Positions 1 to 64,000 of a stretch of DNA of 64,000 nt are shown here, piece after piece (within the stretch, counting starts at the first letter, position 1; the number at the start of each line of letters is the position of its first letter). Both the position numbers and the translations under genes were made by a program. Origin of the DNA: Bilabrum cf. latius (lineage: Eukaryota); NCBI GenBank assembly GCA_965178125.1, contig OZ237740.1:496001-560000 (forward strand), in the 5' to 3' direction. The notes beneath the pieces were generated by a model, which saw only the letters and a list, made by a program, of their open reading frames with translations, was not told the origin of the DNA and did not search any database.

Positions 1-3000
1 ATCACCGACTGTGTGGACGCGTTCTTGTAGTTTCCGGCCATGATGTGCAGGTCCTTGCCCTCCCACTCGAGCTCACTGGCGGCAGCCGCTTCGTTCACGA
101 TCGACCGCACCAAGCCTTGGACGTCGTGCGCAGTCGCGCCGGACAATGCGACAATGTGCGCGTGTGGAAATAGCCAGGCGGCATCTTCGGAGGTCTGCAC
201 CATGCCCAATTCCCCCATGAGGCCGCTGTCGTACAGCAGGCTGGCCAGGTGGTCCCGCCGCCGCCCGTGGGTCCACTCCGACCACGGCGGCGTCCCCGAT
301 TCGGTTGCTGCAGGTGGTTGCGTCATTCCTTGCGAAGTTGTAACCCCTCGCATTGGATGAGCGACCTACTCCAAGATCTCGTCCGAATCGGCCGCTGTGT
401 CGTTCGCGAAGTGGTCCTTTGCCAAGCGCACGGTCCGCCTCATCATGTCGTTTACTCCGCCCTGCTTCCTGGCTGCACTCAGCAGAGCCACCAGGGCCTT
501 GGCGTAGTCGCGGGGCTCCCACCGCCTGTCTGCCTGCATCACAAGGCTGGACGCCAGTGTTTCTTTCCTCAGTAGCGGTGGCAGTACGATGCCCTTGGGG
601 TCTTGCATGCCGACTGCATCGCCGGGGTCGAACCGCTCTTCACCTGCTGCACTACCTGTTGCTTCCATGGGACCGCCAGGCATCCCGATCAACGCTCCCA
701 TGAGGGCGGGCGACAAATCAACCGGGCCAGCACTTGCAGCGAGCTGAGAACACGCCGTCAAGGGGGTCAGCCTCCTGACCAGCTGAAAGAGACCCACGTG
801 ATCGAGTGCGATGCGGTCGCTGGCCAGCCTGGCACTCTGCAGACGAACGAATGCAATCGGCTGCCTAGGCATGATCTGTCCAATCAGCATGCTGGAAGCA
901 GCGTTAATGCCCTGTATGCTCAGTCCATGGTACCGCTGCTTTGCCTTGAGCCACGCGTCTGCATTCTCGGACAGATCCCTCCACAGGTCAACCGCGGCAG
1001 GGCGCACGTATCCCTCGAGGGGGTCCAACCCATGGCTGGGCTAGCCGTCCGATTCCCTCTCTTGCTCTTCATTCAATTCCTGCTGCACTGAGGGAGCGTT
1101 CGGACCCAGCACCACGTACCCCGGACATGCTCTCGTGATGCCAGCCTTCCTGCCAAGCTCGGAGGATTCGGAGGCTATCCCAAAGGAAAGGAGGAGCTGC
1201 TCCCGCTGGTGGTCCGAGCGCACACGCTTTGTCACGAATTCAACCAAGTCAGCGTGCGCGCGGATCGAGGCATCGAGCCGTTCCTCACAAATAGCGCGGA
1301 AGCTCGGGAGATGGTCGCCACATCCCGCCCCTTCAGTCACCTGGTGCGCGTGGAGCGCGCACGCCGCAGCGGCCCCCTTGGAAATCACTTCCTGCACGAA
1401 ATCGTTGAGGTCAAACGTCTCATTGTCTTGCCTAATCCCATCAACCGTGAAGTGCCTCAGGCGAAGCATGCTCTTCAGTTTGCTGACCGTGCTGAATCCC
1501 CACCCCCTGTTGCTCTGTTCCCAGTGTGACAGCGTGATCGCTCGGTCGCACAAGTGCCTCATGCTGCCGTTCTCAGCAGTCGCCACAATCCGCAGAGCGT
1601 GCGCCACTCCATCAACTTGAGATGCGCTACTCCCGGTTTCGGCACCCTCGTCTGCTATATCAGTATCACTCAGCTGCTGGAGAAGCTGCCGCGACTTGAG
1701 CACCCATCTTACCGTGCTTGCACCCACAAGCTCTCCTCGCGATTGCGTGCAGATCTCAAACATCCGGTCCACCAGCACCGTCATGCATTCCGACAAACTG
1801 GTCAGCAGCTCTTGTCGCGACTCGTTCGTTGCTTCTGTGTGCTCACCAGATGCGGCACTCCATGCCTCGACGAGCCTGCGCACCTCGGCAGGTATCCCAT
1901 CCGGGATGGATACTTCGCACGGGTTCTTCCCCTCCATCTCTGCTTCATCCATACCCTCCATCAACTCGAGCAAAGCCTCTCGTTCACTGGAATCATTTGC
2001 GCAGTATGTAGCTGCAGATAGCAACGGGGGTCTGATGGCCAACTGCCACTCGCCGGCCGCTCTGTCCCCTCTGCGAGCACCGTGGAGGGCCTCAAGGGTT
2101 GACTCAGCCTCTTGAAGCAAGCAATTCGCAAGTATCCTGCACGATGATTCGTCTGGCTGCAACGCAATTCCTTCGTTTCTAAGTTCCAGCGCGTACAACC
2201 ACGCGGCATCCAAGCCCTGCTACGAACGAAGCGCCTGGAGCAGTGGTCCGAGCTGGGAGCTCGCATGAATGGGACACCGCTTCAGGTCATCGCCAAGAGA
2301 CGTGCCGTTCTTCTCGTCGTGTCTCGCAATGATCCCTCTCGTCGTATCGATCAGGTACACCTGCTTCTCGCAGTCGCCATGGAATGCTTCGAACAGCCGG
2401 TGCACTGTCCTGCGCCTTGGGTACAGGGGTGATTCCATGCTGCCAAAGGCCTTGACTACTCGAAGAGCAGTATCAGCAAGCTCGGTCCCCTTTCCGCTCT
2501 GTACGATCGCGTACTGCATCCTGTCAACAAGTGAAACCGACACTCTAGCAATTTGAAACCCGTCGGCTTCGTCGAACGACAGCTCGGTGCCGGCCTCCAG
2601 GCTTGCCTTGGACTCGGCAATGAACTCCGCGATTGGAGCTACACCGGCGATCGCGGCCGCGTCTGCATTCATAAAGGTAGCGAGGGCCAGCTCGAACGGC
2701 GACTCGAATCCAGTCACTGGAATCAGCGGCTGGTCAGCTATACCTCTACTACTAGGCTGATCCACGTGCAGCTTCTCCTTGCCAGCGCGCTGCTTCCGCC
2801 CATCCTTGCCGCCACGTTTCGCTTGTTCTTTGTGGGGCTTCGGTCGGAACTGAATGCACGAGGGTGAATTGGCAGGTAGCAGTCCCTAGTCCAACCACGC
2901 CTGCAGCTTTTCCTGGCTGTGCAGCACGACTGATCTCGTGGAGCGAATCACGGGAGGTGCATGCTGCCATGCGGCCGCGCATGCAGCTGCAGCGCTCGCG

Positions 3001-3518
3001 CCTTTTGCCCGTGAGGCAGCTGCTTCGAGCGCTTCCCGGAGGAGCGATTCTCGAGTTCGGTCTGCTCCTTTTGCATCGCCTTCGTGTCTGCCGGCAGCGC
3101 CAGCTTCTGAGAGTGGTGCCTCAACACTCGTCAGGCCCCTGAGGACGTACGTGGCAACTCCCGTCGAGCCCGTCTGTGCCGCGCACTTGAGGGCGGCGTG
3201 TGCAACATTCAGATCGAACAGTTCCGCCTGAGACACCTGCTCGAGAAACGAGCAGGCAAGATTGTCGCCACCCTCTTGCAGCATCGCACCGGTGGCTACG
3301 CCAAACAGATTGCGAGCTCCAGACCTGCCAGCGCCACAGAAACGTACTACTTCAGAGAAATCAAGACTGTTTTCAGGCGCAAGTACCTTTGATTGTGCGT
3401 CCCTGAGCAAAGCCTGGATTATATTGATTTGAATTAGGACACTGAGAGGCGGCAACGCCTGCTCTTCCAAGCAAGGGTCCAGCAACTGTCTCAAGCTGCT
3501 CAAGCTGCCTCGCTCCAT
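1..3518 (-). CDS. Large uncharacterised protein (gene X), copy 1; 3' end runs off the left edge of the window
   Basis: ORFs 2886-3518, 2220-2765, 1041-2213 and 366-1028 are in one frame, separated only by TAG (2886, 2220, 1041, 366). Near-identical to 48742-52259. The start could lie 15 nt upstream (ATG GCA TAG AAC TGG, 3533). Confidence 0.75.
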
Positions 3519-4048
3519 CCAGTTCTATGCCATCTGCTAAAACACGGGTGCAATTGCTTGCATCAGAGGCACGCTAGAGTTCCATTCCGTCAACACACAT
3601 TCGCAAATGCTCGCAGCTAGGTCAGTCTAATTTAGCTCTAGCGCTGCAGACAGCGTACCCTCGATATCGCTCGCTTTTGGAGGTCGTCTGGTTCTAAGCC
3701 TTGCAATTAGATCCTGGCATTGCTACTGGACAGATGATACAGTAGTATGGCTGCTCTGTAGCCGCCCTTGCAGAGCTATAGGATTGCCAGCCAACTGGAA
3801 TCGAGACGTGCTCTGCAGAGATACAAGGCTCGGGGATCGAGCTGCAATCAGACCCCAATGATACGCTAGACTAACACTACGGGCAGAAACAATCCGACGG
3901 CAGTGACGCATCGTCCTTGCAGCTGTAAGTGCTCGAAAACACCGTTCGTGCTCTTGCTTTCTGTTGTGTGCAGTGTGTGGTATTTCAACAATCGAAGTGC
4001 AACAGCCGGTGAGCACCGATTAAACTGAGGTATGCCTGAGAGCTGATC
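3519..4048. promoter_or_regulatory. Divergent intergenic region / putative bidirectional promoter between genes X and Y
   Basis: Lower-GC ~530 bp spacer between head-to-head genes, conserved in copy 3 (52260-52789). No specific motif identified. Confidence 0.45.
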
Positions 4049-7000
4049 ATGAGTAGTAAAGAAAAGGATAAGAAGCCTGCTGGCGACGAGGAGGGGGGTG
4101 AAGACGCTGGAATTTCCGGGGCACTTGGGCTCGATGAATCTCCTGATGCCGGTGTTGACGATGCAGACTACGTTCTGCGCGACAGTGATGATGAGGGCGA
4201 CGATGAAGTGAGAACAATAAACACATCAAGTATTACTGCCTTGGTTCGCGCTGGATCTGTGTTCTGCATGCAGCAAATCACCTGTTGCGAAACGCTGGCT
4301 CTTCATTGCACTTGTTTTGCAGGATCCTACGATCGACATTCATCAGTACTTGCGCACATCTGATGATGTGGATACTGCTATTGAGTACACCAAGCTAAGA
4401 CCGTGGTCAATCAAGCTCAGCCGCTTTGAGATTTCCAATGACTCGGACGCCGAGATGTCACCTTTCCTCGTTGTTCGCTTGGAGGACCAGAACGCGGTGC
4501 TTCCCGCATGCGAAGCTTGCGTGAAGGGATGCTGCATGACAGATCATATCCCTGAAAGTACCGCGGTTCAGTCTCACACGCTCATGGCTCGGAGCCTCCC
4601 GCCAGAACACACGCATCGGATCGAGGACCAGGACGTGCGCCTGGCCGGATGGTCTCGGGTGAACGGGGAGCATGGTTACGAGCAGAACATCGACCTGTCC
4701 TACCGATCAATCTGGGACTATGCAGTATACATCGAGCTGTGGGACCACTGCTGGCCGCGCGCCAACAAGCTGCTCGGGGTGCAGAGGCTGCTCCTCCGGC
4801 AGGTCATCGTGCAGGCGCCCCAGATGCAGTTCCAAGTAAGGAACAGAGACCCGGCGGCCAGCAGGGGAGAGGCCCCCCGATTCATTGCCACGGTGGCGTA
4901 CAGCATAGAGGTGGAGGTCACTGACCCCGAGTACGTTCTGAGGCTCAGCCGGTGGCAGGCAATGGTGGCCAGCACGCTGCTGAGGCGGGGCGTGGCCGAC
5001 CCAGAGCCCGGCTGCTGCGGCTGCGAGACGACCGAGGGCGGTCCGTAGCTGAATGAAAAGAAGCGCATTCTGTGCGACTACGACTCGATTGAAAGGATCC
5101 CTGAAAGGGAATCGCAGGGAAGCCAGCAGGACGGCGCAAGCGGGGCGTCTGGGTCCGTGTCCTCCGTGGATGCAGCGAGGCAGCAGGCGAGAATAGCGGC
5201 GCAGCTCCCGATGGAGCCCCTTCTCACTGCTGATGGCCCCGCGTTCCTGCGGCAGCGAATCGCTCGCCAGTTGCGAAAGACCGCGGGAAGCTCTAGCGGC
5301 ATGCTTGGCGACCCAGTCGCTGCGGCCCCGCCTGCCGGATCTAGCCTCCGCTCCACGGTGCAGGAGGCCAAGGCGCTGTGGGGAAGCGCCCCGGCTGGCA
5401 TCGGTCCTGCACTGCTGCAGCACGATCGAGTGCTCCAGTCGCATGAATCAAAGAGGGAGCCGGGGTGGGTGCAGCAGGGCGCTCTGCTGATCGCTCGATT
5501 CGTCGTGGTGGACGACAGTGGGAGCAACCGGTCGGACATGATCGAGATGTCCTGCCCCATCGCTGCCGATGCGCAGCTTGGAGGGTCCGTGGATGCCGCG
5601 ACCGTGGTGGGTCTTCTCGCAGCCACTGCGGGTAACGGATCAGCGAAGGTGCCAGAGATGCACGTGCGGGGCACACGCTCCCAGCTCGAGTCAATGCGAC
5701 TCAAGGTGCAGGTTCTCATCCGCAACGTCAGGTCTGCCCCGCGTAGCTGTCCGACGTGTGCGGGCTGCTCCACGTGCGTCGATGCCACCCGGTGCGAAGA
5801 CTGTCTGGATGATTGCTGCAGGGCGCGTCTGTTCACTTCAGCAAGCACCCGGGGAAAGCCGCACGACCCGTACGCACCTTTCAACCTCGGAAATAGCATG
5901 GTGATCGAGTCATCATCGCGCCTGTAGGGCGTGGCCAGCCTGTCCTTGCAAGGGTGCACCACCAGTTTCCTGGCCCCGCTCAGCGGGCACGTGGTCTTTG
6001 ACTTGCCCGCCCTCCGCATGGCAGGTTGGCCCCGGGCGGGCAGGAGAGCCAGGCAGCAGACGTCGCTGCCGGGCTTGCCCAACCTGCCCGGACAGGGACT
6101 GAGGCCTCATTTGGCCAAGGGTAGAGTCATTGGGGCTCTGATCCGAGGCTTCGTAGAGTGGCGCGCGATGAAGAACAGGCTGCTGCCCCTGTTCAGCCAG
6201 CCCGCCTCCGCGGTGTCTGCCGGAGCCAGGTTCCAGAAAACGCTGGCCGACGCGGTGTTTGTGAGCTTGAAGTCGAAAAAGGCGAACCCGGACGCTGAAA
6301 GCGGTACCGGGCTGGTCGGTGACGTAGAGACGGGTGACGGCGACATGGACGATTCGAGCAACAGGACGGGGGTAGTGGGCAGCACGCCGGACGGCAGCGC
6401 CTCCCAGTGGCCGGGTGTGCTCTCGGGCACGGACGCCAGCGCGAAACTGAGGCAAGCTGGGGTACAGGCTCGAGTGCGGCCCTCTCGATTCCTGAAGCCC
6501 GTGCACAAGAGCGTGGAGCATTAGCCCCACCTGGTGATCAACCTAACCCAGATTGGGGGGATCGAGAGGCTGCTGGGCGCCCTCCGCGGCGACCCCGTGG
6601 TGGATGCGTCGACTTCCGTGCAACGTCTCGAGCAAGGACCGGGGAAGGATGCCGGATCCACCGGTGGAGAGGACAGGGATTTTGTGATCGCGCTGCGGTG
6701 GGCGGGTCAGCAGCACTCCGTGGCGGCCACCGCGACATCTCGAGGGGTGCTGAGCGCGAATGGGCCCTTGTTCCTTGAGATTCCACTCACGCCCGGAGCA
6801 CAGGAAAAGCTCACTGGGATTGTCAGCTCGGTGGACGACTCATCTCAGCAGACAATGTTCCGAGAGGAGCTGATCGGCGCGCTGAGTCAGCTGAGGGCCA
6901 TGCAGCTAGAGGTGTGGACCGCGCCCGGGATCGGGCCCGTGGACCTGCAGGACGCCTCCAGACTGACGGAGCGGGCCGTGCTGCTGGCTCGAGGAAGCCT

Positions 7001-10000
7001 GGAAATTCCATTCGAACTCATGATTCCCATCATTCGGGAGGAAGTGGTGCCCCCCACCCCCTGGCAGAGGGCAGCGCTGGCACTTGGGCCCATCATGAGC
7101 GTGCTCAGCTGCTGCTCCAGCAACGATCTCACCAAGCCGGAGCAGGACAGATCGCCCAGGGGCCTTCACCTGAGAATCCCCATGCTGGGGCCTGACGGAA
7201 CCATCCGGTCGGGGGCGGCGATGCGGCGCACGCGGTGCGAGATCGGCCTTGATGTCGAGCTGGTGGGTCTCCTGTGCCCTGAGTCGGCCACACAGATGGA
7301 AGCCAGCCCGGACATGATCGAGCGGGAAACGGAGGCCAAGGCGCTGGGCTCCGTGGCCTACCCTGTCATGGTGTCGAAAGGAATGCCCTCGGGGCACAAG
7401 CACCTGCAGGGTAGCCTCAAGCCCGACCACTCCGACACAGCGGCCGACAGCATCATCGATAGGATATTTGAGGTGCCTGTGTCCGACCTCCCCGTCGGCA
7501 GGAGAGGCTCCTTCTGTCCCCCCGATGGGTCCACGTGGTGTGACAGCGTGTTCATGAGAGCATCGACGGACACCTTCAAGATGGCAACGCTGCGACTGGC
7601 CGCTCTCTCCAGCCCGATCGCTGCTCGGCGCGAGCCCAGCAGGCTGCTTGCTGCGCTCGACCGATCGCTTAGCGATGCAGTGTCTGCGGCTACAGCCGAC
7701 AAACCCTCCAGCGCTGGGTCTGCGGCTTCGGCTAGACTGGCTGATGCAGGCGTCACGCGGCCCATGCCGGCGTGGTGGCGAGCCCTCGCTGCCGTAGGTA
7801 GGGCAGCCCAAGCTCTGGCTGGCACAACAGCGTCCACTTAGTCGAGCAGCCTTGGCGGCACGATCGCCTCTTCGCACCCCTTGCTGCGGCTTCACGATGT
7901 CTAGGGGACTTGCTGGGTGCCGTGCCAGTATGTCGTGGATGCGCCTGTGCTTGTGAGGCTGCTGTAGCATTCTGTTCAGCAGGAGAGGCAGCTGGATCGC
8001 GTGCTGAGCAGCGCGGTGCGTGCGGGGGCCATGCCTCAGCTGGCCGGTCCCTCCAGTTTCAAGAAATTCAAGCACCTTGGAAGCATGCTCCGCCTGGACG
8101 TGGACACGTCCATTAGGCAAACTGCCTTGCTGGAACTGCACGCCGCACACAGGAGACACCTGCCGTGGCGCGCCATGCAGCTATCTAGGTCGGTGCGCTT
8201 CCATCGGACCGACTCGGCCTACGTTGACGCTTCCCTGCAACAGTGGCGCGGCCGAAGCGACCTACTCGCGATCTCTAAGGCGACTGGGGCAGCAGAAGCA
8301 AAGGAGCGCGCCCTGTCCATTTTGACCATCGCGAGCGCGCAGGGTTGGTCTCCAGAAGTACTGCATGGTGATGCTAGTCAGGAGGAGCGGGTACTTGAAG
8401 ATGTTGCGCTGGATGAAGCAAATCCACTGGCAGATTTCGGGATTGATGATGAGCTGGACAGCGGGGTGGAGGGCGAGGAGGGCGAGGAGGGCAAGTCGGC
8501 CGATATTCACGGCGAGGCAGAGGAGTTCAAAGGGATTGCTGGAGGGTCAGGCGCGGTGCAGCGCGGCAGATCCGCGGGTGGGGCCGCTGCGGTGCTCGAG
8601 GAGACGGCGGACGACGAGCTCTTTGTGGGCACGGCTGCAAGCGAGCATGCCTAGGAGCGGCCGGCGGCTTTAGTGGCGCGGGTGCTGCAGCAGCCTGGCG
8701 ACCCCCGGGTGCTTGCCGATGAGTTGCTCGGTGTCGCGGGCCATGAAACTGGCGAGGACTCTGATAATGGTGGCGCCAGCAGTGGATACGGATCGGATGA
8801 GGGCGAGAGCAAGCACGGCGTCGGCGCTACCCAGACAGGCATACCCGCCCTGCCCACTGAGCTGCAGAAGGTACTCGAGCGCTGGCCCAGGGTGGTCAAA
8901 CCCGTCGGTCATGTGCTGCAAGACGGCCACGCGTCGGTGGTGGAGCACGCGATGCTGCTCTGCTCCTTGCTCCGGAGTCTGGGCGAGGATGCGTACGTCT
9001 GCGCCGGGCTCGCTTTGCCGTTAGGAGGGACTCAGCCAGACGCAGATGCTGGTAGCTATGCAGAGAATGGTGGCTCTTCTTCGCAGACGGCTGGAGCTGA
9101 TGACCCAGCCGCGGATGCTGCCCGTGCTGCTGGGAAGGAGGAAGCTCAGATGGAGGGTTGGATGCGCCTGGCTGGAATCCGACCGACCTCCAAGTCACAG
9201 GCAGGGGGCGGCGCCGCCGACCATAGGGTCAAGCGGGATCCTGGACTGGGCCTGCGGGGATACCTGTCGGACGGGGGGGCTTCTCCTGGAGACGATGGCA
9301 TCGGCGGGGACGTTCCTGGGCATGCGATGCAACCGAGCATCAGCGATCGCAGGATGGCAGCCACGCTTGCAAAGATCGACGCGATAGACCCGGACGGAGA
9401 CCGTGTCGCCAGGCCGCACCCCGGGGTGCAAGAAGAGTTGCACTTTTGGGTGGTCGTGTTCCCCAGAAAGCAGGACGAGGAAAGTCCAGAGTGGCACAGC
9501 AGCGCCATGCGGGACGAGGTGGCCATGTCGAAAGGAGTCCCCAAGGAGGTGCAGGCGGCTTGCGGTAGGCGGCCTGAAGACGCCCAGGAAGAGCGGAGCC
9601 AGCTGGGCGATGCCATGATTGCGTTTGGTAGAGACCACGCCTACCGTGCGCTGCACTCTGAATTGGGTGGCCATGCCGTGACGTCTTCGTCCTACTCCCA
9701 TTCGTTTCGCTGCTCCCACACCATCACAGGCCCGCCCAAGTCTTCCCTTTTGCACTCGTTGCATGTACAGGAGAAGGCAATGTGGAAGCCAGTGGCGCAC
9801 TACCTGGCTAGCTTGATGCCCCTGATGCGAGTCGAGGTAGACAAGGGCATCAGAAGTGAGCTTGTCGAGCGAGGCCATCGGGCGGGACAAGCCCAAGCGC
9901 TGAACGGCGGCCAGCCGTCCCAGTCACGGCGGCTAGATTCATCTTCCTCGTCCGGCCATGCATCCGATCACGACAGGCTAGTGGCCCAGGGAACAAGCAG

Positions 10001-10924
10001 AGGAGCTTCCGACGAGAGCAGTGGCCACAGGCGGCGGGGCGGTGATACAGTGGCAGCAGCGGCGGCGCGGCTGCTGCTGTGGCAATCCGCCCTTGAGAAG
10101 CCCAGTCAATTCGAGGAGCCTCCCTCGCTTAGGTCCAAGAGACTCGAGAGGAAGATGGTAGCGGGCGGAGACAAGCTGGTCACCCCGGGACACAGGCCGA
10201 GCGCCGCCCCCACTGTGCAGGACGATCCCTTCCACACTGCCGAGACAGGCATGCCGGGTCATACCCCCAGGCGCCTTCAGAGGTGGGACAGTACGGACAA
10301 GGCATCCGTCGGGGCCCTGCAGCAGCAGTACGTGGCCCTGCTGCGGTCAGCCACTGGGTTGAGCAGCCCGCCTAGCCCGATCGCCTCACTCACTCCGATC
10401 GGCACTGCCGTGCCAGGGGTAACCCCGCCCAGGATGCGGGCAGCCCCGGGCGAGGCAGACCCGCTGGGACCAGCCGCAGTGGCGTTCACGGTGCAGCCTG
10501 ATTTTTTCGAAGTCTCGAGCACGTTCGGAGCCGATTCAAATAGGCAGTGTGGAGCTCCCTTGCAGCCGCTCGCTCACCTCGCCGCCTTGAGATGCTTCTT
10601 GGGCTCCCCGGCTGCTACGGTTCCCGACTTGAGGGCGTGCAGTGCGATGAACGCCCCGTGTTCTTCTGCCCAAGCCGCAACGTATTTGTCTCTGGCGTCC
10701 TGCAGAAGGGCGTGCGCCTTGCGTTTAGCTGCGGTGTCCGCCTGCCTGTTGATGAACACGTTCTGGTCGTCAAACATCATCAAAGGGCGCCTAAACCTGT
10801 TCCTGTACTATTCAGCAGTCGCCAGCTCCTTCGCTACTTCCGTGGGCAGCCCTGCGACCACCTCAGCTGGAGGCCACGATGCGTACCGGCCTGGTGCGAT
10901 GGACGGCAGCGTCAGCCAGGGCCG
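4049..10924 (+). pseudogene. CEP76/CC2D2A-like gene Y, copy 1; 3' part inverted and truncated
   Basis: Exon 4049-4207, intron 4208-4322 (GTGAGA...TTGCAG, phase 0), then one frame through TAGs ending at 5048, 5927, 6524, 7841, 7904 and 8654. Colinear with copy 3 to ~10522, then a ~380-bp inversion, 22 bp of resumed colinearity and a retroelement. The C-terminal ~300 aa are missing. Confidence 0.75.
10522..10902 (-). other. Local inversion of gene Y coding sequence
   Basis: Reverse complement of ~59263-59639. The minus-strand ORF 10574-10783 (MMFDDQNVFINRQADTAAKRKAH) equals the plus-strand ORF starting at 59385. Confidence 0.9.
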
Positions 10925-12540
10925 AAATCATTGAGGGTTAGTGCTCGGAGTGGCCCAGGGTGCAGACGGAAAGGCTGCTATCATCACCAATGGGAATGGA
11001 GTACCACAAGGCTCTCCACTCTCCTCCGGCCTCTTCTGCCTGGCACTGGACATCGCCATCAAGCTGACTGCGTACGAGAACAACTCGACCCTGATCACTG
11101 CCATCTCCGACGACATCTTCATCATTGGAGAAATCCCAGACCTCGAGCCAGCCATCGCAGACATCATCGCCAACCTCAACGGCCTCCACCTCCCCGTGAA
11201 TCCCAGCGAAACCACCTTCTTCTCCAGGAGTGCCGACACCCAAGCCCAACTTCAACAACACCACACGCCAGTTCCGTGCCATCACCTGCAAACGCCTGCA
11301 TTCACCTCCCCGTCTCTGCCTACCCTCTCCCTCATTTTTCGCAGAAACAACAGACCAACCACCTCTGAAGAGAGGCCACAGGAGTACCTGCCATCATGGA
11401 ACCGACAGGACTACTGACCTAGGCACCAGGGACGGAAGCGCAAGGAGAAGGTGAACAACTACGGCCAGATCTAGTGGTCACAACTGGTACACAGACCAAG
11501 GACATCATCATCGACGTCCGAGGAGTGGATTGCTTTGCGAAGACGTACAAGCCTAAGCATGTAACTACCAGCAGCAGGACTAAGGATACCAGAAGCAAAG
11601 CGAGGCTCAAACAGAAGTGACGAAAGCGCAGAGAACAACGGGGTGTAGAACAAGCTGGAGACGTACAGCAGGAAAGCACAGGCGATACATGGATGGAACA
11701 TACAAACCGAAAGGATGTACGGGACCAAAGAAATGTACGGTAAGTGATCCGGAGAAATACGTTTTTCAACCTGTCGTATTCCTCCACACTGGACTTGTAG
11801 CAAAGCAGAGCAGAGGAGTACTGAATCGACTAGCCAAGATACGCAAGGCAAGATCCTGTAATGCTTGCTCGGAGTTCAGTAACAAATGTGTAGACCCACC
11901 AGTTAATGGTGCTGAGAAAGAGAGCGACGGGGCACAGGACCAGGGTCAGACTCCCGCCGCGGAGTCGCCTGGTCCACTGGGTCGCCTCCCGCGACCCCTG
12001 CCGGCACGACCGGTGCGCCCCGTCGTCTCAGGGAAACGACTCCCTGCCAATGGGTCAATCAATTCACACAAATCACTACATCCCCAGGCAGCCCTCTTGG
12101 CTGCCTCCCCTTTTTGGCCGAGTCGTGGGTGGGTGGGAGAGAAGAAAGCTACTGGCTTGGGCTGCTTCTGTATTTCTTTGCTAATCCCGTCTAGCGCAGA
12201 GGCTGCTCTCTCTCTTTCCCCAGTGTAGACTCGAACCGGAATGACACCTCGCCGGTCGATCACAGGATCACGCCAGTATCAGCTGAACGTTCGCGAACGA
12301 ACAGCTGACCCTGCCCGGATCCTGTAATGCTTGCTCGGAGTTCAGTAACAAATGTGTAGACCCACCAGTTAATGGTGCTGAGAAAGAGAGCGACGGGGCA
12401 CAGGACCAGGGTCAGACTCCCGCCGCGGAGTCGCCTGGTCCACTGGGTCGCCTCCCGCGACCCCTGCCACCTTTGATGAACTTGGGCTGCTGTGTTGTGC
12501 AGCTGTTCCAAGTATGCCCCGCCACCACTCTTGATCTGTG

Positions 12541-12770
12541 TCACTTACTACCGACAACAGCTTTCCTGAATGCTCTTGCCGTCGCGTTCACCCGCGTGGT
12601 GAAATTACTGGCCATGTAGGACTTGCAGGCCTCGACTTGGACCAAAGTCGCCTGCTGGCAGAGGTCCTCACGATCATACCCCCCGACACACCGAGGTGTT
12701 GCCCCACTCCGGCGGTTCGCATGTGCAGCGAAATACGCCGGCCTTCTTACTGACCGAGACGGTATACAGT
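12541..12770 (-). pseudogene. Tyrosine recombinase C-terminal remnant
   Basis: Translates as FAAHANRRSGAT-x5-GYDREDLCQQATLVQVEACKSY...TGA. The H-x-x-R motif (His at 12721-12723) and a Tyr 35 codons later (12616-12618) match the spacing of DIRS/Ngaro YR box II. Not in the ORF track. Confidence 0.6.
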
Positions 12771-12996
12771 GCTAATGACGTATCCACCGCTGGGTTGGTG
12801 CCCGACCTGCGGAGCACGTTAGAACCAATGCATCCGGCAATGCTCTACCAATACCAGCTGCTGAGTCTGCAACATAATATGCGCTGCTCGAACCTGGTAT
12901 AGTCTAAGCCTGTATTCCAGCCATCCCGCATGCAATCATCCAATCATACGATCATTGGCATCTTTGCAAGTAGGCGACCACAAGCGCCGGAACGGT

Positions 12997-15935
12997 GCGA
13001 GGCACACCCGCCCAGGCCCGCCAGGCTGACTTCAACAGCAAGGCGGCCTCTGACAGGCGCACACAAGCGCCATCCAGACCAAGCAAAGCTCAAGTCTATC
13101 CACTAGACGACGCGAAGCACACCCGCCCAGGCCCGCCAGGCTGACTTCAACAGCACGGCGGCTTCTGACAGGCGCACACAAGCGCCATCCAGACCAAGCA
13201 AAGCTCAAGTCTATCCACTAGACGACGCGAAGCACACCCGCCACTGACAGGCGCACGCAAGCGCCAACCAGACCAAGCAAAGCTCAAGTCTATCCACTAG
13301 ACGACGCGAAGCACACCCGCCCAGGCCCGCCAGGCTGACTTCAACAGCAAGGCGGCCTCTGACAGGCGCACACAAGCGCCATCCAGACCAAGCAAAGCTC
13401 AAGTCTATCCACTAGACGCTGTGAAGCACACCCGCCCAGGCCCGCCAGGCTGACTTCAACAGCAAGGCGGCCTCTGACAGGCGCACACAAGCGCCATCCA
13501 GACCAAGCAAAGCTCAAGTCTATCCACTTAGACGACGCGAAGCACACCCGCCCAGGCCCGCCAGGCTGACTTCAACAGCAAGGCGGCCTCTGACAGGCGC
13601 ACACAAGCGCCATCCAGACCAAGCAAAGCTCAAGTCTATCCACTAGACGACGCGAAGCACACCCGCCACTGACAGGCGCACGCAAGCGCCAACCAGACCA
13701 AGCAATGCTCAAGTCTATCCACTAGACGACGCGAAGCACACCCGCCCAGGCCCGCCAGGCTGACTTCAACAGCAAGGCGGCCTCTGACAGGCGCACACAA
13801 GCGCCATCCAGACCAAGCAAAGCTCAAGTCTATCCACTAGACGACGCGAAGCACACCCGCCCAGGCCCGCCAGGCTGACTTCAACAGCAAGGCGGCCTCT
13901 GACAGGCGCACACAAGCGCCATCCAGACCAAGCAAAGCTCAAGTCTATCCACTAGACGACGCGAAGCACACCCGCCCAGGCCCGCCAGGCTGACTTCAAC
14001 AGCAAGGCGGCCTCTGACAGGCGCACACAAGCGCCATCCAGACCAAGCAAAGCTCAAGTCTATCCACTAGACGACGCGAAGCACACCCGCCCAGGCCCGC
14101 CAGGCTGACTTCAACAGCAAGGCGGCCTCTGACAGGCGCACACAAGCGCCATCCAGACCAAGCAAAGCTCAAGTCTATCCACTAGACGACGCGAAGCACA
14201 CCCGCCCAGGCCCGCCAGGCTGACTTCAACAGCAAGGCGGCCTCTGACAGGCGCACACAAGCGCCATCCAGACCAAGCAAAGCTCAAGTCTATCCACTAG
14301 ACGACGCGAAGCACACCCGCCCAGGCCCGCCAGGCTGACTTCAACAGCAAGGCGGCCTCTGACAGGCGCACACACGCGCCATCCAGACCAAGCAAAGCTC
14401 AAGTCTATCCACTAGACGACGCGAAGCACACCCGCCCAGGCCCGCCAGGCTGACTTCAACAGCAAGGCGGCCTCTGACAGGCGCACACAAGCGCCATCCA
14501 GACCAAGCAAAGCTCAAGTCTATCCACTAGACGACGCGAAGCACACCCGCCCAGGCCCGCCAGGCTGACTTCAACAGCACGGCGGCCTCTGACAGGCGCA
14601 CACAAGCGCCATCCAGACCAAGCAAAGCTCAGGTCTATCCACTAGACGACGCGAAGCACACCCGCCCAGGCCCGCCAGGCTGACTTCAACAGCAAGGCGG
14701 CCTCTGACAGGCGCACACAAGCGCCATCCAGACCAAGCAAAGCTCAAGTCTATCCACTAGACGACGCGAAGCACACCCGTCCAGGCCCGCCAGGCTGACT
14801 TCAACAGCAAGGCGGCCTCTGACAGACGCACACAAGCGCCATCCAGACCAAGCAAAGCTCAAGTCTATCCACTAGACGACGCGAAGCACACCCGCCCAGG
14901 CCCGCCAGGCTGACTTCAACAGCAAGGCGGCCTCTGACAGGCGCACACAAGCGCCATCCAGACCAAGCAAAGCTCAGGTCTATCCACTAGACGACGCGAA
15001 GCACACCCGCCCAGGCCCGCCAGGCTGACTTCAACAGCAAGGCGGCCTCTGACAGGCGCACACAAGCGCCATCCAGACCAAGCAAAGCTCAAGTCTATCC
15101 ACTAGACGACGCGAAGCACACCCGCCCAGGCCCGCCAGGCTGACTTCAACAGCAAGGCGGCCTCTGACAGGCGCACACAAGCGCCATCCAGACCAAGCAA
15201 AGCTCAAGTCTATCCACTAGACGACGCGAAGCACACCCGCCCAGGCCCGCCAGGCTGACTTCAACAGCAAGGCGGCCTCTGACAGGCGCACACAAGCGCC
15301 ATCCAGACCAAGCAAAGCTCAAGTCTATCCACTAGACGACGCGAAGCACACCCGCCCAGGCCCGCCAGGCTGACTTCAACAGCAAGGCGGACTCTGACAG
15401 GCGCACACAAGCGCCATCCAGACCAAGCAAAGCTCAAGTCTATCCACTAGACGACGCGAAGCACACCCGCCCAGGCCCGCCAGGCTGACTTCAACAGCAA
15501 GGCGGCCTCTGACAGGCGCACACAAGCGCCATCCAGACCAAGCAAAGCTCAAGTCTATCCACTAGACGACGCGAAGCACACCCGCCCAGGCCCGCCAGGC
15601 TGACTTCAACAGCAAGGCGGCCTCTGACAGGCGCACACAAGCGCCATCCAGACCAAGCAAAGCTCAAGTCTATCCACTAGACGCTGTGAAGCACACCCGC
15701 CCAGGCCCGCCAGGCTGACTTCAACAGCAAGGCGGCCTCTGACAGGCGCACACAAGCGCCATCCAGACCAAGCAAAGCTCAAGTCTATCCACTAGACGAC
15801 GCGAAGCACACCCGCCCAGGCCCGCCAGGCTGACTTCAACAGCAAGGCGGCCTCTGACAGGCGCACACAAGCGCCATCCAGACCAAGCAAAGCTCAAGTC
15901 TATCCACTAGACGACGCGAAGCACACCCGCCCAGG
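12997..15935. repeat. Tandem satellite of ~26 units (24 of ~115 bp and 2 of 79 bp) plus a partial unit
   Basis: Unit GCACACCCGCCCAGGCCCGCCAGGCTGACTTCAACAGCAAGG...TATCCACTAGACGACGCGAA with starts spaced 115 bp. The short variants at 13232 and 13657 are 425 bp apart. Confidence 0.95.
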
Positions 15936-15950
15936 CTTACCGTCTGGTTG

Positions 15951-16698
15951 CCCAGTGCTAGAGAGTGCTACTGTCCTCAGGACTCAAGACCCAGTGATCA
16001 TTGAGTGTCCCGCCACCAGGTGTCTGTGGGACTTCCTGCCCATTTCTCAGCGCATCCTGGTGCGAGTTATACGATGGACACGTGAAGACTCCGCTACACT
16101 CACTGCTCGCACCAGCTGCCGAGACTGCGCCCCCCTGTGCTTTGCTCGCACCAGCTGCCGAGTCTGCACCCCCTTGTGCTCTGCTCGCACCAGCTGCCAA
16201 TGGACCCCCTTGTGCCCTGCTCGCCCCAGCTGCCGAGTCTGCACCAACCTGTGCTCTACTCGCACCAGCTGCCGAGTCTGCACCAACATGTGCTCTGCTC
16301 GCACCAGCTGCCGAGTCTGCACTCCACTGTGCTCATAGTGTCGTTGCCTTGTGCATCTCCCAGGCGACCGCCGAGACCGGACTTCCCGTTAAAGGCCCTT
16401 CAGGCGAGACCCCCGAACATGATAGGCGGGCGGGGAGTTGAACTCCCTCGCGCGGCCTAGCCATCGGTGAGCCTGACCATCAGGACCCGGGTTGTCGTGT
16501 ACATCGGAAATCTAATCGCCCTTCTCACTGAGTCGAGTCTACTGAGCCTGGCTGTCCCCCTGCCTGGTTACCCAGTGCTAGAGAGTGCTACTGTCCTCAG
16601 GACTCAAAACCCAGTGATCATCGAGTGTCCCGCTACCAGGTGTCTGTGGGACTTCCTGCCCATTTCTCAGCGCATCCTGGTGCGAGTCATACGATGGA
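15951..16698. repeat. ~128-bp direct repeat (15951-16078 and 16571-16698) bracketing ~6 copies of a ~39-bp minisatellite (~16103-16335)
   Basis: CCCAGTGCTAGAGAGTGCTACTGTCCTCAGGACTC...ACGATGGAC occurs twice; TGCTCGCACCAGCTGCCGAGTCTGCAC... is repeated between the copies. Confidence 0.85.
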
Positions 16699-18359
16699 CG
16701 CGCAAAACTCTGTCACTTGTGGCACTTTCTGCCTGTCCATGTCCACTCTTCTCTCCTCGTGCCCTGGCTCACTGCACCGCGTCAGCAATTCCCGCTCCAG
16801 TCGTTGTTGTGGTGGCCGGGGTGCTCATTCTGACTGTTGTCGGTGCTCCTCCAAGCTCGATGCACGACGCAGCCGCCCCCCCCCAGATGTGGAGCCCCCG
16901 CTGCCCGTACTCCCCAGGCCTAGCCCCCCCCACCTGTCCCTGCCATCGCCCAGAGGATCGCTATATGAGGCCCCCTCGTGCTCGGCACAACACGATCGCA
17001 TATTCTAGTTCCTTCTATTCCTTCCCGGCCAGCCGCTCGCTTTTTGGCCAGCCGCTCGCTGCATTTCGCCCGCCCTGCGCTCCGCTGCACTCGTCATCCG
17101 CGCCGCCGGCTTGCCCTGTTTGTTCTGCCCCCTGGGATCCCACCTTGTTCGACTATGCACGAATACATAGAGTACTTATTGTTCTCAATGCTTGCGGGAT
17201 GCCGTCATGAAACTGGGAAAGTGAATCGGCAATGGCGCCGGCTTTTCGTTGTGCCGGCAGCGAACAGTCACCACCCCAGTTTGGACGTCCGAGCGCACCG
17301 CAGCACATCCACAGATCTCCGCTATACCCTAAAATATCCACGTATTTGAGCCATGTGGTAAGGTGCCCAGCGGAGGATTGTGGCGTGGACGTGACGCATT
17401 CCAATGGGGCACACTAACACTAGGCTGTCGAAATTCAGCTAAGCGTCAAAATTACCGCGCCACTGCAGTCTCAACCGCCATCAACCTGACAAAATGCAAA
17501 CGTGTATTCAGAATAGAGAATTATCTGAAGACGAAAGCGTAGTTTGCCCCTTGGAAGAGGAATCGCCCAGACAATACCACATAGCGCGTCACGCAGCCCA
17601 CCGCATATAGACTGTCAGGCGAAACGCAGCGGAAACTGCTTAAAAAATGGTGTCATCGACAGCATTATAATACTCATTGCTGCGGCACATAGCTGCGGAC
17701 GGTGATTGTGCCCTGAGCTGCCGTCGCATCTTGGCGTCGCAGGCCGTGCCAGAGAAGAAAGCTACTGGCTTGGGCTGCTTCTGTATTTCTTTGCTAATCC
17801 CGTCTAGCGCAGAGGCTGCTCTCTCTCTTTCCCCAGTGTAGACTCGAACCGGAATGACACCTCGCCGGTCGATCACAGGATCACGCCAGTATCAGCTGAA
17901 CGTTCGCGAACGAACAGCTGACCCTGCCCGGAGGTAAGCAGGAAGGAGTGGTAGCAACTGTGCGGAAGTGGGAGCGCTAGATTGCGAAAGCAGCGACGCA
18001 CTACCGTGAGTCCAGGCTGGACACCATTTATACCAGCCTGTGCTTGGTCCAGCCTGTGCGAGCGGATGTGGCAAAAGCTCTCGCAAGCTCGTGCTGCTGA
18101 GTTTGCGGGTGGTGCCACGGAGGAGCAGGTAGCTGACATCGGAGCTAATGGACTTCAGTAGGGGTACGATCCCAACGAAGCGCCAAGAAATTCTTTTTCC
18201 ACCCGCCCGGGCCCGGAGATGTCGTTGTGTGTCTCCACTGGTGGACAAATCCATCGGTGGATTCAGGCACATGGCGACGGCTCTGTGTTCTATGTCATGT
18301 CTGGTTGTAATTGGGTGGTTGAGTCTAAAAAAGAAGCTTTCATGGAGGTCACGATCTCA

Positions 18360-21300
18360 GTTGAAGAACCAGAATACAACAATAATTTGTAGGGTAAAGA
18401 AACCAGAATACCAGATTCTGGTAACCAGAATAATTTGTAGGGTAAAGAAACCACACAAAGTAATGTGCAACCACGAATGGCTGTCACACCCCCAAGGTGG
18501 GGCCATCAAAGATGACCTCAGAGAACAACGCGATCAAAAGACCCGCAGCCCCCCCCTAGAGCAAAGGCCAAAGCCTCAAAAGAAAGCAAAAGAAAGAAGA
18601 ACCCCTCGTCCCAAAGAGGATTTCCGAAACATCATGGTGCTACACATACCGAGACGATCACCCTGAGACTCAGCCACTCATCCACCAAAGGACCAGAGGG
18701 AAGGAGAGTGAGCCCGAGCCATCCTCGTAAGGACAGCCGGACCGTCGACACATGCCATCCGCCACCAGCGGGACGTCCATGTACGACGTAGCTACTCCCT
18801 TTCACGCAAGACACAGCGAAGCGAAGTCGCCATCTCACGCGCCCAGATCCTCTCAAGAGTGTGCATGAGCCCTCTAGGGCGAGCCACACGATGTCCCCTG
18901 CGATCCTGAGCTCGCATTGCAGCATACAGGTCATCCGATGAGCTCGCAGTCCAGCCTCGCACCGAGGCCCCAGTCCACCACCTGCAGGCAGTCCAGGACG
19001 GAAACGTTCTGATCTTTACACTCAGCTCATCAACCACCAGTGTCGCAAGCCGTACCAATCCAACAGAGGCGCTAGAGCGGGCAATTGCTCGGCGCATCTT
19101 GGGAATGGTTCGCTCAGCAGCAGCGACTCCACGCCTGTCCTGCTCCAGAGGTTGTGGGTGAGGTTCAAGACGTAGGCCATGGTCCGCCCATGCCTTCCTT
19201 ATCTTGCCCTTCTCCTCTGAAGTTCGACTGGCCCAGTCACCGGAGACCCACTCTGCCTGAAGACCACGTGACTGCAGCGATGACTCTCGGCGAGTCATCT
19301 CCACAGCCACCTTGAAAAAAGAAACTTTGGGGGGGGTCTGATATTTTGTGGACTCAACTCAAAAGCGCACGCTATCACGAAGAAACATCTGGAACGAGGG
19401 CCCGGGACATACCAGACTTCACGCTTCAGCTGCAATGGCCTAAACCACCTAAGCTCCACCCGGGGGACCCATTTCCCCCTGGGGAGCGTCAGCATTCACG
19501 TTCCCTCCGGCGCCCGCTGCCGGCACCCCGCCCTGCTGCCCGTTCTGAGCCAACCCTGCCTTGACGTTGGCGATCGCCACGGCGAGGTTGTTGTTTTCGG
19601 CTGCCCCTACAGCCAGGCTGGCAAAGTCCTCCCGGACCGCCCTTGCGAGCGCCCGTTTGGCCTTCGCTGCAGCCCTCCTCGATCCCTTCGAGACAAAATC
19701 GAGGATCCTTGAGTGGTCCTGCATGACCCGTGAGTACATAGTGTGGTACACACGCTGTTCCCCGCGCACGTGCTGGTGCTAGGCGGCCACGGAGAGGCGA
19801 GCCTTTGCCACAGAAGACCACGAGAGGCGTGCGTTGGCCGGACGAGTCGAAACCCGCCGCCCTTTGTCCTCCTACCTCTTCTTCCGCAACTTGTCGAGCA
19901 CCTGCAGGAACTCGACCGACTTCTCCCCGATTCCCCCCAACACGTCCACCACAAAGGGTACGACCCGCACGCCACTGCGTACCGCCCCTTTCTGCGTCCT
20001 CACGGTCCCAGGACACCACTTGTCTTCTCCTCCGATCCGGACGCCGAGCGCTCCGAGGTCGACGGGCCTGCCGTAGCTGGCCAGCTTCGTGGCATGCGCG
20101 GCCCGCAAAGCAGACCCCTCTTGCCAGTCGCTGCCAATCCTCCACGACGAGCGGTCCCACCGGTAAGTTGCCGCAGTGGAATCAACCACCGTGACATCGA
20201 TGAGATAAGCCGTCCCCTCGTGCTCAAAGAATAGGTCGCCTCGTGGCACGAGCGGACCGCGCCGACCCGGCAGCCGGGCCACTTGGCCCTCTGGCTCCCG
20301 GATAGGGCGTCTGCCCGTGGCCTCGCGGACCACCTGCTCGAGCACGTTGAGCACCCGGAAGTGCCTGCGGCCTGAAAGGCCTCCGCAGACACGCTTGTCC
20401 TTGCACGTGGCACCGTGGCGAACTGACTAGATCAGTTCGACTACCTTGCCCTGCTTCCGGCACCCCGGGCAGATCTGCGTGACGCGCCACGCCTCCCCAC
20501 ATGCACCGTGCGTTGCCCCAAGAGGTTGTGGGGGACAGCTGCACGGCTATGGGATGGCGAGACGTTGGCAGAACATGCCCCGGGCGTCTTCAGGCTGGAC
20601 TCGGCTCAGGACAGAGAGCGGCGCATGCAGCCAAGACCCGGCTCCTTGGGACCTGGCGGCGCGGATTGTGGCTCGCGCCACTCCTGCGTACTCTCTGGTG
20701 ACTGCATCGACTGGAGCGAGTCTGTCGTGCGCAAGCGGAGATGAGGCATCCCAGAGGAGCCTCTCCACCTGCACTCGCTCAGCCAGTGCCGTCACATGGC
20801 TCTGGTTGTGCCCTCCTGCGGCACCTTCGAGAAAACGAATAACCGCCTGCGATGCGGTGGGTGCCGGCTGCTCCCCAGCCAGCTGCCTCGTCACCCATGC
20901 CCGAAGGTCCTTCACCTCCAGGCGCCAGGGTTCAGTGGCCCCACCGCACAGCTCCATACGGGCTGCCTTCTCGGCTGGGCTGCCCAGGAGTTCCGAAGTG
21001 CGGGCTGTGTCCCACACCATACCATAGCGTGGGGGGACGTCAGCCTCCGGAACAAGTGGAAGCAACGGACTCGGGAAACCAGCCATCCCGAAATTGTCTT
21101 GCTTCCCCTCTTGTACGAGTCTCCCGTACTTCGAGATTGCGGTCATCACAGTGTCCACAAGGGAGTTCAGGCGCGCGGTGCGCCCTCGCAGTGGGTTCAG
21201 CAGAGGGGGTGCCTCCCCGGCACCTGCCGCCGCACCTTCCCCGACCTCCTCCGCCGGGTCCCACTGGTTGAGCGCCACCTGCAGGTGTGGCAGGTTGAAG

Positions 21301-21908
21301 TCGCGTGCTACCCTCGCCAACCAGGGCCACACATCCAACAACCCCCCGACGCACATTGCCTCCCGGGTTAAATCGGCAGGCACGAGCCCCACTCCGAGAC
21401 CCCCACGGGCAACGGATAGCGGACCCAGCACGTCCAACACCTGTCTCTGGGCCTGCGAGAGAGCGCTTACACGCATCCCTGTCAGGAACTCCAGAAACGC
21501 TCCCTACACTTCCTTCAAATGGGGTGTCACCCCGTCCTTGAGCTCGGGCAAGAGGCACCCGCTCCTGTGCACGTGTGTCCACGCCGGCACTACGCACCGG
21601 GCAAACAGTGCGCGCGCACTGATTGGGTCCAGGTAGGCCAGGCGAAAAGCCTGAACCACCGTCTCTTCCAAGCGTCCCTTCAAGACTTGTTCGGCCACTC
21701 CGACTTCGGTCCCTACCGGGACGCCCAGGATCCTCAGCCCATGCTCGTGGACCACTCCTTCGAGCCTATCCTCCTGGTCTGGCGCCAATAGGTGGACCAG
21801 GCGCTAATAGGTGGCTCGGGAGGGGGAGAAGAACGACGTTTTCTTCTAGTTGAGGGAGAGGCCGACGTCCCCCAACTTCCCCTCCAACGTGGCGATGGCT
21901 GCCCTGAC
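18360..21908 (-). mobile_element. 5'-truncated CRE-like RLE non-LTR retrotransposon
   Basis: Contains the ORF below. The 5' break is inside the RT domain (~21908). The 3' UTR boundary is uncertain; a short direct repeat lies at 18381-18453. Confidence 0.8.
19419..21908 (-). CDS. RT C-terminus/thumb + CCHC zinc knuckle + restriction-like endonuclease (partial, ~830 codons, 9 in-frame TAG)
   Basis: One frame: GLSLN(TAG)KKT, LRILGVPVG, GAGSWLHAPL...RLAIP, CPGC...HGATC, RRH, RGDL...LIDVTV, K..SY, VVPFVVDVLGG, RLSVAA(TAG). Ends at TGA 19419-19421 with no internal TAA or TGA. Confidence 0.85.
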
Positions 21909-22010
21909 AAAGAAACTTTCGATAGGTTTTGTTGTGTGTGATTTTCTCAATACGTTATTATCGGGACTTTCGGAAAAGGATCTTCATTCTACCAGACCTC
22001 TTCTCATACA

Positions 22011-23420
22011 ATGGCTGGAGTCGCAGGAGCACCTGAAGCCGATAAATCCAGTCATTCAAGTGACGGCAGGAAGGTGAGCGCCACTTCTCATGCGGATGAT
22101 TGGGTGGATGAATCGCTGATTGCAGACGATGGATGCGAAGCCGTCTCAATCGGTGATGTGAAGTGGGAAATGTTGAAAACTCGCATGATTGGATTCAACA
22201 CTTTAGATCATGTGACTGGCATGCCGGAAGGGTGCGCCCTGACCAAGGTGTGCACGTTCGATGGGGAGAAGCTCGAGGTTTTCGATACTTCGTCTGGCAA
22301 GGTGGTCGCCACGATCAAGCTTGAACATGAAGGAGACACAAACTACGACATGTTCTACATTCCCCGATCTGGCATCTTCACATTAATCGACGCGAGGGTA
22401 GACCACGTTAACCTGCACAAACTCGAAGCAACCGAGCTGCCTGGCTCAAAAGGCTACTGCTCCAGGCCCGGAGTACTTGATCGTGCATCCGGCGACCAGC
22501 TGCGCCCATGGGCAAATTTCGAGATGTACTGCTATTCAGCAACGACTGGTGCTAAGACCACGATCGAGGCAGCAGAGGTGCAGGCCACCGTTCCGCTCGA
22601 ATCTGAGCTTCTGGAACGCAAGCCGCTCGTTACCCGAGTCCACAGGACGCTGACGGAGCCCATCAGGGGCATGTCTGTGACAAAGGAGCGTCTCGTTGGA
22701 TGCACCGTCCCAGCACACTACATCAGGCTGCAGGATGGTCGAATCGCAGCATGGACCGATCAAGGGGAGCCGTACGGCGGTCTGACCGTGTGGGACATGG
22801 CGACCAAGAAGGCCCTCTTCGCCGCTGACTGCTTCCTGCTGGAAGACAACCCGAAATGCGAGGACTGGGAAGAGATTTGGGACGACAATGGAGAGACAGA
22901 AGGCACCCTTGTGCAGGTGGGTCCCTCCATGGTGGCCCTACTGTTGCAGAAGCACAAGTACGGCATCGTGCTCATCGACGTTGATCGCATGGAGCAAGTG
23001 GGGCTGGCAGCGGAGGGCGAGCACATCCACCTGGCCGAGGCCGTGCATGTGGAGGGCATGGACCATGCCATGCTGGTGGCTGGCACCGTGAGTCCTGGTA
23101 AACTGCAGGTTTGGTGTCCTGTGGATGGTGACGCAGGTTGGTTCAAGAAGCAGCAGGAGGTTGAGCTCGGCAAGAAGGTGACGGGAGTGACGGCTCTGAA
23201 GGCAATTCCGGGGGGCAAGCTGCTCGTGTCTGCACGTCAGGGGGAGTTCAACGATAAGTTTTTTGAGGACCACCACTTCAAGTGCTTCGAGCTGAAGGGT
23301 GTCAAGGTGAAGCTGTCGGCTGCGACTGAGCCCATTGATGATGAGACTGCTACAGCCGGTGTAGGCGGTAGCATGCTGCTTCAGGCGGTGAAGGCGCACG
23401 CTGAATCTGGTTCTTGCTGA
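22011..23420 (+). CDS. Beta-propeller (WD40-like) protein, 469 aa, copy 2
   Basis: Intact ORF ending TGA, with blade-like segments RLQDGRIAAW, LTVWDMATKK, LQVWCP and VTALKAIPGGKLLVSA. Paralog at 37369-38778. The fold call is by eye. Confidence 0.75.
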   Translation: MAGVAGAPEADKSSHSSDGRKVSATSHADDWVDESLIADDGCEAVSIGDVKWEMLKTRMIGFNTLDHVTGMPEGCALTKVCTFDGEKLEVFDTSSGKVVATIKLEHEGDTNYDMFYIPRSGIFTLIDARVDHVNLHKLEATELPGSKGYCSRPGVLDRASGDQLRPWANFEMYCYSATTGAKTTIEAAEVQATVPLESELLERKPLVTRVHRTLTEPIRGMSVTKERLVGCTVPAHYIRLQDGRIAAWTDQGEPYGGLTVWDMATKKALFAADCFLLEDNPKCEDWEEIWDDNGETEGTLVQVGPSMVALLLQKHKYGIVLIDVDRMEQVGLAAEGEHIHLAEAVHVEGMDHAMLVAGTVSPGKLQVWCPVDGDAGWFKKQQEVELGKKVTGVTALKAIPGGKLLVSARQGEFNDKFFEDHHFKCFELKGVKVKLSAATEPIDDETATAGVGGSMLLQAVKAHAESGSC

Positions 23421-23604
23421 TCCGGAATTCGGATTCCGAATTCCGGACCTGAGAGATTTAGACCAGCAACAAGCTTTACCCCGAGCAGGTCTGCCTTGCT
23501 TTCAATTTAAAATTGTAAATCATGCTACAAGACCTGGCTGATAAATCGCACGTAGATCTATTCGGATCTGATCCGGATTGGAAAAAGCTCATTCTAGCCC
23601 ATCC

Positions 23605-24185
23605 AGTATCTCAAAAGCGACCTCCCATCATGGATGCTGCAGCGCGCCACGCACTCACAGCCCCCTTGCCCCCAGCCCATCTCAAAAGCGACCTCCCATC
23701 ATGGATGCTGCAGTGCACCACGCACTCACGCAGCAACCTTGCTCCCAGCCCGATTCAAAAGCGACCTCCCATCATGGATGCTGCAGTGCACCGCGCACTC
23801 ACGGCCCCCTTGCCCCCAGCCCATCTCAAAAGCGACCTCCCATCATGGATGCTGCAGCGCGCCACGCACTCACAGCCCCCTTGCCCCCAGCCCATCTCAA
23901 AAGCGACCTCCCATCATGGATGCTGCAGTGCACCGCGCACTCACGCAGCAACCTTGCTCCCAGCCCGATTCAAAAGCGACCTCCCATCATGGATGCTGCA
24001 GCGCGCCACGCACTCACGCAGCAACCTTGCCCCCAGCCCGATTCAAAAGCGACCTCCCATCATGGATGCTGCAGCGCGCCACGCACTCACGCAGCAACCT
24101 TGCCCCCAGCCCGATTCAAAAGCGACCTCCCATCATGGATGCTTCAGTGCACCACACACTCACGGCCCCCTGCCCCAAACCCAAC
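23605..24185. repeat. Tandem array of 8 units of 71/73 bp between convergent 3' ends
   Basis: CAAAAGCGACCTCCCATCATGGATGCTGCAG... starts at 23612, 23683, 23756, 23827, 23898, 23971, 24044 and 24117. Confidence 0.92.
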
Positions 24186-24203
24186 CAGAAGTGATGTGAC
24201 CTC

Positions 24204-27200
24204 TCACTTGCAAGTGGCATACACAGTGGATACACTAACACCCTGAATGTCCAGCTTGTAGTCCTGTTCCGGTACACCGACTGCCAGGGCTCGCCTGGAT
24301 GCATCGTAGCGAGCTTGCTCTGCGTCATTCAGGGTTTGATCGGGCGTCGAGAACCAGCCCGAATCTAGATGCCTGTGCTCTCGGACTGCGTTGGCGTACG
24401 CTGTACGAGCTGCCTCCAGCCCGCGCCTGGCATCATCAGCCTCGCTGGCCTTCGTTGGAAGGTAGTGGTCCAGCCACTTCATACCAGTACCACCCGTCGC
24501 CATCACCTGCAGGCACATGTGCGTGCTGGTGTGACGGTGCTTCTGGGTGGTAGGGAACGGCTTCAGGTCTGACTCGACGTGGAAGGGGTGTCCGAAATTC
24601 ACACCAAGCACGGCGCGCATTGCATTCATGCCAACACTTCTGGTCTCCGCCATAGACTCCAGCCGAGGATACAGACTGCTGCCGCGACTCCCGCTGTTGC
24701 ATGCAGAGTTGAACTAAATCAACAGAGGAACTGGTTTGCCGGGCAGCGGCTTGACATACAGAGTCCAGGTGCCTGCCACAGGGAGCCTCTCACCAATTGA
24801 AGTAGCGTCCTCCCCTGGCTCAGATCCAACTGCCGATGTGCCAGCGTCTGTGAACATCGTCAGTGGGGCCACACGATCCACAGACACTTCCAGAAGCATA
24901 GCAGGATTCGCCTTTTTCACCGCGCTCTTTTGCTTGTCACCCCAGCTCAGCTGAATGCCGTACTCATACTGCATCGGTGCATCATCCAGCTGACAAGATG
25001 TCAAGCCTCGCCGCAGCCCGCTCAGCCCATACGACTGCAGCTTGAACGTGTTAGCCACATCGGCCGGATCCACCTTGCGGTAGATCACGTGGACTCCCCC
25101 GATGCTGTCCTCCCGCCCCTACGCACTCGGACTCGGACTCGGCGATGTATCAGGCGACCCCTCCTTGTCGTGCTGCAGCTTGCCAGTCGTGTACACGCCG
25201 GCCTCGGACCGAAGCAGGCTGCCCTCAACCGCGCGGAAGAGCGGCTTCGTCTTGCACTTCTCGCTCCCGATGCTGTGCAGGCCACCCCACACCAGCTTTG
25301 CACCTGTTGCCCCCGGCAGCATGATCTCCACAGGACGCACGTATCCCACTTCCAGCGGCGAGCAGAACGAGGACGCCAGACACACGTGCCGGGCCTGGCA
25401 CAGACCATACGGCTCTGAGTCGCCCATGACACCGCACCTAGGCAGCGGGTGCCTGCACGACCCTCCCTCCTGCTCAGCCTCTTCGCGGTACTTATCCGGG
25501 CAGTAGTCGCCAGTGCCCAGGATCGCATGCAGGGCGCGCTTCCGGATCGATTCGAGCTTAGTCAGCCGGCACGTCTCGCCCAGCAGCGCCTCTTTCCCCT
25601 CGGGCAGCGGCCTGCCGTACTTGTGCTCGAATGACGTGCACTCCAGGCTAGACGGCGGCTGGAACCGAGTGCCGCGGCGCTTGCCGCACGCCAGGTGGAT
25701 GCCGCTGCCATCGCCCCCAGCGGATCCATCAGCCCCTGACTCGCCAGAGACATACGACATGTAGTGTGACACTGAGCTGAGGCACGCTCTGCACGCGTCT
25801 GTCGCCTGCTGGTGGTACTCGTTGACGATCTTGGTGGTGGTGCTGCCGTCCGCATGCCTGTGCTCGTGCTCTGACTCGAACTTGTTCACGAGAGCAAACT
25901 CGGAGTCGTTCAGGTGGCAGGACTTGCGGAAGGCCTCGTGCTTCCTGGCCATCTCGTCGCAGTCCTGCAGCGGGTACGGCTTGGCCTCTGGGAATCCATT
26001 CGCGCTGCGCTCGTTGTGGATCTTGATCAGGTAGTTGAGCACCTCCTCGCAGTCTGCCTTGGGCAGGCCCGTCTCGGCCGACAGCCGCAGCAGCGTGCTT
26101 GCACCGTGCGACGCAAACACGTTGTGCGAGGCCTGCCGAATGCGCTCCTGCATGGCGGCTTCGATGAGGAACTTCCTGGCCTTGGCGGCTTGCAGCACCT
26201 GGGACAGCGGGATGTCCTTGCGCTCGTTGCCGTCGGCGTCCAGCATCTAGGTATCTCCGGACATGAAGCACATCCGGCCGACCGCTTCCATGCTCTCCAC
26301 CCTGCCGCGGCTCGACCGCTTGCCTGCCTCCATCGCTATGCGGGTGCACGCCTCCCAGTCGCCGAAGAGAGCCAGGCCGTGCAGGGCCCAGAACTTCATG
26401 TCCACCACGGCCGGCATCGTGTCCACCGTGGTGGCCCAGCGCTTGAGCCCAGCCATCATCGTCTCGCGGTCCTGCGTGGCGCTGACGAGGCTGGGCTCGC
26501 CTCCCCTGACGCTCACCGTGACGTCTGTGGCGAGCTGAGCAGTGCGCCGAGACTTGCCGGACGACCACGCCGCGCTGAGATCCACTCCTGCCTTGCCCCC
26601 ACTGGAGGCCAGCTCTGCCAGCTGCAGGGCCCGTTGGATGGTGGGCCCGTCCTCGCGGATGGAGCTGGTCTTGTACGAGGTGTCCACGACTTCCTCCCGC
26701 CCGTCCACGATGCGGGTGTACTTGGTGCTGGCGGTGGTGGTGTGGTTGGAGCGGGATGCCGTGAGGATATCACCGACTGAGATGGACTCTGCCGGGTCGA
26801 AGCTGGCCTGCAGGGAGAGGGCGGTGTCGGTGTGCTCGTCCGTGGAGAGCTTCTCGGAGCTGAACTTGCGGGTGACGGTGTACTCCCCTCCCATCGCGAT
26901 GCTCGTGGACACGAGTTCACCATACGTGTTAAGGAATCCAAGGTACTGATCCTGTACCCAATCAGGGACAGAAGCCCACAACTTCTGGAGGCCCTCGCGG
27001 CCGAGCGCCTTGCCAGGATAGAAGTCTTTGATGTACTCCACAGCATTGGAGGTGACGCGTAGTTGCAGAACAGCTCTCTTGAACTCATCCGTAAGCAGCG
27101 TCTCGTCAAGCACCAACTGGCACTCAATCGTTTCAAGTGCATCGTCAGTGGCTATTCCGATATCAAGGGGCCCTGCTCGTACTTCATGTGGCAGTAGCGG

Positions 27201-28054
27201 CGTAGTTGATCCATCTTTCCTGGCCTTATCCAGGCAGCCGACAGCGTAGATGCTCTCTGGAACACTCAGTGAATGCGTCAAGATGGTGCGGGTGGTAGAA
27301 ACGGTAGTCCCTTCATTAGCAGACTGCTGCGAAGAATCTGAAGACGTTGATGCGCTTATTCCAGCTACAATTGGACCTAAAGCGGCGCTGAGTCCGAGCT
27401 TGGTAGCGCGCTACGATGCCACATCGACGGCATCGCTACAGTGCTGCGCAGTACTGCTCGAAGTTGCCGTTGCCCTCCTCTACAGGTCAACCTGCGCAGC
27501 CATAAAGCAATTGAGGTTGCATCATTCTAGTCGTTTTTATTCATTTCATTTTCCAGTAGGCAGAATTCCGAACGTGGCTCTAATTTGTAGGCAGTATGAC
27601 GAGTGTAATGTTGCGCGCATTTCTTTTATTCGGATTTGGTTCTTGCGACCAAATTGTGGGCGCGCGCGCCCGGAAACATCGGGGGATCCGCATCATGGCT
27701 CCCAATGCGATCAATCGGCTCGAAATACAAACGAAGCAAGCTTACATCAATTCAAATATGATACTTAGCTCAAATTCTGTATAATCAAGATCTCACATAA
27801 TCTGGGACCCACACCATCCCCGTCGGCGGCAAAAAGTTACATTTTCCAGCAGCAATCGCTGTATTTTGTAGGACTTGACCGAGCTTGTAGTCCGGAAAAC
27901 CGGTTTTTCCGATTGAAAGAGTTGAAAATGATGATCCTATGGCGTCCAAACCAGATGCTGGCTTGCAGAGCTGGGCTGACCGCAATAGTTCATCTTCGGT
28001 AGCAGCTCGCACCTTGGTGCATGTAAGGGCAATCACAGCCAGCAAATAGTACAT
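24204..28054 (-). CDS. Secreted MACPF (perforin-like) protein A, ~1181 aa, with a Cys-rich C-terminal region; copy 2
   Basis: Exon 1 28054-27797 (signal-peptide-like MYYLLAVIALTCTKVRAA...VPDY), intron 27796-27492 (GTGAGA...GCGCAG, phase 0), exon 2 27491-24204 with 5 TAGs, ending TGA. MACPF-like motifs: EFKRAVLQL, YLGFLNTYGELVSTSIAMGG, VSVRGG, WATTVDTMPAVV. Confidence 0.8.
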
Positions 28055-28343
28055 ATCTGCTGCAAAACGTTGAACAGGAGGCAATTTGAGACACCTGCGT
28101 GCTTCAAGCTGCAAATCTGTCAGAGTTGTGGTTACAATTTGTCAACAGCATTTCCAGATTCGGAGCTGTCCAGGCGATGAGCAGACCTGTTTGCTCCACC
28201 TGCAGCTATTTCCAACCACTAGCTGGGATTATAACGTCCATCTGGAAAGCATGCAGCTATTTTGTAACAATACAGTGCACTTGAAAGCTGCAAGGTGGCC
28301 GTGGCCAGGTGATGCAGGAATTGGCCAACGCCACCGGCTCTTC
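28055..28343. promoter_or_regulatory. Putative shared bidirectional promoter of the MACPF pair (289 bp)
   Basis: Short, lower-GC spacer between the two inferred ATGs, conserved at 43115-43403. Confidence 0.5.
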
Positions 28344-31300
28344 ATGCTGGCAGCTATTTTACTCTGCATGGCCCCGCTGGTCCGCTCGAAAACAACCAAG
28401 GGGCTCAATCATACCATTATTGGTATGCATGAGCTGGGTAGAGGGCAGTCTGAGTGGACTCAAGATCCTATTCCGTCAATCCTTCTGTGAGCTCGCTCGA
28501 TACTACACACACCATAAATCAAGAAGCTTTTCGACGCAATCCGAACGCCCGAGTAATCTACTTAAATGATTTGGCGTCTACTACCTACGTTCAGCTCCTG
28601 TATTCCGTGTGTCGCAGGCTGTAGTGTGACGTGACAGCTGAAAAATCTCTGGGCTTCCTGTCGCTGCAACTCTTGCAAGGCAGCAATTCTCATGAGGCTC
28701 TTTAGTCTGCAGCATCCGGTATGATGCGTACAAGGGCTACTACGTACGATCCCCCAGCGACGCAGTGCACGGCTCTCGATCACCCCCTTCTGCAAGGCCA
28801 GTTGCTACCCCATCATGTGGCCTTCCACCAGATGTCCCTCGCAACCTCAGAAAAAGACTGCCGGTCTTCCGACAGGGCAGTCAAAGCTTCAACCTCATCT
28901 TCGTACACGATTGGACTGTCTGGTATGATCCCAACCCCTGTACTGACGCTCGACCTGGGGTTCTCGGTGTCCAGCAGCCACTCACTCGAGACTAGCACAG
29001 CCACTCAAGCCCGTGTTGTTTCAGTGTCAGAGACTCTCGAGACATACGGATTGAGCTTGCAGGGCCTTGCATTGACTCCTTCGTGTGAACAGAAGCAGGG
29101 AAGCGGCATGGCATGCGTGTCTGGATCATCCTTTCCCCTCAAGCAGCAGTACAAGCAGGCGGTTGAGTCGTTGCCAAGCCCACCGTCATGTTTGGAGAAC
29201 AGCACCGAGAAGCTACCCGCGAGCGGCCTAAACCTTATGGGGCTGCATTTCCACCACAGCAGAGGTACAACCATGGTAGTCGCCACGGTCCTCGGCGGCA
29301 AGATCTCACTGGTTCAGAGCTTCCAGCAGAACGAACGGGACGAGAATGAGGAGAGCGAGCAGTCCTATACCGCCGAGGTGTCCATGGAGAAGCTGTTAAC
29401 GACAACGACAGACATTGCAGTGTCAGAGGCAACTACTTCGCATCATTCTACTGTGTCAGATGGAGCCGGCGGAACCATCGAGCATACAACTGAGACAAAG
29501 GTCGTAGCGAGCCAAGAGACTGGACCTGAGGTGGTCAACGGCGACCGAGATTCTGCGGGCAGCCAGTACGCCAAAGGTGAAGCGGCAAAAGGGCTTGATT
29601 CCGTCATGACTGTGGCCAAGGGGGCAATGGACGCTGCCAGGGGGGCACACCTTAAGCTGCAGTTCGGCATGCAGTCAAAGCAGTCCAGGTCTTCCGCAGC
29701 AAGCGATGCTCTTGATCGTGTTCAAACAGAGGTGTCTGGAGGCATCGTTGGGCTGACCTCAGTGGCGCTCAGCCCTGAAGGGGGCGTCAGCGGGTCTGAG
29801 GCCGCATCGGCAGAGATTCATGGAGTGTCTCACTGGGTGGGGTCCGTCCAATCCGGTGGCACACCCCAGAGCCGTACCACGCAGAGCTTGCCCGTGGCAA
29901 TCGTGGACGAATCAGGATGCACCCCTGCCAACAGCCTGGAAATGATGCTTGCCGTGGAGAACAAGCAGTGGTGGCGAAAGGAAGCCACGGACCCCTAGGA
30001 GCAGCCTATCCAGGACCTTTCAGCGCCAGATGAGTCCAGCTCTTCGGAAGAAGGCGAGGCCGGTGGCAGCGACTCCAGTCCGCGAGCACCAGAAATTGGC
30101 AGCCTCGAGCAAGACGAAGATGGCAAGACCGATGCTGGTGAACAGATCGTGCCAGATGCATTGCTGCAGACAGCAGTGCGTGGGCACACAGAATCGGCGC
30201 TCGACCTGGCCTAGAAGGTGTTCGAAACAGTCCACCAGGACGGTAGCGCCAGCAAGCCTCTTCACAACGTGTTGAAACAGGCCGCCAGTAGCAGTTTGAG
30301 CAGCGCCCACTCCATCCGCTTCAAGAACTTCGGCACCTTGCTGCAGTCTGCAGCTATTGCCACGAGTCGGAATGGAGGGGAGTCCTGCAGGTCACTGCCG
30401 GGAATCGCCCAGACTGCAACGAACATCCAAGTCCTCGAAGACATCGGCCTGATGTGCTGCCGCGGCGGAGTCCACTGCTTGCCACGCGATCGTTCAACTG
30501 CAACGATGAAAACTGCAATGCGCGCGGAGCATGCAACTGCCTCGGAGTGGGTGGCGGCAGCCGGTGAGGCCAACGGCGAGAACGGCACGGTCACCCGAGC
30601 GCTGCTGGTTGCCGCCGCCGTGGAGCTGAGCACGATCGCGATTCCAAGCGACGCTGTACTGGTCGTGTCGGCGTCGTGCTGGCAATCTGAAGCTGTTGAG
30701 GCCACGTCTGGCATCGGAGACCGAACGGTGGTGGCGTACTATGACCAGGACTTGGAGACGTGGCTTGTGGCAGACAAGGATGCAACCCGGCTGCTGACGA
30801 TGACGGAAGCGTTCGGGTGCCTCCCAGCTGTGGACTTGTCCGAGGACGCCGAGGCTGCAATCCTGCTGCCCCGCAGCAAGACAGAGCACTTTGAGCCGAA
30901 GGCCTACGTTGCCGCGCTGCTCGCCTCTCGTTTCGTTGCCGAAGGAGACACCGAGCTACTACGCACGCTCATGACACGGGGCGTGATCAATTGGGCAGAC
31001 ATGGGCCAGGAGCAGAGTTTCGCGCTATAGGCCTACCAGCAGGAGCTAGAGGCTGCCGGTATTCTCCAAGCTAGTAGCAGCAGCAGCGGCTCGGAGCGGA
31101 GCGCGATCCTGCTGCAGTCACAAGGAGCCTCGTTCTCCTCGTCCGTGCGGGTGGAACGAGGTCAGCACCGGAGACTGAGGCGGAATCGAGCAACGCGGCA
31201 TGGGCATCTCCGGCACGATGCCGGGCATTCTGTCGCAGTCCAGCGTGGATTCCCTCATGTCAGGGTGCTGCAAGCGTCGCTGCGCGGGGTCGGGAGCATG

Positions 31301-31921
31301 CTACACGACGAAGACGTCAGTTTTCCTGCCTCATACATCGACACCCTCGGCGCCGAGCGAGACCTGAGGTACAACGAGGAGAAGCTGTGGAAGCAGCACG
31401 ACAAGTCGCTCCAGAAGGAGGTCTGCGTGAGCGGCGGCACGCACCGCGTGCTGGCCCGGCGGCAGTTCCTAGCGAAGACCAAGCAAGTGCTCCTTAACCT
31501 TTACAAGCAGCTACGGGTTGCGAACAAACAGGCAGAGCACGTGACGGTGAGTGCGCTCGGTCTCGGCGAAAATCTATGCAAGAGGGATTCTGCACGCACA
31601 GGACGCAGGGGGCGCTCTGGGGTCATCTCCACCCTGGGCACAGCAGGTGGGATCGCTCGGAAGGCAGCTCCTCAGTGTGAGGACAGCGCCGTCATGCATT
31701 CCACGTCCTCCGCCGTCAGGAACATCGCGAAAATGTCCGATGGAGGCTCTAGCACAGCAACAGCTGTGGCAAGCGAGCTTCGGGAGACAGTGATAAGGCT
31801 GGCTAGAGCTCGGGTGGAGGCAGACACCCCGGAGGTGACTACCCCTGGTGGCGAAAGCGCTGGCGCGCACACGCCAGCTCGTGATGCCTAGCCCTAGGAG
31901 CAAGCACAAGCAACAGTTTGA
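28344..31921 (+). CDS. Secreted MACPF (perforin-like) protein B, ~1148 aa; copy 2
   Basis: Exon 1 28344-28486 (signal-peptide-like MLAAILLCMAPLVRS; GMHELGRG), intron 28487-28617 (GTGAGC...TCGCAG, phase 2), exon 2 with 7 TAGs, ending TGA 31919-31921. Motifs: YKQAVESLP, FHHSRGTTMVVATVLGG, TEVSGG, WVGSVQSGGTP. Confidence 0.78.
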
Positions 31922-31933
31922 AGCGTTGGGTTA

Positions 31934-33130
31934 TTTTGACACAGTGGGAGTACGGTGCTGGCTGCAGGGGTCGCAGCAGCGCCTGAGACGGGTGGTCGCT
32001 TTTTGACACCGCGGGAGTACGGTGCTGGCTGCAGGGGTCGCAGCAGCGCCTGAGACGGGTGGTCGCTTTTTGACACGGCGGGAGTACGGTGCTGGCTGCA
32101 GGGGTCGCAGCAGCGCCTGACACGGATGGTCGCTTTTTGACACGGCGGGAGTACGGTGCTGGCTGCAGGGGTCGCAGCAGCGCCGAAGACGGGTGGTCGC
32201 TTTTTGACAAGGAGGGAGTACGGTGCTGGCTGCAGGGGTCGCAGCAGCGCCGAAGACGGGTGGTCGCTTTTTGACACGGCGGGAGTACGGTGCTGGCTGC
32301 AGGGGTCGCAGCAGCGCCGAAGACGGGTGGTCGCTTTTTGACACGGCGGGAGTACGGTGCTGGCTGCAGGGGTCGCAGCAGCGCCTGAGACGGGTGGTCG
32401 CTTTTTGACACGGCGGGAGTACGGTGCTGGCTGCAGGGGTCGCAGCAGCGCCTGAGACGGGTGGTCGCTTTTTGACACGGCGGGAGTACGGTGCTGGCTG
32501 CAGGGGTCGCAGCAGCGCCGAAGACGGGTGGTCGCTTTTTGACACGGCGGGAGTACGGTGCTGGCTGCAGGGGTCGCAGCAGCGCCTGAGACGGGTGGTC
32601 GCTTTTTGACACGGCGGGAGTACGGTGCTGGCTGCAGGGGTCGCAGCAGCGCCTGAGACGGGTGGTCGCTTTTTGACACGGCGGGAGTACGGTGCTGGCT
32701 GCAGGGGTCGCAGCAGCGCCTGAGACGGGTGGTCGCTTTTTGACACGGCGGGAGTACGGTGCTGGCTGCAGGGGTGGCAGCAGCGCCTGAGACGGGTGGT
32801 CGCTTTTTGACACGGCGGGAGTACGGTGCTGGCTGCAGGGGTCGCAGCAGCGCCTGAGACGGATGGTCGCTTTTTGACACGGCGGGAGTACGGTGCTGGC
32901 TGCAGGGGTCGCAGCAGCGCCTGAGACGGGTGGTCGCTTTTTGACACGGCGGGAGTACGGTGCTGGCTGCAGGGGTGGCAGCAGCGCCTGAGACGGGTGG
33001 TCGCTTTTTGACACGGCGGGAGTACGGTGCTGGCTGCAGGGGTCGCAGCAGCGCCTGAGACGGGTGGTCGCTTTTTGACACGGCGGGAGTACGGTGCTGG
33101 CTGCAGGGGTCGCAGCAGCGCCGAAGACGG
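31934..33130. repeat. Tandem array of ~18 units of 67 bp
   Basis: TTTTGACACGGCGGGAGTACGGTGCTGGCTGCAGGGGTCGCAGCAGCGCCTGAGACGGGTGGTCGC with a 67-bp period, starting ~12 bp after the MACPF-B stop. Confidence 0.95.
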
Positions 33131-33276
33131 AGGCTCGCTGAACAACTGTACTCGCTTTATATTCTCTTTGTACGCAATGCACATGGTGGAACCATACATA
33201 CGCCACCAACGTGTCCAGCGCACCAGACCTACAGCAGCAGAGGCCACGGCGTCCGCCCCTTCACGCTACCGTGCCC

Positions 33277-35437
33277 TCATCCGATCATCCCGGATGCCGG
33301 TGATATTCCCCTACAGCGCCTACGGGCAGTGCTTTTTGTATCAGTGCCAAGCATGGATGCTGATGCGTCAGACGGAGGGTAGTCTCTGTCGAACCTGCCA
33401 TTGTCCCACTGCTGGCTCCACTGCTCAGTTATGGCCACCCTGGCGCGTTCTGGCATGGGGGCAGTTGCAACCCCGCCCCTCGACACAGCGCTTCGAACCT
33501 GCCCGGCGGCCCCACGAGAGAACGCATCCGCAGCGGCGGGGTCGTAGGGAGCAGGCTGCCCACCTAAGCTGCAGGGCACGATGGTGCGGGGCATCGGCCT
33601 AGCGCTCTGGGGCCCTCGTGTCACCGATTCCCAGCCCGTTTACCCACCTCGCCCTCAAGCTCTTCACGGTTTCGATTCCGGATGGCTTCCAGGTTCGCTG
33701 CACCCATGGCTAGCTGCGCCGCGCATCGCAGCCGGTGCCTGCCCCTGCCGGATCCAGTGCCGGCACAGGCAGGCCTCCGGACAGCGGCAGCGGACACACG
33801 CCCATCCTCAGCCGCCTGCCCCGAAGATCCGTGCCAACCTCACCGCATTCCAATCTCATGTACTGCATGAGATCCATGCCTTCCCTCCGTGAGAGCACGA
33901 GCCCAGCGCACCCCCACCCCTCGACCACTCGGTACAGGCAAGGCACTCCCCTCACCACGACCCCGTCCCGACCAACCCCAGCACTGCCGTGCGATACATC
34001 CGACCGCTGTGTGGCCCCTGTCTCCACAAGCGCGAAGGCCCTCGCCCTCTCTAGTGCCTGTATCTCGCAGGTCTTCAAGCAAAGGCACCGCCTGCCTCGT
34101 GCTGCGCGCTGTGGTAGCGCCATTCAGCTGGGACCCTGAAGCGCCACCTGGTTTGCAATATCTTGCTCGTGGCCATTCCCAGGATATCAGCCCCACATTT
34201 CCGGATCACTCGAACAGCCCGCAAGTCCAACAATCGGATCAAAGCAGGTCAAGCGAGTCACCCGCCTGCCAGCCCTCGCCCTGCTGCCAGCCCACGGCCT
34301 CCCTGGCTTCTCTCCAGGCAGCAAACGTGGCCCACTTCACCATCACGGACCTAAAGGTGACGCAATCGGGCAGCAGCGGGGGCTCAAGCTCTGCCAGGGT
34401 TCTGATCACCGACTGTGTGGAGGCGTTCTTGTAGTTTCCGGCCATGATGTGCAGGTCCTTGCCCTCCCACTCGAGCTCACTGGCGGCAGCCGCTTCGTTC
34501 GCGATCGACCGCACCAAGCCTTGAACGTCGTGCGCAGTCGCACCGGACAATGCGACAATGTGCGCGTGTGGAAATAGCCAGGCGGCATCTTCGGAGGTCT
34601 GCACCATGCCCAATTCCCCCATGAGCCCGCTGTCGTACAGTAGGCTGGCCAGGTGGTCCCGCCGCCGCTCGTGGGTCCACTCCGACCACGGCGGCGTCCC
34701 CGATTCGGTTGCTGCAGGTGGTTGCGTCATTCCTTGCGAAGTTGCAACCCCTCGCATCGGAAGCGCGACCTACTCCAAGATCTCGTCCGAATCGGCCGCT
34801 GTGTCGTTCGCGAAGTGGTCCTTTGCCAAGCGCACGGTCCGCCTCATCATGTCGTTTACTCCGCCCTGCTTCCTGGCTGCACTCAGCAGAGCCACCAGGG
34901 CCTTGGCGTAGTCGCGGGGCTCCCACCGCCTGTCTGCCTGCATCACAAGGCTGGACGCCAGTGTTTCTTTCCTCAGTAGCGATGGCAGTACGATGCCCTT
35001 GGGGTCTTGCATGCCGACTGCATCGCCGGGGACCGCTCTTCACCTGCTGCACTACCAGTTGCTTCCATGGGACCGCCAGGCATCCCAATCAACGCTCCCA
35101 TGAGGGCGGGCGACAAATCAACCTGGCCAGCACTTGCAGCGAGCTGAGAACACGCCGTCAAGGGGGTCAGCCTCCTGACCAGCTGAAAGAGACCCACGTG
35201 ATCGAGTGGGATGCGGTCGCTGGCCAGCCTGGCACTCTGCAGACGAACGAATGCAATCGGCTGCCTAGGCATAATATGTCCAATCAGCATGCTGGAAGCA
35301 GCGTTAATGCCCTGTATGCCCAGTCCATGGTATCGCTGCTTTGCCTTGAGCCACGCGTCTGCATTCTCGGAGAGGGGAAAAAGGGAGACGAGCTCCAGAA
35401 CTCCCTTTTGGTTTTAGAGATCCCTCTACAGGTCAAC
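33277..35437 (-). pseudogene. 3' fragment of gene X, copy 2 (5'-truncated, frameshifted)
   Basis: Homologous to ~47600-49733. Has a small frameshifting deletion near 35030, a deletion near 34067 and a 45-bp insertion at 35371-35415. Homology stops at 35437. Confidence 0.8.
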
Positions 35438-37200
35438 AGGAGCGGTGTTTTTCAGGTGCAGGGCCGGTTGCGGGCTTTGCGGGTGGTCGTATGTCAGGCC
35501 TCCATGCGGAGGGGCGCGGCGGGAGAGACGAGGTGGTCTCCAGGGCGGGATGAGTTAGGACTCACTCCCCGGGGCTGCTTCGTTGCGGAGTGGTGGTGTG
35601 GGTGGGCGGGGCGGCGTTCGTGCTCGTGTTGTTGGTTGCTTTGGTGCTGCTGCTCGTGGACGATTGGTTGCTGGTGGGGCGGTCGGTGGTGATGCTCGTG
35701 ATGGTGCTCTTGATGGTTCTGGTGTGGCGGCAGGTGCGGTTGTGCGTGCTCGTGCTGTCTGTGACTCTGGTATTGATGCGGCCGGGCACTAGGATGCTGC
35801 TGCTGCTGTGGGCTATGTTGTCGTGCTCGTGCTGTCTGGGTCTCTGGCGCTGCGGATCTCCATGGTGCGGTGGGGTGGCGCTGTTGGGGCGGATGGGATG
35901 ACACGGGTCTCGGGTTCCTGGGCCCCCGCGTGTGGCGCTGTGGTAGGCCAGTGCGTGCGGGGGCACGACTGCCGATGGTTCATTCGGGCGGCTAGTCAGG
36001 TCGGCCGGGGGCGTTTTAGGACGCTGGCGGGGCTTCGTGGTACGGCGGCCTCGGCTCTGCATGCCTAGGCGGTTGGGCTCCTGGCGTTGTTGCAGTTGGT
36101 GGCTGGGACAGACCCAATGCCCTGCGGGCGTATTTGCGGCGTGTACGGATCAGCCTCCAGCCGCTGCGGCTTCCAGCCGCGATCTATCACTGCGAGAGTG
36201 TGTATTGCCACATAATGACAATTATTACTGAGAATATCGGGGCACAGCTGTAGAACACAGGTGCCACCGAAATTCCGAACAAGTGAGAGCCTCACATCTG
36301 CGCTCGGACTTGCGACCAATACTACACAATCTCTCCGATCTAAATCACTTCGTAACGTGCCTCCGTACCTACGGCACACAACTGACGGAATCCGCCCACC
36401 CCGGTCCCAACTCATGCTGGCGGCTGCACTCCCTGCTCCGTCTCAACCGAGTAACTGGAAGAACTTGGTAACTTTGAGGATGGGCTCTCAGAGGAAACCA
36501 ACTACAACCATATGTGACTGTCTGCGAGATTAGGATGCTGTGTACAACGTGTGATCTCAGTTGGTGAGGCCAGCAAGGTCTCTGAGATTGAGGTCTCGCG
36601 ATGGGCGCAGGACCCGCTCGAGGTGCAGGAGCAGATGCGACGTAGCGATGCGTAGGAGAGAGAGAGAAAGATAGGCTGGTAATGAAGGCCAGGAGCGGTG
36701 ACGACTCGGGGTAAGCGAGGGATGGGAAGGGGGGGGTGGTGAGGGTGGAGCAGAGAGCGAGGGCGAGGGATGGGGGTGGGGGTAGAGCAGAGAGCGAAGG
36801 CGAGGGATCCGGATGGGGGGATTGCACCAAGTGGGGAGGAAGTAGTGGAGTAGAAGATGAGTGGTGGGGTCATCGGGTTGATACGGCGGATTGGAAGGGG
36901 GAAGCACATGCTGGGCAGGTGGGGGTTCGGGCATTTGTCTCGGATCAGGGGGATCGGATCAACCAACCACATGCGGATGAGGAAGTTAAGAGGTCACAAT
37001 TAGACTCGAGCGGCAATCAAGCCGCGTGCTATTCGAGCGCTGAGGGGCAGCGCTCGCCAGTTTTCTTTTTTGGTAACTTTGAGGATGGGCTCTCGGAGGA
37101 AACCAACTGCAACCATATGTGACTGTCTGCGAGACTAGGGTGCTGTGTACAACGTGTGATCTCAACCGTGTGTACTTGTGCATATATGAGTGTGATTGCT
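35438..37200 (-). mobile_element. Unclassified insertion, possibly the 5' end of a retroelement
   Basis: Replaces the 5' part of gene X. Contains a low-complexity His/Gln/Pro-rich ORF (35494-35904), a strongly purine-skewed tract (36650-36900) and a ~95-bp direct repeat (36465-36559, 37070-37164). No catalytic motif seen. Confidence 0.4.
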
Positions 37201-37368
37201 AACTGTGTCCTAGTTGCTAACACTTTGGAGAGGATGAACCTCACTACAGCCGCCTCAAAGTCCAGTTAGCGAAATCTCAGGCCGGTTGTAACCACGTATC
37301 ATAGAAGAAGACATGAACTTGCGACTTTCGGAAAGGGATCTTCATTCTTCCAAACTTCTTCTCATACA

Positions 37369-38778
37369 ATGGCTGGAGTTGCAGGAGCAACTGAAGCTGA
37401 TAAATCCAGTCATTCAAGTGACGGCGGGGAGGTGAGCGCCACTGCTCATGCGGCTGATTGGGTCGATGAATCGATGCGTGCGGACGACGGATGCGAAGCC
37501 GTCACAATCGGTGATGTACAGTGGGAAATGATGAAAACCCGCATGATTGGATTCAGCACTTTAGATCATTTGACTGGCATGCCGGAAGGGTACGCCCTGA
37601 CCAAGGTGTGCACGTTCGATGAGGACGAGCTCGAGGTTTTCGATACTTCATCCGGCAAGGTGGTCGCCACGATCAAGCTCGAAAATCAAGGCAAGTGTTA
37701 CTACGACATGTTTTACATTCCCCGGTCTGGCATCTTCACCTTCATCGACGTGGGGGTATACCATGTTGACCTGCACAAACTCGAAGCAACCGAGCTGCCT
37801 GGCTCGAAAGACTACTGCTACTGGCCTGGGCTACTTGACCGCGCATCTGGTAACCAGCTGCGTCCATGGGCCAAGTTCGAGGTGTACTCCTACTCGGCTA
37901 CTACTGGCAAGCAGACCACGATCGAGGCGGCAGAGGTGCAGGCCACCGTTCCGATCGAATCTGAGCTTGTGAAAGGCAAGTCGCCCGTAACCCGTGTCCA
38001 CAAAACGCTGACGGGGCCCATCAGGGGTATGTCTGTCCTCAAGGAGCCCTTGGCTGGCTGCACCGTTCCTGCACACTACATCAGGCTGCAGGATGGCCGA
38101 ATCGCAGCATGGGCTGAGCAAGGGGAGGGGTACGGTGGCCTGATCATGTGGGACATGGCGACCAAGAAGGTCCGCTTCGCCGCTGCCTGCTTCCTGCTGG
38201 AAGACAACCCGAAATGCGAGGACTGGGAAGAGATCATGGAGGATAATGGAGATATAGACGGCACCCTTGTGCAGGTGGGTCCCTCCATGGTGGCCCTGCT
38301 GCTGCAGAACCACAAGTACGGCATCGTGCTCATCGACGTTGATCGCATGGAGCAGGTGGGGCTGGCTGCGGAGGGCGAGCACATCCACCTGGCCGAGGCC
38401 GTGCATGTGGAGGGCATGGACCATGCCATGCTGGTGGCTGGGACCGTGAGTCCTGGTAAAGTTCAGGTGTGGTGTCCTGTAGACGGTGATGCAGGTTGGT
38501 ACAAGAAGCAGCAGGAGGTTGAGCTCGGCGAGAAGGTGACGGGAGTGACGGCTCTGAAGGCAATTCCGGGGGGCAAGCTGCTGGTGTCTGCACGCCAAGG
38601 GGAGTTCAGCGATACGTCTTTTGATGACCACCCCTTCAAGTGCTTCGAGCTGAAGGGTGTCAAGGTACAGCTGTCGGCTGCGACAGAAGCCATGGATGAT
38701 GAGACTGCTACAGCCGGTGTAGGCGGGAGCATGCTGCTCCAGGCGGTGGAGGCGCATGGCGAATCTGGTTCTAGCTGA
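37369..38778 (+). CDS. Beta-propeller (WD40-like) protein, 469 aa, copy 3
   Basis: Same length as 22011-23420 with many substitutions and no indels; ends TGA. Confidence 0.75.
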   Translation: MAGVAGATEADKSSHSSDGGEVSATAHAADWVDESMRADDGCEAVTIGDVQWEMMKTRMIGFSTLDHLTGMPEGYALTKVCTFDEDELEVFDTSSGKVVATIKLENQGKCYYDMFYIPRSGIFTFIDVGVYHVDLHKLEATELPGSKDYCYWPGLLDRASGNQLRPWAKFEVYSYSATTGKQTTIEAAEVQATVPIESELVKGKSPVTRVHKTLTGPIRGMSVLKEPLAGCTVPAHYIRLQDGRIAAWAEQGEGYGGLIMWDMATKKVRFAAACFLLEDNPKCEDWEEIMEDNGDIDGTLVQVGPSMVALLLQNHKYGIVLIDVDRMEQVGLAAEGEHIHLAEAVHVEGMDHAMLVAGTVSPGKVQVWCPVDGDAGWYKKQQEVELGEKVTGVTALKAIPGGKLLVSARQGEFSDTSFDDHPFKCFELKGVKVQLSAATEAMDDETATAGVGGSMLLQAVEAHGESGSS

Positions 38779-38979
38779 TCAGTGGAATTCAGGATTTCAG
38801 ATTGTCCATGATTCCGGAATCCGGATCCGAAAAGTTTTGACCACAAAGGATCAATCCATGGATAGACTGAAGCTTTGCCCCGTGCAGGTTTACCTTGACC
38901 TCGATTGAAATTACGCTACTAGACCTGGCTGATAAACCGCATGAATCCGGATTGCAAGAAGCTAATTCTAGCAAATTGA

Positions 38980-39232
38980 AAAAGCAACTTCCCATCATGG
39001 ATGCTGCACTGCACCACACACTCACACAGCACCCTGCCCCTTGCCAAATCCGAAAGCGACCTCCCATCACGGATGCTGCAGTGCACCACGCACTCGCAGC
39101 ACCCTGCCCCAAGCCCAATTCAAAAGCGACCTCCCATCACGGATGCTGCAGTGCACCACGCACTCGCAGCACCCTGCCCATAGCCCAATTCAAAAGCGAC
39201 CTCCCATCACGGACCCTGCAGTGCACCACACA
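38980..39232. repeat. ~4 units of ~70 bp, related to the 23605-24185 array
   Basis: AAAGCGACCTCCCATCACGGATGCTGCAGTGCACCACGCACTC starts at ~38981, 39053, 39123 and 39193. Confidence 0.88.
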
Positions 39233-39275
39233 ATCATCGTATCCAATCGGGTCCATCTGGTAGTGCTCTGACCTC

Positions 39276-42200
39276 TCATTTGCACGTGGCATACACGGTG
39301 GACACACTTACACCCTGAATGTCCAGCTCGTAGTCCTGTTCCGGTACACCGACGGCCAGGGCGCGCCTGGATGCATCGTAGCGAGCTTGCTCTGCGTCAT
39401 TCAGGGTTTGATCGGGCGTCGAGAACCAGCCCGAATCTAGACGCCTGTGCTCTCGGACTGCGTTGGCGTACGTTGTACGAGCCGCCTCCAGCCTGCGCCT
39501 GGCATCATCAGCCTCGCTGGCCTTCGTTGGAAGGTAATGGTCTAGCCACTTCATACCAGTACCACTCGTCGCCATCACCTGCAGGCACATGTGAGTGCTG
39601 GTGTGACGGTGCTTCTGGGTGGTAGGGAACGGCTTCATGTCCGACTCGACGTGGAAGGGGTGTCCGAAATTCACACCAAGCACGGCGCGCATTGCCGTCG
39701 TCGGGCCGAAGCTTCTGGTCTCCGCCATTGACTCCAGCCGAGGGTACAGACTGCTGCCGCGGCTCCCGCTGTTGCATGCAGAGTTGAACTGGATCAACAG
39801 AGGAACTGGTTTGTGGGACAGCGGCTTGCCATACAGAGTCCAGGTGCCTGCCACAGGGAGCCTCACGCCGATTGTAGTAGCGTCCTGCCCTGGCTCAGAT
39901 CCAACTGCCGATGTGCCAGCGTCTGCGAACATCTTCAGCGGGGCCACGCGATCCACCGACACTTCCAGAAGCATTGGTGGTATCGCCCTTGCCACTGCAC
40001 TCTTGTGATCACGACCCCAGCTCAGCTGAATACCATGATTGTATTGCATCGGTGCATCATCCAGCTGACAAGACGTCAAGCCTCGCCGCAGCCCGCTCAG
40101 CCCATACGCCTGCAGCTTGAACGTGTTAGCCACATCGGTCGGATCCACCTTGCGGTAGATTACGTGGACTCCCCCGATGCTGTCTTCCCGCCCCTACACA
40201 CTCGGACTCGGCGATGTATCAGGCGACCCCTCCTCGTCGTGCTGCAGCTTACCAGCCGTGTACACGCCGGCCTCGGACCGAAGCAGGCTGCCCTCCACCG
40301 CGCGGAAAAGCGGCTTCGTCTCGCACTTCTCGCTCCCGATGCTGTGCAGGCCACCCCACACCAGCTTCGCACCTGTTGCCTCCGGCAGCTTGATCTCCAC
40401 AGGACGCACGTACCCCACTTCCAGTGGCGAGCAGAACGAGGACGCCAGACACACGTGCCGGGCCTGGCACAGACCGTACGGCTCTGAGTCGCCCTTGACA
40501 CCGCACCTAGGCAGCGGGTGCCTGCACGACCCTCCCTCCTGCTCCGCCTCTTTGCGGTACTTATCCGGGCAGTAGTCGCCAGTGCCCAGGATCGCATGCA
40601 GGGCGCGCTTCCGGATCGATTCGAGCTTAGTAAGCCGGCATGTCTCGCCCAGCAGCGCCTCTTCCCCCTCGGGCAGCGGCCTGCCGTACTTGTGCTCGAA
40701 TGACGTGCACTCCAGGCTAGACGGCGGCTGGTATCGAGTGCTTCCGCGCTTGCCGCACGCCAGGTGGATGCCGCTGCCATCGCCCCCAGCGGACCCATCA
40801 GCCCCTGACTCGCCAGAGACATACGACATGTAGTGCGACACGGAGCTGAGGCACGCCCTGCACGCGTCTGTCGCCTGCTGGTGGTACTCGTTGACGATCT
40901 TGGTGGTGGTGCTGCCGTCCGGATGCCTGTGCTCGTGCTCTGACTCGAACTTGTTCACGAGAGCAAACTCCGAGTCGTTCAGGTGGCAGGACTTGCGGAA
41001 GGCCTCGTGCTTCCTGGCCATCTCGTCGCAGTCCTGCAGCGGGTACGGCTTGGCCTCTGGGAATCCATTCGCGCTGCGCTCGTTGTGGATCTTGATCAGG
41101 TAGTTGAGCACCTCCTCGCAGTCTGCCCTGGGCAGGCCCGTCTCAGCCGACAGCCGCAGCAGCGTGCTGGCACCGTGCGACGCAAACACGTTGTGCGAGG
41201 CCTGCCGAATGCGCTCCTGCATGGCGGCTTCGATGAGGAACTTCCTGGCCTTGGCAGCTTGCAGAACCTGGGATAGTGGGATGTCCTTGAGCTCATTGCC
41301 GTCGGCGTCCAGCATCTAGGTATCTCCGGACATGAAGCACATTCGGCCGACCGCTTCCATGCTCTCCACCCTGCCGCGGCTCGACCGCTTGCCTGCCTCC
41401 ATCGCTATGCGGGTGCACGCCTCCCAGTCGCCGAAGAGAGCCAGGCCGTGCAGGGCCCAGAACTTCATGTCCACCACGGCCGGCATCGTGTCCACCGTGG
41501 TGGCCCAGCGCTTGAGCCCAGCCATCATCGTCTCGCGGTCCTGCGTGGCGCTGACGAGGCTGGGCTCGCCTCCCCTGACGCTCACCGTGACGTCTGTGGC
41601 GAGCTGAGCAGTGCGCCGAGACTTGCCGGACGACCACGCCGCGCTGAGATCCACTCCTGCCTTGCCCCCACTGGAGGCCAGCTCTGCCAGCTGCAGGGCC
41701 CGTTGGATGGCGGGCCCGTCCTCGCGGATGGAGCTGGTCTTGTACGAGGTGTCCACGACTTCCTCCCGCCCGTCCACGATGCGGGTGTACTTGGTGCTGG
41801 CGGTGGTGGTGTGGTTGGAGCGAGACGCCGTGAGGATGTCACCGACTGAGATGGACTCTGCCGGGTCGAAGCTGGCCTGCAGGGAGAGGGCGGTGTCGGT
41901 GTGCTCGTCCGTGGAGAGCTTCTCGGAGCTGAACTTGCGGGTGACGGTGTACTCCCCTCCCATCGCGATGCTCGTGGACACGAGTTCACCATACGTGTTA
42001 AGGAATCCAAGGTACTGATCCTGTACCCAATCAGGGACAGAGGCCCACAACTTCTGAAGGCCCTCGCGGCCGAGTGCCTTGCCAGGATAGAAGTCTTTGA
42101 TGTACTCCACAGCATTGGAGGTGACGCGTAATTGCAGAACAGCTCTCTTGAACTCATCCGTAAGCAGCGTCTCGTCGAGCACCAGCTGGCACTCAATCGT

Positions 42201-43114
42201 TTCAAGTGCATCGTCAGTGGCTTTTCCGATATCAAGGGGCCCTGCTCGTACTTCATGTGGCAGTAGCGGCGTAGTTGATCCATCTTTCCTGGCCTTATCT
42301 AGGCAGCCGACAGCGTAGATGCTCTCTGGAACACTCAGTGAATGCGTCAAGATGGTGCGGGTGGTAGAAACGGTAGTCCCTTCATTAGCAGACTGCTGCG
42401 AAGAATCTGAAGACGTTGATGCGCTTATTCCAGCTACAATTGGACCTAAAGCGGCGCTGAGTCCAAGCTTGGTAGCGCGCTACGATGCCACATCGACGGC
42501 ATCGCTACAGTGCTGCGCAGTACTGCTCGAAGTTGCCGTTGCCCTCCTCTACAGGTCAACCTGCGCAGCCATAAAGCAATTGAGGTTGCATAATATTAGT
42601 CAATTTTATTTATATTGTTTTCAAGTCGGCAGTATGTTTGTTTTCAAGTAGGCAGTATGACGAGTGTACTGTTGCGCGCACTTCATTTATTCGGATTTGG
42701 TTCTTGCGACCAAATTGTTGGCGCGCGCCGGGAAACATCCTGGGATCCGCATCATGGCTCCTAATGCGATCAATCGGCTCGAAAATACAAACGAAGCAAG
42801 CTTACATCAATTTTAATATGATGCTTCGCTCAAATTCTGTATAATCAAGATCTCACATAATCTGGGACCCACACCATCCCCGTCGGCGGCAAAAAGTTAC
42901 ACTTTCCAGCAGCAATCGCTGTATTTTGTAGGACTTGACCGAGCTTGTAGTCCGGAAAACCGGTTTTTCCGATTGAAAGAGTTGAAAATGATGATCCTAT
43001 GGCGTCCAAACCAGATGCTGGCTTGCAGAGCTGGGCTGACCGCAATAGTTCATCTGCGGTAGCAGCTCGCACCTTGGTGCATGTAAGGGCAATCACAGCC
43101 AGCAAATAGTACAT
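39276..43114 (-). CDS. Secreted MACPF protein A, copy 3 (~1180 aa)
   Basis: Exons 43114-42857 and 42560-39276 with 4 TAGs; CAG at 39789-39791 where copy 2 has TAG. Indels relative to copy 2 are multiples of 3 in exons only. Confidence 0.8.
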
Positions 43115-43403
43115 ATCTGCTGCAAAACGTTGAACAGGAGGCAATTTGAGACACCTGCGTGCTTCAAGCTGCAAATCTGTCAGAGTTGTGGTTGCAATTT
43201 GTCAACAGCATTTCCAGATTCGGAGCTGTCCAGGCGATGAGCAGACCTGTTTGCTCCACCTGCAGCCGTTTCCAACCACTAGCTGGGATTATAACGTCCA
43301 TCTGGAAAGCATGCAGCTATTTTGTAACAATACGGTGCACTTGAAAGCTGCAAGGTGGCCGTGTCCAGGTGATGCAGGAATTGGCCAACGCCACCGGCTC
43401 TTC

Positions 43404-46400
43404 ATGCTGGCAGCTATTTTGCTCTGCATGGCCCCGCTGGTCCGCTCAAAAACAACCAAGGTGCTCAATCATACTATTATTGGTATGCGTGAGCTGGGTA
43501 GAGGGCAGTCTGAGTGGACTCAAGATCCTATTCCGTCAATCCTTCTGTGAGCTCGCTCGATACTACACACACCATAAATCAAGAAGCTTTTCGACGCAAG
43601 TCGAACGCCCGAGTAATCTGCTTAAATGATTTGGCGTCTACTACCTACGTTCAGCTCCTGTATTCCGTGTGTCGCAGGCTGTAGTGTGACGTGACAGCTG
43701 AAAAAACTTTGGGCTTCCTGTCGCTTCACAACTTGCAAGGCAGCAATTCTCATGCGGCTCTTTAGTCTGCAGCATCCGGTATGATGCGTACAAGGGCTAC
43801 TACGTACGATCCCCCAGCGACGCAGTGCACGGCTCTTGATCACCCCCTTCTGCAAGGCCAGTTGCTACCCCATCATGTGGCCTTCCACCAGATGTCCCTC
43901 GCAACCTCAGAAAAAGACTGCCGGTCTTCCGACAGGGCAGTCAAAGCTTCAACATCATCTTCTTACACGATTGGACTGTCTGGTATGATCCCAACCCCTG
44001 TACTGACGCTCGACCTGGGGCTCTCGGTGTCCAGCAGCCACTCACTCGAGACTAGCACAGCCACTCAAGCCCGTGTTGTTTCAGTGTCAGAGACTCTCGA
44101 GACATACGGATTGAGCTTGCAGGGCCTTGCATTGACTCCTTCGTGTGAACAGAAGCAGGGAAGCGGCATGGCATGCGTGTCTGGATCATCCTTTCCCCTC
44201 AAGCAGCAGTACAAGCAGGCGGTTGAGTCGTTGCCAAGCCCACCGTCATGTTTGGAGAACAGCACCGAGAAGCTACCTGCGAGCGGCCTAAACCTTGTGG
44301 GGCTGCATTTCCACCACAGCAGAGGTACAACCATGGTAGTCGCCACGGTCCTCGGCGGCAAGATCTCACTGGTTCAGAGCTTCCAGCAGAACGAACGGGA
44401 CGAGAATGAGGAGAGCGAGCAGTCCTATACCGCCGAGGTGTCCATGGAGAAGCTGTTAACGACAACGACAGACATTGCAGTGTCAGAGGCAACGACTTCG
44501 CATCATTCTACTGTGTCAGATGGAGCTGGCGGAACCATCGAGCATACAACTGAGACAAAGGTCGTAGCGAGCCAAGAGACTGGACCTGAGGTGGTCAACG
44601 GCGACCGAGATTCTGCGGGCAGCCAGTACGCCAAAGGTGAAGCGGCGAAAGGGCTTAATTCCGTCATGACTGTGGCCAAGGGGGCAATGGACGCTACCAG
44701 TGGGGCACACCTTAAGCTGCAGTTCGGCATGCAGTCAAAGCAGTCCAGGTCTTCCGCAGCAAGCGATGCTCTTGATCGTGTTCAAACAGAGGTGTCTGGA
44801 GGCATCGTTGGGCTGACGTCAGTGGCACTCAGCCCTGAAGGGGGCGTCAGCGGGTCTGAGGCCGCATCGGCAGAGATTCATGGAGTGTCTCACTGGGTGG
44901 GGTCCGTCCAGTCCGGTGGCACACCCCAGAGCCGCACCACGCAGAGCTTGCCCGTGGCAATCGTGGACGAATCAGGATGCACCCCTGCCAACAACCTGGA
45001 AATGATGCTTGCCGTGGAAAACAAGCAGTGGTGGCGAAAGGAAGCCACGGACCCCTAGGAACAGCCTATCCAGGACCTTTCAGCGCCAGATGAGTCCATC
45101 TCTTCGGAAGAAGGCAAGGCCGGTGGCAGCGACTCCAGTCCGCGAGCACCAGAAATTGGCAGCCTCGAGCAAGACGAAGATGGCAAGACCGATGCTGGTG
45201 AACAGATCGTGCCAGATGCATTGCTGCAGACAGCAGTGCGTGGGCACACAGAATCGGCGCTCGACCTGGCCTAGAAGGTGTTCGAAACAGTCCACCAGGA
45301 CGGTAGCGCCAGCAAGCCTCTTCACAACGTGTTGAAACAGGCCGCCAGTAGCAGTTTGAGCAGCACCCACTCCATCCGCTTCAAGAACTTCGGCACCTTG
45401 CTGCAGTCTGCAGCTATTGCCACGAGTCGGAATGGAGGGGAGTCCTGCAGGTCACTACCGGGAATCGCCCAGACCGCAACGAACATCCAAGTCCTCGAAG
45501 ACATCGGCCTGATGTGCTGCCGCGGCGGAGTCCACTGCCTGCCACGCGATCGTTCAACTGCAACGATGAAAACTGCAATGCGCGCGGAGCATGCAACTGC
45601 CTCGGAGTGGGTGGCGGCAGCCGGTGAGGCCAACGGTGAGAACGGCACCGTCACCCGAGCGCTGCTGGTTGCCGCTGCCGTAGAGCTGAGCACGATCGCG
45701 ATTCCAAGCGACGCTGTACTGGTCGTGTCGGCGTCGTGCTGGCAATCTGAAGCTGTTGAGGCCACGTCTGGCATCGGAGATCGAACGGTGGTGGCGTACT
45801 ATGACCAGGACTTGGAGACGTGGCTTGTGGCAGACAAGGATGCACCCCGGCTGCTGACGATGACGGAAGCGTTCGGGTGCCTCCCAGCTGTGGACTTGTC
45901 CGAGGACGCCGAGGCTGCAATCCTGCTGCCCCGCAGCAAGACCGAGCACTTTGAGCCGAAGGCCTACGTTGCCGCGCTGCTCGCCTCTCGTTTCGTTGCC
46001 GAAGGAGACACCGAGCTACTACGCACGCTCATGACACGGGGCGTGATCAATTGGGCAGACATGGGCCAGGAGCAGAGTTTCGCGCTGTAGGCCTACCAGC
46101 AGGAGCTAGAGGCTGCCGGTATTCTCCAAGCTAGTAGCAGCAGCAGCGGCTCGGAGCGGAGCGCGATCCTGCTGCAGTCACAAGGAGCCTCGTTCTCCTC
46201 GTCCGTGCGGGTGGAACGAGGTCAGCACCGGAGACTGAGGCGGAATCGAGCAACGCGGCATGGGCATCTCCGGCACGATGCCGGGCATTCTGTCGCAGTC
46301 CAGCGTGGATTCCCTCATGTGAGGGTGCTGCAAGCGTCGCTGCGCGGGGTCGGGAGCATGCTACACGACGAAGACGTCAGTTTTCCTGCCTCATACATCG

Positions 46401-46981
46401 ACACCCTCGGTGCCGAGCGAGACCTGAGGTACAACGAGGAGAAGCTGTGGAAGCAGCACGACGAGTCGCTCCAGAAGGAGGTCTGCGTGAGCGGTGGCAC
46501 GCACCGCGTGCTGGCCCGGCGGCAGTTCCTATCGAAGACCAAGCAAGTGCTCCTTAACCTTTACAAGCAGCTACGGGTTGCGAACAAACAGGCAGAGCAC
46601 GTGACGGTGAGTGCGCTCGGTCTCGGCGAAAACCTATGCAAGAGGGATTCTGCACGCACAGGACGCAGGGGGCGCTCTGGGGTCATCTCCACCCTGGGCA
46701 CAGCAGGTGGGATCGCTCGGAAGGCAGCTCCTCAGTGTGAGGACAGCGCCGTCATGCATTCCACGTCCTCCGCCGTCAGGAACATCGCGAAAATGTCCGA
46801 TGGAGGCTCTAGCACAGCAACAGCTGTGGCAAGCGAGCTTCGGGAGACAGTGATAAGGCTGGCTAGAGCTCGGGTGGAGGCAGACACCCCGGAGGTGACT
46901 ACCCCTGGTGGCGAAAGCGCTGGCGCGCACACGCCAGCTCGTGATGCCTAGCCCTAGGAGCAAGCACAAGCAACGGTTTGA
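43404..46981 (+). CDS. Secreted MACPF protein B, copy 3
   Basis: Exons 43404-43546 and 43678-46981, offset 15060 from copy 2, with all TAG positions conserved. Confidence 0.78.
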
Positions 46982-46993
46982 AGCGTTGGGTAA

Positions 46994-47453
46994 TTTTGAC
47001 ACGGTGGGAGTACGGTGCTGGCTGCAGGGGTGGCAGCAGCGCCTGAGACGGGTGGTCGCTTTTTGACACGGCGGGAGTACGGTGCTGGCTGCAGGGGTGG
47101 CAGCAGCGCCTGAGACGGGTGGTCGCTTTTTGACACGGCGGGAGTACGGTGCTGGCTGCAGGGGTGGCAGCAGCGCCTGAGACGGGTGGTCGCTTTTTGA
47201 CACGGCGGGAGTACGGTGCTGGCTGCAGGGGTGGCAGCAGCGCCTGAGACGGGTGGTCGCTTTTTGACACGGCGGGAGTACGGTGCTGGCTGCAGGGGTC
47301 GCAGCAGCGCCTGAGACGGGTGGTCGCTTTTTGACACGGCGGGAGTACGGTGCTGGCTGCAGGGGTCGCAGCAGCGCCTGAGACGGGTGGTCGCTTTTTG
47401 ACACGGCGGGAGTACGGTGCTGGCTGCAGGGGTGGCAGCAGCGCCGAAGACGG
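46994..47453. repeat. Tandem array of ~7 units of 67 bp
   Basis: Same unit as 31934-33130 at lower copy number. Confidence 0.95.
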
Positions 47454-47599
47454 AGGCTCGCTGAACAACTGTACTCGCTTTATATTCTCTTTGTACGCAA
47501 TGCACATGGTGGCACCATACGTACGCCACCAACGTGTCCAGCGCACCAGACCTACAGCAGCAGAGGCCACGGCGTCCGCCGCTTCACGCTACCGTGCCC

Positions 47600-60938: not shown

Positions 60939-63900
60939 ATGACCCCCAAAGAGCAGTACCACGCCGTGCAGCGATTCGCGGACGAGGCCATCACTCACGC
61001 AGCCACTGCTCAAGAACTGCGACGCCTAGAGCGAATTTCAATAGAAGCCTTCGGAGAGTACAGCGAAGAGCACCTTTCCGTGATAACAAAGCGGATCTCG
61101 GCTGAAAACACTCGTGCAGACGAGGACAATGCGGTTGTTAGTGCCCATGCAGCATGCGGTCTTGCCATCGAGCTCGCCGCTGGCACGGCTCAGCATGCGG
61201 GTGATGACAGTGAGGAACACGCTGATGCTCTCACGGTGGTATCGGACCAGCATCTTGCTCTGGGTCTGCATCGTGAAGCATCTGCCGCCTTGGAGGCTCG
61301 TGCTGCTATCGTTGCCAAACGCTTTGGCGCTGGCTCGGCAGAGGCCTTCGAGGCGGCTTCGCGGTTGGCTGAGGTGCATCTAATGATGGATGATTGCGAT
61401 AAAGCAATCGAGATTCTTGCTGCTCCTGCACATGCCGTGGCTGCTTCATCCGGAGAAGGTAGTGCCGAGCACTTTCGTGCGACGATGTACTGGCGAGAGG
61501 CCTTGACACGAGTCGGCCTTCACGACGAGGCTATCGCCCTCGCCAGAGGGATAGTGGATCGGGAATCAGCAGGCAGCGCGGCCACTGAAGGCCAATCCAA
61601 AGGGGTGATTGGGGATGCTCGTCGCAGGAGGGCGGCCTTGCAGCAGCTTGCAGGCGCGCTAGAGGAGGCAAGCGGTGCGATGGAGGAAGAAGACGAAGAT
61701 GACGAAGATGACGAGGATTCTGACTGGGTCGATAGGCCAGATGGCACTGACGAGGACGACGACAGCGACGACGAGGAATGGAAGGAGGGCGCGGATCAGA
61801 ATGATGATGACGAGGATGGCTCCACTCACGGCTGCAGCGCCGACTCAGGAGGGGGAGGGGGGGAGGAGTCGCCAGTGGACAGCAGCGGTGATACAGGACA
61901 TGGTGCTGTAGACATGGGGGGTGCAGCGACCGATGCTGATCATGCAGGCTCCGTAGTCGCGGCCGGTCCTGCTATAGGCGCTGCTTCGGGAGCCGGTGCT
62001 GATCCGGATCCTGCAAGGGATGCGCAGCCCTCTGCGGTTCCAAAGTCCGGTAGTAGCGTGGCGTCGTTAGGCAACGTCGATAGTGACGATGATGGTGGCA
62101 GTATACTTGAATCCCTACACGATACAAGAATGGATGAGCCAGTCCGCCAGGCGATGCTGGCCGAAGCCCTGGTTATCAGGGCTGGGATAGTGGAGGAAAT
62201 TGAGGGGCTGCTGGTCGAGAAAGCAGCTCCTGGGATAGTGGAGGAAATTGAGGGGCTGCTGGTCGAGAAAGCAGCTTCTGCTCCTTCTACCACTGCTCCT
62301 ATCTCAGATGTATCGGCTGCCAGTAGTAGCAGTGGGACAGAGGCTGCAACTGACAAGCCCTCACTGGCCGAGGAACAGATCGAGGCACTGGGTGCCTTGG
62401 CATGCTGCATCGAAGCGGCCCAAGATCCTGCAATGGCTCTTCCTATCCACGAGAAGCGAGTTGGTCTAGCTCTTGGATCTCTTGGCTTGGACTCAGAAGA
62501 GTTTGAAGAAGCTCTCGAGGGGCATGGCAACTGCCTGGTCCTCGCCGGCAGGCCCGACGACGCTGTGGCCGTACACTTGAGGCACATGGACGCGATCGCT
62601 GATTGCAAGGGCCCGAAGAGCGACGAGCTGCTTGCCGCCCTCACATGGCTGGCCGACTATGCGTCGAAGCTCGAAGACATCTCACCAGAGACGGTGAAAT
62701 CCTTGACGATTCGGCTGCTGAAGCTGTCAGCGACCGTAAAAGGGGTGGCATCAGAGGAGCACGAGAGCGCCTTGCAAGCCCTCCTCAAACTCCTGGTATC
62801 AGCTGGAAACCATAGGAGTGCAACCACTCTCCAAGAGCAGCACCTTGCTGCAGTTGCAAAAGCAGAAGGTAAGGAGACCGACGCATACCGGACCGGAAGG
62901 CTCTAGCTCGCCCGATTCCTGCGGGCTGCTGGCAGGCCAGAGGAGGCCCAGACAATCGCAAGAGATGAAATCAAGCTAGTAGGCCGTACGTACGGCATCG
63001 GCAGCCAGATACACCTCGAAACTATCAAGATGGCTGCGAGCAAGTATAAACGGAAGAGCCGGTCTTTATGGGATAGATGGGAGCCCCCATTGGAACGGTT
63101 GTGCATATCGCTGCTTGATGAGGCCGTGGCGAATGCAACGGAACGGTGCGGCATGGACAGCGAGGAGGCACTGCAGTGCATTGTCAGACGCTCTGAGATT
63201 CTGGAGGATCTTGCTTTTGACGACAAGAAGCCGGAATGGTCAATGGCTGCGGTTCAAACGGCACTGAGGCTCCATGGGTCCTCGAGTTTCCAACACGCTC
63301 GGGCTCTGTGCGCTCACGTCCGCAGCCTGGTTGACAAGCATGACGCTGCATCAGCCATTTAGATTCTAGAGAACCATCTTGACATTTATAGAGACGGTGG
63401 GGCTGGTTGCGACCTACTAGTGCGTGAGGCGAGAGGAGCCCACTGGCAGACGTGTAAGAGGTGGCGGACTAGGTCACGGAGGGACGACGGCAGCGCCTAC
63501 CTTCCCTTGATTCAGCGGCTTGAATCAGTGATCCTCGGTGGAATAAAAGCCTTGCACGGCACGCAGGCTGGGGAGGATGCCGCCCTAAAGTACTGGGCAC
63601 TCTGGTGGGACTTCTGGTCTGAGCACCGCGGCATGTTTATGCCTGAGAAGCTCTTCTCCTGCTTTGCGGCAGCGGTTGCCTCCTACAGCGGAGAGGACTC
63701 CGGCTCGTTCCTGATGCTCCTGTAGGGCCAGGCCAAGAAGTGTCTAGAGGTTGCAACAACCGTGCACCACCCCGAGCCGTGGCGCCTTTCGGATAGATGG
63801 GCAGACGGATCTCTAGACTTGTCTCGGGACACCCCGGAAGGCATCGCATGCAGGGCTTGGCTTGATGCGGTCAGGGCGGCACTGCCCATAGAGGAGGTGA

Positions 63901-64000
63901 TTGACTGCCTGATGCGTCTTGTCGAACGAGAGCGGCACCGTCTCCCCGAGAAAGATGCTACTTAGCTACTTGGCAACATCCTGAAGCTGCCCCATGCGAG
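60939..64000 (+). CDS. TPR-like alpha-solenoid protein with an acidic insert (>1000 aa, runs off the window)
   Basis: ORFs at 60939, 63030, 63420 and 63762 are in one frame joined by TAGs ending at 62906, 63362, 63725 and 63965. Kinesin-light-chain-like helical repeats (e.g. GAGSAEAFEAASRLAEVHL). A 48-bp in-frame duplication lies at 62182-62277. Confidence 0.72.

What the first reader, a model, noticed from the sequence alone, without database searches (positions are those of the whole stretch)
1..64000. Nuclear genetic code with UAG read as glutamine while UAA appears not to be reassigned
Seen: about 36 in-frame TAGs across six unrelated long reading frames (X, Y, MACPF-A, MACPF-B, TPR gene, CRE-like element; roughly 8000 codons), with no in-frame TAA, and every definable gene end is TGA. 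Paralogs exchange TAG and CAG at 7839 vs 56580 and at 24714 vs 39789, and AAG and TAG at 9135 vs 57876. A TAG (19779) sits at the Gln position of the RLE C-terminal RLSVAxQ motif, and MACPF-B ends TAG-CCC-TAG-GAG-CAA-GCA-CAA-GCA-ACA-GTT-TGA. Known: UAA and UAG are nearly always reassigned together in eukaryotic nuclei; UAG-only Gln codes are rare (e.g. the fornicate Iotanema spirale). Inference: this may be an independent UAG=Gln origin in a GC-rich flagellate lineage. TAA as a stop is not directly shown, because no gene here ends in TAA.
Basis: partly seen in the sequence, partly recalled or inferred. Interest (0 to 1): 0.92.

Follow-up and report, generated by a model that had tools for sequence, protein, structure and literature searches.

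The report
Nuclear code reading TAG as glutamine
This GC-rich eukaryotic DNA reads the stop codon TAG as an amino acid, most likely glutamine, while TAA stays out of genes and TGA ends them, a rare kind of genetic code already known from a few other lineages.

Summary
In 8480 non-duplicated codons of seven genes the coding frame has 41 TAG, 0 TAA and 0 TGA; the two off-frames have 24/24 TAA and 181/197 TGA. Frames stay open for up to 2541 codons only if TAG is sense. Copies differ mostly at third codon positions. Contigs of RNA-like runs splice signal-peptide exons in frame onto TAG-bearing exons.

Glutamine is the best reading. TAG/CAG exchanges occur in two paralogue pairs, among copies of a retroelement, and at two orthologous sites in an environmental relative. 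That relative's orthologue is open for 1590 codons with 9 TAG and no other stop. Orthologue partner residues alone separate Gln from Ser only weakly.

If TAA were a Gln codon, about 14 would be expected. Whether TAA terminates is not shown, because all ten complete reading frames end in TGA.

The taxon could not be identified. No tRNA or eRF1 gene is in reach. The code type (UAG=Gln, UAA not sense) is known from Iotanema and some ciliates, and the features seen here fit none of them. My verdict is a probable new member of a known kind.

The parts
52962..60584 (+). Gene X, copy 2. Contains a CEP76 peptidase-like domain. Open for 2540 codons and ends in TGA. 8 in-frame TAG at 53787, 54666, 55263, 56643, 56706, 57393, 57876, 59355.
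   Evidence: Pfam PF24656 scores 31.6 bits against a cutoff of 27.8. Aligns to orthologue P0013 from residue 33 to the C-terminus.
4221..10934 (+). Gene X, copy 1. Identical in layout to copy 2 up to 10522, then diverges. 7 TAG at 5046, 5925, 6522, 7839, 7902, 7965, 8652. The TAG at 7839 is CAG in copy 2, and AAG at 9135 is TAG in copy 2.
48576..52760 (-). Gene Y, copy 2. 1394 codons, no known family, ends in TGA. 8 TAG with low coordinates 52464, 52368, 52278, 52266, 51627, 50961, 49782, 49107.
   Evidence: All 8 TAG are shared with copy 1.
3..4019 (-). Gene Y, copy 1. Its 3' end runs off the start of the window. 8 TAG.
24204..28054 (-). MACPF-A, copy 1. Exon 1 runs from ATG 28054 down to about 27797 and encodes a signal-peptide-like start (MYYLLAVIALTCTKVRA). 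A 305-nt GT..AG intron follows. Exon 2 runs from about 27491 down to 24204 and ends in TGA. 5 TAG at 27480, 27411, 26247, 25119, 24714; the last is CAG in copy 2.
   Evidence: Pfam MACPF E=3e-10. The joint 27489->27795 appears in runs X2, X6 and X7 but not X4. The spliced reading is in frame. Paralogue comparison.
28344..31921 (+). 'MACPF-B', copy 1. Exon 1 is 28344-28486 and starts MLAAILLCMAPLVRS. The GT..AG intron is 28487-28617. Exon 2 is 28618-31921 and ends in TGA. 7 TAG at 28622, 28703, 29996, 30212, 31028, 31889, 31895.
   Evidence: Joint 28486->28618 in X2, X6 and X7. Sequence and reading frame. A 3280-nt contig of X7 covers 28696-31930 without a gap. Differences between copies by codon position 1/2/3 are 14/5/31.
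39276..42599 (-). MACPF-A, copy 2 (exon-2 frame). 4 TAG.
   Evidence: Differences from copy 1 by codon position are 31/19/74.
43514..46981 (+). 'MACPF-B', copy 2. 7 TAG at the same codons as copy 1.
19419..21983 (-). ORF of a 5'-truncated retroelement. 854 codons, ends in TGA. 9 TAG at 21846, 21804, 21504, 20547, 20427, 19872, 19779, 19449, 19440. At 20549 all four laid runs read the codon as CAG.
   Evidence: table 3 (20549 A>G) and table 2 (very high depth in the DNA-like run X4).
60912..63998 (+). TPR-like gene. Single copy; its 3' end is beyond the window. 4 TAG at 62904, 63360, 63723, 63963.
22011..23420 (+). Gene o492. 470 codons with no TAG, ends in TGA. Its paralogue o551 lies at 37123-38778. 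It has the highest depth of the laid stretch in the RNA-like runs.
   Evidence: Orthologue P0009 is 46% identical.

Best explanation
The window is nuclear DNA of a GC-rich (about 60%) eukaryote whose ribosomes read UAG as a sense codon, most probably glutamine. TAG makes up about 11% of Gln codons. UAA is not used inside genes, and UGA is the terminator at every gene end seen.

Shown here:
- TAG lies inside genes that are conserved, selected and apparently transcribed and spliced.
- TAG exchanges with CAG between near-identical copies and between orthologues.
- An environmental relative shares the trait.

Inferred from what is established for other UAG=Gln lineages, not seen here:
- A tRNA-Gln with anticodon CUA, which pairs with UAG but not UAA, decodes the codon.
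- eRF1 has lost or weakened UAG recognition while keeping UAA and UGA.
For: 1. Frame statistics. In 8480 unique codons the coding frame has TAA 0 / TAG 41 / TGA 0. The off-frames have TAA 24 and 24, TAG 60 and 60, TGA 181 and 197. ORFs reach 2541 codons only with TAG as sense.

2. Selection across the TAGs. Differences between copies by codon position 1/2/3 are 31/19/74 for MACPF-A, 14/5/31 for MACPF-B and 42/44/84 for X.

3. Transcript-like evidence. Contigs of runs X2, X6 and X7 carry two GT..AG joints, each in the orientation of its gene. These join signal-peptide-like first exons in frame to the TAG-bearing frames. The DNA-like run X4 lacks the joints. Long contigs run through TAG sites without joints. 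Counts of T>C and A>G differences are alike in the RNA-like runs and in X4, so there is no sign of editing.

4. Gln identity.
- TAG/CAG exchanges occur at 7839/56580 and 24714/39789, and at 20549, which is CAG in all four runs.
- In relative R1 (L001 + L002, 1590 codons: 9 TAG, 0 TAA, 0 TGA; 60.8% identical to X2), one TAG is shared with X2 and two R1 TAGs face CAG. One of these sits in the conserved block VNR-Q-TD, where P0013 also has Q.
- Summed BLOSUM62 scores over 20 partner residues: Q 27, E 13, K 6, L -44, Y -33.
- Leu, Tyr and Glu are 65-75% self-conserved in this alignment, yet they face TAG 0, 0 and 1 times out of 12.

5. TAA is not a sense codon. The pooled NAA/NAG ratio of 0.345 predicts 14.2 TAA; 0 are seen, Poisson P=7e-7. 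R1 has 0 TAA with a CAA:CAG ratio of 21:37. The extents of X2 and R1 are fixed by homology, not by ORF calling.
Against: - Orthologue partners alone are weak. Only 2 of 12 one-sided TAG columns face Gln (binomial P=0.08 against a 4.1% background). An empirical likelihood from the X2/R1 alignment gives Q 0.57 and S 0.37. The preference for Gln over Ser rests mainly on the TAG/CAG exchanges between near-identical copies (three, against one TAG/AAG) and on two conserved-Q columns.
- The RNA nature of X2, X6 and X7 is the tool's guess, and X2 is marked 'probably DNA'. They are contigs, not reads. Only 40 of 194 difference rows were shown, so editing at single TAGs is not excluded.
- No gene end with TAA or TAG was seen, so TAA as a terminator is not shown.
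- TAG pairs lie within the last 10 codons of 2 of 7 genes. This could mean that TAG still terminates in some contexts.
- No tRNA and no eRF1 gene is available.
Confidence: 0.82

Rival explanations
1. Ordinary UAR=Gln code, as in many ciliates, hexamitin diplomonads, some ulvophytes and as reported for Amoeboaphelidium. Both TAG and TAA would be Gln, and TAA would be missing here only because of GC bias.
For: TAA is rare everywhere in this DNA: 179 and 155 occurrences on the two strands, against 417 and 455 for TAG. No gene end with TAA was seen. Amoeboaphelidium, said to read TAG and TAA as Gln (PMC6299283, passage), is not excluded as the source, because the taxon is unknown.
Against: - CAA, AAA and GAA are used at 0.25-0.45 of their G-ending partners. 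This predicts about 14 in-frame TAA; 0 are seen.
- The off-frames of the same genes hold 24 TAA each.
- R1 has 0 TAA in 1590 codons with a CAA:CAG ratio of 0.57.
- Reading TAA as sense extends no gene by more than 9 codons.
Confidence: 0.06
2. TAG is a sense codon for another residue: Ser as reported for Scotinosphaera, Glu, Lys, or Leu as in the rhizarian exLh.
For: The empirical likelihood from the 12 orthologue partners gives Ser 0.37. One paralogue exchange is AAG/TAG. Partner residues include S twice, R twice and E once.
Against: - Three of four exchanges between near-identical copies are with CAG. If all single-base changes of TAG were neutral, CAG would make up about 0.2 of them (my own estimate, assuming transitions are twice as frequent as each transversion).
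- No TCG/TAG or TTG/TAG exchange was seen in frame.
- Conserved-Q columns face TAG.
- BLOSUM62 sums: Q 27, S 2, E 13, K 6, L -44.
- The MACPF-B tail reads Q-P-Q-E-Q-A-Q, with two TAG next to two CAA.
Confidence: 0.06
3. Context-dependent double meaning: TAG is Gln inside genes but still terminates near some 3' ends, as stop codons do in the codes without a dedicated stop that Swart et al. 2016 describe (PMC4967479; I saw only the search listing and abstract start). This would add to the main reading rather than replace it.
For: Two TAG lie within the last 10 codons before TGA in MACPF-B (both copies) and in the retroelement ORF. Random placement gives two or more such genes in 4e-5 of trials. 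The 12-codon window was chosen after seeing the data.
Against: - X2 ends at TGA exactly at the conserved C-terminus.
- The MACPF-B tail is Gln-rich in standard codons too.
- The retroelement may be under weak constraint.
- Contigs cannot show 3' ends.
Confidence: 0.12
4. The TAGs are real stops: decayed pseudogenes, repeat-induced point mutation in duplicated DNA, or codons removed by splicing or editing.
For: The window is full of recent duplications. CAG to TAG is the change that RIP makes at CpA (the RIP rule is recalled, not from a call).
Against: - Only TAG interrupts the frames; there is no TGA, no TAA and no frameshift in 8480 codons.
- 26 of 29 TAG columns compared between in-frame paralogue copies have TAG in both, and single-copy genes carry TAG too.
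- An orthologue in another organism carries 9 TAG, one at the same codon.
- Third-position bias shows selection.
- RIP indices are far from RIP values: TpA/ApT 0.44-0.62 and (CpA+TpG)/(ApC+GpT) 1.36-1.61. Only 7 of 59 transitions between copies are of the CpA/TpA type. The index thresholds are recalled.
- RNA-like contigs run through TAG sites unspliced, and transition counts are no higher than in the DNA-like run.
Confidence: 0.02

Closest known systems
Iotanema spirale (Fornicata) nuclear code: UAG=Gln, with UAA and UGA as stops (Panek et al. 2017, PMC5304391; passages read)
   Same: Only UAG is reassigned, and to Gln. UAG is a minor Gln codon: about 8% there, 10.7% here. UAA is absent from coding sequence.
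   Different: Iotanema is said to terminate mostly at UAA; here all 10 seen ends are TGA. It was described from a transcriptome. It is reported to carry a GTS-to-GGS change in eRF1 (PMC9161772, passage), which cannot be examined here. The organism here is GC-rich, with retroelements, satellites and a CEP76-like gene. Whether the two are related is untested.
UAG=Gln-only codes in ciliates: Protocruzia tuzeti and two phyllopharyngean lineages (McGowan et al. 2024, PMC11687900; discussion passages read)
   Same: The same codon table: UAG is Gln and UAA is kept as a stop.
   Different: The window is a 64-kb GC-rich stretch with non-LTR retroelement remains, 67-115-bp satellites and segmental duplications. 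From my own knowledge, this is unlike ciliate somatic chromosomes. No ciliate marker was available to test.
UAR=Gln codes (NCBI table 6): many ciliates, hexamitin diplomonads, ulvophytes, Streblomastix, Amoeboaphelidium protococcarum (listed in PMC11687900; PMC6299283)
   Same: A stop codon is reassigned to Gln, presumably through a mutated tRNA-Gln.
   Different: Here TAA is absent from 8480 + 1590 coding codons where about 14 + 5 would be expected.
UAG reassigned to another residue with UAA kept: rhizarian exLh (Leu) and Scotinosphaera (Ser) (PMC5304391; PMC11687900)
   Same: UAG and UAA have separate meanings.
   Different: Leu is strongly disfavoured here. Ser is less likely than Gln but not excluded by the orthologue data alone.

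Membership tests
Nuclear code UAG=Gln with UAA/UGA as stops (pattern of NCBI table 15; Iotanema type) | In-frame UAG inside bona fide, selected protein-coding genes | tested here: met
   41 TAG in 8480 codons with no other stop. Third-position bias between copies. Spliced, signal-peptide-bearing gene models. Orthologue R1 carries 9 TAG.
Nuclear code UAG=Gln with UAA/UGA as stops (pattern of NCBI table 15; Iotanema type) | UAG corresponds to Gln in alignments | tested here: met
   Three TAG/CAG exchanges between near-identical copies. Two TAG/CAG exchanges and one shared TAG between orthologues, with Q in the outgroup at two of these columns. BLOSUM62 sum is highest for Q. Caveat: the sample is small, and the orthologue-only likelihood is Q 0.57 against S 0.37.
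Nuclear code UAG=Gln with UAA/UGA as stops (pattern of NCBI table 15; Iotanema type) | UAA not used as a sense codon | tested here: met
   0 TAA seen against 14.2 expected. 0 in the 1590 codons of R1. No gene is extended by reading TAA as sense.
Nuclear code UAG=Gln with UAA/UGA as stops (pattern of NCBI table 15; Iotanema type) | UAA (and UGA) terminate genes, and UAG does not | tested here: inconclusive
   All 10 seen ends are TGA, and one of them sits at a conserved C-terminus. No end with TAA was seen. TAG pairs close to two ends leave residual termination at TAG open.
Nuclear code UAG=Gln with UAA/UGA as stops (pattern of NCBI table 15; Iotanema type) | tRNA-Gln(CUA) present, no tRNA with a UUA anticodon, and altered eRF1 | not testable with these tools
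   No tRNA gene in the window. No whole genome is held.
UAR=Gln code (NCBI table 6) | In-frame UAA as well as UAG at Gln positions | tested here: not met
   0 in-frame TAA.
Codes with all three stops reassigned (Condylostoma, Blastocrithidia, Amoebophrya sp. ex K. veneficum) | In-frame UGA (Trp) in coding sequence | tested here: not met
   0 in-frame TGA in 8480 codons, against 181 and 197 in the off-frames. Reading TGA as sense gives no long frames. Amoebophrya Kv is described as AT-rich (PMC12005148, passage).
UAG=Leu code (rhizarian exLh type) | UAG aligned with Leu | tested here: not met
   0 of 12 orthologue partners are Leu, although Leu is 75% self-conserved in the same alignment. BLOSUM62 sum is -44.

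The most novel reading that the evidence does not exclude
An as yet undescribed eukaryotic clade evolved UAG=Gln on its own, kept UAA out of coding sequence and uses UGA as almost its only terminator. The clade has at least two members about 61% identical in gene X: the window's organism and the environmental relative behind L001/L002. A more distant relative (P0013) still lacks in-frame TAG, so the change can be bracketed on a tree. The paired TAGs just before two TGA ends may mark a code still in transition, in which UAG keeps some terminator activity near 3' ends.
Probability: 0.4. Interest if true: 0.75.

Novelty: new member of a known kind. Interest (0 to 1): 0.6.

Why it matters
Nuclear codes that give UAG and UAA different meanings are few. 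The passages I read name Iotanema, a rhizarian, Scotinosphaera and a handful of ciliates.

A further case would be useful for three reasons. It comes from a GC-rich genome that ends its genes in UGA. It has a relative that shares the trait. It has an outgroup that seems to lack it. Together these would give a natural system for asking how eRF1 and a tRNA(CUA) separate UAG from UAA, and whether GC pressure and disuse of UAG as a stop precede its capture.

There is also a practical point. Any standard-code annotation of this genome and its relatives will cut genes at every TAG. The gene calls for the relative show this: five fragments of 78-345 aa, where L001/L002 read as one continuous frame of 1590 codons once TAG is sense.

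Tried and rejected
**Taxon identification failed**
- No whole genome is held. The window has no tRNA and no Rfam family.
- Earlier scan notes: nothing on this genome, and no look-alike of P0010.
- Word-index protein searches with MACPF-A residues 40-700 and with the retroelement ORF found nothing within the length ranges searched.
- o492 found one unnamed protein at 46% identity.
- Cluster look-up gave no organism names.
- ESM Atlas gave no usable hit.
- PDB sequence searches with MACPF-A and the retroelement ORF gave only chance-level hits.
- A recalled dinoflagellate/perkinsid spliced-leader motif has no match with up to 3 mismatches.

**Related loci**
- The first metagenome scan (o492 alignment) found none.
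- Two viral-contig scans and one scan of prokaryote genome contigs found none.

**Expression**
- No listed holder is on record as RNA. The RNA status of X2, X6 and X7 is a guess.
- Parts of the laid stretch without a long contig were not interpreted.

**Readings rejected**
- Amoebophrya sp. ex K. veneficum as a match: it is described as AT-rich with all three stops in frame.
- RIP, pseudogenes, editing or splicing of the TAGs.

**Literature**
- Eight full-text searches found no paper describing a GC-rich non-ciliate eukaryote with UAG=Gln other than Iotanema.
- The library lacks most subscription journals. The aphelid code paper (Karpov 2013) and genome paper (Mikhailov 2022) are only recalled or cited second-hand.
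- Supplementary files were not consulted.
Full report
**What the window is.** The 64-kb window is 57-64% G+C throughout. It has no tRNA gene and no Rfam family, and no whole genome is held for it. It is built from recent segmental duplications:
- 1-10522 matches 48742-59263 at 99.3%.
- 23899-32393 matches 38980-47453 at 96.3%.
- 32671-35371 matches 46994-49712 at 96.5%.
- There are satellites of 115, 73 and 67 bp.

The genes are:
- a 2540-codon gene X with a CEP76 peptidase-like domain (PF24656, 31.6 bits against a cutoff of 27.8);
- an unknown 1394-codon gene Y, divergent from X;
- a MACPF gene (Pfam E=3e-10);
- a TAG-free gene o492 and its paralogue o551;
- a TPR-like gene;
- remains of non-LTR retroelements: an RVT_1 fragment at 10935-11417 (E=2e-5) and an 854-codon ORF at 19419-21983.

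- Stop-to-stop frames reach 2541, 2238, 1395, 1339, 1156, 1156, 1108, 1106, 1029 and 855 codons if TAG is sense. The maximum is 760 under the standard code and 940 if TGA is sense, and nothing is gained if TAA is sense. This holds although TGA is twice as common as TAG in the DNA.
- In one copy of each gene (8480 codons) the coding frame holds 0 TAA, 41 TAG and 0 TGA. The two off-frames hold 24 and 24 TAA, 60 and 60 TAG, and 181 and 197 TGA.
- If only TGA is treated as a stop, the real frames grow by 2-9 codons at their 5' side and no further. No TAA is therefore hidden inside a gene.
- All ten frames with a visible 3' end stop at TGA.

**Are these working genes?**
- Differences between the duplicated copies fall mainly on third codon positions across the TAG-bearing frames: MACPF-A 31/19/74, MACPF-B 14/5/31, X 42/44/84 for positions 1/2/3.
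- I laid contigs of four public runs on 19400-31930. Three runs that the tool guesses to be RNA (X2, X6, X7; X2 is marked 'probably DNA') carry two joints that the DNA-like run X4 lacks. These are 27489->27795 (CT..AC, that is GT..AG on the minus strand) and 28486->28618 (GT..AG).
- Each joint lies at the 5' end of a MACPF gene, in that gene's orientation. Each joins a short first exon with a signal-peptide-like start (MYYLLAVIALTCTKVRA; MLAAILLCMAPLVRS) in frame to the long TAG-bearing frame.
- The depth profile of these runs peaks on o492 and is low on the retroelement. In X4 the retroelement is by far the deepest part.
- Contigs of these runs pass TAG sites without joints, for example 3280 nt over 28696-31930.
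- Counts of T>C and A>G differences are no higher than in X4, so nothing points to editing. However, only 40 of 194 difference rows were displayed, and contigs are not reads.

**A relative shares the trait.**
- A full HMMER search with the last 1091 residues of X2 found 9 proteins at E<=0.001. Six are fragments of 78-345 aa (49-95% identical to X2 over the matched stretches); five of these belong to the relative traced below, and the 86-aa one (P0012) is the near-identical relative noted further down. The others are a 2639-aa full-length orthologue (P0013), a 376-aa protein (P0014) and a 1343-aa protein (P0017). None carries an organism name.
- A metagenome scan with one fragment returned two contigs, L001 and L002. 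They overlap identically over 1833 bases and are 60-62% G+C.
- One frame of the merged 4772 bases is open for all 1590 codons, with 9 TAG, 0 TAA and 0 TGA. The longest standard-code frame is 389 codons. The protein is 60.8% identical to X2 over 1555 residues.
- The five fragments of the relative that the gene callers produced (78-345 aa) are therefore pieces of one gene cut at TAG.
- P0013 was called as a single 2639-residue frame, so that more distant organism (29% identity) has no in-frame stop in this gene.

**Which amino acid?**
- Among near-identical copies TAG is exchanged with CAG three times. Two cases are paralogue pairs. The third is codon 479 of the retroelement ORF, which is CAG in all four runs at 20549. 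TAG is exchanged with AAG once.
- Between X2 and the relative, 13 aligned columns hold a TAG:
  - One column is TAG in both; P0013 has Q there, in a poorly conserved context.
  - Two columns are TAG against CAG. One is in the block VNR-Q-TD, which P0013 also conserves.
  - The other ten partners are E, R, R, I, G, G, P, P, S, S.
- Summed BLOSUM62 scores over 20 partner residues put Q first (27), ahead of E (13), K (6), R (4) and S (2), with L at -44 and Y at -33.
- With substitution frequencies taken from the X2/relative alignment itself, the 12 one-sided columns give Q 0.57, S 0.37, R 0.03 and E 0.002. Leu and Tyr are negligible.
- Standard Gln codons are themselves conserved in only 38% of cases in this alignment. 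Two of 12 partners being Gln is compatible with Gln, but on its own it is only weakly above the 4.1% background (P=0.08).
- Gln is preferred over Ser because of the CAG exchanges between near-identical copies, the conserved-Q columns, and the Q-P-Q-E-Q-A-Q tail of MACPF-B, where two TAG alternate with two CAA.
- A 95%-identical predicted protein of another close relative (P0012) stops exactly where both copies of X have CAG. This hints at one more TAG/CAG pair, but I have no DNA for it.

**TAA.**
- CAA, AAA and GAA are used at 0.27, 0.25 and 0.45 of CAG, AAG and GAG. At the pooled ratio of 0.345, 41 TAG predict 14.2 in-frame TAA. None is seen (Poisson P=7e-7).
- In the relative, a CAA:CAG ratio of 21:37 with 9 TAG predicts about 5. 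None is seen.
- For X2 and the relative the gene extent is set by homology, so this absence is not a by-product of ORF calling.
- TAA is therefore not a sense codon, or at most an extremely rare one. Whether it terminates is not shown, because no gene here ends in TAA.

**Rivals.**
- The UAR=Gln code fails on the TAA counts.
- Leu, Tyr and Glu fail on the alignments. Ser is not fully excluded.
- Pseudogenes or repeat-induced point mutation fail on several counts:
  - only one kind of stop occurs, with no frameshifts;
  - TAGs are shared between copies, and between species at one codon;
  - single-copy genes carry TAG too;
  - RIP indices are far from RIP values (TpA/ApT 0.44-0.62; (CpA+TpG)/(ApC+GpT) 1.36-1.61), and only 7 of 59 transitions are of the CpA/TpA type (thresholds recalled).
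- One oddity remains. In 2 of 7 genes with a visible end, two TAG lie in the last ten codons before TGA. Random placement gives this in 4e-5 of trials, though the window size was chosen after seeing the data. This is either a Gln-rich, unconstrained tail or a sign that TAG keeps some terminator activity near 3' ends. Contigs cannot decide.

**Comparison with what is known.**
- From the passages I read, UAG=Gln with UAA kept as a stop is described for Iotanema spirale (PMC5304391; PMC9161772), for Protocruzia tuzeti and for two phyllopharyngean ciliate lineages (PMC11687900).
- UAG=Leu is described for a rhizarian, and UAG=Ser for Scotinosphaera.
- Amoeboaphelidium is said to read both TAG and TAA as Gln (PMC6299283; PMC5304391). 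The original papers were not available to me.
- Iotanema is said to end most genes in UAA, whereas here all seen ends are UGA.
- A GC-rich stretch with retroelements and satellites does not look like ciliate somatic DNA. This is my own knowledge and was not tested.
- Amoebophrya sp. ex K. veneficum is described as AT-rich with all three stops in frame (PMC12005148).
- Eight full-text searches found no paper that fits this organism. The library is incomplete and supplements were not consulted.

**Verdict.**
- The reading 'UAG=Gln, UAA not reassigned' is well supported for TAG as a sense codon (I estimate about 0.97). It is well but not conclusively supported for Gln (about 0.9) and for TAA not being a sense codon (about 0.9).
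- The claim of an independent origin in a flagellate lineage is untested, because the taxon could not be identified.
- The mechanism, a tRNA-Gln(CUA) plus an eRF1 that no longer reads UAG, is inferred from other lineages. None of its parts is in the window.
- I class this as a probable new member of a known kind of code.

Noticed in passing
window 31889-31897 and 46949-46957 (+); 19440-19451 (-): Two TAG codons lie within the last ten codons before the TGA end in MACPF-B (both copies) and in the retroelement ORF. Random placement gives two or more such genes in 4e-5 of 200000 trials (the window size was chosen after seeing the data). This is either a Gln-rich tail or residual termination at TAG.
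   Followed up: partly
window 1-10522 / 48742-59263; 21965-35371 / 37323-49712: The window looks like two copies of one unit (o492-like gene, MACPF-A, MACPF-B, 67-bp satellite, Y, X) at 89-99% identity. The first copy is broken up: Y1-X1 lies at the window start, and only the last 971 bases of Y follow the satellite at 34405-35371.
   Followed up: partly
window 10522-11417: Copy X1 departs from X2 at 10522. It is followed by an inverted 378-base copy of the next piece of X2 (10525-10902 matches 59636-59263 at 93.9%) and then a reverse-transcriptase fragment (RVT_1, E=2e-5). X1 is probably truncated by a rearrangement or insertion.
   Followed up: partly
window 12997-15936; 31934-33130 and 46994-47453; 23611-24164 and 38980-39229: Satellites of 115 bp (about 25 copies in all, 19.8 of them in the main run at 13665-15936, 98% alike), 67 bp (17.9 and 6.9 copies) and about 70-73 bp. 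Since 67 is not a multiple of 3, the long 'ORFs' across that array are not genes.
   Followed up: no
window 19400-21900: The 3' part of the retroelement ORF has about 20600 summed word depth in the DNA-like run X4, against a few hundred to about 2000 on most neighbouring genes. Contigs of other copies continue beyond 21909, where this copy is cut. It is a high-copy element truncated at its 5' end.
   Followed up: no
window 4221-4455 and 52962-53196: Gene X has no ATG before codon 79, yet homology to the orthologue P0013 starts at residue 33. A short 5' exon upstream, as in both MACPF genes, is likely but was not located.
   Followed up: no
window 22011-23420 and 37123-38778: Gene o492 has the highest depth of the laid stretch in the RNA-like runs, and neither it nor the matching part of its paralogue o551 has a TAG (about 2 would be expected in 470 codons). 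It has a 46%-identical orthologue (P0009) and no Pfam family. This may hint that highly expressed genes avoid TAG.
   Followed up: no
protein P0013 (not in the window): The distant orthologue of gene X (2639 aa, on a 231-kb contig) was called as one uninterrupted frame by a standard-code gene caller. That organism therefore shows no in-frame TAG in this gene. It would serve as an outgroup for dating the code change.
   Followed up: partly

Follow-up and report, generated by a model that had tools for sequence, protein, structure and literature searches.

The window analysed here, a 64,000-nucleotide stretch of DNA, contains two long, divergently oriented reading frames (24204..31921), and these raise the question whether they are genuine genes, whether both encode MACPF proteins, and whether the two products act together in a single pore. 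Under the standard reading (table 11) the ORFs of this region do not exceed 425 aa. When TAG is read as glutamine, two ORFs of 1099 and 1066 aa appear, and the removal of one intron per gene yields proteins of 1181 aa (gene A, reverse strand, 28054..24204) and 1148 aa (gene B, forward strand, 28344..31921), in keeping with the original prediction of two products of about 1150-1180 aa. Five in-frame TAG codons are present in A and seven in B, and the sole database relatives of B are nine fragments, so the expectation that standard-code annotation would shatter the genes is borne out.

The assignment of TAG to Gln is supported by three observations. At all three positions covered by the fragments P0004 and P0007 (81-85% identical), the TAG codons of B are aligned to Q; one TAG/CAG difference was found between the two genomic copies of A; and TGA serves as the stop in 13 of the 14 ORFs examined, while in-frame TAA occurs in none of the 14. 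The tRNA scan of the 64-kb window revealed no tRNA reading TAG.

Exon 1 of gene A (27797..28054, reverse strand; 86 codons, ATG at 28054), delimited on the basis of its frame, the splice joint described below and tblastn, encodes a signal-peptide-like hydrophobic N-terminus and the beginning of the predicted MACPF region. It is followed by a phase 0 GT..AG intron of 305 nt (27492..27796) and by exon 2 (24204..27491; 1095 codons and TGA), which encodes the remainder of this domain and then a region of approximately 700 aa, outside known families, with a Cys-rich middle. Exon 1 of gene B (28344..28486, forward strand; 47 codons and 2 nt) encodes a hydrophobic N-terminus and an ELGRGQ stretch, which we take to resemble the start of a MACPF domain. 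The phase 2 GT..AG intron of B comprises 131 nt (28487..28617), and exon 2 (28618..31921, ending with TGA) encodes a diverged MACPF-like region, then an acidic linker, and finally a conserved C-terminal part outside known families.

Contigs of X1 and X3, public sequencing runs that come from two studies, contain both GT..AG joints exactly where they were predicted: the joint in A runs 27489->27795 (skipping 305 nt, CT..AC, cut +2) and that in B 28486->28618 (skipping 131 nt, its short side amounting to no more than 28 letters). Furthermore, one X3 contig of 3280 nt is unbroken over positions 28696-31921 of gene B. None of the runs listed as containing the stretch is recorded as RNA, and their labels are conjectural: X1, labelled 'probably DNA', also contains an unspliced contig over the border of exon 1 and the intron of A. 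X1 and X3 are regarded as RNA on account of the spliced joints themselves. The contigs of runs X4 and X6 continue unspliced through the intron sites. Two other joints within A, 24519->26167 (TG..TG, 21-letter short side, X1 and X3) and 26206->26469 (X3 only), were rejected as introns, since they are devoid of splice-site ends and loose ends occur at the same places. These were treated as chimeric or paralogue contigs.

A second copy of the pair (39276..46981; A' on the reverse and B' on the forward strand) was identified by self-BLAST and tblastn. Both of its frames are open (ORFs 39276..42572 and 43781..46981), so the pair is indeed duplicated intact. In the self-BLAST, 23899-32393 aligned with 38980-47453 over 8499 columns, 96.3% of them identical, and the duplicated block, which includes neighbouring genes, extends over at least 13 kb. 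Between the copies, A has 67 synonymous and 45 nonsynonymous changes (pN/pS 0.22) and B has 28 and 12, respectively (pN/pS 0.14), and the most constrained stretch of A is its MACPF part (pN 0.003, pN/pS 0.07). The intron of A differs by 14%, with indels, compared with 0.3-4% at exon nonsynonymous sites. Both genes are under purifying selection. Taken together with the long ORFs that are obtained only when TAG is read through and the GT..AG joints at the predicted places, this shows A and B to be genuine, spliced genes; the GC-rich microbial eukaryote that carries them encodes Gln by TAG and uses TGA as its stop.

The N-termini of both proteins resemble signal peptides, as had been proposed: the first approximately 15 residues are hydrophobic (mean Kyte-Doolittle value 2.0-2.6). 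No later 19-residue window of A reaches a Kyte-Doolittle value of 1.6, and B contains one borderline hydrophobic window (705-731). Since neither protein has a clear later membrane segment, secretion of A and B is the putative outcome. The C-terminal regions, of about 700 aa in each protein, were described in the original prediction as unrelated to each other, Cys-rich in A and preceded by an acidic linker in B. BLASTP detected no similarity between the two, 15 of the 27 Cys residues of A fall within positions 567-832, and an acidic stretch does lie C-terminal of the MACPF region of B. Neither the C-terminal pieces nor exon 1 of either gene matched any Pfam family, and an ESM Atlas search with P0010, a homologue of the middle C-terminal domain of B, gave no usable match.

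The MACPF fold consists of a bent central beta-sheet between two helical clusters, and the latter convert into transmembrane hairpins. The predicted assignment of A to this family is significant: the Pfam profile PF01823 matches residues 137-377 of P0001 (profile positions 45-196 of 214) with an E-value of 3e-10 and a score of 41 bits, above the gathering cut-off of 21.5 bits. Among PDB sequences, A weakly matches complement C9 (E 0.59) and C8 alpha (E 0.79). The motifs YGELVSTSIAMGG, VRGG and RWATTVDTMP, put forward earlier as MACPF signatures, are all present in A. No relatives of A were found in word-indexed searches of sequences with lengths of 604-1924, 235-751 and 30-603, in each of which the 8000 best word-sharing candidates were scored, so that relatives may be missed. 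The AlphaFold2 model of A exon 2, built on a 2-row alignment, was unusable (mean pLDDT 28.9).

It is very likely that B is a MACPF protein as well, albeit a very diverged one. On this point the original prediction is supported indirectly, through a homologue of B and a weak in-register alignment with A, whereas B itself falls under the Pfam cut-off (E 0.44-0.68, 10.5-11.1 bits against the required 21.5), with the signature part of the profile being matched. The homologue, P0006 (38% identity, phmmer E 4.7e-38), matches 137 positions (4-140) of PF01823 with an E-value of 7e-4 and 20.2 bits, narrowly below the cut-off. In an ESM-Atlas feature search with P0006, MACPF clusters made up 26 of the 30 matches (best score 0.95, 186 of 256 features in common) and a further three were thiol-activated cytolysins of the same superfamily; the recognition value of P0006, 1915, lies below the level reached by 91 of 100 known-family proteins. 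The database relatives of B, found among 1.84 billion representatives, are the nine fragments mentioned above (82-384 aa), which stem from three other contigs and cover residues 2-1055 of P0002. Two of these contigs are Logan assemblies of 5032 and 5592 nt, and the third is an ENA sequence of 7897 nt.

Between the first Ser/Thr-rich cluster and the xxGG motif, A and B align in register (BLASTP E 0.025; hhalign E 0.035 over 157 columns, with a probability of only 1.4%). They share 17% identity in the aligned MACPF core and are taken to be very old paralogues. The motifs claimed for B, namely RGTTMVVATVLGG, VSGG and HWVGSVQSGGTP, were likewise located. Against the MACPF signature Y/W-G-T/S-H-F/Y-x6-G-G, the sequence of A is Y-G-E-L-V-x6-G-G and that of B is R-G-T-T-M-x6-G-G; spacing and GG are kept, and two of the five leading positions fit in each protein. 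A B-family profile matched no PDB sequence at E <= 10, and the AlphaFold2 model of the N-terminal 433 residues of B, built on a 4-row alignment, was unusable (mean pLDDT 26.8). Metagenome scans with the alignments of B and A returned 381 and 504 pattern matches, respectively, none of which was confirmed by tblastn.

The explanation that we favour, and which as a whole we regard as reasonably probable, is that each gene encodes a MACPF protein predicted to consist of a signal-like N-terminal segment, a MACPF domain of approximately 400 residues and a gene-specific C-terminal region of approximately 700 aa. By analogy with the family, each protein would be secreted and would bind a target surface through its C-terminal region; ring formation by the MACPF domains would follow, with the two Ser/Thr-rich helical clusters unfurling into the beta-hairpins of a membrane pore. 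Pore formation by A and B is proposed here from family membership; many MACPF proteins form no lytic pores (PMC5483515). As the C-terminal regions of A and B differ, the two proteins would more plausibly serve separate targets or conditions than form an obligate complex; co-assembly of the two may occur.

The original prediction further read the pair as a candidate co-regulated, heteromeric two-component toxin, a reading that gains no support from the tests described here. The start codons of A and B are separated by 289 bp (28055..28343), exactly the distance given in the original prediction, and contigs of X1 and X3 enter this spacer from either side, reaching 28215 on one and 28244 on the other. 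The spacer probably contains a shared bidirectional promoter, and both 5' UTRs are presumed to lie within it as well. Co-produced from this spacer, A and B could form one heteromeric MACPF pore, in which one protein binds or nucleates and the other polymerises, as in the complement MAC or the CDCL long and short subunits. We consider this unlikely. It would agree with the fact that paralogues at 17% identity still adjoin each other in divergent orientation, with X1 and X3 each containing spliced contigs of A as well as of B, and with the differing C-terminal regions, which divided roles would predict; heteromeric assembly also has precedent in the superfamily (PMC11952106). The spacer is less diverged between the copies (5 differences in 291 columns, 1.7%) than the synonymous sites (3.5-8%), but gene conversion between the copies would account for this just as well; divergence along the duplicated block ranges from 1.7% to 14%. 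Moreover, the head-to-head layout has no special status, since unrelated genes paired in this way across short spacers are the rule in the window (3911|4455 and 21476|22011, with approximately 540 bp between ORF starts), and the pair was duplicated only as part of the larger block with its neighbouring genes. B has relatives on three other contigs, while none were found for A in the word-indexed searches, which may miss relatives. Finally, A and B are both long, whereas the polymerising CDCL partner has no C-terminal domain (PMC11952106). A CDCL-like division of labour in architecture, with one subunit devoid of a membrane-binding domain, was not observed, as both proteins have C-terminal regions of about 700 aa.

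A bolder version of the same idea, which appears more doubtful still, would see in the locus a binary MACPF weapon, used by a protist that lives freely or as a parasite: ancient paralogues expressed from one bidirectional promoter would form a mixed pore, each contributing a targeting module of approximately 700 aa with an undescribed fold. If true, this would be a complement-like heteromeric attack complex with an independent origin outside animals and bacteria. Co-assembly of A and B would in any event mean that a heteromeric MACPF complex had arisen independently, and the head-to-head layout makes a simple comparison of A, B and A+B worthwhile.

Several animal and plant MACPF proteins have non-lytic roles, and one or both of the proteins considered here might similarly have lost pore formation and act, secreted or at the cell surface, in adhesion, signalling, development, or wall or cyst biology. 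This, too, seems improbable. Such a role would be consistent with the divergence of the MACPF core of B to below the Pfam threshold, with the partial retention of the MACPF signature (YGELV-x6-GG in A, RGTTM-x6-GG in B) and with the conserved C-terminal regions of about 700 aa that dominate both proteins; conserved perforin-like proteins with other mechanisms have been described (PMC5483515). However, two long Ser/Thr-rich stretches can be recognised by eye at the sites of the membrane-inserting hairpins in both proteins, the GG motifs are retained, and the MACPF part, as reported above, is the most constrained stretch of A (pN/pS 0.07 between the copies). It is very unlikely that B is instead an unrelated Ser/Thr-rich secreted protein whose motifs and weak alignments with A arose by chance: its lack of a Pfam family at E <= 0.1, the hhalign probability of 1.4%, the absence of a PDB match to its family profile and the unusable structure model would accord with this, but its clear homologue P0006 matches the MACPF profile (E 7e-4) and has 26 MACPF and three thiol-activated cytolysin clusters among its 30 nearest in the Atlas, and the alignments of A with B follow the MACPF elements in sequence.

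Eukaryotes rely chiefly on MACPF proteins as large-pore weapons, and lineage-specific sets of them are common in protists and mostly uncharacterised. A and B would add to the family two very diverged predicted architectures, each including a large C-terminal region of undescribed fold. The genes of this TAG=Gln organism are represented in public protein collections by fragments only, and families of this kind therefore escape ordinary annotation.

Comparison with known two-part systems reveals both likenesses and differences. In pleurotolysin the MACPF subunit is paired with an aegerolysin, a small membrane-binding protein outside the MACPF family, whereas A and B are both MACPF-like. Pleurotolysin itself (PlyA and PlyB of Pleurotus) forms pores from two parts, one of which is a MACPF subunit (PMC4318580). 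The long and short CDCL subunits of Bacteroidota are related members of the MACPF/CDC superfamily, of which one attaches to the membrane and the other assembles the pore (PMC11952106); these proteins are bacterial, require proteolytic activation and include a short partner without a C-terminal domain, in contrast to A and B, which are both long. The complement MAC (C5b-C6-C7-C8-C9) is likewise composed of diverged MACPF paralogues with differing accessory domains, and the weak PDB matches of A are to its components C9 and C8 alpha; it operates, however, in animal serum and has TSP, LDLa and EGF accessory domains, none of which was detected by Pfam in A or B. Unlike known MACPF members, A and B have no close relative in the searches as scoped above, possess C-terminal regions without a Pfam family and use the TAG=Gln code; no MACPF occurrence emerged when the literature was searched for this family in combination with the UAG code. 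Perforin-like proteins of the MACPF family are also present in apicomplexan parasites. With the eukaryotic MACPF/perforin-like proteins (PF01823), such as complement C6-C9 and perforin, A and B share a signal-like N-terminus, a core of approximately 400 residues, two Ser/Thr-rich clusters and the GG motifs, and, as in many members of this family, an additional long C-terminal region follows the core.

Under the standard or bacterial genetic code, the longest ORF in region 24204-31921 has only 425 aa. Reading TAG as a sense codon, as proposed in the original prediction, replaces such fragments with two large ORFs (1099 aa and 1066 aa), corresponding to the minus-strand gene A and the plus-strand gene B. 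Elsewhere in the 64-kb window (G+C content 50-65%), the same reading yields ORFs of up to 2462 aa. Among the 14 ORFs examined for codon use, which include several duplicate copies, 13 end with TGA and one, itself doubtful, with TAA; summed over all 14, TAG occurs in frame 54 times and TAA never. Glutamine is most likely the meaning of TAG, because all three TAG positions of B covered by two of its database homologues (P0004 and P0007, 81-85% identical) align to Q, and at one TAG codon of A the duplicate gene has CAG. The code therefore looks like one with TGA as a working stop and TAG as glutamine. Sense TAA codons would be expected from the CAA:CAG ratio (approximately 1:4) and none was found in frame, so TAG may have been reassigned alone, without TAA, which is described as rare (compare PMC5304391). 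A scan of the 64-kb window found no tRNA genes.

Each gene contains a single intron. Gene A starts with an ATG at 28054 (minus strand); its exon 1 (28054..27797, 86 codons) is directly followed by the donor GTGAGA, the acceptor ends with GCGCAG, and exon 2 extends from 27491 to the TGA stop at 24206..24204. Gene B (plus strand) starts with an ATG at 28344 and is composed of exon 1 (28344..28486), a 131-nt GT..AG intron (28487..28617) and exon 2 (28618..31921). The two ATGs are separated by 289 bp, exactly as predicted. Both spliced joints were seen in contigs of two public sequencing runs from two studies, X1 and X3: that of A links 27489 to 27795, skipping 305 bases with CT..AC borders (cut +2), i.e. 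GT..AG on the minus strand, while that of B links 28486 to 28618, skipping 131 bases with GT..AG borders, its short side comprising only 28 letters. The unspliced genomic form is present in runs X4 and X6 (one X4 contig spans 27625-30501), and X1 also has an unspliced contig across the border of A exon 1 and its intron; the run types are guesses, X1 being labelled “probably DNA”. A 3280-nt X3 contig is unbroken over 28696-31921, and therefore B has no further intron there. Spliced A has 1181 aa with 5 TAG codons and spliced B 1148 aa with 7, in line with the expected single introns and products of about 1150-1180 aa. Two other joints within A, 24519 to 26167 and 26206 to 26469, are present in contigs of X1 and/or X3 and are not of the GT..AG type. 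The former skips 1647 bases, a number divisible by three, and loose contig ends sit where these joints occur; they may stem from chimeric assembly of the contigs, a further paralogue or a copy that has been rearranged.

Protein A matches the Pfam MACPF profile (PF01823; E 3e-10, 41 bits, cut-off 21.5) over residues 137-377 of its exon-2 translation (profile positions 45-196 of 214) and, on this sequence evidence, is a MACPF protein. Its matches to PDB sequences are faint (complement C9, E 0.59; C8 alpha, E 0.79). For B, no Pfam family was matched at E ≤ 0.1, the best being MACPF (E 0.44) on the signature stretch. The predicted pair of MACPF proteins was thus borne out directly for A, while B itself stays below the Pfam cut-off and its homologue P0006, one of the nine database fragments described below, reaches E 7e-4 (20.2 bits, cut-off 21.5, profile positions 4-140). 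P0006 shares 38% identity with B (E 4.7e-38). In an ESM Atlas feature search, MACPF clusters accounted for 26 of its 30 hits and thiol-activated cytolysins for three more (best score 0.95, 186/256 features in common, with a low recognition value of 1915). A and B align with each other at E 0.025 (BLASTP, 17% identity, 155 columns) and E 0.035 (hhalign, 157 columns, probability only 1.4%), the two staying in register between the first Ser/Thr-rich cluster and the xxGG motif. We consider it very probable that B belongs to the MACPF superfamily. AlphaFold2 models of A exon 2 and of the 433 N-terminal residues of B were unusable (mean pLDDT 28.9 and 26.8, respectively).

With B as the query, exhaustive HMMER searching of 1.84 billion representatives returned only nine proteins, all of them fragments (82-384 aa) from three contigs, one set sharing 81-92% and two sets 31-45% identity with B. 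Jointly they span residues 2 to 1055 of the B sequence P0002; therefore the architecture of B, including the C-terminal region, is, as judged from the alignments, shared by two or more genes that are more distant. A code with TAG as a sense codon leaves such genes as mere fragments in public protein sets.

The N-termini of both proteins consist of about 15 hydrophobic residues followed by polar ones, as foreseen for signal-peptide-like sequences, and no clear membrane segment follows further along either protein, which fits their probable secretion. The C-terminal regions (~700 residues) matched no Pfam family and show no similarity to each other (BLASTP); the middle of that of A is Cys-rich (15 Cys within residues 567-832) and that of B opens with an acidic stretch, which agrees with the way they were originally described. 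By analogy with the family, these regions would bind the target surface, the MACPF domains would oligomerise, and the two Ser/Thr-rich clusters would refold into the hairpins forming the pore.

Within the window there are only two copies of each gene. Self-BLAST revealed that the pair-bearing block (23899-32393) matches 38980-47453 with 96.3% identity, flanked on the A side by 21965-23435, matching 37323-38796 (89%), and on the B side by 32671-35371, matching 46994-49712 (96.5%). Because the matching block extends beyond the pair, A and B were carried along as passengers when a segment of at least 13 kb was duplicated. The pair was indeed duplicated intact: A and its copy differ at 67 synonymous and 45 nonsynonymous positions (pN/pS 0.22), and B and its copy at 28 and 12 (pN/pS 0.14). 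All four reading frames are intact and subject to purifying selection, A and B being two spliced genes under selection. Between the copies, the A intron shows 14% divergence with indels and the inter-ATG spacer 1.7%. Synonymous divergence is 0.13 in the C-terminal third of A (24204-25304), 0.047 in its MACPF part and 0.035 in B, and pN within A is 0.039 in the C-terminal third versus 0.003 in the MACPF part. This unevenness suggests gene conversion over the block centre or a faster-changing A C-terminus.

The copies of an adjoining 469-aa gene without a Pfam family (22011-23420 and 37186-38778) share only 89% DNA identity, far below the MACPF pair. A neighbouring gene has a weak CEP76-like match; like the spliceosomal introns and the genetic code, this indicates a microbial eukaryote. 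A further 10.5-kb block (1-10522 and 48742-59263, 99.3% identity) contains two long head-to-head ORFs, of 1303+ aa and of 2159 or 2462 aa, and its first 971 bases recur a third time at 34405-35371. The window resembles a section of an array in which large units are repeated in tandem, or of collapsed/uncollapsed haplotypes.

Directly 3′ of the stop codons of both A and B there is a minisatellite (23611-24164, 73-bp unit, 7.7 copies, and 31934-33130, 67-bp unit, 17.9 copies, respectively); those of the second pair lie at 38980-39229 and 46994-47453. The A-side and B-side arrays are related in inverted orientation only (minus strand in 149/149 BLAST pieces, 68-78% identity, weak E-values), and thus both genes are followed by one type of array, which has the same orientation relative to each of them. 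Long open frames run through both arrays, on the strand opposite that of the adjoining gene. Another tandem array (12997-15936, 115-bp unit, ~25 copies, 96-98% identity) shows strong strand asymmetry, with AT skew of up to 0.47.

A and B were also proposed to form a co-regulated, heteromeric two-component toxin, which we regard as unlikely. Paralogues this old remain adjacent and divergent, the same two runs carry spliced contigs of both, and heteromeric assembly has a precedent in the MACPF/CDC superfamily, in work on bacterial two-component CDCLs (PMC11952106). However, the window contains two more head-to-head pairs, of unrelated genes (3911/4455 and 21476/22011, ~540 bp between ORF starts), and the duplication covers more than the A/B pair. 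The two copies of the spacer have stayed similar, which favours the toxin reading, but gene conversion can account for such low divergence, because the copies of the block diverge to very different degrees along its length. Moreover, both proteins are long, and word-indexed searches (limited to 8000 candidates each) found no A-type relatives where B-type ones exist.

Among known proteins, A and B are very diverged additions to the secreted MACPF proteins that carry accessory regions specific to a lineage; what is unusual in them is the genetic code, the two C-terminal regions without a family and the head-to-head layout of the paralogues.
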